Notes: generated by a model not told the origin, from the letters alone. A DNA stretch of 60,458 bases from Spirochaetaceae bacterium (GCA_007695055.1 REEM01000110.1:1-60458), one strand, 5' to 3'; counted from the first letter of the stretch, positions 1 through 60,458 are shown. Numbers and translations are program-made.

Positions 1-157
1 CTGCGGCCTCGCCGACATAAGCTTTGAGCCGTTCCGCGTGGTCGCCCGGGCGAGTTGGAATGTAGACCCGGTACCCGGCCTTTAGAAGGCTTTGAACCAC
101 ACCCTCACCAATTCCACCCGAGCCTCCGGCCACAACCGCTACCTTGCTTTCCTTCAT
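1..157 (-). CDS. SDR-family oxidoreductase, N-terminal part (runs off window start)
   Basis: Manual translation from ATG at 157: MKESKVAVVAGGSGGIGEGVVQSLLKAGYRVYIP..., Rossmann GxxxGIG motif; AGGAGG RBS upstream. Confidence 0.8.
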   Translation of the reverse strand, partial: MKESKVAVVAGGSGGIGEGVVQSLLKAGYRVYIPTRPGDHAERLKAYVGEAA

Positions 158-241
158 ACAACACCTCCTGAGGTGATAAGCCTTATACAAATGGTAAGAC
201 TATTCGATGTAGTTGTACACCTCAATATAGCAGCTTAGTAG

Positions 242-270
242 TTGACGAGGTTATTACTTTGTAATACTCT
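242..270 (+). promoter_or_regulatory. sigma70-like promoter (TTGACG-17-TACTCT) overlapped by 17-bp operator-like motif TTATTACTTTGTAATAC (251-267)
   Basis: Motif recurs at 2897-2913 and 21920-21936, upstream of other metal-related genes. Confidence 0.65.
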
Positions 271-318
271 TGCGATGATTGGTTATATGCTTATATGCCC
301 AAATAAAAGGAGATCTTT

Positions 319-1209
319 ATGAAGAAAATTGTTTTTCTGGCATCGTTACTGCTCTTCAGCAGTATGCTTGTATTTGGCGCTGGGAGGAGCGAAGAACAAG
401 GCTCCACACCAGAGGCAAAGGTTGAGGCCGCCCAGGTTGGGGTTTTCGTTTCTATCCTTCCCCAGACCTACTTTGCCGAGCGAGTGGGTGGCGACAGGGT
501 GAATGTAGAGGTCATGGTGCCTCCGGGTCGCAGTCCGGGGAACTACGAGCCCACGCCGCAACAGGTAACGGCACTTGGCAATGCCGATCTTTTTTTCACA
601 ATCGGCGTCCCATTTGAGAACGCTTTCATTCCCACAATCAAAGCAAACGTACCAAACATCAGGGTCGTTGCAACTGATGCCGGTATTGAAAAACGGCTCT
701 TTGACAGAGACGGCGCCATGCGTCCCGACCCACATGTCTGGATGGACCCAATTCTAGTAAAAGAGCAGGCTGCGGTAATGCGGGACGCATTTATTGAAGC
801 TGATCCTGACTTTGAGAGCGCTTACAGAGAACGGTATGCTGCATTTGCCGCCGAGCTTGATGAGCTTGATGCCGAACTCCGTGAAGCTCTGGCACCCGTT
901 TCCGGTGGTTCTCTCTTCGTATACCATCCGGCATTCGGCTACTTTCTGGATCGCTACGATATTGAACAGGTTGCAATTGAGACAGCGGGCCGTGAGCCTT
1001 CGCCAGCCGAGCTTGAGGCGGTCATAGAGCGTGCCAAGAATGAAGGAGCCCGAGTTATCATTGCACAGCCGGAGTTTCCAAGAAATACCGCTCGCGCGGT
1101 AGCTGAGGCAATCAACGGATCGGTTGTTTCGGTGGCTCCACTCTCGCCTGACTATTCCAACAACATTCGTTCCATTGCTCAGCAGGTTCGGGAAGGGTTG
1201 TCAGAGTAG
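319..1209 (+). CDS. znuA: Zn/Mn ABC transporter substrate-binding protein (cluster A-I)
   Basis: Signal peptide, VSILPQ, YEPTP, DPHVW, YHPAFGYF, GREPS motifs; AAGGAG RBS. Confidence 0.9.
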   Translation: MKKIVFLASLLLFSSMLVFGAGRSEEQGSTPEAKVEAAQVGVFVSILPQTYFAERVGGDRVNVEVMVPPGRSPGNYEPTPQQVTALGNADLFFTIGVPFENAFIPTIKANVPNIRVVATDAGIEKRLFDRDGAMRPDPHVWMDPILVKEQAAVMRDAFIEADPDFESAYRERYAAFAAELDELDAELREALAPVSGGSLFVYHPAFGYFLDRYDIEQVAIETAGREPSPAELEAVIERAKNEGARVIIAQPEFPRNTARAVAEAINGSVVSVAPLSPDYSNNIRSIAQQVREGLSE

Positions 1210-1967
1210 TGGCTCAGAAGAGATTCCCAGTTGTAACCGCTCGGAACCTTAGTTTTGCGTACGACACCGCTGCGGTATTGCAGGGGGTGAACTTCACGGC
1301 GTATGCCGGGGAGATGATTGCGGTTATTGGTCCTAACGGCGGGGGCAAAAGCACCCTCATTAAGCTGATCTTGGGATTGATAGAACCAACCCAAGGAAGT
1401 TTGCATGTACTTGGGAAACGGCCTTCCGTCGCGCGGGGTGAGATTGGGTATGTGCCTCAGTACACGCACTTTGACACTCGCTTTCCCATTAGCGTGCGGG
1501 AGGTGGTGTTAACCGGTTGTACGCGCCCGGTATTTGGGAGACATACGAAAGCCGACAAAGCGGCCGCGGCGGGAGCCTTAGAGCGCGTTGGACTCAGTGA
1601 TCGTGCACTGGACTCCTTTGCAGAGCTTTCCGGTGGACAGCAGCAGCGCGTGCTCATTGCGCGCGCGCTGGTGTCCGACCCGAGTATTTTGCTTCTGGAT
1701 GAACCTACGGCAAACGTAGACGCATTCATGAGCGACCGATTCCTTGAGCTTGTGGTGAATCTGGCGACCGACCGAACAGTCTTCTTTGTCACCCATGATA
1801 CCGGGTATGTGTCGGAAGAGTCCGACCGTGTCTTTTGTATCAACCGGTCACTTGTCGAGCATCCGGTCGCGGCGCTTCGGCAAGACCTCGTTCACGCCAC
1901 CTACTCACAGCCGGTACGCAAGGTTCTTCATAATAAGCATATTGATACAACGCACATGACCTTATGA
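1209..1967 (+). CDS. znuC: Zn/Mn ABC transporter ATPase
   Basis: GPNGGGKS, IGYVPQ, LSGGQQQR, LLLDEP, VTHD; coupled to znuA. Confidence 0.9.
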   Translation: MAQKRFPVVTARNLSFAYDTAAVLQGVNFTAYAGEMIAVIGPNGGGKSTLIKLILGLIEPTQGSLHVLGKRPSVARGEIGYVPQYTHFDTRFPISVREVVLTGCTRPVFGRHTKADKAAAAGALERVGLSDRALDSFAELSGGQQQRVLIARALVSDPSILLLDEPTANVDAFMSDRFLELVVNLATDRTVFFVTHDTGYVSEESDRVFCINRSLVEHPVAALRQDLVHATYSQPVRKVLHNKHIDTTHMTL

Positions 1968-1974
1968 GGTATAC

Positions 1975-2841
1975 ATGAACGCATTGACTGCTTTCTTTGC
2001 CGCACTCAACAACCCAAACGTGCCGTTCATTCGCTACGCTCTGTTCGCTGGGCTTATGTCGTCGACGGCATTCGGCATGGTTGGGGGCATTGTGGTGGTT
2101 CGCCGAATTAGCTATGTTGCTGGCGCCATAAGTCACGCTGCTCTTGCAGGTCTTGGAGCCTCGTTGTATTTTAGCGAGGTACACGCAGTCCACTGGCTCA
2201 CCCCAATGCTTGGCGCTGGCATTGTTGCGGTCCTATGTTCCTGGATTATCGCGTTGGTGACGCTGTACGCAGCCGAACGCGAGGACACAATCATTGGGGC
2301 AATCTGGGCTGTAGGTATGGCTACCGGGCTCATATTTATTGCCAAGACTCCAGGCTACGTAGATGCCATGAGTTACCTCTTTGGAAACATTCTTCTGGTC
2401 GGCCGCACGGAGCTGAGAATCATTGGCATGGCGAGTTTTGTGACGGCCCTAACCGTCATTCTGTTCTATCCGCAAATCCAGTCCCTATGCTTTGATGAAA
2501 CATACGCCGAGACGCGCGGGCAGCCCACTGCGTTTTTCACCCTGCTGTTGTATACGCTGTCGGCAGTAACCGTGGTACTCATGGTGTCGACGGTTGGAAT
2601 TGTAATGGTTATTGCTATGTTGACGCTGCCCGCAGCCACGGCCGGGCTGGTTGCTCGTCGTCTGCAAACAATGATGGTGCTGGCAATTGCACTGTGCGCG
2701 TTGGCCAACACCGCTGGCCTTGCTACCAGCTACTATCTCAACGTGCCAACAGGCCCTACTACCATCATTCTCAGTGGTGCTCTTTACCTTGTCACACTCG
2801 TACTTCGGACTGCTGCAAAGAGGCTTCGGCGCGGGATGTAG
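1975..2841 (+). CDS. znuB: Zn/Mn ABC transporter permease (ABC-3)
   Basis: GAISHAAL, SYLFGNIL, FDETYA, LTLPAATA motifs; multiple TM segments. Confidence 0.9.
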   Translation: MNALTAFFAALNNPNVPFIRYALFAGLMSSTAFGMVGGIVVVRRISYVAGAISHAALAGLGASLYFSEVHAVHWLTPMLGAGIVAVLCSWIIALVTLYAAEREDTIIGAIWAVGMATGLIFIAKTPGYVDAMSYLFGNILLVGRTELRIIGMASFVTALTVILFYPQIQSLCFDETYAETRGQPTAFFTLLLYTLSAVTVVLMVSTVGIVMVIAMLTLPAATAGLVARRLQTMMVLAIALCALANTAGLATSYYLNVPTGPTTIILSGALYLVTLVLRTAAKRLRRGM

Positions 2842-2896
2842 GCCGTCATTGGCGCCGCACGTAGGCCCTGTCTATAAGCACTTGCCGCCAGCTACA

Positions 2897-2913
2897 GTAA
2901 TACTTTATATTAC
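2897..2913 (+). promoter_or_regulatory. 17-bp palindromic operator GTAATA-CTTTA-TATTAC overlapping a putative promoter (TTGCCG...TATATT)
   Basis: Perfect 6-5-6 palindrome; matches motifs at 251 and 21920. Confidence 0.65.
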
Positions 2914-2972
2914 CACTACTCATGACCGCTGGAGCCGAACGAGGCAAGCGGCGAATGCAGGAGGTTATTTTC

Positions 2973-4343
2973 ATGCCAATTGACATAAATGAAGATGGAC
3001 GCATACCGGTGACCGTGCTCACGGGGTTTCTTGGATCCGGCAAGACAACTTTGCTCAATAGAATACTTGCGGAAAAGCACGGGAAACGCATTGCGGTTAT
3101 AGAGAATGAGTTTGGTGAGATTGGCGTTGATCACGAGCTGGTCATTGGCGCCGACGAAGAGGTCTTTGAGATGAACAATGGCTGCATCTGTTGTACCGTG
3201 CGTGGTGATCTCATTCGAATTCTGGGAAAGCTCATGCGGCAACGTGATCGGTTTGACTATATATTAATTGAGACAACCGGTATGGCAGATCCAGGGCCGG
3301 TGATTCAGACATTCTTCATGGATGACGAGCTGCGCGATGCCTTCCGGGTTGATGCTTGCGTGACGGTAGTTGATGCCAAGCACCTTCCGCTGCATCTGGA
3401 CAAGCAAGAGGAAGCCCTTGAGCAGGTCGCATTTGCAGATGTCATTCTGCTGAACAAATGTGATCTGGTTTCGGAAACCGAGCTTGAAAGTCTTGAGGCA
3501 CGACTGAAGAGCATTAATGTGCGGACCAAGCTGTATCGGTCGACCAATGCCGAGGTTCCGCTTGACGCTATACTTGATGTCGGAGCCTTCAGTCTGGACG
3601 ACGTCTTGGATATTGATCCCAAGTTTCTGGAGCCAGAGTACCCTTTTGAATGGGCTGGAGTTCTGAACTTAGCTGCCGAGTCTTACACCGTTGAGCTCCG
3701 CTCGGGGCCGGATCCAAGCATGGACATGGCGTTGTTCAAGCTCAACGGAGCGCCGACGAGTGCTGAGGGTGTCGCCCCAAGTACCGAACGGGCAGTACGT
3801 TTGTTTGCGGAGGACTACCTCCCGCTCTTTGACGGCGCTACCTGTGTACCAGCTGAGCAACGATATCGACTTGAGACTCGCCAGCCTCAGCAGACATTCG
3901 TGCTTCAGGTAGAGAACCCAGGGCTCTATGCAATGTACACCGAGCATCATCCGAACGAGTTCAACATGAAAGTTCGCAGAAACTCCTCAGGCGCCATAGT
4001 CGCACCGGAAAGGGAGGCCGAGTTCAAACCGGATCACCAGCACGACGACGAGGTCACCTCGGTAGGGATCAACATTGCCGGAGACCTTGACGGCCCCAAA
4101 CTTGAAAGCTGGCTGGGTGCGTTGCTACGCATACAGGGCCCTGACATTTACCGCATGAAGGGTGTGCTTTCGCTCGCCGGTCAGGAGCGGCGCTTTGTGT
4201 TTCAGGGTGTCCACATGCTCTTTGACGGGAATCCCGGCAAGGAGTGGGGGCCGAACGAGGAGCGCAAAAACTCGCTGGTGTTTATTGGGCGCTATCTGGA
4301 CCGCGCAGAGCTTGAGCAAGGCTTCCGTCAATGTATCGCGTAG
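2973..4343 (+). CDS. COG0523/CobW-family G3E GTPase metallochaperone with internal inserted domain
   Basis: [43 protein letters not shown], CobW_C (YRMKG..FQGVH..LVFIGR); GGAGG RBS favours ATG 2973 over 2922. Confidence 0.9.
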
Positions 4344-5407
4344 ATGCACGCCCGACCCGCATTGAACTGGAGCCTGCGCATGCCTTCTCGGTTGATGGAG
4401 AAGTTGTTGAGTTGGCGTGGGGGTACGAAGATCAGCAGGTATACGCTGCAACCGCCGACGGCGAACTGTGCCGCTACGACACTCAGTCGAAAAAGAAGGT
4501 TTGGCGTAACACCATGCACAGCGCTGGGGTGAGTTCGCTCTCACTCTCAGCCAATGGGGCCTTGTTAGCAAGCTGCGGGCTTGACGACCACCTCTATCTC
4601 TACAACGCGTGTACCGGCACCATTCTCCAGGACGAGCGCTTGCCAGCCTGGGGGGAACGAGCTCGGTTTTCACCGGACGGGGAGTACCTTGCTGTTGCGT
4701 GTGGGCGGCAGGTGCGTGTGTTCCGTTGCGGTGCTGGCTCGCTTGAGTTGAGTGATGTGTTTGACTCCCATGCAAGCACCGTGACCGACATCGCCTGGGA
4801 TCCGAGTTCTCAGCGCATAGCTGCAACCGCGTACGGGGCAGTGTCTGTCTGGCCCATTCAGGACCCAGCCAATGTGCGGCGCTTCGAGTGGAAGGGCTCA
4901 TCATTGTGCGTGGCCTGGAGTCCAGGAGCCCGATTCCTTGCAACCGGCGACCAGGATGCGACGGTCCATTTTTGGTTTGTTGAAAGTGGCACCGACCTGC
5001 AGATGTATGGATACGAAAACAAGGTGCGTGAACTGTCGTGGGACTGGTCGGGACGATACCTTGCGACCGGCGGGGGCAGAGTGGCCTGCATCTGGGACTG
5101 TGAAGGAAAGAAGGGGCCGGAAAACACCCGACCGCTTGAGCTTATGTACCATAGTGAGAAGGTGAGGGCTCTGCAGTTTGCGCACCACGACCGCATTGTA
5201 GCAACTGGGGATGGGCTTGGAATGCTTGCCATCTGGGATCCATTTGACGATATCGGACCTCGAGAATCTATAGAACCGGTAGACCGCAGAATGCTGCCGG
5301 ATGCAGTGAGCGTTCTTTCCTTTTCTCCCGCGGATCGCTACCTGGCTGTTGGCTGCGCCGACGGTACGGTCTTTCTGTATTTGTGCCATGGTCGGGGCAT
5401 ATGCTGA
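4331..5407 (+). CDS. WD40 beta-propeller protein
   Basis: About 7-8 WD40-like repeats ([33 protein letters not shown]); overlaps the GTPase stop. Confidence 0.85.
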
Positions 5408-5567
5408 TGAGTACGGCCCTCTGCGTCTCTACGGGACCGATATTCTGTTCAACAACGCTGGAAGCACCATACGCAAACCCATCCATGAGCTCTCACTGGG
5501 CGCGTGGAACCAGGTTATCACAAACAATCTGACCAGCATGTCTCTTGTTACGCGCGAATCATATTGA
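5401..5567 (+). pseudogene. Internal fragment of an SDR oxidoreductase
   Basis: DILFNNAGSTIRKPIHELSLGAWNQVITNNLTS: SDR NNAG motif and following helix, with no N- or C-terminus. Confidence 0.7.
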
Positions 5568-5598
5568 ACACGTGGCCACGCGTGGCTATGTTTCATGT
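5564..5598 (+). promoter_or_regulatory. TA promoter TTGAAC-17-TATGTT with tandem palindromic operator CGTGGCCACG-CGTGGCTATG; leaderless
   Basis: Read directly; ATG lies 6 nt after the -10 hexamer. Confidence 0.6.
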
Positions 5599-5907
5599 AT
5601 GAAGACGAAAGCGGTCAAGACCAAGCAACTACGGGATAACTTAAGTAGCTATCTTCGCGAGGTTCGTGCAGGGGTGCGCATCCTAGTTCTGGATCGAGAC
5701 GAAGTTGTCGCGGAGCTCCACGAGCCGAGCGGGTTATACCCGGCACCGCTTTCGAGCATGGCGGAGGAGCTAGTGAGACAGGCCAAGCTTATTCCGGCAC
5801 GTGGAGAGGCGGTGGAGTGTCCGGAGAGCCCGGTCAAACTGCCTGCCGGTAGCGCTACTCGGTATTTGGACGCGGATAGAGATGAGCCTTATGGCGCTGT
5901 ACGTTGA
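5599..5907 (+). CDS. vapB: Phd/YefM-type antitoxin
   Basis: KAVKTKQLRDNLSSYLREVRAG..ILVLDRDEVVAEL; overlaps PIN gene. Confidence 0.8.
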   Translation: MKTKAVKTKQLRDNLSSYLREVRAGVRILVLDRDEVVAELHEPSGLYPAPLSSMAEELVRQAKLIPARGEAVECPESPVKLPAGSATRYLDADRDEPYGAVR

Positions 5908-6318
5908 CAGCTCGGCAATTCTCGCCTGGATTTTTGGCGAGGCTGCCGGTGAGCACGCACGCAAGGTCATGAACTCGGTGAGCCCCGTAGTCAGCTCTAC
6001 CTTGAGCGTGTTGGAGGTGGAACGTGCGGTGCGGCGAGCCCTCAGCGTAGGGCCATCACCGAAGCTGAGGCCGTTAAGCTTCAAGGTATGTTCCGTTCGG
6101 TCAGTCGTGGTTGGGAGTTTATGGAAATGACCCCTGAGATTCAGCGCCGCGCTGCTGAGTCGTTCCCGGTGGAGCCACTACGCAGCCTTGATGCGCTGCA
6201 TCTTGCGACGGCGCTGTCCTTTCTTGAGTTATACAGCGATCTTAGGGTTTTGAGTTTCGACACGCGAATCCTTGATAATCTTGGTGCTCTCGGGGTGCCT
6301 GACTCTGCCGGTGGTTGA
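5891..6318 (+). pseudogene. vapC: VapC PIN toxin with 1-nt frameshift at about 6050
   Basis: MALYVDSSAIL..EVERAVRR in one frame; AITEAEA..LRSLDALHLATAL..SFD in another; one extra G in the GGG run restores the frame. Confidence 0.8.
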
Positions 6319-6378
6319 GTGGCAGAGGTCTGGGTGGAACTCAACTGCTCAACGAGAGAGCAAACATACTTGATCGCT

Positions 6379-6518
6379 CGGCGCGCATAGTTCCGGATCG
6401 TGACTCACCCGAGCCGAGCTATCCTCAGTTTGTCTCTCGAGCCAAGGCGATATTAGGTGAGGTGAAGGGCGTGCCGGTTAGTGATCTCATTCAGGAAGAC
6501 CGCGGTGAGCGCGTGTGA
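6379..6518 (+). pseudogene. 5'-truncated Phd-type antitoxin remnant
   Basis: ARIVP...VSDLIQEDRGERV* typical C-terminal half, GTGA-coupled to a PIN gene. Confidence 0.6.
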
Positions 6519-6839
6519 ATGCCTGCCTGGACAGCAGTGTCCTGGTGAAGCTCTACTATCCGGAACCGGAGAGCGAGCGTGTTGAGCGCTGGATACATCT
6601 ACACAAAGCACAGCTTCTGTTTACATCTCTTCATGCCCAATTGGTCGCGGGTCTTTCTTGACGCCGAACGCATTGGTGAAACCCTTAGCAGGCGCTTGGG
6701 AACACGGTCGCTCGACATACTGCACATTGCTGTAGCGCGTGATTCGCCGGCCGATGTCTTTCTCACGAATGATGCTCGTCAGGGACACGCTGCGGAACAC
6801 TACGGGCTGCAGGTGGAGTTTCTTTCCGGACTGGACTGA
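6515..6839 (+). pseudogene. vapC: VapC PIN toxin with internal deletion and frameshift at about 6635
   Basis: (M)NACLDSSVLVKLYYPEPES..FTSLH, then a shifted frame with TRSLDILHIAVA..FLTNDARQ; central catalytic Glu helix missing. Confidence 0.8.
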
Positions 6840-6905
6840 GCATATTCGGATTCTCTTTGTGGAAGCGCGAATCCGAGCGTACACCGTAATCCGCGAGTTC
6901 GGAGC

Positions 6906-8189
6906 TTAGGTGCCTATCTCGCGGGCCCGAATTGAGGCAATAGCGCCCGCCGCAACCAGAACCAGCACAATGAGTAGCAAGAAGGCGGGCCGGTAGCTTC
7001 CGGTGAGGTCAAAGACCGCGCCAGCTACGGTGGGGCCTAGAGAGCCCGCAAGCGTGCCCACAAAAATAGTTGTTCCGTAGAGCAGCCCGTGGACTCGGAT
7101 TCCAAACAGCTCCGCCACGAGCGGTGAGACACAGGTGAACATTCCCCCATGGGCAAATCCATAGATCACCGCAAAGAGGTACAGCAGCACAGGGCCAGCC
7201 GCAAATTGCAACAGCACAAAGGACGTCAGCATGATGGCATAGCAGTACAACAGTGCGAGTCGCCCCCCGATCCTGTCCACGAGGCTCCCCATGACCATGC
7301 GCCCAGCTATGCTAAAGCCGCCAATCACCGACAGAAGCCCAGCCGCGAATGCCCGCTCAATCCCAAGGTCGGTGGCGTGCGGTACCAGGTGCACTATGAT
7401 AATGGGGGTGCAGAACAGCACCGCACCCTGCGCAATGCCGAGTCTGAGGAACTCCGGGCGGCGCATCATGTCCCGTGCGCGCTGCGGAGGCGCCTCCGGG
7501 GCACGTTCATCTACCGCTGGGGGAGTTGGGGTCGATGCTTCCACGACGGCTGCTAAGTTCGGGAGTACGGCTGCATCCTGGTGGGGGACACCGGCGTCCT
7601 CGGGTGAGCGGTACATCCAGCGAGCTGCCAAGAAAACCAAGGGGCCGGTCACCGCGGCTATCCACAGGTAGGCGTTGCGCCATCCGAAGAGCGAGATAAG
7701 CACCGCCGCGGCTGCCGGTGCAATGACCTGCCCGGTGCCGGTACCGACCTTGACTATAGCCGACATCCGACCACGTCGCCGCTCAAACCAACGCGCTACC
7801 GCAGAGAGAGTTACTACATCGTGGCTGCCGAAGGCAAGCCCAACAAAAATAGGGTAGGCCACAAGCAGGTGCCACGGCATGGTCATGCGCGACATAATGA
7901 GAAACCCCAGCGTAATGGCAACACCAGCAGCACTGAGAATGCGGCGCGGGCCGGTGACATCTGTGAGCCGTCCAAACAGCATTGCAGTAAAGCCCATTAC
8001 AAGTGATGCAAGCGAAGGCGCCGCCGAGATTGCTGCCCGCGACCAGCCGAGCTCTGTATGCATGGCGTCAAAAAACACACCGTAGGTGAAAATGGCACCG
8101 ACAATGGTGCCCTGAATAACAAAGCCAGCGGCAACAATGGCATAGCCATGGTAATGTTTGCTAAGAAGGGTGACTGATTCTTTTCTCAT
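6906..8189 (-). CDS. MFS transporter (MCT/OFA-like)
   Basis: GRLTDVTGPR and GSLVDRIGGR motif A, WFERRRG, ELFG; about 12 TM segments. Confidence 0.85.
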   Translation of the reverse strand: MRKESVTLLSKHYHGYAIVAAGFVIQGTIVGAIFTYGVFFDAMHTELGWSRAAISAAPSLASLVMGFTAMLFGRLTDVTGPRRILSAAGVAITLGFLIMSRMTMPWHLLVAYPIFVGLAFGSHDVVTLSAVARWFERRRGRMSAIVKVGTGTGQVIAPAAAAVLISLFGWRNAYLWIAAVTGPLVFLAARWMYRSPEDAGVPHQDAAVLPNLAAVVEASTPTPPAVDERAPEAPPQRARDMMRRPEFLRLGIAQGAVLFCTPIIIVHLVPHATDLGIERAFAAGLLSVIGGFSIAGRMVMGSLVDRIGGRLALLYCYAIMLTSFVLLQFAAGPVLLYLFAVIYGFAHGGMFTCVSPLVAELFGIRVHGLLYGTTIFVGTLAGSLGPTVAGAVFDLTGSYRPAFLLLIVLVLVAAGAIASIRAREIGT

Positions 8190-8301
8190 AGGTGGGCTTA
8201 GTATACAGATAACTTTCCAGGTGGGCACGCCGCGATAGCCAGAGTTTCCTTCTGTACCACGAGACAGTACACTACAAGCAACAAAAGGCGTTGAGGTTAC
8301 C

Positions 8302-8976
8302 ATGATACAGTCCCTACGAATCACCACCGGTTATCCCAGCAGGCTGCCTGGAATTGGAGGTCGCACGCATGCCTTTGAGGACCGCATTAATGTGTTGTTT
8401 GGGCCAAACGGAGCTGGAAAGACAACGCTCTTGAGAACACTTGCCGTGTGCACTGGGTGCGGCGAGGGCGGATGGTCGGACCATGGAGCTCCGCAGGACC
8501 CTGGGTACAAGGTACGTCTGCGTTGGAACGGCGACCCGGTCTTTTATCAAGACTGCTACAGCCAGTCCGAGCAGTCGTTCCTGGGGGGCTCATATCTGGA
8601 AGAGCATGAGGTCTTACGCTCGACCGGTGAGAAGCGCATTGGGCTCATTAACGAGCTCATTGACTATCTTGAGGAGCGCTTCCTTACGCATGTAGTTAAG
8701 AAGTCCGGCGAGCGCCCTACGCTGCTGCTGGATGAGGTAGATAACCACATTGGCTTTGCTGGCCAGGCCGTCCTCTGGAAAGAGATATTCCCGCGCCTGT
8801 CAAAAAAGTACCAGCTCATTATTTCCACCCACAGTATCTTTCCGGTGCTGCTGCGCACAGAGAGCAGCTTCCGCAGTGACAACATTATTGAACTCTCACC
8901 CTACTACCGCTTGCAGTGCCTCCAGGCCCTTGGCGAGGCAATAGAGCACTACAACAAGGTTCAGGGCTTGGAGTGA
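8302..8976 (+). CDS. Stand-alone ABC/AAA_21-like ATPase
   Basis: GPNGAGKTT, STGE signature, LLLDEVD, ISTHS. Confidence 0.75.
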   Translation: MIQSLRITTGYPSRLPGIGGRTHAFEDRINVLFGPNGAGKTTLLRTLAVCTGCGEGGWSDHGAPQDPGYKVRLRWNGDPVFYQDCYSQSEQSFLGGSYLEEHEVLRSTGEKRIGLINELIDYLEERFLTHVVKKSGERPTLLLDEVDNHIGFAGQAVLWKEIFPRLSKKYQLIISTHSIFPVLLRTESSFRSDNIIELSPYYRLQCLQALGEAIEHYNKVQGLE

Positions 8977-8991
8977 CAGCAAATCTACCTC

Positions 8992-9040
8992 TTTGTCTGT
9001 GCGCTAACGCACAGACAAACCAATGACTGGTGCCTATTGT
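8992..9040 (+). promoter_or_regulatory. Perfect 12-4-12 inverted repeat containing TGTGC-N6-GCACA (CRP/FNR-like box) plus -10 TATTGT (9035-9040)
   Basis: TTTGTCTGTGCG-CTAA-CGCACAGACAAA; centre at -41.5 relative to the inferred TSS 9047. Confidence 0.65.
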
Positions 9041-9102
9041 TTCCTACAGTGCGAGTAGCGCGCTCGGCGGCATATTGAGCGAGCGCTACCGGAAGGAAGC
9101 CT

Positions 9103-12100
9103 GTGCAACCAGCAATACTTACTGCGTTTTTCGTTGGACGAGAAGAGGCCCAGACGGCGCTTAAGAACCTAAAGCGCAGGGGAAATCAACGTGTCGCGCT
9201 CATACACAAGGACTCGGGCGGCCGGGTGGAGACTCAGTCTCCGCTGCTGCAGCTTAGACTCCAGCGCGGCCTTCTTGCAGGGCATTCGCGGCTGCTTGCA
9301 ACCGATGAATCTGCACTCGTCCTGCAGGCCCCAATCGCTTCGTTGCAGAGTCCGGTGGCACAGCTGCGTGAGAGCGGTGATAGCCCGCCGCTGATCTTTG
9401 TCCTTAACCCCAAACACACCGGCATTGTCGACGACCTTGGCATTGTCGCCACACCGCTATCTCCAGTACAAATTCAGGAGCGCGCCGCGCATCTGGCCAG
9501 TACTAGCCAGGTGAGCCTCAAACCGGCCAAGGCCACGGTGCTGCTTGACCGGCTCAAGCACATGCGTGCGTGGATAGGACCGGTGTGCCGGGATCTGTCC
9601 GCGGCCGTCGCACTTGGGCAGCGTGCGACGCCCGTTGTTGAGTGGATTCTGGATAATCAGTACATCATTGACGGCAGCATTAGGGACGTGCAGCAGAATC
9701 TGTCACGCCGTTTCTACCGGGAGCTTCCGGTGTTGAGTGACGGGCCGTATCGCGGGTTACCTCGCATATACGGACTGGCACGGCAGATCGTTTCAGATAC
9801 CGGGCTGCGTCTTGATAGAGACACCATTGTTGCGTTCATAGAGGCGTACCAGTCGGTTGCTCCGCTGAGCACCGCGGAGCTGTGGGCAATTCCCCAGATG
9901 CTCCGGCTCTCACTTGTTGAAGGCATTGTCGCGCTGGCCTCCCGTGGTCTGACCGAGCTGCGAGACCGTGAGCTCGCCGACTTCTGGGCAAACAGACTGA
10001 TAACTGCTGGACGGCGAGACCCCAATCACCTGTTTCCTATGATGGCTGATCTGACCGAGCGCCATAGCACACCTAGTCCCCATTTTGCATTTCAGCTGCT
10101 GGACCATTTGTACGGAGAGGACTCTACCTCAGTACTGGTGCGGAGCTGGCTGGAACGGGCTTTTCAGCGGCCTATTGAGGATCTTAACGCCGGAGAACAG
10201 GACCGGCAGGCCAAGGAGCAGATTGCGGTTGGGAACGCCTTCACCAGTCTAAGGGAACTTGCGCAGGTAGACTGGAGAGATGTCTTTGAGCAAGTCAGTC
10301 ACATGGATCGGCTGCTGCGGCGGGATCCGGCCGGGGTTTATCCGGAAATGGATTTCGCGACACGCGACCGCTATCGGCGCGCAGTTGAGCAGTACTCACG
10401 CCGGTCCGGGAAGACGGAGCTGGAGGTCGCTCAGGCCTGTCTCGATTTGGCTTCCGAGAAGGCGACACACATAGGTGCCTATCTGGTTGGAGACGCCAAA
10501 GCGGTGCTGGCCCGCAGCTTCGGTGCCGACGAACCGCTCGGCGAGCGCCTGCGCGCCTGGGCCACCCGTCATCATACTGCGGTCTACCTCTTAGGAGTCG
10601 CCGCGGTCACTGCGCTCCTGGTTGCTTTGATTGTTCACTTTGGTCTGAACGGCCTTCCTGCAACTACCCGCGTTCTGTTCGCGCTCATTGCGCTGCTTCC
10701 GCTGAGCCAGCTTGCGGTGGAGATGGTGAACTACCTGGTCATGCGGCTCTTTCCGCCCCGTGCACTGTCAAAGATGAACTACAAAGAGTCGGGGATTCCT
10801 GACGCCTGTCGAACGCTGGTAGTTGTTCCCATGCTACTGGTGGACGAGCGCACAATTGACGAGCAGGTGGGCAAGCTCGAGATACGCTACCTGGCGAACC
10901 GGGACGCCAACCTGCTTTTCAGCCTGTTTACCGACTACATCGACTCAGATACTCAGGTCAGCGACAATGACGAACCCCTGCTGCAGCGTGCAATTGCCGG
11001 GCTTGAGGCATTGAACCGGCGCTATGGAGAGGATCGATTTCTCCTGCTCCACCGGCAGAGGGTCTGGAGCGGATCTGAACGCGCCTTCATTGGTTGGGAG
11101 CGCAAGCGCGGCAAGCTCGAGGAGCTCAACCGCCTCATTGATGGAACACGGCCCGAGGACGCTGAGCAGCTTGTCTACCTGGGTGACCCGGAGCGCCTGC
11201 GAGAGGTGCAGTTCGTTATCACGCTCGACAGTGATACCCAACTGCCAGCTGGCACTGCCCGCAGAATGGTTGAGACGCTGTCGCACCCGTTGAACCGACC
11301 GCAGATTGACGCCACAGGCGGCATAGCCGCCGGGTCTTACACCATTATACAGCCTCGCGTGAGTCCCTCTCTGCCGAGCACGAGCGGTTCCCCCTTCAGC
11401 AGACTTTTCTCGCAGGCGGTAGGTATAGACCCCTACACCCGTGTTATCTCGGACCTCAACCAGGATCTCACCGGCGAAGGCTCCTACCACGGAAAGGGCA
11501 TTTACGATGTACGGGCCTTCAGCCGGGTACTGTCGCAGCGTTTTCCTGAAGCCCGTCTGTTGAGCCATGACCTGATAGAGGGCGCCCACGTGCGGGTAGG
11601 GCTGGCGAGCGATATCGAGTTACTGGATGAGTTCCCGCAGGACTATCTGAGCTATACCACGCGGCAGCACCGCTGGATCCGGGGCGACTGGCAGATTGCG
11701 GACTGGATCTTACCCCGCGTCCCGGGTGCAGCTGGCACACATGCACCAAACTCTCTGTCCTGGTTCAACCGTTGGAAGATAACGGACAACCTACGCCGTA
11801 GTCTCATTGCTCCGGCGAGTCTGGCCCTGCTTGGGGTGGCGTGGTTTGGTACGCCGGGGACAGCCCTCATAGCCTCCATGGTCGTTGCGGCCCAGCTGCT
11901 CTTTAATACCCTCATGCCGCCACTTACCATGGCCACCACCCGTGACGGCTTCAAGTCACTCTCGCTCTCGACACTGGGCCACGACCTGCTGCGGACGCTC
12001 GCAGAGGCCTCTCTGATACCACACCAGAGCCTGCTGGCTGCCGACGCCATTGTTCGTGTGGCCTATCGTCGTCTGATATCTCACAGAAACCTGCTGGAGT

Positions 12101-15100
12101 GGACCGTCAAGCGGCCGAAGTCTCGCGCTTCCCTCACTCCCTTGGCCGGACTGTTTGTAAGTCTTGGACTCACAACCGTGGTGAGCGCCTTCGCCGGGTG
12201 GGCACTGTTCACCTGGGTGCCTGGGAGCGCTCTGTTTGCCGCGCCCTGGCTGGCGGTCTGGGTAGGCTCCCCACTCACGGTCTGGTTGCTGAGCCGCAGA
12301 CCCTCGGCACGGTCGCGTGAGGGGGCGCTTCCCGCAAATGATGTGCGGTTCCTGCGCACGGTAGCACGTCGAACCTGGCGCTACTATGACGATTTCGTCA
12401 CAAGCGAGAGTTCCTGGCTGCCTCCGGACAACTACCAGATTTCACACCAGAACCAGCTGGCTATGCGCACCAGCCCTACCAATATCGGCCTTTGGTTGCT
12501 CAGTGCAGCAGGCGCACGGGATTTCGGTTATCTGAGCGGCGACCAAGTCATTGACAGGCTGTCGGACTCAATGAAGACCATTGCTGGCATGGAGCGTTTT
12601 GCGGGCCATTTGCTGAACTGGTATGACATTCAGACACTGCAGCCACTTGAACCCCGCTACGTGTCGACTGTGGACAGCGGCAACCTGCTGGGCTCGCTCT
12701 GGTCACTCGAGCACGGGCTCAAGGCGATCATTGACAGCTCCGTTCTGGATGCGTCGGCGGCTGCGGGTTTGCTGGACACGGTGGAGATACTGAGAGAGAG
12801 CACCGTTGGCGGAAGCCCGCTCGGCAGACTCCCGGCAGGCACGAGTACCGGAGAGCGCTCACTCCATGACAGACTCAGGAAGCTGACCAATCTGCTCTCA
12901 CCTGAGTCTGAGAACACCACCGATGCCGTCCTGGTATTGCGGCAGGTACAGGGGCTCGTTGACGAGATCTCGCTCGGAGCAAATACAGCAGGCGCAGCGG
13001 ACACCGCGGGTACCGCAGGCGCAGCAGACATCGCAGACACCCCCGAGTCTGCCCAGCCGTCTGCCTACTGGCTGGGGCAGGTGAAGAGCCAGGTATCGGC
13101 CTGGCTCGCGAGCTGCGACCGCTACCTGAGATGGGTTGAGATTGCTGGCGAGCGCAGCCCCGACGACCTTAAGCTGCTTGGCGAGGACGCCGTTGAGCTT
13201 ATCCGTCACGACTTGAAGCGTGCACCGTCGCTGACTCGGCTTGCTACTGGCGACATCGCCTCTATTCATATGTTGTCAGAAAAGCGAAAGCTACCGGAAG
13301 TGGCCGAAAGCCGCCTTGCACCATGGATAGACCGAGTGATACAGGCCTTCCAAGAATCTCAGTGGATGGCCGGTGAAAAACTTGCTATGGCCCGGCAGCT
13401 CATAGGAGATGTGCGGAAGTTCTCTGCGTCCATGGACATGCGCTTTCTCTATGACCCACGGTGCAAGCTCTTTCGTATTGGCTTTAACGTGAGCGAGCAC
13501 CGCCCGGATAGCGCGCACTATGACCTGCTTGCAAGCGAGGCGCGACTCGGCAGCTTTGTTGCGGTTGCACGGGGTGAGGTACCAATTGAACACTGGTTCT
13601 CCATGGGACGTCCGCACGCGAGCATTGGCCGTCGCCACGTTCTGCTCAGCTGGACCGGAACCATGTTTGAGTACCTCATGCCGCTGTTGCTGCTGCGCTC
13701 CTACGAGAACTCGCTGCTGGACAAGGCCGCCGCCGAGGCGGTAGCAATACAAATTGAGTACGGCCGCAAACGCCGCCTTCCGTGGGGCATTTCGGAGTCG
13801 GCATTCTCGGACCTGGACATCAACAAGACCTATCAGTACAAGGCCTTTGGTATTCCACGACTTGGACTGAAGCGGGGAGTGGACAAGGAACTGGTTGTAG
13901 CACCCTATGCGTGTTTGCTCGCGCTGGGGATAGCGACCAAGGCAACGCTGAAGAACCTTCGGCGGCTGGGTGCCCTGGGGCTGCTGAACGAGTACGGCTA
14001 TTACGACGCCATTGATTACAGTCGTCAGGCGAACCGTGAAGGCAAGCGCGGCGTGTTGGTGCAGACCTACATGTCGCACCATGAAGGAATGAGCTTTCTT
14101 GCATTAAACAACTTCCTGCATGCAGGCGTAGTGCGAACTCATTTCCACCAAGACCCGCGCGTGCGCGCGTTTGAGCCTCTGCTGCACGAGAGCATCCCGA
14201 CAGGTTTGTCGCGATATCTGACGACACGTGCTCCGGAAACCGTGGTGGAGAGCGTGAGCGAGTTCTCACCGGTGGTCAGCCGGTTTGACACGCCCAATAC
14301 CACCAGGCCAAAAACCCAGCTTCTGGGCAACGGGCACTACTCACTCATGCTCACCAACGCTGGTGGTGGATACAGCCAATGGGGCAACGTTGAGTTGAAC
14401 CGCTGGCGAGCCGACACCACCCGCGATGCGGGTGGTCTGCTCTGCTATATCCACGAACCCGAGGCCAGCCGACTCTGGTCCAACACCTACCACCCTGTCA
14501 ACGGAAAGTTTGAGTCGTACAGCGCCGACTTCACGGCCGACCGTGCCGTGATTCGCCGCATTGACAACGGAATTGACGTCAAGACCGAGATCGTTGTCTC
14601 GCCTGAGGATGACGTAGAGATACGACGCATCACGCTCACCAACAGGTCGCTCCGCAGCCGCCGTCTCGAGCTCACGAGCTACATCGAACTCTCACTCGCA
14701 CCGCACCGGCAGGATCTTCAGCATCCGGCCTTCAACAAGTTGTTCATTCAGACCGAGGCAATTCCGGAACACCAAGCCCTCATTGCGTATCGCCGCCCTC
14801 GCCGCGAGGATGATGCACCGGTCTTTGCGGGCCACCGGCTGAGCTACCACAACGCAGAGGATGCGGAGAACGCCGAGCTGCGTTTTGAGACCGACCGTGC
14901 TGCCTTTATTGGACGTGGGCACGGCTTGGAGAATCCGGTGGGGGCAGTATCCGAGCCGGGCGGAGGGCAGGGCTATGTGCTTGACCCAATTCTCAGTCTG
15001 CGCGCAGGTGTGGCTTTGGCTCCCGGCGAGCAGCAGCAGATCTCCCTCATTCTGGTCGCGGGCGAGTCACGGCAGCTTGTTCTTGATCTGTTGGACAAGT

Positions 15101-18100
15101 ATGACGACCCGCATGCAATTGAACGGGCAATGGACTTTGCCTGGGCTTCGGCACAGATAGAGTTGCGCTCACTCCGAATACAGCCGGATGAGGCGCGCCG
15201 CTTCCAGCAGATTGCGAGTCACTTGCTTATTCCCAACTCCCGAATGCGCGCGACGACACAGCTCATTGTGGAGAACCGCAAAGGTCAGTCTGCTTTGTGG
15301 CCCTATGGGATTTCGGGAGATGTACCGATTGTCCTTCTCAGCATAGCCGACATTCGGGATGTCGGACTGGTTCTTCAAATGCTGCGTGCGCACTCCTACT
15401 GGCTTTTGCGCGGTTTCGCTGCCGACCTGGTGATACTGAACGAGGAGGCAAGTGGGTACGAGAACCCGCTCCGCACCCATCTTGAAGGGTTGGTGCGAGG
15501 ACATGGCCCTGGAGCATTTTTGGTTGGCGCGGATCAAGTACCGCATGAGGATCTTGTGCTGCTGAACGCAGCAGCTCGTGTGGTACTGGTAGCCGCCCGT
15601 GGTTCATTGCCACAGCAACTGGGGGTTGCGGTGGGTATTTCTGAGCTTCCGGCGCTCTTTGCCGGAAAGCGGACGGCCGCCTATGCTTCGGCCGAGCTTC
15701 CTTTCATGGAGCTTCATTACTTCAACGGTCTCGGTGGTTTCGCTGACGGTGGGCGTGAGTACGTCATCTATCTGGGCGCGGGGGCTCAGACCCCGGCACC
15801 CTGGGTCAACATTATGGCCAACCCAAGCTTTGGAACGCTGGTAGGCGAGACCGGAGCAGGCTTTAGCTGGTACGGCAACAGTCAACGCAACCGTCTCAAT
15901 GACTGGTCCAATGATCCGGTCGTTGATCCTGCCTCCGAGGCAATCTACATTCGTGACGAGGAAAGTGGGGCGTACTGGTCTCCGACGGCTTCACCAATTC
16001 GGGAGAACTCCGCCTACCGCGCGCGGCACGGGGCCGGATACACCGTATTCGAGCACAACAGCCACGGCATAGAGCAGGAACTGACGGTCTTTGTACCACT
16101 GGATGCAGACGGCGGTGAGCCGCTCAAGCTGCAACGGCTACGCCTGAAGAATACCGGTCAGAGGGTGCGAACGCTTTCTGTGACTCACTACCTGGAGTGG
16201 ACCTTGGGTGAGAACCGGGAGTCCTCGGGAATGCATGTTACGACTTCTTGGGATGATAGTATTTCCGCTCTCCTGGCTCGCAACCGCTATCACCCCGAGT
16301 ACGGGGAGCGTCTGGCCTTTGCTGCAATGACACCCGAGGCAAGCTCGTACAGCGCAGACCGTACAAGCTTCCTGGGAAGAAACCGTTCACCAGCGCGGCC
16401 GGTAGCCATGGAGCGCACCGCCCTTTCATTGCGGGTTGGCGCAGGCTTTGACCCGTGCTCGGCGCTGCAAACCACGGTCTCGGTAGCCCCTGGAGCCACC
16501 GCCGAGCTTGTCATTATGGTGGGCGAGGGCGAGTCACTTGCGCAGGTACGGGAGCTCGTGCTTGCCTATAGGAGCGCGGCCGCCTTTGAGACCGCACTGC
16601 TGCGAACACAGGCATGGTGGGACGAGCTACTAGGAACGGTAGAGGTAGAGACTCCAGAGCATGCGGCGAACTTTCTCATTAACCGTTGGCTGCTGTATCA
16701 AAGCTTGAGCTGCCGCATGTGGGGACGCTCCGCTACCTACCAGTCAGGCGGAGCCTTTGGATTTCGGGATCAACTGCAGGACTCCATGGCCTTTGTCTAT
16801 GCCCGCCCGGAAATTGCGCGTGAGCAAATTCTGGTGGCCGCGTCGCGGCAGTTTGCCGAGGGTGATGTGCAGCACTGGTGGCATCCACCCGGGGGCGCAG
16901 GAATTCGTTCTCGCATCTCCGACGATCTCCTTTGGCTCCCGTATGTGGTTGCACACTACATACGGGTTACCGGCGACCACACGGTACTTTCAGAGCAGGC
17001 GCCCTTCCTTGACGCGCCGCAGCTGGAAGCGTCGGAGCATGAAGTGTTCTCCATGCCGAATGTCGGCTCCGAGCATGCTACGATTTTCGAACACTGCAAG
17101 CGGGCAGTAGAGCGGGGGCTCACAAGCGGCCCGCATGGGTTGCCGCTGATGGGCACCGGCGACTGGAACGACGGTATGAACCTTGTTGGCGCCGAGGGCA
17201 CCGGCGAGAGCGTCTGGCTTGCCTGGTTCCTGGTAGTTGTCTTGCATGGCATGCAGGAGCTGTGCGCCCTTCAAGGCGAGGTGCAGCTGGGCCGCTCCTA
17301 TGAGCAAAAGAGAGCAGCCTTGATAGGGCGTGTAGAGGCGACGGCGTGGGACGGTGATTGGTACCTGCGGGCATTCTTTGACAACGGCATGCCACTCGGG
17401 TCGGCGGCAAACTCTGAGGCAAGAATAGACTCCTTGCCCCAGTCCTGGGCACGTTTGAGTGGTGCTGGCAATGAGAGCCGCACGCAGACAGCCATGGAGT
17501 CAGCCTGGGAGCAGCTCGTGCGCCCGGATGAGGCCTTGGTTTTGCTCTTTGATCCGCCCTTTGACGTGAGTGAGCCGTCACCCGGTTACATCCGAGGCTA
17601 TCCGCCCGGCGTGCGCGAGAACGGCGGGCAGTACACGCATGCCGCACTCTGGTTTGCCATGGCCATGGCGCGTGGTGGCGACGGCGAGCGGGCGGCGGAA
17701 ATGCTGCGGCTGCTGAACCCTATTGAGCAAACTCGGGACCAGGAGGCGGCGTGGCGCTACGGGGTTGAGCCCTACGTGATAGCGGCGGACGTCTACCGCT
17801 TACCGGGCCGAATTGGTCGTGGTGGCTGGTCGTGGTATACCGGCTCGGCGGCATGGATGTACCGGGCATGGCTTGAGGAGGTGATAGGACTGCAGATCCG
17901 CGCCGACGAAATGCGTCTGGATCCGGTTATCCCGGCATGGTGGGACGGCTTTAGCCTGCGATATCGTCATGGTTCGGCCGTCTACGAGGTGCAGGTGAAA
18001 AACCCGCACCACTGCGAACGAGGCGTGGCGAGCATAGAGATGAATGGACAGCCGGTGGCTGGCTGCGTCATTGGCCTGGAGCGCCACCCGGTACTGCACC

Positions 18101-18159
18101 AGGTTCTTGTGATCATGGGCGATCCGGAACGAGTTTTAGGCCTCGAGCACGTCAGGTAA
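9103..18159 (+). CDS. cgs: Cyclic beta-1,2-glucan synthase (GT84 + cyclisation domain + GH94 phosphorylase)
   Basis: EWILDN, GWERKRGKL, ITLDSDT, YHGKGIYD, LLSHDLIEG, RQHRWIRGDWQ, WLPPDNYQ, YDLLASEARL, PWGISES, YQSGGAFGFRDQLQD, GDWNDG, RENGGQYTH, WYTGSA. Confidence 0.93.
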   Translation: MQPAILTAFFVGREEAQTALKNLKRRGNQRVALIHKDSGGRVETQSPLLQLRLQRGLLAGHSRLLATDESALVLQAPIASLQSPVAQLRESGDSPPLIFVLNPKHTGIVDDLGIVATPLSPVQIQERAAHLASTSQVSLKPAKATVLLDRLKHMRAWIGPVCRDLSAAVALGQRATPVVEWILDNQYIIDGSIRDVQQNLSRRFYRELPVLSDGPYRGLPRIYGLARQIVSDTGLRLDRDTIVAFIEAYQSVAPLSTAELWAIPQMLRLSLVEGIVALASRGLTELRDRELADFWANRLITAGRRDPNHLFPMMADLTERHSTPSPHFAFQLLDHLYGEDSTSVLVRSWLERAFQRPIEDLNAGEQDRQAKEQIAVGNAFTSLRELAQVDWRDVFEQVSHMDRLLRRDPAGVYPEMDFATRDRYRRAVEQYSRRSGKTELEVAQACLDLASEKATHIGAYLVGDAKAVLARSFGADEPLGERLRAWATRHHTAVYLLGVAAVTALLVALIVHFGLNGLPATTRVLFALIALLPLSQLAVEMVNYLVMRLFPPRALSKMNYKESGIPDACRTLVVVPMLLVDERTIDEQVGKLEIRYLANRDANLLFSLFTDYIDSDTQVSDNDEPLLQRAIAGLEALNRRYGEDRFLLLHRQRVWSGSERAFIGWERKRGKLEELNRLIDGTRPEDAEQLVYLGDPERLREVQFVITLDSDTQLPAGTARRMVETLSHPLNRPQIDATGGIAAGSYTIIQPRVSPSLPSTSGSPFSRLFSQAVGIDPYTRVISDLNQDLTGEGSYHGKGIYDVRAFSRVLSQRFPEARLLSHDLIEGAHVRVGLASDIELLDEFPQDYLSYTTRQHRWIRGDWQIADWILPRVPGAAGTHAPNSLSWFNRWKITDNLRRSLIAPASLALLGVAWFGTPGTALIASMVVAAQLLFNTLMPPLTMATTRDGFKSLSLSTLGHDLLRTLAEASLIPHQSLLAADAIVRVAYRRLISHRNLLEWTVKRPKSRASLTPLAGLFVSLGLTTVVSAFAGWALFTWVPGSALFAAPWLAVWVGSPLTVWLLSRRPSARSREGALPANDVRFLRTVARRTWRYYDDFVTSESSWLPPDNYQISHQNQLAMRTSPTNIGLWLLSAAGARDFGYLSGDQVIDRLSDSMKTIAGMERFAGHLLNWYDIQTLQPLEPRYVSTVDSGNLLGSLWSLEHGLKAIIDSSVLDASAAAGLLDTVEILRESTVGGSPLGRLPAGTSTGERSLHDRLRKLTNLLSPESENTTDAVLVLRQVQGLVDEISLGANTAGAADTAGTAGAADIADTPESAQPSAYWLGQVKSQVSAWLASCDRYLRWVEIAGERSPDDLKLLGEDAVELIRHDLKRAPSLTRLATGDIASIHMLSEKRKLPEVAESRLAPWIDRVIQAFQESQWMAGEKLAMARQLIGDVRKFSASMDMRFLYDPRCKLFRIGFNVSEHRPDSAHYDLLASEARLGSFVAVARGEVPIEHWFSMGRPHASIGRRHVLLSWTGTMFEYLMPLLLLRSYENSLLDKAAAEAVAIQIEYGRKRRLPWGISESAFSDLDINKTYQYKAFGIPRLGLKRGVDKELVVAPYACLLALGIATKATLKNLRRLGALGLLNEYGYYDAIDYSRQANREGKRGVLVQTYMSHHEGMSFLALNNFLHAGVVRTHFHQDPRVRAFEPLLHESIPTGLSRYLTTRAPETVVESVSEFSPVVSRFDTPNTTRPKTQLLGNGHYSLMLTNAGGGYSQWGNVELNRWRADTTRDAGGLLCYIHEPEASRLWSNTYHPVNGKFESYSADFTADRAVIRRIDNGIDVKTEIVVSPEDDVEIRRITLTNRSLRSRRLELTSYIELSLAPHRQDLQHPAFNKLFIQTEAIPEHQALIAYRRPRREDDAPVFAGHRLSYHNAEDAENAELRFETDRAAFIGRGHGLENPVGAVSEPGGGQGYVLDPILSLRAGVALAPGEQQQISLILVAGESRQLVLDLLDKYDDPHAIERAMDFAWASAQIELRSLRIQPDEARRFQQIASHLLIPNSRMRATTQLIVENRKGQSALWPYGISGDVPIVLLSIADIRDVGLVLQMLRAHSYWLLRGFAADLVILNEEASGYENPLRTHLEGLVRGHGPGAFLVGADQVPHEDLVLLNAAARVVLVAARGSLPQQLGVAVGISELPALFAGKRTAAYASAELPFMELHYFNGLGGFADGGREYVIYLGAGAQTPAPWVNIMANPSFGTLVGETGAGFSWYGNSQRNRLNDWSNDPVVDPASEAIYIRDEESGAYWSPTASPIRENSAYRARHGAGYTVFEHNSHGIEQELTVFVPLDADGGEPLKLQRLRLKNTGQRVRTLSVTHYLEWTLGENRESSGMHVTTSWDDSISALLARNRYHPEYGERLAFAAMTPEASSYSADRTSFLGRNRSPARPVAMERTALSLRVGAGFDPCSALQTTVSVAPGATAELVIMVGEGESLAQVRELVLAYRSAAAFETALLRTQAWWDELLGTVEVETPEHAANFLINRWLLYQSLSCRMWGRSATYQSGGAFGFRDQLQDSMAFVYARPEIAREQILVAASRQFAEGDVQHWWHPPGGAGIRSRISDDLLWLPYVVAHYIRVTGDHTVLSEQAPFLDAPQLEASEHEVFSMPNVGSEHATIFEHCKRAVERGLTSGPHGLPLMGTGDWNDGMNLVGAEGTGESVWLAWFLVVVLHGMQELCALQGEVQLGRSYEQKRAALIGRVEATAWDGDWYLRAFFDNGMPLGSAANSEARIDSLPQSWARLSGAGNESRTQTAMESAWEQLVRPDEALVLLFDPPFDVSEPSPGYIRGYPPGVRENGGQYTHAALWFAMAMARGGDGERAAEMLRLLNPIEQTRDQEAAWRYGVEPYVIAADVYRLPGRIGRGGWSWYTGSAAWMYRAWLEEVIGLQIRADEMRLDPVIPAWWDGFSLRYRHGSAVYEVQVKNPHHCERGVASIEMNGQPVAGCVIGLERHPVLHQVLVIMGDPERVLGLEHVR
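12985..13041 (+). repeat. Imperfect 9-nt-unit tandem repeat within cgs encoding TAGAADTAGTAGAADIADT
   Basis: acagcaggc gcagcggac accgcgggt accgcaggc gcagcagac atcgcagac. Confidence 0.7.
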
Positions 18160-18870
18160 TAGGCGGGCGAACTCGGTTCTCACAACCTCGTAGCACTCGC
18201 ACACCCGAGCCTCGAGTCCTGGACGGTCCAGCACCGTAATGTGGCCGCGTTGGTAGTTTATGAGCCCGGCTTTTTGAAGCTTGCCTGCGGCCTCGGTTAC
18301 TCCTTCACGCCGAACGCCGAGCATGTTGGCTATGAGTTCCTGGGTCATGCTGAGCTCATTAGACGGCAAGCGGTCCAGGCTCAGGAGGAGCCAGCGACAG
18401 AGTTGTTGATCTACAGAGTGGTGTCGGTTACAGACCGCGGTCTGGGCCATTTGAGTGAGCAGTGCTAAGGTGTACCGTAAGAGCAGGTGCTGCACGGCGC
18501 CCGAACGGGCGAACTCCGCATTTAGTATCGATCCCTTCAAGCGGTATGCGTGCCCAGCGCTCTGCACTACTGCACGGTTTGGCATGGTCTGCCCGCCCAT
18601 GAACAGCGCAATTCCGACAATCCCTTCCTTACCGACGACCGCAATCTCTGCGGACGCTCCGTCTTCCATAACATATAAAAGCGACACAATAGAGTCGGTG
18701 GGGAAGTAGACCCAGTCGAGTTGGCCTCCTGATTCATAGAGCACCTCACCAAGTGGCAGTGGTACCAGCTCCAGGTACTCGGCAATGCGCTCGTACTCCG
18801 GCCTTTTCAGAACGGCAAGAAGACGGTTTTCACGCGGTGCGGGTTTCGAGTCCTGGCTTAGTTCGGACAT
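18136..18870 (-). CDS. Crp/Fnr-family transcriptional regulator
   Basis: cNMP-like domain (ENRLLA..VYFPTDSIVSLL..VGKEG) and HTH TQELIANMLGVRREGVTEAA; converges on cgs with a 24-nt overlap. Confidence 0.92.
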   Translation of the reverse strand: MSELSQDSKPAPRENRLLAVLKRPEYERIAEYLELVPLPLGEVLYESGGQLDWVYFPTDSIVSLLYVMEDGASAEIAVVGKEGIVGIALFMGGQTMPNRAVVQSAGHAYRLKGSILNAEFARSGAVQHLLLRYTLALLTQMAQTAVCNRHHSVDQQLCRWLLLSLDRLPSNELSMTQELIANMLGVRREGVTEAAGKLQKAGLINYQRGHITVLDRPGLEARVCECYEVVRTEFARLLPDVLEA

Positions 18871-18974
18871 TGCACGGCCTCCAATCGGAAAAGTAGTAGG
18901 TGGGGAAAAAAGAATCAAGTGAAGCTCATGCAGCAGCTTGCGCAGAGGTCGGCATGTACAGGGCCATCGCAGTG

Positions 18975-20270
18975 TCAGCCAACAGTCGAGGCCAGTTCCC
19001 CGGCCGCCCGAATGCCGGAGAGATAGGCTCCGTGTGTGGTTGCCGGGTGTTGTCGGTGGGTGTGTTCACCGGCAAAGAAGAGGCGTCCGTCAACCGGTGC
19101 CGCAAGGTGTTTGTAGGCTTTGGGAGTCAGGCCTGGGGTGAGGGAGGAGTAGGAGCCGTGCGTGAAGGGGTCGCTGCCCCAGCGTGTTATGAGGTAGGCG
19201 CGCGGTTCCGGCACCGAGTTCTTATACATGTGGCCAAGCACGCTAAGTGCAGAGCTTAACACCTGTTCATCACTCCAGTCTTCAATGTGGCGTCCAAAGC
19301 GGCCTGCATTAAAGCCCAGGAGCACCGGCTCTCCAGTTGCCGGAAACAGGTTGAGCCACTCACACCATTCCCCCTTGTTCTCCGAGATGTGCCCAAGCAG
19401 GTGCACATCCTTCTCCCAGAAAACATGGTCAAACTGCAGATAGAGCTTGTTGAGTACACCAAAACCCATGCGCTTAACGACGCGCTCCTTTTTGGGAGGC
19501 AAGGGTGGGTCAAATGCAATGTCGCCTGTCTTAAGGACGCCGAGTGGCACCGCCACCACCGCCGCATTGCTCTGGAATGAAGCTGTCTCGGTGCTGACCC
19601 TTACACCGTTCTGCGACACAGATACACCCTTAACCACCTGCCCAAGACGGACATCAATGTCCTGGGCGATATACTGACTCAGCGCATCATAACCGTTGGG
19701 GAGCAGCACATCCGGCCCCTTATACTCCTCTGCATCGTCAAACCAGAATAGTGACAGCTCGCCAAGGTCGGCGGCGTACTCTTGTTCAATGCTAGAGTTC
19801 AGCACATAGTTGATTAGAGGGAGTTCCGATGCCGGAGTGTTCTTCTTTTTCAGGTGCTGCTCAAGGGCCGTCTGAATTGAGCAGTCCTTGTCGTAGTCGG
19901 CCTGCCAAGCCGCTATCTTTTTGTGGAGGCGCTCCATGGTCTTGTTGACCTGGCGGTTCTCGTCTTTGCTTAGCCGCCCACCGCTGCTCGTATAGCGGAC
20001 AGTGTTCAGGTAGTCGGTCTCAACACGCCGGGCCCCAATTTCCTTTGCGAGTTCATTCAACGGGTTGCCGCGCTTGTGGTGTATCCAGGAAGCACCAAGA
20101 TCCAGCGGAAGACCAAGCGACCTGTCGGTCCAAATGCGCCCGCCAATCCGCTCACGGGCCTCAAAAACTATGACCCGGTAGCCTTTGCGAGTGAGCTCAC
20201 GCGCAGCGCTCAGGCCCGCAATACCAGCACCAATAACGACTACATCGCTCTTCTCAAGCTTTTCGTTCAT
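18975..20270 (-). CDS. Flavin monoamine/polyamine oxidase family protein
   Basis: IGAGIAGLSAA, EARERIGGR, DLGASWIH, WGSDPFTHGSYS, FFAGEHT..TTHGAYLSG. Confidence 0.88.
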   Translation of the reverse strand: MNEKLEKSDVVVIGAGIAGLSAARELTRKGYRVIVFEARERIGGRIWTDRSLGLPLDLGASWIHHKRGNPLNELAKEIGARRVETDYLNTVRYTSSGGRLSKDENRQVNKTMERLHKKIAAWQADYDKDCSIQTALEQHLKKKNTPASELPLINYVLNSSIEQEYAADLGELSLFWFDDAEEYKGPDVLLPNGYDALSQYIAQDIDVRLGQVVKGVSVSQNGVRVSTETASFQSNAAVVAVPLGVLKTGDIAFDPPLPPKKERVVKRMGFGVLNKLYLQFDHVFWEKDVHLLGHISENKGEWCEWLNLFPATGEPVLLGFNAGRFGRHIEDWSDEQVLSSALSVLGHMYKNSVPEPRAYLITRWGSDPFTHGSYSSLTPGLTPKAYKHLAAPVDGRLFFAGEHTHRQHPATTHGAYLSGIRAAGELASTVG

Positions 20271-20312
20271 TGCATTATGCTCCTACTACTGCACCCTGCG
20301 ACGATCTTAAGC

Positions 20313-21395
20313 TTAACCTCCCGGCTGATGCAGGCAGGCAAGAATTCCCTGTTCGGTGATATCCAAGGCCTGAGTGGCATCCGGTTGACTGTCAAGATTT
20401 GGAACTGCATCCCGTGCAAAGATAAACTCAAGCAAGCTCTCGTTCGTATGCTGCACACTGCTTGTCTCTTCAATTTCGTCAATATCCAGGTGCTGGTCAA
20501 CAAGACTGAAGAGGCGGATGCCTTGTGGGCTTTTCACGTAGCCCTTAGCACGAACCGCCCCGGAAGAACGGAAGAATCGACTCAGCTCGTCCTCTTCAAA
20601 AACAAACGCGGCACCGAACCGCCACCCGCAGCTGAAGAAATCCTGGTCTCCGCCTGTCGTGCGCGACCATTCAATTGGTTGCAGAGTTTGGCCGGGCGTG
20701 TCCGACTCTGCTACAAGCGTAGGTTCTTGGACGATACTATCTTGCGACGCTGCCGCATGATGGTGCTTTGGCTTCTCAGCGCTGCGATGCGGGTTGTGTG
20801 GGAATTGCAAGTACTTGTCGGGTGGGCTTCCACGTTCGGATAGGCCTATGAAGTCTTTTGCTGGCTGAAATGAGTGGGCAAAGGTGTGGAAGTTCTCGAG
20901 TTGTCGTGCATCGCACAGATCCACTTTGCTTGCCAAAAGTACGTCGGCTACGAAGGCCTGGTCGCGAAACAAGGCATTTTGAGTGTAGCGAGGGTCGTCA
21001 AGCCTCCGCGGATCAATAAGGCAGATAATGCTCTGTAGCTCTATCACATTGCGGTAGTGCTCTTCTTGGAGCATTGCTAAGAGTTGGGTTGGATGTCCGA
21101 GTCCGGTGGGTTCAATGATGATGCGCTGAGGGCGGGTCTTACGAATGAGCATTGTGAGCGCGATCTGGGTCGGCAGACTTGCGGTACAGCACATGCATCC
21201 ACCTGCAACCTCTTTTACCGCAGCGCCGGAAACCGTTTTGCCATCAATGCCCACCTGACCAAACTCGTTAATGAGAACGCCCCAGGGCTCCGAAGGATCT
21301 TTGTTGTCGAGCAAACTCTGAATACGTGTTGTCTTCCCACAACCCAAGAAACCCATAACGATATTGGTTGGTATAGCCTGTATAGGTGTGTCCAT
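20313..21395 (-). CDS. Second COG0523/CobW-family GTPase (YeiR-like)
   Basis: GFLGCGKTT, INEFGQVGIDG, GGCMCC, IEPTGLGHP, SKVD, short His stretch, RAKG. Confidence 0.88.
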   Translation of the reverse strand: MDTPIQAIPTNIVMGFLGCGKTTRIQSLLDNKDPSEPWGVLINEFGQVGIDGKTVSGAAVKEVAGGCMCCTASLPTQIALTMLIRKTRPQRIIIEPTGLGHPTQLLAMLQEEHYRNVIELQSIICLIDPRRLDDPRYTQNALFRDQAFVADVLLASKVDLCDARQLENFHTFAHSFQPAKDFIGLSERGSPPDKYLQFPHNPHRSAEKPKHHHAAASQDSIVQEPTLVAESDTPGQTLQPIEWSRTTGGDQDFFSCGWRFGAAFVFEEDELSRFFRSSGAVRAKGYVKSPQGIRLFSLVDQHLDIDEIEETSSVQHTNESLLEFIFARDAVPNLDSQPDATQALDITEQGILACLHQPGG

Positions 21396-21400
21396 GTGGC

Positions 21401-21910
21401 TCAGGCTTCGGTTGTAGAACCGAACTCACGTGGGCTGCACAGTTCCGGTAATCCCATATTCCGAATCTGCGCTACGTGGTAGGTGTCATGCGCAGGCATC
21501 CAAATAATTGCTTCACGAACGCTACACTCCCATTCCTCAATTCGGCGTTCTAAGTCATGGACTGACAGCTTCTGTAGCACAGCGATATAGGTGTCATGCA
21601 CTTTCTCTGCGTAGTCAAGCGCGGCTTGCCAGGCATGCTCCGAGGTGTCAGGAATCGGCGGGAAACTGCCTTCCTGCCACGGGTACGGCAGAAGTGTTTC
21701 AGCTGCCCCAAGAAACCGGGTGAGATGAAACTTAAAGAATACGCAGTGGATAAGATTTTCCCATGCAGAGTACCCCTCATAAGTGTCACGTGACGCCGCA
21801 GTTGACGCTGAAAGAGGCCGAAGTGTTTCCATGAGAGAATATCCGTTAAAGGTGTGCCCGCGAAACTCACGTTCGCTTTGCTCAATAATCAACTCAAAAA
21901 TAGCTAACAT
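21401..21910 (-). CDS. DinB/YfiT-like protein
   Basis: SAWENLIH and HDTYHVAQI His triad; start placed at ATG 21910. Confidence 0.8.
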   Translation of the reverse strand: MLAIFELIIEQSEREFRGHTFNGYSLMETLRPLSASTAASRDTYEGYSAWENLIHCVFFKFHLTRFLGAAETLLPYPWQEGSFPPIPDTSEHAWQAALDYAEKVHDTYIAVLQKLSVHDLERRIEEWECSVREAIIWMPAHDTYHVAQIRNMGLPELCSPREFGSTTEA

Positions 21911-21916
21911 ACAACG

Positions 21917-21946
21917 AAGGTAACACAAAGTAATACTTTATGGCAA
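21917..21946 (-). promoter_or_regulatory. Promoter TTGCCA-18-TACCTT with 17-bp operator GTATTACTTTGTGTTAC (21920-21936)
   Basis: Third copy of the shared motif; ATG 6 nt downstream of the -10. Confidence 0.65.
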
Positions 21947-22002
21947 CGGTTATACAGCGGCTATAGGCGGCTGTCGCACCCGCACAGCTCTTGCACCGTA
22001 CC

Positions 22003-22383
22003 CTATCTGCGACTACTCGCGCATTTACTGCACAGTCCCCTTAGCACGATGTCGTGAGCTTCAAGCGTAAACCCGTGGGGTGTGAGTTGCTGTAGTCCGT
22101 CCACGCAACCATGAACCGCAAATGCCCGTTCACAAACTCGACATACGAAGAAATGATGATGTTCTTTTCCGCTGCGTTCATAGCGACAAGCCTCGCCTGG
22201 TATTTCCACTCGTATAAGCCAGCCGATCTCTGAAAGAGCAGCTAGTGTTCGGTAAACGGTGGCAATGCTGAGCTTGGGTACTTCTACTTGAGTAATCTCA
22301 AGAACCTCAACCGGTGAGAGTGCCCGCTCGCAGGTCTCAAAGGTGTTCTTGATAGCTTCTCGCTGTTTAGTTTGACGCTCCAC
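22003..22383 (-). CDS. Fur-family regulator (probable Zur)
   Basis: TKQREAI, SIATVYRTL, HHHFFVCRVC, C-terminal CxxC; GTG start. Confidence 0.85.
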   Translation of the reverse strand: MERQTKQREAIKNTFETCERALSPVEVLEITQVEVPKLSIATVYRTLAALSEIGWLIRVEIPGEACRYERSGKEHHHFFVCRVCERAFAVHGCVDGLQQLTPHGFTLEAHDIVLRGLCSKCASSRR

Positions 22384-22471
22384 CGTCGTAGTGTACCTGA
22401 AGACTACAGAAGCGAACAAGAGCAAAGTTGACCGTGCTTGTTTCCTGAGCCGTTTGCAATAAGCAGAGGAA

Positions 22472-23245
22472 TCAGATCACTACTTGTTTGCGTGGTAGCA
22501 CATACACGTGCTCTTGATGGGAAATGATCAAGGGACGTATGCCGTAGGTGGACTGCAGTTGCTCTTGGTTTAGCACATCGCGAGGGTGCCCTGTGGCCCT
22601 GCATCGTCCATCTTCAAGAAGAAGCACTGAGTCGCAGTACAACGAAGCAAGGTTCAAGTCATGCAAGACGAGCACCGTTATAAGTTCCTGTTCCTTCGTC
22701 TTGCGGTGGATCAGATCAAGGATTTCGATCTGATGTTTCAGGTCGAGATTATTGGTCATTTCGTCGAACACCAGCACGCTGGTGTCTCGGCATAAGCTTC
22801 GTGCAATGAGAACTTTCTGGCGCTCGCCTCCGCTTAGCGATGCAACGAACCGGTTGGTGAGTTTCGTTATGCCTAGTTCGGCAATAATCTCGTCGACCCG
22901 CTGGTAGTCCACGGAGCGTGGCCGCCAACGGAAACGAGGAACTCGTCCCAGGAGGATCGCTTCGTACACCGAAAGCCCGGGAGCCGGGATAAGACTCTGC
23001 GGAATATACGAGATAGCTAATGCTCTCTTCTTGAGCGTCATGTGTCCAAGGTTGTGTCCATCCAAGACGACGCGACCTTCTGCAGGCGGCAGAATGTGTT
23101 GCAGGCATTTGACTAGTGTTGACTTTCCGCTGCCGTTGGGCCCGAGGATACCAAGTACTGTACCGGATGCACAGCATAGACTGACATCGTGAAGTACCGG
23201 CCTGTCTTTGTAGGAAAAACACAGCTTGTCTGCTTCCAAGATCAC
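22472..23245 (-). CDS. Fe-chelate/cobalamin ABC transporter ATPase
   Basis: GPNGSGKS, LSGGERQK, NNLDLKHQ, LHDLNLA. Confidence 0.88.
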   Translation of the reverse strand: MILEADKLCFSYKDRPVLHDVSLCCASGTVLGILGPNGSGKSTLVKCLQHILPPAEGRVVLDGHNLGHMTLKKRALAISYIPQSLIPAPGLSVYEAILLGRVPRFRWRPRSVDYQRVDEIIAELGITKLTNRFVASLSGGERQKVLIARSLCRDTSVLVFDEMTNNLDLKHQIEILDLIHRKTKEQELITVLVLHDLNLASLYCDSVLLLEDGRCRATGHPRDVLNQEQLQSTYGIRPLIISHQEHVYVLPRKQVVI

Positions 23246-24246
23246 TCAAAGGCTCCGTTACCGCTTCTGAGAATAAGATGCAAAAAGAGTGGGACTCCAA
23301 GGAAAGAAACAATGATACCCACCGGAATCTGCACGGGGGCTAAGATGGTGCGGCCAAGTGTGTCTCCAACCACCAAGAGCAGAGCGCCGACTATCGCTGA
23401 ATGAGGTAGCAGATGCCGATGATCAACTCCAACAAGCATGCGTGATATGTGAGGCGCCACCAGACCAATAAAGCCGATAACCCCGGTGAAACTAATAATG
23501 GCCGCGGTCAAAAGAACTGCCGTCCCTCCGCTGATCATACGAATAAGGCGCGGATGCACTCCAAGGCTCTTTGCCACTTCATCATCGTTGCCGTGCATCA
23601 CATTCAGGGGCCAGGCGATAAAGAGCAAGACCGGGAGTGCAGTCAACAAAAGAATTCCGGGAATTGCTGTATGAGACCATTGCGCTCCGTTGAGGCTTCC
23701 AAAGGTCCAGGATACCACCGCCGAGAGCTGGTATTCCTGTGAAACGAACTGCACCCCAGCACTGAGCGCGCTAAAGAGATAACTCAGTGCTAACCCCGTG
23801 AGGACAAGCGTGACCGGGCTCAGCCCTGCTTTTCCTGCAATGAGAAAGACAACAAGCGCACACAGCAGCGCGCAACCAAAGGCCGTGGCAACGACTCCCA
23901 TGCGGGTCCCAGGAAACGGGGTCAAGTTAAAGACAATAGCCAAAGATGCTCCAAATGACGCAGCCGAGGAGAGTCCCAAGGTAAACGGGCTTACAAGTGG
24001 GTTGCGCGTGATCCCCTGCATCGCCGTGCCGGACAAAGCAAGCCCAGCACCCGCGAACAGACCTAAGAACAGGCGAGGGAGTCTGAGGTGATATAGGATT
24101 TTCCCTTGGGTGTCCAGTTCAGCTCTCCCAATCATTCTCAAGACTGACACACTCAACTCCGGAGGGGACATGGTCTGACTACCTAGGCTGAGCGAGACCA
24201 GGGAGGCTATGAGGAGAAGGCCGCCAGCCGGTAAGACATGCAACAA
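23242..24246 (-). CDS. FecCD/BtuC-family permease
   Basis: LRLPR, MQGITRNPLVSPFTLG, IGFIGLVAPH, IPVGI. Confidence 0.9.
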   Translation of the reverse strand: MLHVLPAGGLLLIASLVSLSLGSQTMSPPELSVSVLRMIGRAELDTQGKILYHLRLPRLFLGLFAGAGLALSGTAMQGITRNPLVSPFTLGLSSAASFGASLAIVFNLTPFPGTRMGVVATAFGCALLCALVVFLIAGKAGLSPVTLVLTGLALSYLFSALSAGVQFVSQEYQLSAVVSWTFGSLNGAQWSHTAIPGILLLTALPVLLFIAWPLNVMHGNDDEVAKSLGVHPRLIRMISGGTAVLLTAAIISFTGVIGFIGLVAPHISRMLVGVDHRHLLPHSAIVGALLLVVGDTLGRTILAPVQIPVGIIVSFLGVPLFLHLILRSGNGAFE

Positions 24247-24313
24247 GAACGCTCTTCCTGAAGCACTTCGGGGTCTTAAAGGATCTATACCGGCGGCCCA
24301 AGTGTTTGTTCTT

Positions 24314-25456
24314 CTAACGTGGGACAGGATAGAAATGTCCCTCTACGAAATGGAATCCTTGAAAGTCCTCCATCCATCGCCGCTCGACCTCGACTGGGTC
24401 TAAGTCGGGCAAGAGATCGCCGTAGATCCATTTTGCCATATACGCTGCGCCCACAAGCTTTGATGCTCCACCATGACCAAACTGACTCATCACGTATACC
24501 TCGTTGTTTTGAACGGCCGCTATGTCTTCCCACGCGGGTCGATTTTTCATCTCGTTGATAACTCGACGGCGCTGCTCAATAAGAGGAGCTTCCGATAATC
24601 CCGTACCTCTAAGAGCGTGATCCGGGGTGATCATTTTCACAATGACATCGGGGTCTTCACGGATCACATCTTCCGGGTCAATGACCGTTCCCGTAATGCC
24701 GTGAGGGCGCGTCCGGAAAATATGCTCACCATGTGAGAAGCGCACCATGTCGTAGAAAAAGTCACCTTCAAAGGTCGTGGCAAATTCATTAAGCGTTTCC
24801 AGGAAAACGGTTCGGCGGGGCTGCCCTTCAAGGCTGCGCGCTATGTAGGAAAGTACTTCGTTATACCAATCCATAAATTCTTGAGCGGCTTCTTCCTCTT
24901 GGAAAACCTTTCCAAGGTTTGTAACTTGATTAATGAAGTCCGCAGTGTCGTAGCCGGAAACTACCAAGACTTCAATTCCGAAGGGGGCAAGGACTTCTTG
25001 GGCCTCTTCCCAACTACCATTTTTGGGAAGAATGAGTACTTGCGGATCTAGTTCAATGATTTTTTCGTAGTTGAGCTCGCGTTGACCGCGGCCAATTGTT
25101 TGTTCTGGATTGAACTCCTTCCAGAACTCCCGGTCTTGAGCTGTGTTCATGTCTACAGCGATGACTCGATCATTTGCGCCAATTGCGCGGATGAGCTCAC
25201 TGTTGAAGCGGAGTGCAACAGCCGCGCGTTCGACAGGCAGCGCAACTGTTACCGTCCGTTCGGCATTGTCAACGACAGTTACGGTATCCTGAGACTGGCT
25301 GTCGGCATTGCCCTCTTGTCTACCCGCGGCCTCTGCGGAGACCAGGCCTGTAAGCATAAACGCAAGTACAAGGACGCTGAGTATCAGACTGTGAGATTGA
25401 TACTTCTGTGCCCTTTTTTGATGACGCGAAGAAAGCAAGGAATAAACTCGTCTCAT
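24314..25456 (-). CDS. Class III (Fe-chelate/B12-type) substrate-binding protein
   Basis: Signal peptide, VVDNAERTVT, NYEKIIELDP, DPDVIV, RPAWEDIAAVQNNEVY; AAGGAG RBS before ATG 25456. Confidence 0.85.
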   Translation of the reverse strand: MRRVYSLLSSRHQKRAQKYQSHSLILSVLVLAFMLTGLVSAEAAGRQEGNADSQSQDTVTVVDNAERTVTVALPVERAAVALRFNSELIRAIGANDRVIAVDMNTAQDREFWKEFNPEQTIGRGQRELNYEKIIELDPQVLILPKNGSWEEAQEVLAPFGIEVLVVSGYDTADFINQVTNLGKVFQEEEAAQEFMDWYNEVLSYIARSLEGQPRRTVFLETLNEFATTFEGDFFYDMVRFSHGEHIFRTRPHGITGTVIDPEDVIREDPDVIVKMITPDHALRGTGLSEAPLIEQRRRVINEMKNRPAWEDIAAVQNNEVYVMSQFGHGGASKLVGAAYMAKWIYGDLLPDLDPVEVERRWMEDFQGFHFVEGHFYPVPR

Positions 25457-25591
25457 ATTAACTCTCCTTAATGCTATTAATAACGCATAATCAATAAGAA
25501 GAGTCAAGGATATCTTTAGATTCGGTTCACGTGGAGCGCAAATATTCGCCAATGCCCAAGCGCCGATGGAAGCCTGTCATTTTTGGAATGC

Positions 25592-25921
25592 TCACTCCTC
25601 AATCTGGAGCGCTACCTTAAGTGCCGCCGACAGTTCCGCGAGTTTTCTGTGGCTCAGTGATCCGACGAAGTCGGTGAGGTTGCTTTTTGCTATGCTAACC
25701 AGGCTGTCACAATGGATACAACTTGAATGCTTGAGTCCTTCGGCGACGCCAACGCTTACCTGCGAGGCCAGCCCGCTGTTGTTGGAATAGACAGGTGCAC
25801 ATATTACGGTTGCGTACTGCGACTCAATCACTACCTTTCGGTTTACAACCACAAATGCACGTTGTCGTTTCGGATCAGTCTTGCCTGGTTTTTTTACCAG
25901 GAAGATGTCGCCACGATTCAT
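25592..25921 (-). CDS. mazF: MazF/PemK toxin
   Basis: MNRGDIFLV..KRQRAFVVV..GLKHSSCIHCD. Confidence 0.88.
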   Translation of the reverse strand: MNRGDIFLVKKPGKTDPKRQRAFVVVNRKVVIESQYATVICAPVYSNNSGLASQVSVGVAEGLKHSSCIHCDSLVSIAKSNLTDFVGSLSHRKLAELSAALKVALQIEE

Positions 25922-26145
25922 TCATTGGCCTGAAAGCCAAGCACGTCTATCGCTTCCTCATTGAGCTCATCCGCGTTAGCATTGATTATTTCAAGTTCCT
26001 TCTGGTCCCTTTTCTCCCGTTGATACCGGCGGAGATGGTGCCACGCAGCCTCTTCAATAAACGCTGACCTATTCGCGTGATTGGTCTCTGCAGAGATTGC
26101 TTTGAGAAGCTTTTCCGAGAGCGTAACAGAAGTCTTTACTTTCAT
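25918..26145 (-). CDS. mazE: RHH antitoxin (MazE-like)
   Basis: MKVKTSVTLSEKLL..NRSAFIEEA; ATGA overlap with mazF; promoter TTGTCG-17-TATATT with ATACCACT direct repeats. Confidence 0.8.
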   Translation of the reverse strand: MKVKTSVTLSEKLLKAISAETNHANRSAFIEEAAWHHLRRYQREKRDQKELEIINANADELNEEAIDVLGFQANE

Positions 26146-26259
26146 ACCACTAATATACCACTTCGGGCGATCTGCGACAATATTTGGGGGTACAACGTGA
26201 CCCTTGCACCCGACGCTTTTTCCCTTGTCCCACCCGCGTAGCGTGGTACAATCTCCTTC

Positions 26260-27495
26260 ATGAAAATACTCCTTGCAGATGCATTTCCAGAACAACAGCA
26301 GGCGGCGCTCCGGAGCGCCGGTTGTACCGTTGTGTGTGAGCCCGGCCTCAAGGGTGACTCCTTGGTGGAAACTATGGGCGGGCAGCAGCCTGATATTCTG
26401 GTAGTCCGCTCAACCAAGGTGCCCGAGGCTGCCATCGCCGCCCATCCGGGGCTGAGCCTTATTGTCCGGGCCGGAGCAGGCTACGACACCATAGATGTAG
26501 AAGCCGCCTCCGCGCGGAGCGTCTACGTGGCAAACTGTCCCGGTATGAACTCCATAGCCGTGGCGGAGCTGGCCTTTGGCCTCATTCTGAGTCTGGACCG
26601 GCGTATTCCTGACAACGTGGCGGACCTGCGCAGCGGTGTCTGGAACAAGGGTGAGTACTCCAAGGCAGAGGGGCTGTACGGCAAGACCTTGGGTATTGTT
26701 GGTCTGGGGCGCATTGCCGGTGAGCTGGTGGAACGCGCCCAGGCCTTTGGCATGAAGACCGTGGCATGGAGTCGCTCGCTTTCGGCGGCCGGGGCTGCTG
26801 GAGATACCGCGCGGGCAGCGGCGGCAGCGGCTGGTATTGCGGTGCTGGACTCACCGGAGGCGGTGGCCGCCGCTTCAGATGTAGTAAGCCTTCATGTGGC
26901 GTCCACCGCCGAGACCCACGGTCTAGCCGGGGCGGCATTCTTCAAGGCAATGAAGCCGGGAGCCTACTTCATTAACACCTCCCGGGCCGAGACGGTGGAC
27001 GAGGGTGCCCTGCGACAGGCGGTTGCAGAGAAAGGCATTCGTGTCGGTGTAGATGTCTTTGACGGGGAGCCTGCGGGTAAGGACGGCGAGGTACAGAGTG
27101 ACCTTTTCGCGCTGCCAGGGGTCTACGGAACTCACCACATTGGGGCCTCTACCGAGCAGGCGCAGGATGCGGTGGCCGACGAGGTTGTCCGGATTGTGAG
27201 TAGCTATATGAGCACCGGCAATGCGCCCAACGTTGTGAACCGCATGGAGAAGACTCCGGCCAAGTACCTGGTTTCGGTGCATCACCGCAACCGCGTTGGT
27301 GTGCTTGCCTCGGTACTACAGGTGATTAAGCAACACGGCATTAACGTGGACGGCATGGAGAATGTTCTCTTCCAGGGTGGTGAGGGTGCGTGTGCCAACA
27401 TCCAGATAGAGTCGGCGCTCTCCCCGGAAGGCCTGGATGCGGTCACCTCGGCCCATAGCGATATCTTCTCAGCGACCATGCACGAGATTCCCTGA
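26260..27495 (+). CDS. serA: D-3-phosphoglycerate/2-hydroxyacid dehydrogenase with ACT domain
   Basis: RAGAGYD, VAEL, GLGRIA, NTSRA, DVFDGEP, HIGASTEQAQ, C-terminal HRNRVGVLA ACT. Confidence 0.8.
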   Translation: MKILLADAFPEQQQAALRSAGCTVVCEPGLKGDSLVETMGGQQPDILVVRSTKVPEAAIAAHPGLSLIVRAGAGYDTIDVEAASARSVYVANCPGMNSIAVAELAFGLILSLDRRIPDNVADLRSGVWNKGEYSKAEGLYGKTLGIVGLGRIAGELVERAQAFGMKTVAWSRSLSAAGAAGDTARAAAAAAGIAVLDSPEAVAAASDVVSLHVASTAETHGLAGAAFFKAMKPGAYFINTSRAETVDEGALRQAVAEKGIRVGVDVFDGEPAGKDGEVQSDLFALPGVYGTHHIGASTEQAQDAVADEVVRIVSSYMSTGNAPNVVNRMEKTPAKYLVSVHHRNRVGVLASVLQVIKQHGINVDGMENVLFQGGEGACANIQIESALSPEGLDAVTSAHSDIFSATMHEIP

Positions 27496-27554
27496 GGCCG
27501 TGGTATGGAGTTACCCGGACGAGCCGGGGACTTCCTTACGCTCAGCAGTCTCAG

Positions 27555-28058
27555 CTACTTCTTTGTGGACTTGGCCGCTGGTTTTGAGGCGGCCTTGGTC
27601 GCTGGCTTTGAAGATTTAGGGGAAGCCGGAGATGCTGGCTTTGCTTTCGTGTTTGCTTTCGGTGCCTTAGTCGCCTCTTTCCAGCTAGCGGTGAAGGTGG
27701 AAAAGCGCATAGTTGGTTTAGCCTTGCTGCCGTCGGGCATACGTAATTCAACCGAGGCCGGGGGCAGTCCCATAGCCCGCGCGAGACGGTCTCTCAGGGT
27801 GCCGACCGCACCGTTGGGCTTTATCTGCACAACCGGGTTGAGCGAGCCCTCATCGCGATAGCTGTCTGCTGTGGTGCTCTCATGAGCGGCCCAAACCTCG
27901 CGAAGCGTTCCTACCTCCATATCCGAGCGGGCGTCGCTTCCGCCCGGCTTGACTATAACGTAGGAACCGGAGGGGAGTACCTCATTAAAAATCCGCTTAC
28001 TCTCTGCGGTACCAACCTTGGCGTCGGCTCTTAATACCTTGGCAGTGATCTTGGTCAT
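27555..28058 (-). CDS. Hypothetical protein: two tandem small repeats + K/A/P-rich histone-H1-like tail
   Basis: Internal duplication (ADAKVGT..LPSGS..PGG..R..VGTLREVW / NGAVGTL..GLPPAS..PDG..FSTFTASW); GGGAAGAG upstream. Confidence 0.7.
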   Translation of the reverse strand: MTKITAKVLRADAKVGTAESKRIFNEVLPSGSYVIVKPGGSDARSDMEVGTLREVWAAHESTTADSYRDEGSLNPVVQIKPNGAVGTLRDRLARAMGLPPASVELRMPDGSKAKPTMRFSTFTASWKEATKAPKANTKAKPASPASPKSSKPATKAASKPAAKSTKK

Positions 28059-28249
28059 GGGCTCTTCCCCTTAATGGCTTCTTGAATATCGTGCTGCCGC
28101 ATATGTTTGCACCCATAGCTGTTTTCTGTCAAGCAAACAAACTGCACCTACCCTGACAAATGTCATATGCAATTTTTGACAATTTGCATCTGTTCGAGTG
28201 GGGCTTTTACTTCTACACTTGCGGGTAGATTGAAAGGTGGAGGACTCTT

Positions 28250-29494
28250 ATGGCTGGAAAGCTGCTCAAACGCCTTGGTATTGGATTTGCGCTGTTTGCT
28301 GTTGTGCTTGTTGTTCTTGGAACCGGGGGATACATCTACCTGCGCAACAGTGAATGGTGGGTCGCGGTCACGCTGTTTCATGACGACTACCGAGCAGAGA
28401 ACTTCCGCACAATGCATGAGCTCTTTCCATCGGCCCCGGTGCATGCCGGAAGTGATGTCTGGCACTGGTCACGTGATGAACGCCCTTTGTCAGAGCACTA
28501 CCTCTTTGAGGATGAGGAACGTTCGGTACAGGAGTTCCTGACACGAACCGAAACGACCGGGCTCCTGGTAGCTCATGACGGCACCATCCTGCATGAGTCC
28601 TACATGCAAGGCTATGATGCGTCGTCGCTCATAACGAGTTTCTCTGTGGCCAAGACCTTTGCCTCGGTACTCGTTGGGTTGGCCATAGCGGATGGCTATA
28701 TCGACTCAGTTCATGATCCAATTACAGACTATGTCCCCGAACTCCGCGGCGGCCCTTATGACGGGATATCCATACATCATATCTTGACGATGTCCTCGGG
28801 CGTGGCCTTTGACGAGAACTACGAGAGCTTCTTCTCTGACATCATGTGGCTGCCGTCTCGAGTATTCGGATTTGGCGAGCCTATTGACCAAATTCTCAAT
28901 GAGCTTGAACGAGAGCGTGAGCCGGGGATCTACAACAACTACGTGAGTAGTGACACCTTGGCGCTGAGCCTGTTGATCTCACGGGCAACAGGAAGACCGG
29001 TGACTGAGTATCTTGAGCAGCGGCTCTGGCGCCCAGCCGGGATGGAGTCCACTGCCTACTGGAACACCGACAGGCACGGCAATGCCCTTACCCACGCCTT
29101 TCTTAGTGCGCGCCTGCAGGACTTTGCACGGCTTGGTCGGCTGTACCTCAATCATGGCCGCCGAGATGGAGTCCAGGTTGTACCTGAAGATTGGGTAACA
29201 GAGTCGCTGTACCGGGACTGGGAGGCAGAGCCGCATCTTGCCCCGGGCGAGAACCCGGACTCGTTCTGGGAGTTTGGCTATGGCTACAAGTGGTGGATTC
29301 CGGAAGACCCAGAAGGTGACTTTGTGGCAATTGGTATTTGGGGGCAGTACATTTATGTACACCCGCAGTACAACATTATCATTGCCAAGACCGCAACCGA
29401 TTACTACTTCGACGACAACGACCACGAGAACATTGCCTTCTTCCGAGCAGTTGCACGCGAGATGGGGGCTGGGATTGCGGCTCAAATGGAGTGA
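28250..29494 (+). CDS. Serine hydrolase (beta-lactamase class C / NylB-like), membrane-anchored
   Basis: SFSVAK (SxxK), LTMSSG, YxS, DFARLG, GYGYKWW, GIWGQ. Confidence 0.85.
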   Translation: MAGKLLKRLGIGFALFAVVLVVLGTGGYIYLRNSEWWVAVTLFHDDYRAENFRTMHELFPSAPVHAGSDVWHWSRDERPLSEHYLFEDEERSVQEFLTRTETTGLLVAHDGTILHESYMQGYDASSLITSFSVAKTFASVLVGLAIADGYIDSVHDPITDYVPELRGGPYDGISIHHILTMSSGVAFDENYESFFSDIMWLPSRVFGFGEPIDQILNELEREREPGIYNNYVSSDTLALSLLISRATGRPVTEYLEQRLWRPAGMESTAYWNTDRHGNALTHAFLSARLQDFARLGRLYLNHGRRDGVQVVPEDWVTESLYRDWEAEPHLAPGENPDSFWEFGYGYKWWIPEDPEGDFVAIGIWGQYIYVHPQYNIIIAKTATDYYFDDNDHENIAFFRAVAREMGAGIAAQME

Positions 29495-29547
29495 CCGGAA
29501 AGCAGCACTAATGCCGATTTCGCGCTCGATCGCGTCAGATGATGTCG

Positions 29548-30714
29548 CTAGAGTGCAGTTTGTATGAGTTGTTCGTGAAGTGAGCTCCATCCAACTACGT
29601 GTGTCCCGTTGCGCTCGTACGACTCCTCGCCTGCGTACACGAGATAGGTGGTTGGATCATCGGCCTTTGCCAAAGATCGCCAGTACTCGAGACCTGTAAA
29701 CGCATCACTTCGAACGGTTTTTCCAGCCTTGATCTCGATGCCTGACTGCTTCATTCCCGATTCAAGAATTACATCAATCTCTTTTCTATGATTATCTCGC
29801 CAGAAATACAGCCCGAATTGTTCTCCTGAGTTGAAGTTGCTTTTGAGCAGCTCCGTAACTACGAAGGTCTCAAACAGTGCACCCTTTAAAAAATGATAAT
29901 CCAACTGATCCTTATCCCTGATCCCGAGCAGGCTGCATACAAGGCCGGTGTCGGTGAAGTAGACCTTGGGATTCTTTACGATCCGCTTGTTGTAGTTCTT
30001 ATGATAGGGCGGCAATCGATAAATGAGAAAGCTCGCCTCCAACACCGATATCCATTCCCGGACGGTGCCATGAACAACACCACATTGCTCGGAAATTGAG
30101 GATAGATTCAGTTCCTGTCCGGTCCGTCCCGCCAGGATACGCAGAAATGTGAGAAACCCGTCCATCTTTGTTATCTGCTTGATCTGTCGAATGTCCTTCT
30201 CAATGTAGGTTGCGATGTAGTTCTTGTAGAACGTTTCGGGCCGTATGTGCTGGTCGTAAATGCGTGGATAGCCCCCGCAGAACAGGATATCAGATAGATC
30301 AAGATTGAGGCCCCGCATTTCGTGAGCGGAGAACGGCAACAATTTGGCGATTCCAACACGTCCAGCTAAGGACTGGGTAATCTGTTCCATAAGGAGGAAG
30401 TTGTGCGATCCAGTGATGACAATTCGCCCGGGCTCGCGGAGCGTATCCACGTGAGTTTGCAAATAGGAGATGAGGTCGGGCACACGCTGAACTTCGTCAA
30501 AGATCACTCCGGATTGAAAACGGGCCAAGAAGCCCCGGGGGTCGCTCTTGGCAAACTCCCGATGATCAATGTCTTCGAGGCTTACATAGTCATACTCGGC
30601 AAAGAGCTTTCGTGCGAGCGTAGTCTTCCCCGACTGCCGTGGCCCGAGAATTGCCACGATGGGAAACTCGGTTCTTAGCGTAGCAATTTCGACCTCAATG
30701 TGCCGGTCAATCAT
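29548..30714 (-). CDS. AAA_14 + DUF4143 ATP-binding protein (COG1373)
   Basis: GPRQSGKTT, DEVQ, QSLAGR, GGYP, PKVYFTDTG, EIDVI..EIK. Confidence 0.88.
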   Translation of the reverse strand: MIDRHIEVEIATLRTEFPIVAILGPRQSGKTTLARKLFAEYDYVSLEDIDHREFAKSDPRGFLARFQSGVIFDEVQRVPDLISYLQTHVDTLREPGRIVITGSHNFLLMEQITQSLAGRVGIAKLLPFSAHEMRGLNLDLSDILFCGGYPRIYDQHIRPETFYKNYIATYIEKDIRQIKQITKMDGFLTFLRILAGRTGQELNLSSISEQCGVVHGTVREWISVLEASFLIYRLPPYHKNYNKRIVKNPKVYFTDTGLVCSLLGIRDKDQLDYHFLKGALFETFVVTELLKSNFNSGEQFGLYFWRDNHRKEIDVILESGMKQSGIEIKAGKTVRSDAFTGLEYWRSLAKADDPTTYLVYAGEESYERNGTHVVGWSSLHEQLIQTAL

Positions 30715-30819
30715 GATAACAGTATAACGCATGCGTACGAATTGTCAATTGTATTACCGAAATGTACGATCAAAGCTTGGAATTGCGGCTGAGATGGAGG
30801 CAAAATGACGCAGCCAAGG

Positions 30820-31707
30820 TCAATGGAACGTATAGGACACCTGTTCAACGTGACCCCGCCAGTATGACAGACGGCCAGCAGGGAGAATCCAGCCGACATC
30901 CCCGTGCATCGGAACAAGCATACCGTCCTGCCAGTGGTAGTTCGTGAAGCGGCCGTCCCAGGGCGTGAGCTCTGTTGAATCACCGACGCTACGGTCACGC
31001 TCCTCGGTGTAGACGCGCTCAATCAAGTTGTCCGAACCAAAGAGGAAGCGCAAAGTGACCGTTGTGTCCCCGTCTGTGAGTGTCGCGTCGGCGGAGTGCT
31101 GGTCTACGGCGCTCCAGGTGACTCCCTGTCCGGGCAGCAGTGCCGTGGGATACCACGCCGTCTCGGCGAGGTGCCGCATGAGTTCGCCCCGGGCAATTTC
31201 CGGCGTGTCGCGGATATCCACCACTGGCACAAGGCCCCATAGCGCCACGTACAGTATCCCGCGGCCGTCCACATAGGCGTCGTGAACATGAGCATTCATG
31301 CCGGGCATGACATTCACTCGGCCGTCCCAGACAAAGCTCGGACGCTGGGTGAGAACTCGCTGTGTTGAGCGAAAGGGCCGCCAATTTTCGCCGGTCGCGT
31401 CCATATTGAAGGTTCCGGAATGCTCAATTTGAACGGCCGCGACCATTCGTTGCCCGGGCGTAAGTACCGTTTCCAGATAGCTCTGAACAGGATCCGGCAA
31501 GGTGGATAGGGCCGCTGGGTCGAACGTGCCGCCTTCGGCGCGCCGGGCTCCAGCGTCCTGCTGGCAATGCAGGGCCGCCGTCTCGTTCTGCCACCTCTGG
31601 TTTCCCACTGCCATCATGATGCCGACAGCTGCAACCACAACCACAACCATCACTGTGAGTACAACTCCGGCACCAATGAAAACGGTACGAACGCCCATTG
31701 TTACCAT
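30820..31707 (-). CDS. DUF6544-like membrane-anchored protein
   Basis: N-terminal TM, LPDPVQSYL, GELMRHLAETAWYPTALLP, GMLVP. Confidence 0.7.
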   Translation of the reverse strand: MVTMGVRTVFIGAGVVLTVMVVVVVAAVGIMMAVGNQRWQNETAALHCQQDAGARRAEGGTFDPAALSTLPDPVQSYLETVLTPGQRMVAAVQIEHSGTFNMDATGENWRPFRSTQRVLTQRPSFVWDGRVNVMPGMNAHVHDAYVDGRGILYVALWGLVPVVDIRDTPEIARGELMRHLAETAWYPTALLPGQGVTWSAVDQHSADATLTDGDTTVTLRFLFGSDNLIERVYTEERDRSVGDSTELTPWDGRFTNYHWQDGMLVPMHGDVGWILPAGRLSYWRGHVEQVSYTFH

Positions 31708-31716
31708 CTTCGAAGA

Positions 31717-32595
31717 TTAGCGCCGCGGAGAACGTTGTTCAAAATCCTTGGCGACATCCTCAAAGGTAGTCCACTCAGCGCCGGGGTGGCTGTTGATGTA
31801 CTGAATGAGGCGCTCAAGCATGAGCAAGTTCTGCGGGCGTCCCGATACATCCGGGTGAATGGTGAGCAGGTACACGCCGTAGTCCATTTCGCGGTAGACC
31901 CAGTCAAACTGGTCGCGCCACAGTGACTCAATGTCGCGTGGGTTCACGAATCCGTGGCTGTTGGCATTTGCCTTGATGAACAGCATTGGCGGCAGGTCGT
32001 CAAGATACCAGCTGGCGGGAAGCTCTATGAGGTCGGTAACGTTGTCACCGCGCACAAAGGGCTTCATCCAGGTCTCTGCGGGCTTGCTGTAGTCGATCTT
32101 GGTGTAGCGGTCACCAACACGTACGTAGTAGGGCGTGTGGTCATCATGCATTAAACTGTTGTCGTACTTAATACCCGCTTCTAGGAGCAGCTCTACCGAG
32201 GTCTCGGAAACCTCCCACCACGGGGCAACATACCCTACCGGGCGGCGACCCCAATACTTCTCAATGAGACCAATACACTTGTGCAGGATTGCGTGTTCTT
32301 GCTCGCGTGACAGTTGCAGGGGGTTTTCATGGGTATACCCGTGTAGGCCAATCTCGTGGCCAGCCGCCGCTACGGCTTCCACCTCTTTTGGAAAAGTCTC
32401 AATTGTATGGCCGGGAATGAACCAGGTGGACTTCATGTCAAAGCGGCGGAAGAGCTCCAACAGCCGCGGCATTCCAACCTCGCCTCCAAACACACCGCGC
32501 GAGATGTCCATTGGCGAGTCTTCTCCGCCGTAGGAACCAAGCCAGCCTGCTACCGCGTCACAGTGTACTCCAACTGCACACATGATTTTCTTCAT
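31717..32595 (-). CDS. Cytoplasmic polysaccharide deacetylase (CE4, H. pylori PgdA/PuuE-like)
   Basis: [44 protein letters not shown]. Confidence 0.88.
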
Positions 32596-32689
32596 ACTCA
32601 AACCTCCTCCAATTCAACGTCGTTTATACCTGCGTTCTGCTCCTGCAGCCTACTGCAGAGCACCTCATAGTGCATTGTAACATGCTGAT

Positions 32690-33400
32690 TTACATCCCAA
32701 GGTACGCTTTGCGCACCTCGTCGGAAGCTCCCAACTCCGCGGCCGAACCCGATAGGGCAACCCAGCCGTTCTCCAGCACGTACCCTCGGTCCGCAAACTT
32801 CAGGGTCTGGTTCACGTTCTGTTCAACAATGAGAACCGTTACACCTTCGGCCCTGATCCTGGCCACGCGATCCATAACCTCCTGAACGAGCAACGGTGCA
32901 AGGCCAAGCGAGGGTTCGTCGAGCATGAGTAGCCGCGGCAGTGCCATGAGGCCCCGCCCGAGTGCCAACATCTGCTGTTCGCCGCCGGAAAGAGACCCGG
33001 CAAGCTGCGCCTTGCGCTCCGGTAAACGGGGAAATAAGTCATACACGCGCTCGAGTGAAGACTTGAGGTGCACTCGAGCACGAGGGGTAAAGGCGCCGAG
33101 CCGCAGATTGTCTTCCACGCTCATGAAAGGAAACACAAGCCTGCCCTCGGGAACCTGGATGAGCCCACGTGCTACACGCTCGTGGGCAGGAAGGTTTTCA
33201 ATTGACTCACCATTAAAGAGAATTGTCCCATGCCGAAGCGGCACCAAACCCGAGATTCCGTTGAGAAGCGTAGTCTTGCCTGCTGCGTTAGCGCCAAGAA
33301 CGGTGACCGTCTCACCTTCTTCTACGGTGATGGAGGCTTCGTGCAGTGCGATCATGTCTCCGTACGAGACTCCGACAGTGTTGACTTCAAGTAGACTCAA
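32690..33400 (-). CDS. livF: LIV-type ABC ATPase
   Basis: GANAAGKT, VPEGR, LSGGEQQM, DEPSLGLAP, VEQN; TTG start inferred. Confidence 0.88.
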   Translation of the reverse strand: MSLLEVNTVGVSYGDMIALHEASITVEEGETVTVLGANAAGKTTLLNGISGLVPLRHGTILFNGESIENLPAHERVARGLIQVPEGRLVFPFMSVEDNLRLGAFTPRARVHLKSSLERVYDLFPRLPERKAQLAGSLSGGEQQMLALGRGLMALPRLLMLDEPSLGLAPLLVQEVMDRVARIRAEGVTVLIVEQNVNQTLKFADRGYVLENGWVALSGSAAELGASDEVRKAYLGM

Positions 33401-34106
33401 TGGGTTCCCCCAAATAAACCGAGATAACCTGCGGGTCTCGTGTAATGACAGCCGGGGGGCCTTCGGTAAGCAACGCCCCCTGATTAAGTACAAGTACCTT
33501 CTCCGCAATTCGCATGATTGCGCTCATGTTGTGCTCAATGACTAGGAAGGTGAGCCCTTCCGAGTTCAGTTCCTGAATAAGGGCGAGCGTCTCATTCACC
33601 TCGGTAGGATTAAGACCGCCCATGATCTCATCTAACAGCAAGAGCTTGGGCCCGGTTGCCAACGCACGCGCAACTTCCAGGCGTTTGCGAAGGGCAAGTG
33701 GAAGGCTGCGCGCAACGGTATTCTCAAAGCGGCCGAGCCGCAGCCGATCTAGGGTGGCGCGTGCGGTCTCGCGCGCATCCGAACGACTCTGCCCACGGGT
33801 CAGCGCACCCACCACTACGTTGTCCAGCACCGTCATGCCGCCGAAGGGCTTCACAACCTGAAATGTACGTCCTATTCCTAAGCGGTTCCGATCAGCCGGG
33901 CCAAGGCGGGACAGATCTTTACCCTCAAACAGTACCGACCCGGATGTGGGCCGAATCATTCCGGACACCACGTTGAACAACGTGGTCTTTCCGGCGCCGT
34001 TAGGCCCAATGAGCCCCACAATTTGTCCTTGTTCCACCGTGAAGGACGCATGGTCGACCGCGCGAAGGCCGACGAAGTCCACGGTTACGTTTTGAACATC
34101 AAGCAT
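33387..34106 (-). CDS. livG: LIV-type ABC ATPase
   Basis: GPNGAGKTT, GRTFQ, LEVARALA, IEHNM, VYLG. Confidence 0.88.
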   Translation of the reverse strand: MLDVQNVTVDFVGLRAVDHASFTVEQGQIVGLIGPNGAGKTTLFNVVSGMIRPTSGSVLFEGKDLSRLGPADRNRLGIGRTFQVVKPFGGMTVLDNVVVGALTRGQSRSDARETARATLDRLRLGRFENTVARSLPLALRKRLEVARALATGPKLLLLDEIMGGLNPTEVNETLALIQELNSEGLTFLVIEHNMSAIMRIAEKVLVLNQGALLTEGPPAVITRDPQVISVYLGEPIEST

Positions 34107-35103
34107 CTGTGGCCCCCCGCGACTGGATGAGACGGCGAAACCGGAGCACAAGTAGCCGGACTCCGGCTATTGCCCCATTTGGAGCTGCGAGCACGATGAC
34201 CATGAGCAGTAAGCCGTAGACCACCAATGCAGCACCACCGCCAACCCTTGCTCTGAGAATCTCTCCTAAGGGGATGACAATTGCGGCCCCGAGTACCGGG
34301 CCAAAGGTGGTGCCCATTCCCCCCACAATGGCAACCAGCGCAATCTGAACCGAGAGCTCAAACTGCGTGGTGCTGTCTGGGTCAATGTACTGGATGAACG
34401 CGGCGTACACCGATCCGACACAGGCGGCCAGCGCTGCCGATGTCGCGGCTGCCACGACCTTTGAGCGAACCACTCGCACGCCAAGTGAGCGGGCCGCATC
34501 TTCATCTTCGCGCAGCGCGACAAGGTAGTAACCTAAGCGGGAGCGCTCAATTGCCGCCGAAATCCCTACCGTAAGCACAAGGAGACCCAGCGCGAGGTAC
34601 CAGTAGGCCCAGAGGTTGAGGAACAGCATGTTCTGCGGCCCTCCGCGAAAGGGCAGGAGCAGCCCGGCAGCGCCACGCGTCAGCCCGCGCCAGTTTACGT
34701 TGATAATGTGGATCACAATGCCAAACGCAAGCGTTGCCAGCACGAAGAACGGACCCTTCAAACGAAAGGTGATAACTCCGAGCAGAGCGCCAAGCAGTCC
34801 CGCCAGCACAGCTCCCACAAAGATGCCTATCCAGGGAGTGATACCAAGACGCAGGAACAGCAGTGTCGAGGTGTAGGCCCCCACGCCGAAGAAGGCGGCG
34901 TGACCGAGTGAGAGCCCACCGGCAAAGCCCCCTGAGATGTTCCACGCGGTCGCCAGCGATGCCCAGATCAGGACGGTGACTCCAAGGTCGATCCAGTAGA
35001 TGTTGCGAATAAACAGCGGCAACAAGAGCAAGAGAACCAGTACCGCTGCTGCAGTTATCCGAGCAGCGGCGGGCGAAATTGGGGTCGAGTCAACGATTTT
35101 CAC
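34099..35103 (-). CDS. livM: LIV-type permease
   Basis: SLGHAAFFGVGAY, ALREDEDAARSLG, GGMGT. Confidence 0.88.
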   Translation of the reverse strand: MKIVDSTPISPAAARITAAAVLVLLLLLPLFIRNIYWIDLGVTVLIWASLATAWNISGGFAGGLSLGHAAFFGVGAYTSTLLFLRLGITPWIGIFVGAVLAGLLGALLGVITFRLKGPFFVLATLAFGIVIHIINVNWRGLTRGAAGLLLPFRGGPQNMLFLNLWAYWYLALGLLVLTVGISAAIERSRLGYYLVALREDEDAARSLGVRVVRSKVVAAATSAALAACVGSVYAAFIQYIDPDSTTQFELSVQIALVAIVGGMGTTFGPVLGAAIVIPLGEILRARVGGGAALVVYGLLLMVIVLAAPNGAIAGVRLLVLRFRRLIQSRGATDA

Positions 35104-35106
35104 GGC

Positions 35107-35988
35107 TCAACCTCCGTAGACTTCGGCGCCACGGCGCCCAAAGAGGCCTTGCGGACGCACAATGAGAACCAGCAGGAAGACAGCAAAGTAGGCAAGCTCG
35201 CCCCAGGCTGTTCCAAACAGAAACCCCGCTCCTGAACGAATGATACCAACCAGCAGTGCCGCAATTACCGCACCCGGCACCGACCCAAGGCCGCCGAGCA
35301 CAACAATGACGAATATCGTTACGATCTGAGTCTGGCCGACGCGAGGAAAGATGGTGAAGATCGGCGCTACCAGTACACCCATTGCACCGGCAGCGGCAAC
35401 CGCCACCGAGTAGGTGATCATGTAGGCGCGCTTGACGTCGATACCCATCAGCGCCGCTGCACGACGATTCTGGGCAACCGCCTGTATTCCTTTACCGTAC
35501 ATGGTGCGCGTGAGGAAGATCCAGAGTGCGAGCGCAAAGAGAAGGGCAACCGCGAAAGAAACAGTCATTGCTACGCTCAGCCTTACTCCGCCAACCACAA
35601 AAACCGAGCCGGTGGCAAAGGTGCTGACCGACCGGATATCCGCGCGCCACAGGGTAAGCGCCGCATTCTGCAGGAAGATTGAGAGCCCAAGCGTTGCAAA
35701 GACTACGGTTACGTCGGGTTTTCCAATTGATCGCCGAACAATCAGTCGATCTACTGCAACACCCAACAAGAAAATGACCGGGGTAACCAGGAATACCGAC
35801 AGATAGGGATCAAGACCGTAGAGGGCCCAGAGCCAGTATGCACCGTACATTCCAAGCATCATGAACTCAGCATGCGCAAAGTTCACCACCCGAAGCACTC
35901 CAAAAATTAAGGTCAGACCCACTGCCAGGAGTGCGTATAGTCCTCCAATTAAGAGTCCGTTAGCTATGATTTGCAGAACTAACTGCAT
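35107..35988 (-). CDS. livH: LIV-type permease
   Basis: GLTLIFGVLRVVNFAH, AALMGID, LGGLGS, RPQGLFG. Confidence 0.88.
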   Translation of the reverse strand: MQLVLQIIANGLLIGGLYALLAVGLTLIFGVLRVVNFAHAEFMMLGMYGAYWLWALYGLDPYLSVFLVTPVIFLLGVAVDRLIVRRSIGKPDVTVVFATLGLSIFLQNAALTLWRADIRSVSTFATGSVFVVGGVRLSVAMTVSFAVALLFALALWIFLTRTMYGKGIQAVAQNRRAAALMGIDVKRAYMITYSVAVAAAGAMGVLVAPIFTIFPRVGQTQIVTIFVIVVLGGLGSVPGAVIAALLVGIIRSGAGFLFGTAWGELAYFAVFLLVLIVRPQGLFGRRGAEVYGG

Positions 35989-36013
35989 GCCACCCCCTCA
36001 CCAGAACAAAGTC

Positions 36014-36080
36014 GGGGTCGCCCGTGTGGCGACCCCACCAGAAAAGCATAGCACCCGGACGCCCTCAGGCGTACCGGGTG
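36014..36080 (-). terminator. Two GC-rich stem-loops between the SBP and permease genes (attenuation/mRNA stabilisation)
   Basis: GGGGTCGCC-cgtgt-GGCGACCCC and CACCCGGACGCC-ctca-GGCGTACCGGGTG. Confidence 0.55.
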
Positions 36081-36109
36081 TGGGAATTAATTCAGCATCC
36101 CGGGTTGAA

Positions 36110-37429
36110 CTACTGTCGGATTGGCTGGGTGCGCTCCTCCCACGGCGGGAGCGGCACGTTTATGAAATCTGCAACCGCGAGGTCTCGCGGGTAGGTGACG
36201 CGCAGCCGCTGATCCTGCCACTGCTGCACAACCGGAATGGCTCGCAGATTCTGGCCGGAATTCTCGTGATCCACTCCAGCAAACTCAAATCCAAACCCGG
36301 TGATAGAGTCGAGAGCGTCTACATTGACGTTGGCCGCCGCTGCCATCATGTCCTCTATCGAGGTAGATGCGGCGTTAGGAACGATCTCGTTCAGAAAGAC
36401 CCAGGTACCCATGAAACCCCAGTCGGTGTACGGACCTTGGGTCCAACCGCGGGCTTCAACACGAGACTGCAGCTCACTTAGCAGGTTCTGAGCTTCTGGT
36501 GTAAGAGACTCAACATTGATTGATCCGGAAGTAGGTGGAACCACGTTGAAGATGCCGTCCGAGTTGGTACCGAGCGGTCGTGCAAAATCTTCCTGTCCGT
36601 ATCCACCGCCGACACCAACAACTGCGGGCATATCAACTCCGAGTTGCTGTGCCTGGCGCCAGAACAGTACCCCATCGGGAACCTGGGCAATGTGGATGAC
36701 CGCGTGTGGTCGCTCCTGCTGTATTCGTAGCAGTACTGAGGAGAGATCGCTGGTGGTTGCCGCTGGGTAGCTCTCGCGCACAACAAGTCTGGCGGGGGAG
36801 TCATCTATGCGACCCACTGCTGCGTCCGCTATTGAGGTACCGAACTCATCATCGGTGAAGACAAGCGCAACGCGCATATCTGCCTCGGCCACTCCAAGTT
36901 CCTCGGCAAGGCCGGTCAAGATGAAGTCGGCAGCAGCCGCTCCGAGCGAACCCGAGGAAATAGTGGTGCGCAGCACGTTTGAGGTGTTGCGGGTGATCCC
37001 TTCCGCCCAGGCGGTGGTCTCTACGTACAGCACATTGAGTCGTTCCGCTGCGGGCGCAGTTGCCGAAGCAACGGCCGAAGAGAAAGTACCCATGACCACG
37101 TCAACGTTTTGCTGGGTAATGAGCTGACGTACACCGGTGGTTCCGGTTGCGGGATCGGGAGCGTCGGCGTCAAACAGTTCAACGGTGATGCCGTGCGGGT
37201 TGGTCTCGTTAAACAGGTCAACGGCTATCTGCGTTCCCTGTAGCGCGTTAGAGCCGCCAAAAGCCATACCGCCCGTCTGTGGGAAGAGCGCCCCGACGCG
37301 TAGCGTCGTAATTCCGACCTCTTCTGCGGGAGCTGGCTCGGCCGCTCCTCCGGCAAACAGGTGCCCTCCGGTAATGACAAACGCCACTATCAGAGCGAAA
37401 AACATTACTCTGCGAATTCCTACTTTCAT
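36110..37429 (-). CDS. livK: LIV-type substrate-binding protein
   Basis: Signal peptide FAGGAAE, VGALFPQTG, GTFSSAV, DDEFG; GGAGG RBS. Confidence 0.82.
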   Translation of the reverse strand: MKVGIRRVMFFALIVAFVITGGHLFAGGAAEPAPAEEVGITTLRVGALFPQTGGMAFGGSNALQGTQIAVDLFNETNPHGITVELFDADAPDPATGTTGVRQLITQQNVDVVMGTFSSAVASATAPAAERLNVLYVETTAWAEGITRNTSNVLRTTISSGSLGAAAADFILTGLAEELGVAEADMRVALVFTDDEFGTSIADAAVGRIDDSPARLVVRESYPAATTSDLSSVLLRIQQERPHAVIHIAQVPDGVLFWRQAQQLGVDMPAVVGVGGGYGQEDFARPLGTNSDGIFNVVPPTSGSINVESLTPEAQNLLSELQSRVEARGWTQGPYTDWGFMGTWVFLNEIVPNAASTSIEDMMAAAANVNVDALDSITGFGFEFAGVDHENSGQNLRAIPVVQQWQDQRLRVTYPRDLAVADFINVPLPPWEERTQPIRQ

Positions 37430-37653
37430 ACAAACCTCCTTACGGTTCGTGCATCTTCACCGTGTCGACCTTCGGCACGGCATCGTGCTCCGGAAATTTA
37501 TGACAAGGCGATATACGTGTCAAGAACAAAGATACCTATGTGGGAGGTACTCACATGAATCCTACAAAAATGACAGAAACGACATCGGAAAACATGGGGG
37601 CATTCGCCACATATAAAGTTGACGAATGCGGTCAGCAATATCATACTACCAGC

Positions 37654-39627
37654 ATGGCAAACGAATACACCCCGGATTTTGAATGGACAAAGGGCTCTCT
37701 GGTTGGATCAATGGCTGCGTATCAGCAGATGTATGACCGAAGCATTGCGGATCCGTCCGCCTTCTGGGAGGAACAGGCTCGTGAGCGGCTAAGCTGGGAG
37801 CAGGACTTCCACACCGTCTCCGATATCGACATGGAGACCGGCTCCTTTGCGTGGTTTCTTGGCGGGCGTCTGAACGCCGCCTACAACTGTGTTGACCGCC
37901 ACGTGGCAACCCGGGGTGACCAGGTTGCAATACTCTGGGAGGGAGACAAGCCAGAGGAGGTGCGCCGTATTACCTACCGGGAGCTCCAGCGGGAGGTGTC
38001 GCGCCTTGCCAACGTGCTTGCGCGCTATGGCGTGCGGAAGGGTGACCGGGTAGCCATTTACCTGCCCATGATACCGGAGGCCGCCTTTGCCATGCTGGCC
38101 TGTGCCCGGCTCGGTGTCGTTCACACCGTGGTGTTTGCCGGGTTCAGCGCAGAGGCGCTACGCGACCGCATCCTGGACTCCAATGCGGTGGCCGTGATTA
38201 CCGCTGACGAGGGGCTGCGCGGCGGCAAGCTTATTCCCCTTAAGCGCACCGTAGATGAAGCGGTCATGGCGACTCCCAGCGTCCGCAACGTATTTATCAC
38301 CAAGCGCACCGGAACAAAGGTGCCGTTCTTTGCACCTCGGGATGTAGACCTTGACGAGGCCATGATAGCCCAGCGACCCTACTGCCCGGTTGAGCCCATG
38401 GACGCCGAGGACATTCTCTTTCTGCTCTACACCTCGGGAAGCACCGGCCGCCCCAAGGGCATTGCCCACACCACCGCTGGCTACCTGCTCTATACGGCTC
38501 TGACTCACCGTTACGTTTTTGACTATCGCGATGGCGACGTGTTTGCCTGCGTCGCGGATGTCGGGTGGATTACCGGTCACAGCTATGTCGTGTACGGGCC
38601 ACTCCTCAACGGCGCTACCACCTTCATGTTTGAGTCCACCCCGGTCTATCCGGATCCAGGTCGATACTGGGACATGGTGCAGCGGCACCAGATTACACAG
38701 TTCTACACCGCGCCGACCGCCTTGCGCGCGGTGGCTCGGGAGGGTGACGACTGGGTAAAGAAGTACGACCGCTCCAGCCTCCGAATTCTTGGAACTGTAG
38801 GGGAGCCAATAAACCCCAACACCTGGGAGTGGTACTACAACGTTGTTGGCCAGAAGCGCTGTGCAATTGTAGACACCTGGTGGCAGACCGAGACGGGCGG
38901 CATCATGATTACCCCGCTGCCGGGCGCAACACCCACCAAGCCGGGCTCGGCAACCTTTCCGTTCTTTGGCATTGTACCGGTACTGCTTGACGAACAAGGT
39001 GCGGAGATTGAGGGGAACGATGTCTCCGGTCTGCTGGCAATTAAGGATCCCTGGCCGAGCATGGTTAGAACCATACAGGACGACCACCCGCGGTTTCTCC
39101 AAACCTATCTCAGCCCCTACAAGGGCTACTACTTCACCGGTGACGGTTGCCGCCGGGACGAGGACGGCTATTACTGGATTACCGGTCGCGTGGACGACGT
39201 TATTAACGTGAGCGGTCACCGCATGGGCACCGCCGAGGTCGAGTCGGCGCTGGTCAACCACCCGGCCTGCGCCGAGGCGGCAGTGGTTGGGTTCCCGCAT
39301 GAGATTAAGGGACAGGGGATCTTTGCGTACGTAGTGATCACTGAGGGCTGGGAGCATAGCGCCGAACTCGTTGGCGAACTCCGTGGCGAGGTGCGCCGCC
39401 GCATTGGCCCCATTGCAGCACCGGACCACATTCTTATTGCAGACGGCCTACCCAAGACGCGCTCTGGAAAGATCATGCGCCGCATTCTCCGCAAGATTGC
39501 AGAGCGTCAACCCGAGGCGGTGGGAGATGTCTCAACGCTGGCAGACCCAAGTGTGGTAGATGCTCTTGTCAAAGCGCGCATGGCGCTCCCTGACGACTGC
39601 CTCACCCTTGCTGGTTGTTTTGACTGA
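37654..39627 (+). CDS. acs: Acetyl-CoA synthetase (start uncertain, 37540-37654)
   Basis: [53 protein letters not shown]. Confidence 0.93.
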
Positions 39628-39649
39628 GAAGCTTCGTTCGGGAGCATCC

Positions 39650-39904
39650 ATGAACGAGGCAAAGATTCCAGTATACGTTACCATAACCCGCTTCACCGGA
39701 CTGGGACGGCATGTGCATGTAGAGATGCGTGAAGAGGCGGAGCCACACAGCGACGGGAAGCTACGGGTCATGAGCTTCATCAACAGGGATCGGGCACTTG
39801 AATGGGTGCGACACACCTTTGCTCAGACCTTTGACAGCGCTACGCACGAACTGGTATTTGCCGAACCAAAGACGCGCAAATGGTTCTATCCGGAGGGAGA
39901 CTAA
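39650..39904 (+). CDS. Small hypothetical protein
   Basis: GGAG RBS, 84-aa ORF directly after acs. Confidence 0.55.
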   Translation: MNEAKIPVYVTITRFTGLGRHVHVEMREEAEPHSDGKLRVMSFINRDRALEWVRHTFAQTFDSATHELVFAEPKTRKWFYPEGD

Positions 39905-40012
39905 CCTGCATTGCAGGTTCAGTTTGTCTCCGGGCTGAGCTGACACTTCCCCCGTAATTTGCCCGTAACGCTCCCAAATCTTTCTGCCTTTGCGATATAC
40001 TCGTTCAAACAC

Positions 40013-41041
40013 ATGGGGCGGAAGATGAATCAACTAGAAAACGCTGATCTTGAGAAACAGTCCCGGGATATTTTGGGACACCTTTACGACGTAGCAGGTG
40101 TCGGTATGTGCGTAACTGGTGCAGACCGCAGCTTTGTTGCGGTCAACCGCGAGTACTGCGAAACCTATGGCTATGCTCCGTCTGAGTTGCTGGGTAACGA
40201 GTTTACTATGGTGCTTCCAAGCGAGCAGCGAGAAGCAGCGGCGCAACTTCACGACGACTTCCTGTTGAGAGGACAGGGGGAAGTTAGTGGGGAGTGGGTT
40301 GTTGGCGGGAAGGATGGCGCGCTACGCACCGTGCTTATAACGGCGGGGCGCCTTGAGCTGGAATACACTGTCTACAAGATTACAACCGTATATGACATGC
40401 GCGGCAGATCAACGCGCGCCAATCTCGACCAGATGCAAGAGAACACGCTTCGCGAGGTCAATCACCGAGTCAAAAACCACTTGAATAGCCTTCAGTCAAT
40501 GCTCTATCTACAGCTGCTCGAATCCGAGGGTGAAACCAAGATCGTGAGCATTCTCACTGACAGTATCAACAGGATCAAGTCCATGAGCAGGCTCTATGAC
40601 AGCCTGCAGAATGCGTCCTCGGTAACGAGTATTGGTCTCAAAGCATACCTCGACAGTCTCATTGCGGATATCGTATCTACCGGAGGTCGAGAAGACTTGG
40701 TAGAGGTCTCTCTTGATGTGGAGGACCTCAAGCTTACCGTTGAGCAGGGAGTGTCTCTTGGTCTCATCCTGAATGAGCTTGCGACAAACAGTCTCAAGCA
40801 CGCAATTCCCCAGGGCGGCTCTGGGTCAATATCGATCTCGGTGCACAGCACTGGCCCCTACATCGAGGCCAGAATCAGCGACTCGGGCCCGGGAGTGTCT
40901 GCTGACTATCTTGATCAAACTCGTGAAAGCATTGGCATGCAAATCATTTCTGCAATTGTGGGCCAACACGCCGGTGATTTCTTCCTTGAGGATCCCGAGC
41001 GCTCACAGTTTGTTGTGCGGCTCCCCCGGGTAATGGACTAA
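40013..41041 (+). CDS. PAS-domain HWE/HisKA_2 histidine kinase (orphan)
   Basis: PAS (VNREYCETYGY..ELLG), REVNHRVKNHL, NELATNSLKHA, DSGPG, SIGMQII. Confidence 0.88.
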   Translation: MGRKMNQLENADLEKQSRDILGHLYDVAGVGMCVTGADRSFVAVNREYCETYGYAPSELLGNEFTMVLPSEQREAAAQLHDDFLLRGQGEVSGEWVVGGKDGALRTVLITAGRLELEYTVYKITTVYDMRGRSTRANLDQMQENTLREVNHRVKNHLNSLQSMLYLQLLESEGETKIVSILTDSINRIKSMSRLYDSLQNASSVTSIGLKAYLDSLIADIVSTGGREDLVEVSLDVEDLKLTVEQGVSLGLILNELATNSLKHAIPQGGSGSISISVHSTGPYIEARISDSGPGVSADYLDQTRESIGMQIISAIVGQHAGDFFLEDPERSQFVVRLPRVMD

Positions 41042-41087
41042 CCGCCACCCTTTCGTTTGTGTCCCACCTGTTGCCAGCGTCCTCGTT

Positions 41088-41795
41088 CTACTCGACCGCG
41101 AGGGGAGCATCCCGCACTATCACATAGAGTGCGCCAAGCTGCCCTGCCAGAAGGACACCGGTTGTAGCGAGGGCGCCTCCAACCGACAACCTGTCGATAG
41201 GTGGAACCCCAATGCCCATAATATTCATCCGGACGCCCTCGCCCCAGATAGAGACAAAGACGCCGAGCACCACCAATCCTGCAACAACTGTGGCAAGGCC
41301 AACTAGCACCTTGAAGCGGCAGAATGAGAAACCTATGATCCAGCCCATGAGGAAGAACGCCAGTGCCAACACAACTCCGACGACTGGGCTGAGCACGGGG
41401 TTGCCGCCGCCGTGGACGACAGTTATTGGTAGAATGGGCTCAAGCAGGCCAGCGACCACATAACTAACGAAGGCGAGAGCCTGCAGCGACACGGCAATTC
41501 CCAGCCCCGCCAAGACTCCACCAAGGAGGAAGCTGTGCCGCGTAACTCCCTGCTGCACAAAGTACCGAATGGCGTAGACGCCGTTCACTATTCCCACAAC
41601 CAGGGCAAACACCTGGCTAAAGCCGCGCAGCAGCATCTCGGAGCGCACCTCAATGCTTCCAGCATCGCCCACAAAGAACGAAATTCCTAGGCGGACCGCA
41701 AGCATAATTGCCAGGACTACAAGGGCCCAGAACATGTACAGTTGGTACTCATCAACAGCGACGCGCGCGCTATGGTCAAGCCGGATTGATTTCAT
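41088..41795 (-). CDS. ABC-2-type membrane protein
   Basis: About 6 TM segments, GVTR motif, coupled to the ATPase. Confidence 0.75.
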   Translation of the reverse strand: MKSIRLDHSARVAVDEYQLYMFWALVVLAIMLAVRLGISFFVGDAGSIEVRSEMLLRGFSQVFALVVGIVNGVYAIRYFVQQGVTRHSFLLGGVLAGLGIAVSLQALAFVSYVVAGLLEPILPITVVHGGGNPVLSPVVGVVLALAFFLMGWIIGFSFCRFKVLVGLATVVAGLVVLGVFVSIWGEGVRMNIMGIGVPPIDRLSVGGALATTGVLLAGQLGALYVIVRDAPLAVE

Positions 41796-42711
41796 GGGTT
41801 CCTCCCTTGGTGAGTGAATCTGCGGGTTCGGTAAGATGAATGAACAGGTCTTGCAGCGACGCCGGAGCACATTCCAGGCCTGTCGCTTCTGCTGCGGCTC
41901 TATCCTGGTCGCTGAGTACTCCGTAGAGCATTACCGCTGCGGTAGGGCCCAGGCGCTTGTTGTCAATGACGGTCTTGTCTGCGGTGAACTGCTCTACAGC
42001 ACCCGCCTCGCCGGTGACGGTGGTGCCGCGCTCAAGCAGCGTGTCTTGTGGCTCGTCAAAGAGCAGGCTTCCGTTGTGCAGGATGAGCACCTGGTCAAAG
42101 AGGTAGGCGGCCTCTGAGACGAGGTGTGTTGAGAGAACAAAGGTTCGCCCCGTTGCTGCGCGCTGATCAAGAATTGTGTTGTAGAACAGGTTTCTCGACG
42201 GCGCATCCATTCCGTGGTGGACTTCGTCAAACAGCGTAAGAGGCGCTCCTGAGGCTAGTCCCTCAACGGCGCTGACTGCGGACTGCATACCCAGGGAGAG
42301 CTCCGAGAGCGACTTCTTACGGTCAAGTCCAAAGCGCCGTGCAAGGTCCATGGCAAGGTCAATATCGAAATCCTTGCGATATCGCGCGCAATGTTTGAGG
42401 GTCTCCTCAACTGTGTCGGATTCATCGCTCACGTCTCTGGCAAAGACAAAATGTACCAAGCTCATTCGTGCTGCATCTTCAAAAGGGTCGTCACCCTGTA
42501 CATGGACGCTCCCGGTACTCGGTCTGCGGTATGAGGCCAGAAGTGACAACAGGGTCGTCTTCCCTGCGCCGTTGCGTCCAATAAGACCGTAGATCAAGCC
42601 CGGTTCGATGCTGGTGCTTACAGAGTCAAGGGCAACGGTTTTCCCAAACCTCACCCCGACATTGTTCAGTGTCGCCAGGGGCAAAGTCTCAGTCTGTTGC
42701 GTGGTTGTCAT
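41776..42711 (-). CDS. ABC exporter ATPase (YtrB-like)
   Basis: GRNGAGKTT, LSLGM, FDEVHHGMDA, STH, SLQDLFIHLT. Confidence 0.85.
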   Translation of the reverse strand: MTTTQQTETLPLATLNNVGVRFGKTVALDSVSTSIEPGLIYGLIGRNGAGKTTLLSLLASYRRPSTGSVHVQGDDPFEDAARMSLVHFVFARDVSDESDTVEETLKHCARYRKDFDIDLAMDLARRFGLDRKKSLSELSLGMQSAVSAVEGLASGAPLTLFDEVHHGMDAPSRNLFYNTILDQRAATGRTFVLSTHLVSEAAYLFDQVLILHNGSLLFDEPQDTLLERGTTVTGEAGAVEQFTADKTVIDNKRLGPTAAVMLYGVLSDQDRAAAEATGLECAPASLQDLFIHLTEPADSLTKGGTHEINPA

Positions 42712-43072
42712 GGATGGTATCCTCCTTTTCAGCGTGCGAAATGGTAGATAGGAGTTCCGCATGCGAGATCCCAAGGCGCCGTGCCTCTCGTACGAGCGGC
42801 AGCACGTAGGCGCTTACGAAGCCTTCGCGCCGCGCCTGCCGTATCCGATCCAGCGCGTCAGCGCATACAAACATTCCAACGCCGCGTCTTTTGTAGATAA
42901 TTCCCTCGTCCACCAACATGTTCATTCCTTTCAGCACCGTGAGGTGATTCACCTGGTAGAACTTCACCATTTGAGTTGAGGAGGGCACCTGGTCGTCGGG
43001 CGCAAGGCGACCGGAGAGAATCATGTCCTCAATGTGGCTCTTGATCTGTACAAACAAAGGATCAGTTCCCAT
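42689..43072 (-). CDS. GntR/YtrA-subfamily regulator
   Basis: PLFVQI..VPS..VNHLTV..KRRGVGMFV, short C-terminus. Confidence 0.88.
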   Translation of the reverse strand: MGTDPLFVQIKSHIEDMILSGRLAPDDQVPSSTQMVKFYQVNHLTVLKGMNMLVDEGIIYKRRGVGMFVCADALDRIRQARREGFVSAYVLPLVREARRLGISHAELLSTISHAEKEDTIHDNHATD

Positions 43073-43093
43073 GTCGGAACTCCATTGGTTCTA

Positions 43094-43136
43094 TGGTCAT
43101 ATGTATAACTATATAACCAGAGCCAGCCTGTGTCAA
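43094..43136 (-). promoter_or_regulatory. Promoter TTGACA-17-TATAGT with YtrA-type palindrome TGGTCATAT-N8-ATATAACCA
   Basis: Near-consensus hexamers; 8/9 inverted repeat overlapping the -10. Confidence 0.7.
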
Positions 43137-43142
43137 TAGAAC

Positions 43143-43339
43143 AGTTTGGACGCCGAGGTTGCGCGTTGGGCACGAGCAAAGGCCGCGAAGAACGACACAA
43201 GTGCGGTTCCTGAGCAAGCCGGTGCGCCGCCTGCAGTCAAGCAGGATGTACCGAGATCCTCTCTGAAGACTTGAATCCACACCAGGAGTATCTGGGCATT
43301 CGGGTGACAAACCCCTTCGAGACCATTGTGGCTCATTGA
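43143..43339 (+). pseudogene. Collapsed vapBC module, paralog of 46962-47637
   Basis: SLDAEVARWARAKAAKNDTS (antitoxin piece) joined to AACSQAGCTEILSEDLNPHQEYLGIRVTNPF (toxin C-terminus); the intervening sequence is deleted. Confidence 0.85.
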
Positions 43340-43364
43340 GCGAAGCTATTCAGAAAGAAACACC

Positions 43365-43395
43365 TTGACTGGAAATGGTAGTGCAGCTACCATTT
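43365..43395 (+). promoter_or_regulatory. Promoter TTGACT-17-TACCAT with perfect operator AAATGGTAG-tgcag-CTACCATTT
   Basis: 9-5-9 palindrome; ATG 6 nt after the -10. Confidence 0.75.
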
Positions 43396-43399
43396 AACC

Positions 43400-43672
43400 A
43401 TGAACGTTACCATTGACCGGTTGGGGAGAATTGTTGTGCCTAAGCAGGTTCGCGACAGGTTTCATCTTGTTGCGGGGACTTCCCTTGAGCTTGAGGTGGA
43501 GTCTGATGGAATTCGAATTCGGCCGCTTCACCAGGAGCCAGCGCTGCAGCGAAAGCAGGGTGTGCTGATTCATCACGGGCCGGAAACGGTGAGCCTGGAC
43601 ATGGCGGAGTTTGTTAATCGTGACCGGGCAAACCGGGACACGGATCTCGTCGCCGAAGGGCCCGCAGAGTGA
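43400..43672 (+). CDS. vapB: AbrB/MazE/SpoVT antitoxin
   Basis: TIDRLGRIVVPKQVRDRFHL..G..LELE. Confidence 0.85.
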   Translation: MNVTIDRLGRIVVPKQVRDRFHLVAGTSLELEVESDGIRIRPLHQEPALQRKQGVLIHHGPETVSLDMAEFVNRDRANRDTDLVAEGPAE

Positions 43673-44100
43673 CGGTGCTCTTTGACACATCGGTACTGGT
43701 TCCTGCGCTCGTAGACCAGCTTGCCAACCATCCGGCCTGTTTCTCCGCGTTTGTAGTCGCTACCTCAGACGGAAATCGCGGCGTGTGCTCGACCCACGCC
43801 TTAGCTGAGTGCTACTCCGTGTTGACCTCGTTGCCGGTGCCTCGCCGAATCACCGCGCCGGAGGCGCGGCGGCTTGTTGAGGAAAGCATTCTGCAGCGCT
43901 TAACCGTTGTCGCCCTGAAGACGGAGGACTACCGCGAAGCAATGCGGACTCTTGCTGAGGCTGGCCTCACCGGCGGAGTCATCTACGACGCACTTCACGT
44001 TGCCGCAGCCCGCAAAGAGGGATGCAGTCGCATTCTGACCTACAACCTTCGGCACTTCCAGGCACTCTGCCCACCGGAGATCACTGTCACGGCCCCGTGA
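43669..44100 (+). CDS. vapC: VapC PIN toxin (apparently intact)
   Basis: FDTSVL, LAECYSVLT, IYDALH, TYNLRHF. Confidence 0.88.
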   Translation: MTVLFDTSVLVPALVDQLANHPACFSAFVVATSDGNRGVCSTHALAECYSVLTSLPVPRRITAPEARRLVEESILQRLTVVALKTEDYREAMRTLAEAGLTGGVIYDALHVAAARKEGCSRILTYNLRHFQALCPPEITVTAP

Positions 44101-44129
44101 AGACCCACGAATTGCGTCGTACCCTGTTC

Positions 44130-44378
44130 TCGTGAAACATCGATATCTTCGCGCTCGAGAAGTGATGCGACCCGATCTGGAGTCACCTGAACTGACCCGG
44201 GGCGCTTAGAGTGAACCAGCGGGAACTCAACCCGCCGGGTCTCAATCCTCATTGGGCTTCCGGCGAGCTCGTGCTCAATTGCCTGGGTGATAAATTCCTT
44301 GAGCGTCGTACCCCGCAAAGATGAAACCACCTTGGCTTTGCGGAACAACGCATCTGGCAAATCAATTGTCGTACGCAT
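44130..44378 (-). CDS. Orphan RHH antitoxin; stop lost and cognate toxin cut after ATG TTT
   Basis: MRTTIDLPDALFRKAK..LKEFI; overlapping ATG at 44140 then unrelated sequence; ORF reads on into the convergent vapC. Confidence 0.7.
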
Positions 44379-44429
44379 ATTCGCATGTTCACACATTCGC
44401 ACCACTAATTCAAGATTTTGGCTCCTGAA

Positions 44430-44544
44430 CGAGCAGAAAAGCCCGCAAGAAGCGCATCCAGCCATGAGTCGTCTACCTCAAGCTTGCCGATAGATGCCTT
44501 GATCGCCACCACAACACTATGTGGGTATCAAGGAGAAGGTTCAT
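44430..44544 (-). pseudogene. vapC: VapC remnant with internal deletion and 3' truncation
   Basis: MNLLLDTHIVLWW, then shifted frame AIKASIGKLEVDDSW. Confidence 0.8.
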
Positions 44545-44780
44545 TGTTCGCCCGCTCCAAAGGCGCTGGCGATATCTTCAGGGAGTGTATCAAAGTCATC
44601 TGCAATTCGAATTTTTCCACGGAGCCTTCCCGGCTGACGGACACCGGTTGCCCGGTTATAGGGAACCAGTACGGCAACTGCTTTTCCCGCTTTGCTGATG
44701 ATGACCTCTTCGCCGCTGACCGCACGTTCAACAAGGGCAGACAACTGTGCCTTTGCTTCAGTGATTGTGTTTACTACCAT
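44541..44780 (-). CDS. Phd/YefM antitoxin
   Basis: TITEAKAQLSALVERAVSGEEVIISKAGKAVAVL..IADDFDTLP. Confidence 0.88.
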   Translation of the reverse strand: MVVNTITEAKAQLSALVERAVSGEEVIISKAGKAVAVLVPYNRATGVRQPGRLRGKIRIADDFDTLPEDIASAFGAGEQ

Positions 44781-44811
44781 GGCGATATCTCCGGTTGTTT
44801 CAGATAGTACC

Positions 44812-44827
44812 AGACCAGATCTGGTCT
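44812..44827. promoter_or_regulatory. Perfect 16-bp palindrome AGACCAGATCTGGTCT, probable TA operator
   Basis: Lies directly upstream of the Phd gene. Confidence 0.6.
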
Positions 44828-44956
44828 ATACCACTTTTATGATACGCTGATTCTCTTCTCCGATCAAGGACACATCAGATGAGTGATTCAAAGGGCTCAC
44901 ACGCCCGGGAGTAACTCGGGCACGTAAGCCTTCAATCTGCGTGGCTTTTGCCGCTC

Positions 44957-45571
44957 TTAGAACGGCGTGCGGACCAGCCGATCAACTGCTGCGTCTCGCT
45001 CTGCCGCCGGTATGAGTTTCGGTTGGGTGACCAGCAAGGTAGCAACTCCGTGTACTTTTGCCCAGAAGCCCAGGAGAAACTCGTTCTCACTCAGGTGCCG
45101 GTAGGCCGCCTCTTTGTGGAGGGGTAGGGCGGTTCTCTTGAACAGCTCAAAACCGCTGTGCTCGCGAGACTCGTGACCCCCCAGCCCGCCCATGAGTGTA
45201 TACAGCGGGTTGTCGTCCGAGGGAAGTACAGAGAACAGTGGCAAGATCTCAGGGTTGTGCACAAAGAACTGAACGTAGGCAATCCCAAGGCGCATGAGCA
45301 TTTCGCGTTGGTCTATGGGTCGATGTTTGTCTCGGGGGCCGTGCACCGCCCGGTTGAGCGATTCCTCGAATGCAGTACTGGTGTGTTCAAGAATAGCGCG
45401 CAAGAGTTCGTCTTTGCTGCGGAAGTGGCGGTAAGCAGCAGCGTGACTTACGCCAAGCTCGCGCGAGAGGGCCCGTAAAGAGAAGGACTTAACTCCGTCC
45501 CTGTTGAGCATTCGAAGACCACCGCCAATGAGTTCACCTCGCAGGTTTCCGTGATGGTACTGCTCATTCAT
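44957..45571 (-). CDS. TetR-family regulator
   Basis: YHHGNLR..FSLRALSRELGVSHAAAYRHF; WAKVHG. Confidence 0.9.
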   Translation of the reverse strand: MNEQYHHGNLRGELIGGGLRMLNRDGVKSFSLRALSRELGVSHAAAYRHFRSKDELLRAILEHTSTAFEESLNRAVHGPRDKHRPIDQREMLMRLGIAYVQFFVHNPEILPLFSVLPSDDNPLYTLMGGLGGHESREHSGFELFKRTALPLHKEAAYRHLSENEFLLGFWAKVHGVATLLVTQPKLIPAAERDAAVDRLVRTPF

Positions 45572-45590
45572 GAGAAAACTATAGCATTCT

Positions 45591-45646
45591 ATGTTGACAA
45601 TGTAAACATCCCGGGGTACAGTGTGTTATGTTACCAGTGTAAACAT
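45591..45646. promoter_or_regulatory. Two TetR-type operators ATGTTGACAATGTAAACAT and ATGTTACCAGTGTAAACAT in the divergent promoter
   Basis: Repeated imperfect 19-bp palindromes at 45591-45609 and 45628-45646. Confidence 0.75.
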
Positions 45647-45676
45647 TGCTGGCGAAAACCGGGTAGGAGGAGTTCC

Positions 45677-46246
45677 ATGAAAAAAATTGTGGTAGTGTGC
45701 GACTCGCGCGAGCCCCAAGCGCGTGCCGTTACTCACCTGACTGAGCAGGTATGCTCACAGTACGACTGGGCTATAGAAAGGATACATGCCGATGCAGTGC
45801 TGCTTTCCGACTGTATTGGCTGCTTTGGTTGCTGGGTGAAGACGCCGGGCCTCTGCGTGCTCACCAGGGATCAGGGCAATGATATGGCCCGCACCGTTTT
45901 ATCCGGTACTCACCTGGTCTTTGTCTCACGGGTTACCTGGGGTGGCTACAGTGCAAGCATAAAGAAATGCGCCGACCGCATGCTGCCGTTGCTGCATCCG
46001 GACTTTCGCAAGGTCAACGGTCAGATGCATCACATCATGCGCTACCCCCATATGCCACGAATGCTCGCGGTGGGCTACGGCGCGGTCTCGCCGTCCGAGG
46101 TACAGTGCTTCCGTACCTACACCGCCGCGCATGCCCGCAACATGGACACAGAGCTGGGCCAGCGGGCCTTTATCTGGCCTGAGCAACACCAAGACCCTGA
46201 GCCAGCTGCGTACACCAGGTGGCTGAGTGAGGAGGTGTGCGCATGA
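45677..46246 (+). CDS. Iron-sulfur flavoprotein/flavodoxin-family protein
   Basis: CIGCFGCWVKTPGLC cluster motif; AGGAGGAG RBS. Confidence 0.8.
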   Translation: MKKIVVVCDSREPQARAVTHLTEQVCSQYDWAIERIHADAVLLSDCIGCFGCWVKTPGLCVLTRDQGNDMARTVLSGTHLVFVSRVTWGGYSASIKKCADRMLPLLHPDFRKVNGQMHHIMRYPHMPRMLAVGYGAVSPSEVQCFRTYTAAHARNMDTELGQRAFIWPEQHQDPEPAAYTRWLSEEVCA

Positions 46247-46929
46247 GGGTTGTAGCAATAAACGGTAGCCCGCGGGGTGCGGCTTCCTCTTCGCACGAGG
46301 TTGTTCGCATTGTACAGTCCATGGTGCCGCCAGGTGTCCATGCTCAGTGGCAGACGGTTGAGCACATCCAGCGCCTGACCGAGGCCGATCTCGAGCTCAT
46401 GAGTACGGCAGATGTACTGCTCATAGCGTTCCCGCTCTATATTGACGGTGTTCCGGCCTCCACCTTGGGCTTCCTGGAGCGCTACAAGGCAGCGCGAATG
46501 CGGGCCGCCTGTGCCCATGGGGCACAGCGGGTCTTTGCCGTGTCCAACTGCGGCTTCTACGAGGGAGCCCAAAACCGCTGGGCAGTTGAGATAATGGCCA
46601 ACTACTGTGCTGATCTAGGCCTGCGGTGGTGCGGCGGAGTAGGTATAGGCACCGGTGAAATGATTCGTGGCCTTGCGCAGGTACCACTGAAGGCGCGGGT
46701 GCGACGCCCAGTCACCGCCGCGCTTCTCCGTTTAGCCGAGGCAATACAAGAGACACACGGGGCACTGGATCAAGATATCTATACCCAACACGCCTTACCG
46801 TGGAGAATCTACCAGGTACTTGGCCAACATGGATGGCGCAGACAACTCCGCCGCAACGGCCTGCATGCCCGTGAGATCGGCGCCCAACCGCTCACTAAAT
46901 CATTCCTTTCACTAAATCATTCCTTGTAG
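46243..46929 (+). CDS. NADPH-dependent FMN reductase/flavodoxin-like protein
   Basis: INGSPRG..S, FPLYIDGVP, NCGFYEG. Confidence 0.8.
   Translation: MRVVAINGSPRGAASSSHEVVRIVQSMVPPGVHAQWQTVEHIQRLTEADLELMSTADVLLIAFPLYIDGVPASTLGFLERYKAARMRAACAHGAQRVFAVSNCGFYEGAQNRWAVEIMANYCADLGLRWCGGVGIGTGEMIRGLAQVPLKARVRRPVTAALLRLAEAIQETHGALDQDIYTQHALPWRIYQVLGQHGWRRQLRRNGLHAREIGAQPLTKSFLSLNHSL
46892..46925 (+). repeat. Perfect tandem 17-bp duplication TCACTAAATCATTCCTT x2
   Basis: 46892-46908 = 46909-46925. Confidence 0.9.
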
Positions 46930-46961
46930 GCGAAGAACGAAGTCAGTGCTACACTGAATGC

Positions 46962-47198
46962 GTGAGAAAACGTAATGTTACTATCAGTCTAGATGCCGAT
47001 GTCGCGCGTTGGGCTCGCATAAAGGCGGCCGAGAACGACACAAGTGTTTCTCGTATGCTGGCTGATCAGCTTGAGCAGCAGATGGCAAAGGACACTGAAT
47101 ATGAGCAGGCACAAGCGCGGTTCTTGAACAAAGCAGGACGTCGCCTCCGAAAAGACAGCACAGCATACCCACAACGAGATACCTTGTACGAGCGGTAA
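46962..47198 (+). CDS. vapB: RHH/CopG antitoxin
   Basis: RNVTISLDADVARWARIKAAENDTSVSRML..RDTLYER. Confidence 0.85.
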   Translation: MRKRNVTISLDADVARWARIKAAENDTSVSRMLADQLEQQMAKDTEYEQAQARFLNKAGRRLRKDSTAYPQRDTLYER

Positions 47199-47637
47199 GC
47201 AGTTTGTGGACACAAACGTGCTCGTGTACAGTCGCGACACCACCGAAGTAGACAAGCACGCCGTCGCCTCGGACATCATGCGGCGTCTGTGGGAGGACCG
47301 CACCGGCGTTATCAGCACGCAGGTGTGCAGTGAGTTCTATGTCACGGTAACGCGAAAGCTTGATCCCGGACTGACGCCCGAAGAAGCATGGGAAGATCTA
47401 GAAGCGCTGCTGGCATGGGATCCGGTCCCGGTGAACGCAAGTTGTATGCGAGTCGCCAGGCATATCGAACTGCGATACGGCCTGTCCTGGTGGGATAGCC
47501 TGATCATTGCGGCCTGCAGCCAGGCCGGTTGTATCGAAATCCTCTCAGAAGACTTGAACCCGGGTCAGGAATATCTGGGTATTCGGGTAACGAATCCGTT
47601 CAATGCCGGTGGGTCAACCCTGGAAACGGAAACGTAA
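47188..47637 (+). CDS. vapC: VapC PIN toxin; native start appears to be ACG (47188), next in-frame start GTG 47206
   Basis: FVDTNVLVY, STQVCSEFY, SWWDSLII, LSEDLN..NPF. Confidence 0.8.
   Translation, partial: TSGKQFVDTNVLVYSRDTTEVDKHAVASDIMRRLWEDRTGVISTQVCSEFYVTVTRKLDPGLTPEEAWEDLEALLAWDPVPVNASCMRVARHIELRYGLSWWDSLIIAACSQAGCIEILSEDLNPGQEYLGIRVTNPFNAGGSTLETET
47366..47533 (+). repeat. 168-bp direct repeat, copy 1 (copy 2 at 60291-60458)
   Basis: By-eye alignment, 4 mismatches. Confidence 0.9.
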
Positions 47638-47668
47638 CGCCAGCTGCTGTTCCCCCGCCCGGGCGACC

Positions 47669-48055
47669 CTATGGAGGCCCATCTAACCACGCTGCGTGTG
47701 AGTAGTTGTCACGGATAGTGCGGTTCCGGGTGCACAACTCCGCACTGTAGGCGAGTGCGTGTGACACAATAAGGCGGTCAAATGGGTCCCGTGTCCATCT
47801 AAGGTGGTTTGCAATCTCGGCAGCCCGTAGCCACCCTGCGGTTTCTATCTGCACGCCAAGGTCACGTTCGAGAACTCCCAGAACTCCGGCCGGATCTTCT
47901 TTAACTCTGCCGATTTCGCACAGGAACGACATCTCCAGCCGCACCATGGGAGAGATGAAGAGCTCACTCTCATCCAGCAGTTGCTGGGTGGAGCCGGGAA
48001 TGCGGTACGGCTCTGCGAACAACCACAGTGCAACGTGTGTGTCTAGAAACACCAC
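47669..48055 (-). CDS. vapC: VapC PIN toxin (DPFDR subtype)
   Basis: FLDTHVALW, SPMVRLE, RDPFDRLI; TAGTG coupling to the antitoxin. Confidence 0.85.
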   Translation of the reverse strand: MVFLDTHVALWLFAEPYRIPGSTQQLLDESELFISPMVRLEMSFLCEIGRVKEDPAGVLGVLERDLGVQIETAGWLRAAEIANHLRWTRDPFDRLIVSHALAYSAELCTRNRTIRDNYSHAAWLDGPP

Positions 48056-48273
48056 TATGGCTTCCACTCCGACGGACTGAAGCTGTCTAGGTTATCTCCG
48101 TTAATTAGCACGCCGTCCCGCGATGGAAGCTCATGTACCTTGAGCCGCCGGGTGTGAGGCCGTAGCGCAACCGTTCCGTGGCGCCGCTCTACCAGCACCG
48201 GCTCGCCGGACTCAATGCACCGGTCAAGAGTGCTAAAGAGATTGCGGCGCAGTTCGCTTGCCTTAATCTGCAT
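48055..48273 (-). CDS. Phd/YefM antitoxin
   Basis: IKASELRRNLFSTLD..GEPVLVERRHG. Confidence 0.82.
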   Translation of the reverse strand: MQIKASELRRNLFSTLDRCIESGEPVLVERRHGTVALRPHTRRLKVHELPSRDGVLINGDNLDSFSPSEWKP

Positions 48274-48295
48274 TCTCCCACCTCCGTCAGAATAG

Positions 48296-48322
48296 TGTAC
48301 AATGATTCAAAGAACATGTACA
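48296..48322. promoter_or_regulatory. Two TGTACA palindromes, YefM-type operator
   Basis: 48296-48301 and 48317-48322, upstream of the antitoxin. Confidence 0.6.
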
Positions 48323-48335
48323 ACATTTTCGAATC

Positions 48336-48391
48336 ATGAGTTAGTCAGAAAGCCTTTCAAAAAAGGCAATAGTCAAGCAGTGTATCCTTGA
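48336..48391 (+). pseudogene. Possible AbrB/VapB antitoxin N-terminal scar
   Basis: Off-frame ELVRKPFKKGNSQAVYP* resembles the KxFxxGNSQAVRIP start of AbrB-type VapB. Confidence 0.4.
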
Positions 48392-48636
48392 CAGACAAGA
48401 AGCTCAGTCACATAAGGCGTTTGTTCACCGGGAAATGAAAATAGAACACACCTGCTGCAGCTGCATCAGCAGATGGGTGTTCAGAAGCAGTGGGTAATCT
48501 GGATGGACTTCACCAAACACTTCCCTGTCTGCAAGTGGCACAACGACTTCAAGAGTCAGGGACGGAGCACCCCGGCGCAGGGATCACACGGTGATACGGC
48601 TTGTATCGTGCAAACAGATAGGCTAATAATCATGTC

Positions 48637-49374
48637 ATGTACAGCCCGGCACACGACGGTATTGAAAAGTTAGCTCAAACGGTTCGATACACCGAAGCAC
48701 AGCCGCCGATTGAGCTGTGCGAACTTGTCTATTGTTACTGGGAACTCAAGACCGACGGCGAGTTAGATCAGGACTTCAGGCTTCATGCCACACCGGATGC
48801 GTGTGTAGACATCATGTTCAACAGGAGAGACACCGGCATTGCGGGTGTGACCGGGCTTCAAACCACCCACGCTGTGCTGAACCTCGGAAGGAGCTTTCAC
48901 TACGTAGGGATACAGTTTCTGCCCGGGGTGTGGCATGGAAACCGTAACGACATTGTTGATCGTTACATAGGCAGCGCTTACACCGGATGCCTACCGCTCG
49001 TTCAGACGAACAACCGAATGGCGGAACTCGATTTCGTCGGACAACAGGTTGTCATGACGGAGCTGGTACAAGAGCTCGTATCGGACAACATTGTCAAGGA
49101 GAACCAGATTACCGGGAAGATCCTGAAGGCCCTCGATGTGATCCACAGTGTGAGTGATATGGCGGGAATCGTAGGACTCTCGCCTCGGCAACTGCAACGC
49201 ACACTCAAGCGCTCCACAGGCTTTACTCCGCACGATTTCCTCAAAGTCCTGCGTCTGCAGGGTTCATTTCAACAGCCTGATCTGGACGTGTTCTCCGATC
49301 AAGCGCACTTTATCCGCTCGTTTCGCCACGCGACCGGCTACCCGCCCGGACGGTACGCACGAAAGTTTCGGTGA
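48637..49374 (+). CDS. AraC-family regulator (DUF6597-like N-terminus)
   Basis: VYCYW..PDACVDI; SPRQLQR, FSDQAHFIRSF. Confidence 0.85.
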   Translation: MYSPAHDGIEKLAQTVRYTEAQPPIELCELVYCYWELKTDGELDQDFRLHATPDACVDIMFNRRDTGIAGVTGLQTTHAVLNLGRSFHYVGIQFLPGVWHGNRNDIVDRYIGSAYTGCLPLVQTNNRMAELDFVGQQVVMTELVQELVSDNIVKENQITGKILKALDVIHSVSDMAGIVGLSPRQLQRTLKRSTGFTPHDFLKVLRLQGSFQQPDLDVFSDQAHFIRSFRHATGYPPGRYARKFR

Positions 49375-49471
49375 TGTCCGATTTGTTCAATACCATCCTC
49401 AACTGACTCGTTATCCTTGGCATCGTGCGAGCAACGGTATCGTACGAGTACCAAATCGAAGGAGGAAGGGT

Positions 49472-49879
49472 ATGTCAGGAAAAGCAGATAAGGTGTCATG
49501 GTTCGAGATTCCCGCTGATGATGTGAGGCGGGCAGGAAAGTTCTACGGGACAGTATTCGGTTGGGCGACACCGCCGATGGGCCCGGACGCGACATTTGCC
49601 CTCACAGTACAAGCCGATGATAACGGCAACCCGACAGAGGTCGGTGGAATCAACGGCGGCTTTCACAAGCGCCAAGGCTCATCGGACGCAGGGCCGGTCA
49701 TCAACATTTACGTGAATGACATTAACGCCAAACTAAAGGCTGTCGAGGCAGCGGGCGGATGTGTGATTCAGCCGCGAACAGAGGTCGTTGAATTTGGTCT
49801 GTCGATGGCGTTATTCAGCGACACCGAAGGAAACGTCCTCGGTGTGTATCGCTACAGTGCGCCCTCCGGGGAAGCATAA
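49472..49879 (+). CDS. VOC/glyoxalase family protein
   Basis: WFEIPADD..FYGTVFGW, INGG, FSDTEGN. Confidence 0.88.
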   Translation: MSGKADKVSWFEIPADDVRRAGKFYGTVFGWATPPMGPDATFALTVQADDNGNPTEVGGINGGFHKRQGSSDAGPVINIYVNDINAKLKAVEAAGGCVIQPRTEVVEFGLSMALFSDTEGNVLGVYRYSAPSGEA

Positions 49880-49953
49880 ACAGGTCGGAGCGTAGCGCTT
49901 CGACTGCGTGCAACCTGCGTGCAAAACAGGGTTGACCAAATTATCACCGGGTG

Positions 49954-49970
49954 GTTACATTCAATGTAAC
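49954..49970. promoter_or_regulatory. Perfect 8-1-8 palindrome GTTACATT-C-AATGTAAC, probable TetR operator
   Basis: Upstream of the nitroreductase-TetR pair. Confidence 0.6.
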
Positions 49971-49993
49971 TTAACGGTAACAAGAGGTTTTCT

Positions 49994-51148
49994 ATGATTG
50001 TTCGTTCTTTTCTCCGCAGCAGTTCTTGGTGGATTGCTCTAGTACTGATTATGGTGTACGCAGGCTGCACCGATGACCCTACTGATATTCTGGCCGTGCG
50101 GAACGAGAATCTACGAGTAGAACTCGTCGAGTGGGCGCGGCTTGCGCAAAGCGCGCACAACTATCAGCCATGGCGTGTTGTGTTAGACCCTGATCGAAGC
50201 GACCGCATGTGGCTCTACATAGAAACAGAGCGCTTGCTGCCCGAAACCGATCCTCCTGCACGCCAAATTACAATTTCGGCGGGAACATTTCTTGCCGTAC
50301 TGGAAGCGCGCGCAGCGCAGCTGGGACTTGCAGCGCAAATTGAGCTGCTTCCTCACGGTGAATATGATCTCGAGACAATAGGAAGTCTTCCGGTAGCCGC
50401 TGTTGTGCTGAATGAGTTCTCAGGGGCAAGGTCCTCACTATTTGTTGCAGCAGATGTGGACGCCCTTAGCCAAGCCACGGTCAAGTACCGATATCGTCCG
50501 GCGGAACTTGATGCTTCGTTTCGGCGAAGGCTCACAGCCTGGTCTGATTGGGACTCGGGGATACAGGTGAGTGTTATGACTGATCCTGCAGACGTGCAGT
50601 GGTTGAACGAGATTTCCCGGCAGGCATACGTCATTGAAATGCGGAACCCCGCAACCCGTGCCGAAACCTATGAGAGTACGCGTATGACTCGCCGTGCTCG
50701 CCGACAACAGCCCTATGGACTCGCATACACGGCAAACTTTCGGCCAATGATCTTGCGGGTTGTTGAAACAAGCCAGATTCTGTTTCCTCAGTCTCACGAG
50801 AAGTGGGCCGAGACCGGGATAGATCAGTTCACGGCAGCGCTTGACGATATCAATACCTACATAGTGATAACGAGCGAGACGAATGATCGCACGGCACAGG
50901 TTCAGACCGGGCGAATGTTGCAGGCGCTTTGGATGGAGATTCAGGCAGCTGGTCATGTGGTACTTGCGAACTCTCAAGCGCTGCAGGAGTATCCGAAGAT
51001 GCGCGAGCTCTACACCAAAGTTCACGAACGCCTTGCCCCCGACGGCGAAACGGTGCAGATGATTCTTGCTGTTGCGCGACCGGCTACGGGTCGGCATCTG
51101 CACAGTCCACGCTTCCGTGCCGAGGCGCTTATAAGCTCACCAGATTAG
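49994..51148 (+). CDS. Acg-family FMN-binding nitroreductase-like protein (possible lipoprotein)
   Basis: LAQSAHNYQPW, LPETDPPARQ, SQALQEY; signal ending YAGC. Confidence 0.8.
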   Translation: MIVRSFLRSSSWWIALVLIMVYAGCTDDPTDILAVRNENLRVELVEWARLAQSAHNYQPWRVVLDPDRSDRMWLYIETERLLPETDPPARQITISAGTFLAVLEARAAQLGLAAQIELLPHGEYDLETIGSLPVAAVVLNEFSGARSSLFVAADVDALSQATVKYRYRPAELDASFRRRLTAWSDWDSGIQVSVMTDPADVQWLNEISRQAYVIEMRNPATRAETYESTRMTRRARRQQPYGLAYTANFRPMILRVVETSQILFPQSHEKWAETGIDQFTAALDDINTYIVITSETNDRTAQVQTGRMLQALWMEIQAAGHVVLANSQALQEYPKMRELYTKVHERLAPDGETVQMILAVARPATGRHLHSPRFRAEALISSPD

Positions 51149-51187
51149 TCGCTGTACACCAGCCGTGCCATCAGATAGACTTGAGGC

Positions 51188-51865
51188 ATGACTCCGCGCA
51201 ACGAGCATGGGCCGGATTCCGGCCCACCCGCGCGCCGCGACCGGCAAATGACCGAACGGCGCCTCATTGAGGCTACCATACAACTAATCCGTGAGCGCGG
51301 CTTCGACGCCGTGGGTATCAATGCGATAGCTGATACTGCGGGCGTCAGCAAGGTGCTGATTTATCGTTACTTCGGCGATTTCTCCGGCCTGTTAAGAGCG
51401 GTAGCCGATGAGATCGGAGTTCTTGGTTCCAACCTTGCAGCCGGATCCATTGCATCTGCGAGTGCTGACTCCACGCCTGGACAGGTTATCGCAGAAACGA
51501 CACATATTCTGCGCTCTATGGTAAAAGACAACGAACTTATTCGGAATGTTCTAATATGGGAGCTTTCGCAGGATAACGAGCTGACCAAAACACTCGCAGA
51601 GAGCCGCGAACACATTGGTCTTGAACAGACACGACAGTTCACTCGCCTCTTGGAAGAGCACCGGCCGGGAGAAAGCTTGGATACCGAGGCACTTTTTGCG
51701 CTGCTGACTGCGGGTGTGTTCTATCTTTCGCTGCGTGCGGAACACTGTCCGGTCTTTAACGGTGTAGATCTGCAAAGTGATGAAGGCTGGAACCGGATTG
51801 CCGGAGTCGTGAAGGATTTGCTTGATCGGGTGCCGGAGCCGGAGCCAAACGAAGACAAGCCCTGA
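51188..51865 (+). CDS. TetR-family regulator
   Basis: GINAIADTAGVSKVLIYRYFG. Confidence 0.88.
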   Translation: MTPRNEHGPDSGPPARRDRQMTERRLIEATIQLIRERGFDAVGINAIADTAGVSKVLIYRYFGDFSGLLRAVADEIGVLGSNLAAGSIASASADSTPGQVIAETTHILRSMVKDNELIRNVLIWELSQDNELTKTLAESREHIGLEQTRQFTRLLEEHRPGESLDTEALFALLTAGVFYLSLRAEHCPVFNGVDLQSDEGWNRIAGVVKDLLDRVPEPEPNEDKP

Positions 51866-51868
51866 GCA

Positions 51869-53299
51869 TCAGCTATCTACGAGGTGTCGTTCTCCGTCGG
51901 CAACAAGCGTTGCAAGTCTGCGGAGAGCCTGCTCCTTGTCATGGTTAAGTATTCCCGGCGCTACGCGAATCCAGCCGTCGTAATCATCTTGGCACCGTGC
52001 AAACATCGCTCCCGGAGCAATAGCAATCCCCTCTTTCCGGGCTGCACGGAAGATATCGCGTCCGGATACTCCTTCAGGCATCCGTATCCAGAGGGCAAAA
52101 CCACCTGAAGGTGCCGTCACTTGAGATCCGGCGGGAAAGGTATCTTGCACCAGCTCGGCGGCCGCTGTCAGACTCTCGTAGACCAGCTTGCGATTGTGGT
52201 CCTGCACTCGGCGAACCTTTCCGGAAGCGAGCATGTGCTCAAGGATTGCAAGCTGCAACGCCGAGACGGTGCATGATGTGGCTTGCCAGCGGTCGCGAAC
52301 ATGTGTCGCATGTGTTCCGGCGGCGACCCATGCTGCCTTGATTGACGGTACAAGCGTCTCTGCATAGGATGAGCACAGAAACACCGAACCTGAGGGGGCC
52401 AACGAGTAGAGGCTTGGGGAAGCTGAAGTTGTGTAGCGCATGTCCCGCAGCATCCCATACTCAATCACCTTCAGCTGAGTCTCATCAACGAGGTGTGCTA
52501 TTTCCGCGAGCACGGACTCCGGAAGGCATGAACCTGTTGGATTGTGTACCGCAGTATCCAAGAGAGCAATTCCTACCTGATTTCGCCGCACTGCCTCGGC
52601 CAGACGCGCGACCGAGAAAGAACCGTCCGGCATTGTGGGCAGCTCAAAAGCCGGCATACCTAAGGCCCGAAGAATCGTCAAATGTCCGTAATACGTTGGA
52701 GCCTGAACCGCAACCGGGAGACGTTGCGGATTGAGCGTTACCAGGAGCTGAAACACGGTTTGCTCTATCGAGCTTGCCAGAACGAGTTGATCAGGATTGA
52801 TAGCAATCCCGTGAAGCATTTCGCGCTGACTGACAAGCGAACGCAACTCTGCGGTGCGTTCAAATGTGGCGAATCCATCGAGGAGTGGAGACTGGGTTGA
52901 TGCGGCCGCTTGCATTGCCGACTTGATCAGGTCCGCCGGTACCAGTTCTTGGGGGAGAACCGCATGATCCATCTTTGCAGTTGTGGGGGCTGCTGCTGGC
53001 CGGCAGGTATATTCCTCAATCACTGCGTCAACAAGATCGTCAACGTACTCCGATCCTTCAAAGACTTCCGGCCGTGAAACCACATAGGTTCCGGCTCGCG
53101 GCCTGCTTTCTATGAGGCCGCGATCCTGCAGTAGGTTCAGGGCCGACTTCATAGTATTTATGCTCGCGGCGAACGACTCAGCGAGCTGGCGAATTGAGGC
53201 AATGCGTTCACCCGGCTCATACACGCCGTCGGCGATAGACTGCTCGATGCGATCCGCGATCACGCGATATCGATGTTCTCGTACTTTTGCCTGAAACAT
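51869..53299 (-). CDS. MocR-like GntR regulator with degenerate PLP site
   Basis: wHTH + aminotransferase fold (HNPTG, PSGGFALW, APG); SYAET in place of SFSK. Confidence 0.82.
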   Translation of the reverse strand: MFQAKVREHRYRVIADRIEQSIADGVYEPGERIASIRQLAESFAASINTMKSALNLLQDRGLIESRPRAGTYVVSRPEVFEGSEYVDDLVDAVIEEYTCRPAAAPTTAKMDHAVLPQELVPADLIKSAMQAAASTQSPLLDGFATFERTAELRSLVSQREMLHGIAINPDQLVLASSIEQTVFQLLVTLNPQRLPVAVQAPTYYGHLTILRALGMPAFELPTMPDGSFSVARLAEAVRRNQVGIALLDTAVHNPTGSCLPESVLAEIAHLVDETQLKVIEYGMLRDMRYTTSASPSLYSLAPSGSVFLCSSYAETLVPSIKAAWVAAGTHATHVRDRWQATSCTVSALQLAILEHMLASGKVRRVQDHNRKLVYESLTAAAELVQDTFPAGSQVTAPSGGFALWIRMPEGVSGRDIFRAARKEGIAIAPGAMFARCQDDYDGWIRVAPGILNHDKEQALRRLATLVADGERHLVDS

Positions 53300-53322
53300 A
53301 TGGTATCATAGCGCATCCTAAG

Positions 53323-53391
53323 GATACAGTTCAGGACACAGTTGCTGCGGACTGGATAGATACACAGCGCGGACCGGCTACGCGGTACAGC
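53323..53391. promoter_or_regulatory. MocR-type GAYACAG direct repeats
   Basis: GATACAGTT 53323, GACACAGTT 53335, GGTACAG about 53383. Confidence 0.6.
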
Positions 53392-53623
53392 CTTGTACAT
53401 CCGGCGAGGTCACACGAATAGTAGCCGGGCCGCTCCCGGGGTTCACTGCAACGGCCACGTTTCGCACGTCGGTGGAGCAGTACGAAGCACCCATAGGAAG
53501 GATAATGTCTCGTCCGTTGTCGGTTACCCATACGGTTCCTGCAACAGCAAAAACGCTGCTGCCGCCGACAATGGAGAGAGTTTCACGCGGACCAAGAATA
53601 ACGGTTTGTATGTGAGTTTTCAT
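53378..53623 (-). CDS. DUF2917-like small protein
   Basis: GTVWVT..GRDIILPMG motif; typical MocR neighbour. Confidence 0.65.
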   Translation of the reverse strand: MKTHIQTVILGPRETLSIVGGSSVFAVAGTVWVTDNGRDIILPMGASYCSTDVRNVAVAVNPGSGPATIRVTSPDVQGCTA

Positions 53624-53707
53624 GTGACAACACTACGCGTAACCAAGTTAAAGAACGAGACACAATACGGGGTGCTTCAAAGGGTACAGCACGGACGTGT
53701 GCGGGGC

Positions 53708-55183
53708 TCAGGGGCCGGTGCGATCGGCCGTACGGCAGGCAGCCGAGCCGATGGCTTTGATTGCAGCCTCTACGGTGGAATCCCACTTGGTAGCATTAAC
53801 CCGCATACAGTTCCGATAGTTGCCACTGAGGGTAAACATCGGCCCCGGCGCAAAACAGATCTGCTCACGCCGGACCTGCTCATACACTTCCGTGACGTTG
53901 ATCTGCGGCGGCAAGACGATCCAGATCACCATTCCGCCCGCAGGATTGGTCATCTGTGTTCCTTGCGGAAAGCTCTCAAGAACAGCCCTCCGCACCTGTG
54001 AGACCGACTCGCGGTAATGGCGCCGTGCCGACCGGAGCCACCGCTCATGGCCTCCATTCGCCAGAAACGCGGCAATCCCGAGTGACGTTGGAATAACGAC
54101 CGCGGCTGAGGTGACCAGCTTCGAGTGGGTAACCGGACCGATCAGGGTAGGGCCGGTGGCTATCCAGCCCACGCGGTATCCGGGAGCAATCGACTTGCTG
54201 AAGGACGCGCATAAGAGCGTGCGGTTTGGGTCGGTGAACGAGGCCAGTGATGGAGGCCGTTCTACATTCCAGGCCATCTCTCCGTACATATCGTCTTCCA
54301 CCAGAATCACCTCATGGCGCTCCAGTACCGCTGCGATCCGCCTCTTGCGCTCAATTGGAATTAACGACCCAATGGGATTCGAGAAGTTTGCGATAAGCAC
54401 AGCGGCAGCTACTTTTGGTCCAACACCTCGCTGGCGACGTCGCTCTGCATCTGTAAGGATCTGGTCGAGGTCTTCAGGGTCTACGCCTGTTGAAGGGCGA
54501 CTTGGTATCTCGATGGCTTGGAGCCGTAGCTTTTCCAGGAGCTGGTAGAAAAGGAAGAAGCCGGGTGACTCAATCACCACCGAATCACCGGGAGAACATA
54601 CCGTCATGAGGGAGAGAAATACCGCCTCGAGACATCCGGCCGTGATGAGTATCTGATCCGGTGACACCGATACGCTGCCACGAAACAAACGTCTGGCAAT
54701 CTCCAGTCGAAGCACCTCTGGGCCCGGGGGTAGCTCATAGCTCACTGCACGTTCCGGTTGGCGCCGCAGTTCTTTTGCCGTCAAGTCCGCCAAACGGCGT
54801 GCGGGAAGCAAGGCCGCAGGTGGCTCAGCCGTGGCCAGGTTGACCCAGCCCGGACGCATACAGTCCTGCATGACGCGCTGCGTGAGACTTCCTGCGGACG
54901 CGTCCCGTGGTATGGACTCAGCCGGGTCAGGGAAGTCCATTGAGCAGTCGTCACACAATGGCGGCAGCCGGAGCACGAAGTGCCCGGAGTGACTTCGGGG
55001 GTTAACGATTCCCCGGTCTTCCAAGAGCCGGTAAGCCTCCCGGGCGGTATTTATGCTCACCTGAAACTCCCGATGAATATCCCTAATCGATGGAAGACGT
55101 TCACCCGGTTCGTATACGCCGGTTGCAATGGTTTCTTCCAGTCGTTGTGCTACCTCTTGATACAACGGAATAGCTTTTGACAT
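53708..55183 (-). CDS. MocR-family PLP-dependent regulator
   Basis: LPSIR wHTH, SNPIG, EDDMY, SFSKSIAPGYRVGW. Confidence 0.9.
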   Translation of the reverse strand: MSKAIPLYQEVAQRLEETIATGVYEPGERLPSIRDIHREFQVSINTAREAYRLLEDRGIVNPRSHSGHFVLRLPPLCDDCSMDFPDPAESIPRDASAGSLTQRVMQDCMRPGWVNLATAEPPAALLPARRLADLTAKELRRQPERAVSYELPPGPEVLRLEIARRLFRGSVSVSPDQILITAGCLEAVFLSLMTVCSPGDSVVIESPGFFLFYQLLEKLRLQAIEIPSRPSTGVDPEDLDQILTDAERRRQRGVGPKVAAAVLIANFSNPIGSLIPIERKRRIAAVLERHEVILVEDDMYGEMAWNVERPPSLASFTDPNRTLLCASFSKSIAPGYRVGWIATGPTLIGPVTHSKLVTSAAVVIPTSLGIAAFLANGGHERWLRSARRHYRESVSQVRRAVLESFPQGTQMTNPAGGMVIWIVLPPQINVTEVYEQVRREQICFAPGPMFTLSGNYRNCMRVNATKWDSTVEAAIKAIGSAACRTADRTGP

Positions 55184-55194
55184 CTCTGCCTTCC

Positions 55195-56337
55195 TTACAT
55201 ACCCTGAACCGCCGCTGCAATGCGCCCCACTGCATCCGGAATGAGACGCTCCGACACATTCGTGAAGTTAAGTCGTATGGTCGATCTGTCAGGCTCTTGG
55301 AGGTAAAAGTGTTGTCCCGGCACAAAAGCCACGCCGCGCTTGATTGCGTAACCGAACAGCTCTTCCGTCGGCACCGGGAGCGATGCCCAGAGGAACATTC
55401 CACCGCCAGCGACCCAGGGGATTCGAGCCCCGGGCACGAGTGTTTCGATAGCCTGCACCAGCGCATCACGTTGAGCTTGGTATGTGCGGCATATACGTGA
55501 TAGGTGCGCATCAAGGTTGAACTCTCCGCCGGTGAGTAGCTCCCGGAGAATTGACTGGATTAAGGTCGATGTATGCAGATCTGTTGCTTGCTTGATTGGC
55601 TCCAAGTGTTCCAACAGCGAACAATGGGCACGAATAAAACCCAGCCGCAAGGACGGTGCCACCGACTTTGAAAAGCTCCCAAGATAGATGACCCGGTCGG
55701 GCACTCTTTGGGCGACCAAGGGTGAGTCGGTTTCACCGAAGCTAATCTCACCGTAGGGATCATCTTCAATCATCCAGCAGTCTGTCTTCATGAGAAGTTC
55801 CGCCATGGCGTTCGCAGTGGCTGCGGGGTAGCTGCGGCCGGTAGGGTTCTGAAATCGGCTCATGCCGTAGTACACCGCAGCACCTGTGTCAAATGCTTGT
55901 TCGAGCGTCTCCAGATCAGGCCCGGCGTCATTCAACGGAACCGGAATCAGCGGCACGCGGGAAGCTTGGAACGCCAGACGAGCGCCAAGATAGCCTGGGT
56001 CTTCAAAGGCAATCGGCCGGTCGGAAAACAGTTTTGCACACAGATCAAGTCCTTGCTGGGAGCCGGAGGTGATCATGACCTCATCCGGGGTGGTTGGGAT
56101 ACCATGATGTGAGCACAAACGATCGGCAATCCAGCTGCGCAGATCGGCGTCTCCGGAGCTTGCTCCGTATTGTAGTACTGAGGCACCGTCTTGCATAAGC
56201 ACGCGGTCTGCCGCAGCTCGGATTTCATCCACGGGAAATAGATCAGCCAGCGGAAGTCCACCTGCCAGACTCAGAACCTCGGGTGATGATGCGACCCTGA
56301 GAATCTCACGAATAAAAGACCGTTCTACACCATACAT
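55195..56337 (-). CDS. Class I PLP aminotransferase (LysN-like)
   Basis: SFIREIL, SLAGGLP, FQNPTG, EDDPY, SFSKSVAPSLRLG. Confidence 0.88.
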   Translation of the reverse strand: MYGVERSFIREILRVASSPEVLSLAGGLPLADLFPVDEIRAAADRVLMQDGASVLQYGASSGDADLRSWIADRLCSHHGIPTTPDEVMITSGSQQGLDLCAKLFSDRPIAFEDPGYLGARLAFQASRVPLIPVPLNDAGPDLETLEQAFDTGAAVYYGMSRFQNPTGRSYPAATANAMAELLMKTDCWMIEDDPYGEISFGETDSPLVAQRVPDRVIYLGSFSKSVAPSLRLGFIRAHCSLLEHLEPIKQATDLHTSTLIQSILRELLTGGEFNLDAHLSRICRTYQAQRDALVQAIETLVPGARIPWVAGGGMFLWASLPVPTEELFGYAIKRGVAFVPGQHFYLQEPDRSTIRLNFTNVSERLIPDAVGRIAAAVQGM

Positions 56338-56388
56338 CTGAAATGCTCCCTTCTGTTCCTATCATACATAGGAAATGTAGCAGTAGAG

Positions 56389-56485
56389 GACACAGATGAT
56401 AAGACACAGTTTGCCTGCAAGTATTGGGCACACTTTCCAATGCCTCGCGCGCGGGTGTGACTATCCGCGAAATACTAACTGTGTC
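56389..56485. promoter_or_regulatory. MocR-type direct + inverted GACACAG repeats in the divergent aminotransferase/EamA promoter
   Basis: GACACAGAT 56389, GACACAGTT 56403, AACTGTGTC 56477. Confidence 0.65.
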
Positions 56486-56521
56486 TGGTCTTCATTAACT
56501 GCGTGACGTACCGTAGCGCGC

Positions 56522-57337
56522 ATGAAGAGCAAAAACGGCGTTACACGGAAGCCGCTGGTATGGATCGTTTACGCGGCTCTCTGTCTCATTTTTGGTACTA
56601 CATTCCTGGCGATCAAGATTGGATCCAATGCTGGGATACCTCCTTTTATTGGTGCGGGTGTGCGTTTTGTGGTGGCCGGTGTGGTATTGGTTGTCCTCCG
56701 CGGTAAACTTCGAGGACCCCAGCGGCCATCCCTGAGCTTTGTGGGCAAGGCAAGTTTGCTCGGGCTCGGTATGGTTGGCTTAGCATTTGCGTGTACCTAT
56801 TGGTCGATACAGCACCTTCAGTCCGGGTATGCCGCTCAGATACAGTCGAGTGCGCCCATCATTGTAGCTCTCCTCGCGGCGGTGGGGGCCCTTGTGGCGC
56901 TGGGTGCGGAGCTCTTTTTTGGCTTAGGTACCATTTGGCATCGCTTCGCGTTTGACAAGGGTGTAGATAGTCTCCAGGTAAACGGATTCAGCATGCTTTC
57001 TGGGGGACTCTTCTTATGCGTGATTGCCGTGGCCACGGCTCAGACGGGGTTGCCGCTAAGCTTTGCTGCACTAAGCTCATTGCTCTACTTGGTAGTCGTT
57101 GGCTCCATTGGCGGCCACTCGATGTATTTGTGGCTGGTCGGCCAAACCGGTCCGGTCTTTGCGTCAACTTGGTTGTATATTTCGCCCGTGATCGCTACCT
57201 TCGTAGGCTCCGTCGTGCTTTCAGAGGCGGTCGGCGCCTCAACCATAGCAGGAGCCGCACTTGTACTCATGGGGGTTTACTGGATTAACCGGGCTGAGCA
57301 CGGCGGGCGGCTTTTCGCTGAAAAACGGAACTACTAA
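56522..57337 (+). CDS. EamA/DMT transporter, probably internally deleted
   Basis: IFGTTFLAIK..PPF..R, YLVVVGS, YISPVIA..LSE; TM5/linker appears absent. Confidence 0.78.
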   Translation: MKSKNGVTRKPLVWIVYAALCLIFGTTFLAIKIGSNAGIPPFIGAGVRFVVAGVVLVVLRGKLRGPQRPSLSFVGKASLLGLGMVGLAFACTYWSIQHLQSGYAAQIQSSAPIIVALLAAVGALVALGAELFFGLGTIWHRFAFDKGVDSLQVNGFSMLSGGLFLCVIAVATAQTGLPLSFAALSSLLYLVVVGSIGGHSMYLWLVGQTGPVFASTWLYISPVIATFVGSVVLSEAVGASTIAGAALVLMGVYWINRAEHGGRLFAEKRNY

Positions 57338-57352
57338 AGGGGAGCAACATCT

Positions 57353-58537
57353 ATGACCGACACAGGGCTCTCGAGTTCGCTGACATTGCCCTGTGGTGTG
57401 GTTCTCAAGAATCGCTGCGCCAAGTCGGCGATGTCGGACTCACTTGGTGATGGGAGGGGGAATCCAACCGACGGTCAAGTTGCTTTGTACTCAAGATGGG
57501 CCTATGGTGGAGCCGGGCTTTTGATTGTGGGAGAGGTGCACGGAGATCCACAATACCTTGAGAAACCGGGGAACCTGGTTATGCGTAGCGACTCCGATCA
57601 CCGGCGCTTCCGCGAACTGGCCGCCGCTGGCCGTGAGAACAATGCCCATCTCTGGCTACAACTTGGGCACGCTGGTGCGTTGGCATACCCGCCGTGCGGC
57701 AGGCCGGTGGGGCCCAGCGCGCTTGACCTGCCCGAGCTCAGCTGCGACGCAATGACGCTGCCCGAGATCGCCAACCTGCCTGGCTTCTTTGCCGAAACTG
57801 CGCGTTTAGCGCGTGAGTTAGGGTTTGGGGGTGTTCAACTGCACGCCGCCCACGGGTTTCTCCTGAGCCAATTCTTGTCACCGCGATTTAACCTGCGAGG
57901 GGACGCCTATGGCGGCGGTGTGGCAAACCGGGTGCGGCTGTTGGTGGAGGTTATAGAACAGGTCCGCGCGGCTGTAGGTCCGGACTTCCCAGTTGCCATC
58001 AAGCTAAACTCAAGTGACGGCATTGAAGGTGGATTGGGGGCAGAGGATGCCTTGCAGATGCTCAGGATCTTGGACCAGACCTCAGTTGACTTGATTGAGA
58101 TTAGCGGAGGAAGCTACTTTCCCGGTGCGCAAAAACAATTAGCTCAGAGACGAAGCGGCCCGTATTTCACGGAATTCACTCTTGATGCGCGCAACTGTAC
58201 CGAAAAACCGCTCATGGTGACCGGCGGGTTCAAGACACGTGAACAGGCTGAGCTTGCGCTCGAAAGCGGAGCAGCGGATATCGTGGGAATGGCCAGGGCT
58301 CTGGTACTGAACCCCGAGCTTCCTCAGGATTGGATGGAAGGAAAGGCTGTGCAGCCGGAGTTTCCCGTTTTCTCAGAAGCTCCGGAGGGTGGTGTTACCG
58401 CATGGTACACCATGAAGCTCGCGGAGTACGCGGGGTGCGGGCCGCGCGTGGACACAATCTTGGCACGGCAAGCACTTGAGCTCTACGATCAGCGGGACCA
58501 AGACAGAGTTAGACTATGGAATGAGAGGTTTCTATGA
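57353..58537 (+). CDS. NADH:flavin oxidoreductase (OYE family)
   Basis: LKNRCAKSAM, QLGHAG, QLHAAHGFLLSQFLSP, EISGG, GMAR. Confidence 0.9.
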   Translation: MTDTGLSSSLTLPCGVVLKNRCAKSAMSDSLGDGRGNPTDGQVALYSRWAYGGAGLLIVGEVHGDPQYLEKPGNLVMRSDSDHRRFRELAAAGRENNAHLWLQLGHAGALAYPPCGRPVGPSALDLPELSCDAMTLPEIANLPGFFAETARLARELGFGGVQLHAAHGFLLSQFLSPRFNLRGDAYGGGVANRVRLLVEVIEQVRAAVGPDFPVAIKLNSSDGIEGGLGAEDALQMLRILDQTSVDLIEISGGSYFPGAQKQLAQRRSGPYFTEFTLDARNCTEKPLMVTGGFKTREQAELALESGAADIVGMARALVLNPELPQDWMEGKAVQPEFPVFSEAPEGGVTAWYTMKLAEYAGCGPRVDTILARQALELYDQRDQDRVRLWNERFL

Positions 58538-59374
58538 GTGCGCAGTTGGCGTACCCTTCTGAGACAGACTATACCCAATAGACCACTCGCCGTACTGCGT
58601 CTGCCATACCGCTATTGGAACAACGGCGACCTCGGGAGGGAGTCCAGTCGCCCGTGCTGTTCGCCGCACAAGTTCCGCCTGAGGCACAGCTGCTTCACTG
58701 ACGCCGAAGTAGGCCGTCCCCGCCTGGGCGTGCTCAAGCACTTCGGCATACAGACGGGCAAGATGGTCACGGCGGACGAGCGGCCAGGTCGCTTCCTCAG
58801 GAATTGGTATGCGAATACGGCCTGAGGCACTTGCGTCGGTCAGCAGGAGCGGCGGAACACCGGATTCTTCGTCTGTGACATTAGCCGGATGTATGACCAT
58901 GCCGTAGAGATCCGGGTGTGACAGAACTCTCAGGCACCCGTCGGTCGCCCACTGCCAGGAGCTCGGCGCGTTGTAGGGAGTCCGTGAGTCTGGTGCAGCA
59001 CTGCATGATCCAAACAGCCATAGGCCGCCGGTGTAGATAAGCCTTAGCTTATCCCCCGAGGCCTCGCTAGTTTGTGCCGCGGTGCGGGAGGCCGCGTGAG
59101 CGAAGATCGCGTTAAGGAGACTCCGGTCTACATCGCCTGCATCCGGCCCGAAACCCGTTGCAAGGTGAATAACAGCATCTGCCTCTGAGAGCCGTTCTAC
59201 CCAGTCTGCGGGAGTCGAGATTGAGCCATGAAGGACGGCAGCACCGAGTTCCCGAGCACGATCCGCCGAGGAATCCGAGCGGCAGAGAATGGTGGCTGCG
59301 TGACCTCTTGTGAGCAGTTCGCCGACAACCGCGCTGCCGACAGATCCTGTTCCACCCAGTATCAGTACGCGCAT
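58532..59374 (-). CDS. NAD-dependent epimerase/extended SDR, possibly C-terminally truncated
   Basis: GGTGSVG, AVIHLA, YTGGLW; ends abruptly, overlapping the OYE stop. Confidence 0.75.
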   Translation of the reverse strand: MRVLILGGTGSVGSAVVGELLTRGHAATILCRSDSSADRARELGAAVLHGSISTPADWVERLSEADAVIHLATGFGPDAGDVDRSLLNAIFAHAASRTAAQTSEASGDKLRLIYTGGLWLFGSCSAAPDSRTPYNAPSSWQWATDGCLRVLSHPDLYGMVIHPANVTDEESGVPPLLLTDASASGRIRIPIPEEATWPLVRRDHLARLYAEVLEHAQAGTAYFGVSEAAVPQAELVRRTARATGLPPEVAVVPIAVWQTQYGEWSIGYSLSQKGTPTAHS

Positions 59375-59465
59375 TATGCCACTGAGTGTACAAGGAAGCG
59401 GTGGAGTTGAACATGGCGGAGCTCGTTATGTGGTCTGCGTACGCCTGCCCGTCACGAGGAGCTTC

Positions 59466-59549
59466 AAGCCACGTAGCATGCGTGTCTTGAAACACCATTA
59501 TGGGTTTCCACTCCGACGGGCTGAAGCTGTCGAGCATGTCCCCGTCAAC
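59466..59549 (-). pseudogene. Junction scar of a Phd-vapC pair paralogous to 47669-48273
   Basis: DGDMLDSFSPSEWKP + MVFQDTHA vs NGDNLDSFSPSEWKP* + VVFLDTHV. Confidence 0.85.
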
Positions 59550-59605
59550 CGTGACCGTGACAATCCCAAACAAAGACGGTGCCTGCCTTCTTCAGCGCAT
59601 GCCCG

Positions 59606-60223
59606 CTACCGATACATCCCAATCCGCCGGACGGATATGTCCGCTTCAAACGCGGTAGTGCCCGCAACGATAGCAATAGATTGAAGCTGTCGCAGATTTG
59701 GAGTTCCGCGCCTGAACATAGAAGAGCCGGAGAAGTCGTCGAAGGGTATGCGTACGGTTTGCCACTGCGCGCTGACCGGAAGTGGGGCAGCGTAGTAGGA
59801 CCAGGGGAGCAAGTTCTGTGTTGTTCGCACATGCACAAAGTAGTTTCCCGCGCTTCCGCGAACATCAAGTTCTATCCCGCGGTAGTCGCGTGCATCAAGC
59901 CGTTTCTCTCCGTTTTTCAGCGGCAGGCGGACTTGTATGAAACCACCATTATTCTCAAGCGATACTCTGCCGGTCATTCGGAGAAAACGGCTATTCGGTT
60001 CCTGTACAATGTGTGCCCGCATATCGGATCGTCCACCCATGACCCTGTCGGTTAAGCTCTGCCATGCGGTACCATGGGTCGATATGCCATTTGCATTTGT
60101 GAAGTCATCGAGGAGCAGAAGCGACTCTGGGGGCGTGTCGGCCATACCAGTAAAGCCTCCCGGAACCGTGAGCAGAAACAAGATGATCCCTACCGTGAAT
60201 ATTCGCCGCCGCAGTTCATTCAT
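59606..60223 (-). CDS. Secreted CIA30-family protein
   Basis: Signal peptide, DRVMGGRS, VSLENNGGF, WQTVRIPFDDF. Confidence 0.85.
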   Translation of the reverse strand: MNELRRRIFTVGIILFLLTVPGGFTGMADTPPESLLLLDDFTNANGISTHGTAWQSLTDRVMGGRSDMRAHIVQEPNSRFLRMTGRVSLENNGGFIQVRLPLKNGEKRLDARDYRGIELDVRGSAGNYFVHVRTTQNLLPWSYYAAPLPVSAQWQTVRIPFDDFSGSSMFRRGTPNLRQLQSIAIVAGTTAFEADISVRRIGMYR

Positions 60224-60290
60224 GCTTGTAAGTTACTTTGAAATCACGATCGAACCAATCCTGGCCTCCGGCGTTTGTCGCCAAAACACA

Positions 60291-60458
60291 CCGGACTGAC
60301 GCCCGAGGAAGCATGGGAAGATATAGAAGCGCTGATAGCATGGGATCCGGTCCCGGTGAACGCAAGTTGTATGCGAGTCGCCAGGCATATCGAACTGCGA
60401 TACGGCCTGTCCTGGTGGGATAGCCTGATCATTGCGGCCTGCAGCCAGGCCGGTTGTA
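60291..60458 (+). pseudogene. vapC: 5'-truncated near-identical vapC copy (runs off window end)
   Basis: Matches 47366-47533 with 4 mismatches; no homology upstream of 60291. Confidence 0.85.

Follow-up and report, generated by a model that had tools for sequence, protein, structure and literature searches.

Chromosomal integrons and genomic islands typically contain toxin-antitoxin (TA) cassettes, and chromosomal (super)integrons carry many small TA operons interleaved with cargo genes. Chromosomal antitoxins can also act as anti-addiction modules, neutralising the homologous toxin of an incoming element. Anti-addiction work by Saavedra De Bast et al. (2008) is cited by Belot et al. (Mol Biol Evol 2026; PMC13617665), whose Photorhabdus study, in the parts considered here, describes TAs clustering in small high-turnover spots, with toxin inactivation preceding antitoxin loss (pseudogenes: toxin-only, N=185; both, N=186; antitoxin-only, N=8) and with frequent deletion of whole modules. 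The same parts describe some TA islets without mobile-element genes and TAs that do not preserve their neighbourhood. For the Sulfolobales, the sections used of You et al. (2011; PMC3119797) report many vapBC pairs in labile regions, scattered among transport and metabolic genes that are not essential, and argue that similar vapBC copies would compensate each other's loss.

Here, we analysed a window of 60,458 nucleotides, which is the entire contig C130 of a spirochaete metagenome-assembled genome (MAG) of 245 contigs; the contig, open at either end, makes up 1.76% of the genome. It carries 4 of the 23 PIN genes of the genome (binomial p = 6.5e-4) and 3 of its 19 Phd matches (binomial p = 4.3e-3). 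This TA clustering, together with 12 mapped turnover events, resembles the Photorhabdus TA spots as far as these are described in the parts considered, and so does the predominance of toxin-only and double lesions over antitoxin-only lesions (3-4, 5 and 0; in relatives four more toxin-only and 0 antitoxin-only). Differences from that study are the phylum, the use of a MAG instead of closed genomes, knowledge from sequence alone, the presence of three same-family copies in 17 kb and successive modules abutting inside each other's toxin genes. The concentration of vapBC pairs in variable gain/loss regions is shared with the Sulfolobales, in which, according to the sections used, the archaeal copies are unique and mostly intact with IS/MITE elements nearby, whereas here most are eroded and one family occurs three times. 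We consider the window, with good confidence, to be a permissive high-turnover region in which selfish type II TA operons accumulated and are now eroding, the TAs being passengers and not recombination machinery. By analogy, C130 is best regarded as a further example of an already described phenomenon, the TA erosion of Photorhabdus.

Intact and eroded TA loci

The TA stock is mostly of vapBC type (a PIN toxin paired with an antitoxin of the Phd, AbrB, RHH or DUF6364 kind) with one mazEF. Three pairs are intact, i.e. have an open frame and full domain coverage, and erosion affects eight or nine loci, with lesions comprising frameshift, internal deletions, truncations and a lost ATG. The complete PIN domain expected of a type II VapBC toxin was found in 43669-44100, 47206-47637 and 47669-48067, the remaining PINs being fragments; the antitoxins located 5' of the toxins belong to the AbrB/MazE (43400), Phd (44541, 48055, 5599) and DUF6364 (46962) families. 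In the ORF list, antitoxin and toxin overlap by 4-26 bp; for the 46962 pair the overlap is 11 bp when counted from the canonical toxin start. Comparisons were made with relatives, which are fragmentary MAGs (named G, with their contigs after a colon; several of these contigs were fetched via TA matches), and with Logan contigs of the metagenome runs X1, X2, X4 and X6.

The pairs listed earlier as clearly intact (mazEF and 43400-44100) or full-length (47669-48273) are all confirmed. The mazF-like toxin (25592..25921, minus strand; PF02452, E=6.9e-14, profile positions 2-108 of 109) is of the PemK/MazF fold and, as in MazEF systems, preceded by a MazE-type antitoxin, an intact mazE/RHH-like ORF (25918..26145, minus strand; weak matches to RHH_1, E=0.011, and to NF050104 MazE, E=8e-4) overlapping it by 4 bp. 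On the plus strand, a VapB antitoxin of AbrB/MazE fold (43400..43672; PF04014, E=1.2e-10; TIGR01439) is followed by a VapC PIN toxin (43669..44100; PF01850, E=1.2e-12, profile positions 1-114 of 120), which carries a 91-bp deletion in the related population X6. The third pair, on the minus strand, consists of a PIN toxin (47669..48067; PF01850, E=5.9e-11, profile positions 1-116 of 120) and a Phd-like antitoxin (48055..48273; PF02604, E=1.6e-4), and has an intact orthologous pair in G001:C366. A scar of the same type (59466..59548, minus strand), recognised by similarity and translation, retains the antitoxin end and toxin start only; this piece of 70-78 bp is 83% identical to the corresponding junction at 48036-48104 (70 bp aligned).

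At the left end of the window, a palindrome (5559..5602; inverted repeat I6 with overlapping 28-nt arms) lies 5' of the start of the first antitoxin and is probably the operator of this locus, TA1. The TA1 antitoxin, a Phd/YefM-like intact ORF (5599..5907, plus strand; weak PF02604, E=0.003), has orthologues adjoining a PIN in G004:C246, whereas its own toxin is a PIN pseudogene (5882..6318, plus strand) with a net -1 frameshift near 6045-6052. The two resulting ORFs match PIN profile positions 2-47 and 66-114; the G004:C246 toxin is a single ORF of 169 aa covering positions 2-116. The adjacent locus TA2 retains, by translation, the C-terminal approximately 45 codons of a 5'-truncated antitoxin (6381..6518, plus strand), full-length with 80 aa in G005:C238, and two toxin pieces in different frames (6518-6658 and 6696-6839, plus strand) matching PIN profile positions 2-29 and 77-118. 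A further probable micro-scar, absent from the earlier list of 12 loci, is found at 39911..39940 (plus strand), where the last approximately 10 codons of a TA2-type PIN are similar to the PIN end of G001:C134 (tblastx E=3.6e-5) between a small conserved ORF and a histidine kinase gene; the equivalent place in G001 likewise holds a PIN piece.

A further vapBC-type family is present in three directly oriented copies (43143, 46962 and 60291), within 17 kb and bracketing two cargo blocks; all three are impaired here. The 46962 copy combines an intact DUF6364-like antitoxin (46962..47198, plus strand; PF19891, E=8.5e-5; dN/dS = 0.06-0.09 against three orthologues) with a PIN toxin (47188..47637, plus strand; PF01850, E=4.7e-10, profile positions 4-111 of 120) whose canonical start at 47188-47190 changed from ATG to ACG, the sole remaining start being a GTG at 47206, six codons further 3'. 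In all three relatives examined the toxin starts with MSAKQFVDTN at an ATG. With the ATG as its only loss, a GTG six codons 3' of it and a pairwise dN/dS of 0.09-0.18, this toxin is not clearly damaged. The 43143 copy (43143..43339, plus strand) is a scar in which an internal deletion fused the antitoxin N-terminus (43143-43202, 81% identical to 46985-47046) to the toxin C-terminus (43226-43339, 80% identical to 47509-47601); in G003:C4 the orthologous place is occupied by a complete operon with 88-91% identity to the scar. Of the third copy only the 3' half of the PIN, cut on its 5' side, is present (60291..60458, plus strand), the contig ending inside it. This half is 97.6% identical to 47366-47533 over 168 bp with a 121-bp exact match, compared to 80-83% for congener orthologues, which suggests a recent duplication or gene conversion.

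Two eroded loci adjoin the intact 43400 pair. An ORF at 44040..44378 (minus strand) represents an orphan antitoxin that, compared to G028:C191, lost its native stop and gained a C-terminal extension, and it overlaps a toxin stub at 44123-44146; in G028:C191 the antitoxin has 83 aa and is followed by the toxin start FLPDVNV. No match was found for this antitoxin (the 44130 locus) in Pfam or NCBIfam; a BLASTP match to a congener's PF09957 protein (E=0.001) and an Atlas feature score of 0.93 to antitoxin clusters let us assign it with moderate confidence as VapB-like. The neighbouring Phd-family antitoxin is intact (44541..44780, minus strand; PF02604, E=9e-11; TIGR01552), and of its PIN toxin (44444..44544, minus strand) there remain 13 N-terminal codons and a mid piece, separated by an internal deletion that is out of frame, the 3' third being missing compared to intact PINs of approximately 130 aa in G001:C366 and G028:C181.

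Eleven of the 12 coordinates originally listed are thereby TA-derived. The remaining candidate, 48336, was rejected: between 48270 and 48640 there is no Pfam match at E<=0.05 in any frame of at least 29 aa, and translated comparison with the genome and the retrieved loci showed no similarity. Three further contigs of the genome (C233, C22 and C222) likewise carry truncated PIN pieces.

Module turnover and competing explanations

Comparison with relatives revealed gain and loss of whole TA modules along their own boundaries. In G004 an SDR gene takes the place of TA2, and G001:C258 lacks 5381-8238. Joints in X4 and X6 contigs, placed at 90% likeness and possibly deriving from other organisms, connect 47644 to 48590 (X6) and 46894 to 47814 (X4), and those of X6 further indicate a full operon at the 43143 place (47589 to 43307) and another one beside the CIA30 gene at the 60291 place (60284 to 46920). 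Cargo differs from G003 in TA-free segments (29469-30790, 27497-28150 and 8212-8994), and 49960-51868 is missing from a 6-kb X6 contig, also a TA-free event. The one recently exchanged tract, shared with G002 (49923 to about 56400, 90-99% identical) has its right end inside an ordinary transporter gene. Of the 12 indel or replacement events mapped, the original prediction of TA material at module junctions holds for 8, a share that is biased upward by contigs chosen via TA matches, whereas four events are TA-free at both edges. The proposed role of vapBC paralogues as recombination anchors is not supported, in view of short exact matches, TA-free cargo turnover and TA modules behaving as indel units themselves. 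RecA-type recombination needs an exact match of about 20-30 bp at minimum; in three of the four intra-window paralogue pairs, at 80-83% identity, the longest exact stretch is 11, 14 or 15 bp and thus too short for it.

A model according to which vapBC copies provide portable homology, allowing RecA-type recombination to assemble, excise and exchange cargo without an integrase, thus appears rather unlikely. It can draw on the two cargo blocks bracketed by directly oriented copies, on the 121-bp exact match between the 46962 and 60291 copies, both of which appear full-length in X6, on the TA DNA at eight events and on a TA2-type scar at a rearrangement junction upstream of serA in G002 and G004. 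However, apart from the short matches of the other paralogues and the TA-free events, most modules have TA neighbours of different families without DNA similarity, the AraC-VOC module has a TA on one side only, the G002 exchange tract ends rightward in the transporter gene, and the NmrA-like gene 5' of the TA copy in G003 is not the orthologue expected of a recombinant between the first and third copy. Recombination-competent TA repeats on both sides are found only for the 12.8 kb of cargo between 47533 and 60291, bracketed by the 168-bp direct repeat (47366-47533 and 60291-60458). We regard it as quite improbable that the 46962-type vapBC is a portable homology arm, the 12.8-kb block being excised as a circle by RecA crossover and re-inserting elsewhere; if this applied, the block would be a composite transposase-free mobile unit with TA operons as recombinase-free cargo vehicle. 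Such a circle would carry its own addiction module, and any genome with a copy would be a target. In a related population, the 12.8-kb block appears to be bracketed by full-length, near-identical operons. TA DNA accounting for 8.3% of the window (sum of TA part coordinates) yet lying at many junctions leaves room for a causal role.

The region might alternatively be the remnant of a mobile element, i.e. an integrase-less integron/attC cluster or an integrative island whose recombinase was deleted or lies beyond the contig ends. The small TA operons interleaved with cargo are indeed reminiscent of superintegrons and islands, and C130 is open at either end, with its right-hand break falling in a repeat. 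Belot et al. (PMC13617665), in the parts considered, suggest acquisition by mobile elements first and streamlining later. We nevertheless judge this origin very unlikely. As predicted, integrase and transposase domains are absent from the 45 main ORFs, 30 small ORFs and 146 intergenic frames, and the genome-wide matches to PF00589, PF00665 and PF01609 (three, four and none) are all on other contigs, those to PF00589 being on C71 (two) and C9. On C130 no tRNA and no Rfam match was found, and a general repeat search returned no repeated attC-like or terminal-repeat family and no recurrent inverted repeat, the only direct repeats being the TA paralogues. Within C130 there is thus neither the recombinase, tRNA/att target and flanking repeats of a genomic island nor, between its open ends, an IntI adjoining an array, and, unlike in superintegrons with their promoterless cassettes, the TA operons lie on both strands and the cargo consists of multi-gene units with own regulators. 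That the scars are assembly or binning artefacts, arising from chimeric joins at repeats or strain mixtures, is highly improbable, although the sequence stems from a metagenome assembly, the contig end falls in a repeat, contigs from each of the four runs disagree with C130 at base 44061 and a minor variant is present at 47195, 47208 and 47217 (depth 4.7 of 10.8 in a possible source run). Logan contigs of two samples, X1 and X2, reproduce 43249-47194, 48170-60325 and 47556-60367 with 0 or 1 differences and span the 60291 junction, the vapC/orphan-antitoxin junction is common to C130 and G003:C4, and the scars are diverged copies, 80-83% identical to their paralogues. The large lesions within the ranges covered by the independent contigs (43249-47194 and 47556-60367, outside of which TA1 and TA2 lie) are not assembly artefacts.

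Order of decay and course of erosion

The accumulation and erosion of passenger TA operons agrees with the order in which the loci decay. The lesions are, judged by comparison, the derived state, since intact counterparts of several eroded loci exist in congeneric MAGs and independent metagenome contigs. The predicted bias of inactivation towards toxins is evident: within the window, lesions affect the toxin only at 5599, 44130 and 44541, to which the start loss at 46962 may be added, and both partners at five loci (6381, 39911, 43143, 59466 and 60291), and no eroded locus has an intact toxin without a working antitoxin. Relatives contribute four more toxin-only cases (G002:C47, G001:C349, G005:C238 with an in-frame stop, and G028:C191) and, among the loci examined, no antitoxin-only lesion. 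Antitoxins persisting beside damaged toxins were correctly recognised at 5599, 44130 and 44541; at 46962 the toxin, which lost its ATG only, is not clearly damaged. Like anti-addiction modules, these antitoxins persist on the chromosome although their own toxins no longer work, and no plasmid or phage partner was identified for them. The order of decay explains their persistence equally well as anti-addiction.

The mechanism, which we mostly infer from known type II TA behaviour, would start with a TA operon entering by horizontal transfer where insertions are tolerated. As long as the toxin is active, loss of the antitoxin would be lethal, so that a frameshift, start loss or deletion in the toxin gene would be the only viable first lesion. 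The antitoxin, then being neutral or cross-neutralising, would linger until truncated or deleted, leaving scars, and redundancy among the 43143, 46962 and 60291 copies may ease the loss of copies. The cargo beside the TAs would turn over independently via deletion and via recombination in conserved flanking genes, the TAs being passengers and deletion-tolerant endpoints.

This suggests that the acquisition-and-erosion life cycle of TAs documented in an enterobacterium also runs in an uncultured spirochaete, in which the same loci can be seen at several decay stages across congeners. For annotation it is a warning that small orphan antitoxins and TA scars of 30-200 bp populate the "intergenic" DNA of variable regions. 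DNA of this spirochaete recurs in soda-lake and sediment metagenomes.

TA loci and scars on contig C130

We examined the 12 coordinates predicted to hold toxin-antitoxin (TA) material by six-frame translation, Pfam and NCBIfam searches and self-BLAST, and eleven are TA-derived, the exception being 48336, which has no Pfam match in any frame and no tblastx match in the genome or the fetched loci. The TA feature is real and well beyond chance, as contig C130, whose whole length of 60,458 bases is the window, makes up 1.76% of the assembly, yet carries four of its 23 PIN genes (five of 24 matches; binomial p = 6.5e-4) and three of its 19 Phd matches (binomial p = 4.3e-3). The most fitting reading of the window is a TA erosion spot within a chromosomal region of high turnover. 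Such a pattern is already known, in detail from Photorhabdus (2026; PMC13617665) and in the same outline from Sulfolobales (2011; PMC3119797), in which vapBC pairs are concentrated in variable regions, being both gained and lost.

Three pairs are intact, namely mazEF (25592-26145, minus strand), an AbrB-type vapB with vapC (43400-44100) and Phd with PIN (47669-48273, minus strand). The other loci carry lesions. TA1 at 5599 has an intact Phd-like antitoxin with a palindrome at its start and a PIN toxin split by the net loss of one base near 6045, and in TA2 (6381-6839) a 5'-truncated antitoxin is followed by a PIN lying in two frames. The scar at 43143-43339 joins an antitoxin N-terminus to a PIN C-terminus, both ~80% identical to the operon at 46962-47637, in which the antitoxin is intact and the PIN ORF full-length, with ACG in place of the canonical ATG. 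A third copy of this operon is present as the 3' half of a PIN at the contig end (60291-60458), 97.6% identical to 47366-47533. On the minus strand, a VapB-like antitoxin (44040-44378) has lost its stop, its toxin being a stub of a few codons, and a PIN remnant (44444-44544) with an out-of-frame internal deletion and a missing 3' third is preceded by an intact Phd antitoxin (44541-44780). At 59466-59548, ~25 codons remain that run from the end of an antitoxin into the start of a toxin, with 83% identity to 48036-48104. Beyond the 12 coordinates, a probable micro-scar (39911-39940) corresponds to the final ten codons of a TA2-type PIN.

We assign the 44378 antitoxin to a VapB-like family with moderate confidence: it has no Pfam or NCBIfam match, resembles a PF09957 protein of a congener (BLASTP, E=0.001), reaches Atlas feature scores of 0.93 to antitoxin and PF09957 clusters and has an 83-aa homologue followed by a 'FLPDVNV' toxin start in a related genome (G028:C191). 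An 84-aa ORF at 39650-39904 (plus strand), without a family match in Pfam or NCBIfam, was considered as an antitoxin and rejected as a neighbour rather than a partner, because G002:C1 has a distinct Phd-type antitoxin remnant with a PIN scar downstream of it. This ORF is conserved in G002:C1, G003:C22 and G004:C132, adjoins the TA2-type scar upstream of serA in G002 and G004 and follows the synthetase gene in the window. A phmmer comparison of the PIN at 47206 with PDB sequences gave no match at E<=0.01.

The metagenome-assembled genome (MAG; 3.43 Mb, 245 contigs, completeness 92%, contamination 3.1%) has no DNA copies of the window's TA modules on its other contigs at E<=1e-4. Neither TA clustering nor TA erosion is confined to C130. 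On contig C22 four PINs lie within 2.3 kb. Partial PIN matches of about half the query occur at C233:28264-28485, C22:27179-27352 and C222:10727-10891.

Independent Logan contigs allowed checking the assembly over 41000-60458. Those of the possible source run X1 cover 43249-47194 (one difference) and 48170-60325 (no difference), and those of X2, from another sample in the same study, cover 47556-60367 (one difference); this agreement reproduces the deletion scars and the 60291 junction. Contigs of two further runs, X4 and X6, cover the region in part. Logan contigs end at 47194-47249 and 47442-47556, within the repeated PIN, as a repeat predicts. Position 44061 is G in the assembly and A in the contigs of all four runs, X1 included. 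At 47195, 47208 and 47217, X1 contains a minor variant (depth 4.7 of 10.8), which is the sole form at all three positions in X4 and at 47195 and 47208 in X6 (47217 uncovered); with this variant the sequence around the toxin start reads as in the relatives, and it may represent another copy or a co-existing strain. Soda-lake metagenome runs contain DNA near-identical to the window, sediment and aquatic runs share about a quarter of sampled words with it, and the closest public relatives of one window gene are titled 'MAG: Spirochaeta sp.' and 'Spirochaetaceae bacterium'.

Derived lesions and the direction of decay

Each third of the window was compared with 10 to 30 related genomes and with contigs fetched from them, which shows that the window's lesions are derived. 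The TA1 toxin is a single 169-aa ORF in G004:C246 (PIN positions 2-116), a full 46962-type operon stands in G003:C4 exactly at the place of the 43143 scar (identity 88-91% with the scar and 83% with the 46962 copy), the 44541-type antitoxin is followed by an intact PIN of ~130 aa in G001:C366 and G028:C181, and the 46962-type toxin starts with ATG ('MSAKQFVDTN'), overlapping the antitoxin stop, in three of three relatives. The relatives carry toxin lesions of their own, which differ from those of the window: the TA1 toxin lacks its N-terminal half in G002:C47, the antitoxin alone is kept in G001:C349, a TA2-type PIN with an in-frame stop adjoins an intact 80-aa antitoxin in G005:C238 and the toxin is truncated in G028:C191. 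X6, a related population of roughly 95% identity, has a full operon at the 43143 scar locus (joint 47589->43307) and another adjoining CIA30 (joint 60284->46920), is devoid of the 47669 pair (joint 47644->48590) and shows a 91-bp deletion in the vapC kept intact in the window; these joints were placed at 90% likeness and may stem from related organisms.

Toxin-biased inactivation, as originally predicted, is borne out. The antitoxin is kept with the toxin dead or missing at three loci (5599, 44378, 44541), both genes are lost at five (6381, 39911, 43143, 59466, 60291), and nowhere in the window does an intact toxin stand without its antitoxin. Antitoxins persisting beside damaged toxins had been proposed for 5599, 44130, 44541 and 46962, which stands for the former three. 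At 46962 the toxin start is the sole loss and this toxin should not be called dead, as there is a GTG six codons further on and pairwise dN/dS amounts to 0.09-0.18 for the toxin against 0.06-0.09 for its antitoxin, these values being rough with an antitoxin dS between the MAG and its relatives of ~1.4-1.5, i.e. saturated. Since losing the antitoxin first is lethal in type II systems, the toxin-first asymmetry is expected from their biology. The same asymmetry is reported for Photorhabdus pseudogenes by Belot et al. (PMC13617665), with toxin only in 185 cases, both in 186 and antitoxin only in 8.

The 2.9-kb contig G001:C366 consists of three apparently intact TA pairs back to back, two being orthologues of window loci 47669 and 44541, and looks like a compact TA islet. 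In G003:C22 (5075-5902, minus strand), at the place of the window's deacetylase-Liv block, a VapB_antitoxin gene (PF09957, E=1.6e-14) precedes a gene for a GNAT acetyltransferase of 149 aa, the two possibly forming a GNAT-type TA pair.

Breakpoints, repeats and cargo turnover

The original prediction of no mobile-element enzyme holds for contig C130, both ends of which are open: integrase, transposase and resolvase domains were found in none of the 45 main ORFs, 30 small ORFs and 146 intergenic frames. Genome-wide, PF00589 matches C71 (twice) and C9, PF00665 matches C32, C118, C58 and C11, and PF01609 has no match. Searches of the contig for tRNAs, Rfam families and repeat families besides the TA paralogues found none.

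TA paralogues had been proposed as recombination anchors for integrase-independent gene accretion. Among 12 indel or replacement events mapped against relatives, a sample biased by several contigs having been found via their TA matches, TA DNA is involved in eight. These are the missing TA1, TA2 and MFS genes (G001:C258), an SDR gene where TA2 stands (G004:C246), the GNAT and VapB_antitoxin genes replacing the deacetylase-Liv block (G003:C22), a PIN between synthetase and kinase (G001:C134), a TA2-type scar replacing mazEF upstream of serA (G002:C1, G004:C132), the missing AraC-VOC unit adjoining a 52-bp antitoxin scar (G002:C89), the missing 47669 pair (X6) and the internal deletion at 43143. 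The four events without TA DNA are 8212-8994, 27497-28150 and 29469-30790 (against G003) and 49960-51868 (X6). As TA DNA accounts for only ~8.3% of the window (sum of TA part coordinates), the association looks real. It does not show cause, because most exact matches between paralogues are short, most modules have TA neighbours from unrelated families, the TA module was in most events itself the element that came or went, the breakpoints falling on its own borders, and an exchange tract ends elsewhere. Of the four paralogue pairs, three share 80-83% identity, and their longest exact matches (11, 14 and 15 bp) fall short of the 20-30 bp that RecA-dependent exchange usually requires. The anchor role is unsupported for most of the region. 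The tract (49923 to ~56400, 6.5 kb), containing a nitroreductase-like gene, TetR, two MocR regulators and an aminotransferase, shares 90-99% identity with G002:C89, against 69-87% for other matches between the two genomes, and looks like a recent exchange between congeners; at its right end identity drops to 76-83% inside the EamA transporter gene, with no TA there.

An anchor role confined to the 46962-type copies is a minority reading. The segments 47366-47533 and 60291-60458 form a direct repeat of 168 bp, 121 bp of which match exactly, on either side of 12.8 kb of cargo. Deletion or excision could proceed through this repeat, which may in turn have arisen by recent duplication or conversion. 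We rejected G003:C4 as a recombinant of the copies at 43143 and 60291, its NmrA-like gene resembling 58532-59374 in the Rossmann N-terminus alone. Among the papers listed by a literature search on rearrangement breakpoints at TA paralogues, none had the term toxin-antitoxin.

The cargo consists of ordinary chromosomal genes by Pfam scans of the 45 main ORFs: ZnuABC with CobW and a WD40 protein, an MFS transporter, a 3018-aa GH94 glucan-synthase-like protein, Crp, an amine oxidase, CobW-DinB-Fur with an iron-type ABC system, a serA-like dehydrogenase, a beta-lactamase-fold protein, an AAA_14-DUF4143 ATPase, a deacetylase with a Liv-type ABC system, an acetyl-CoA-synthetase-like enzyme, a histidine kinase, a GntR-ABC unit, TetR with flavodoxin-like genes, AraC with a VOC protein, the nitroreductase-like gene with TetR, the two MocR regulators with the aminotransferase, EamA, an OYE flavoenzyme, an NmrA-like protein and CIA30. 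The ATPase gene (29548-30732, minus strand) is missing at the same place in G003:C22, and a paralogue lies two genes away from the TA scar in G002:C89. A 167-aa ORF with a Lys/Ala/Pro-rich tail (27555-28058, minus strand) matches no known family, and G003:C22 carries TetR and a zinc alcohol dehydrogenase at its place. Two SDR pieces are present, a short-chain dehydrogenase N-terminus running off the contig start (2-199, minus strand) and an internal fragment immediately before TA1 (5382-5564, plus strand; profile positions 77-118), and an intact SDR gene adjoins TA1 in G004:C246 and G001:C349.
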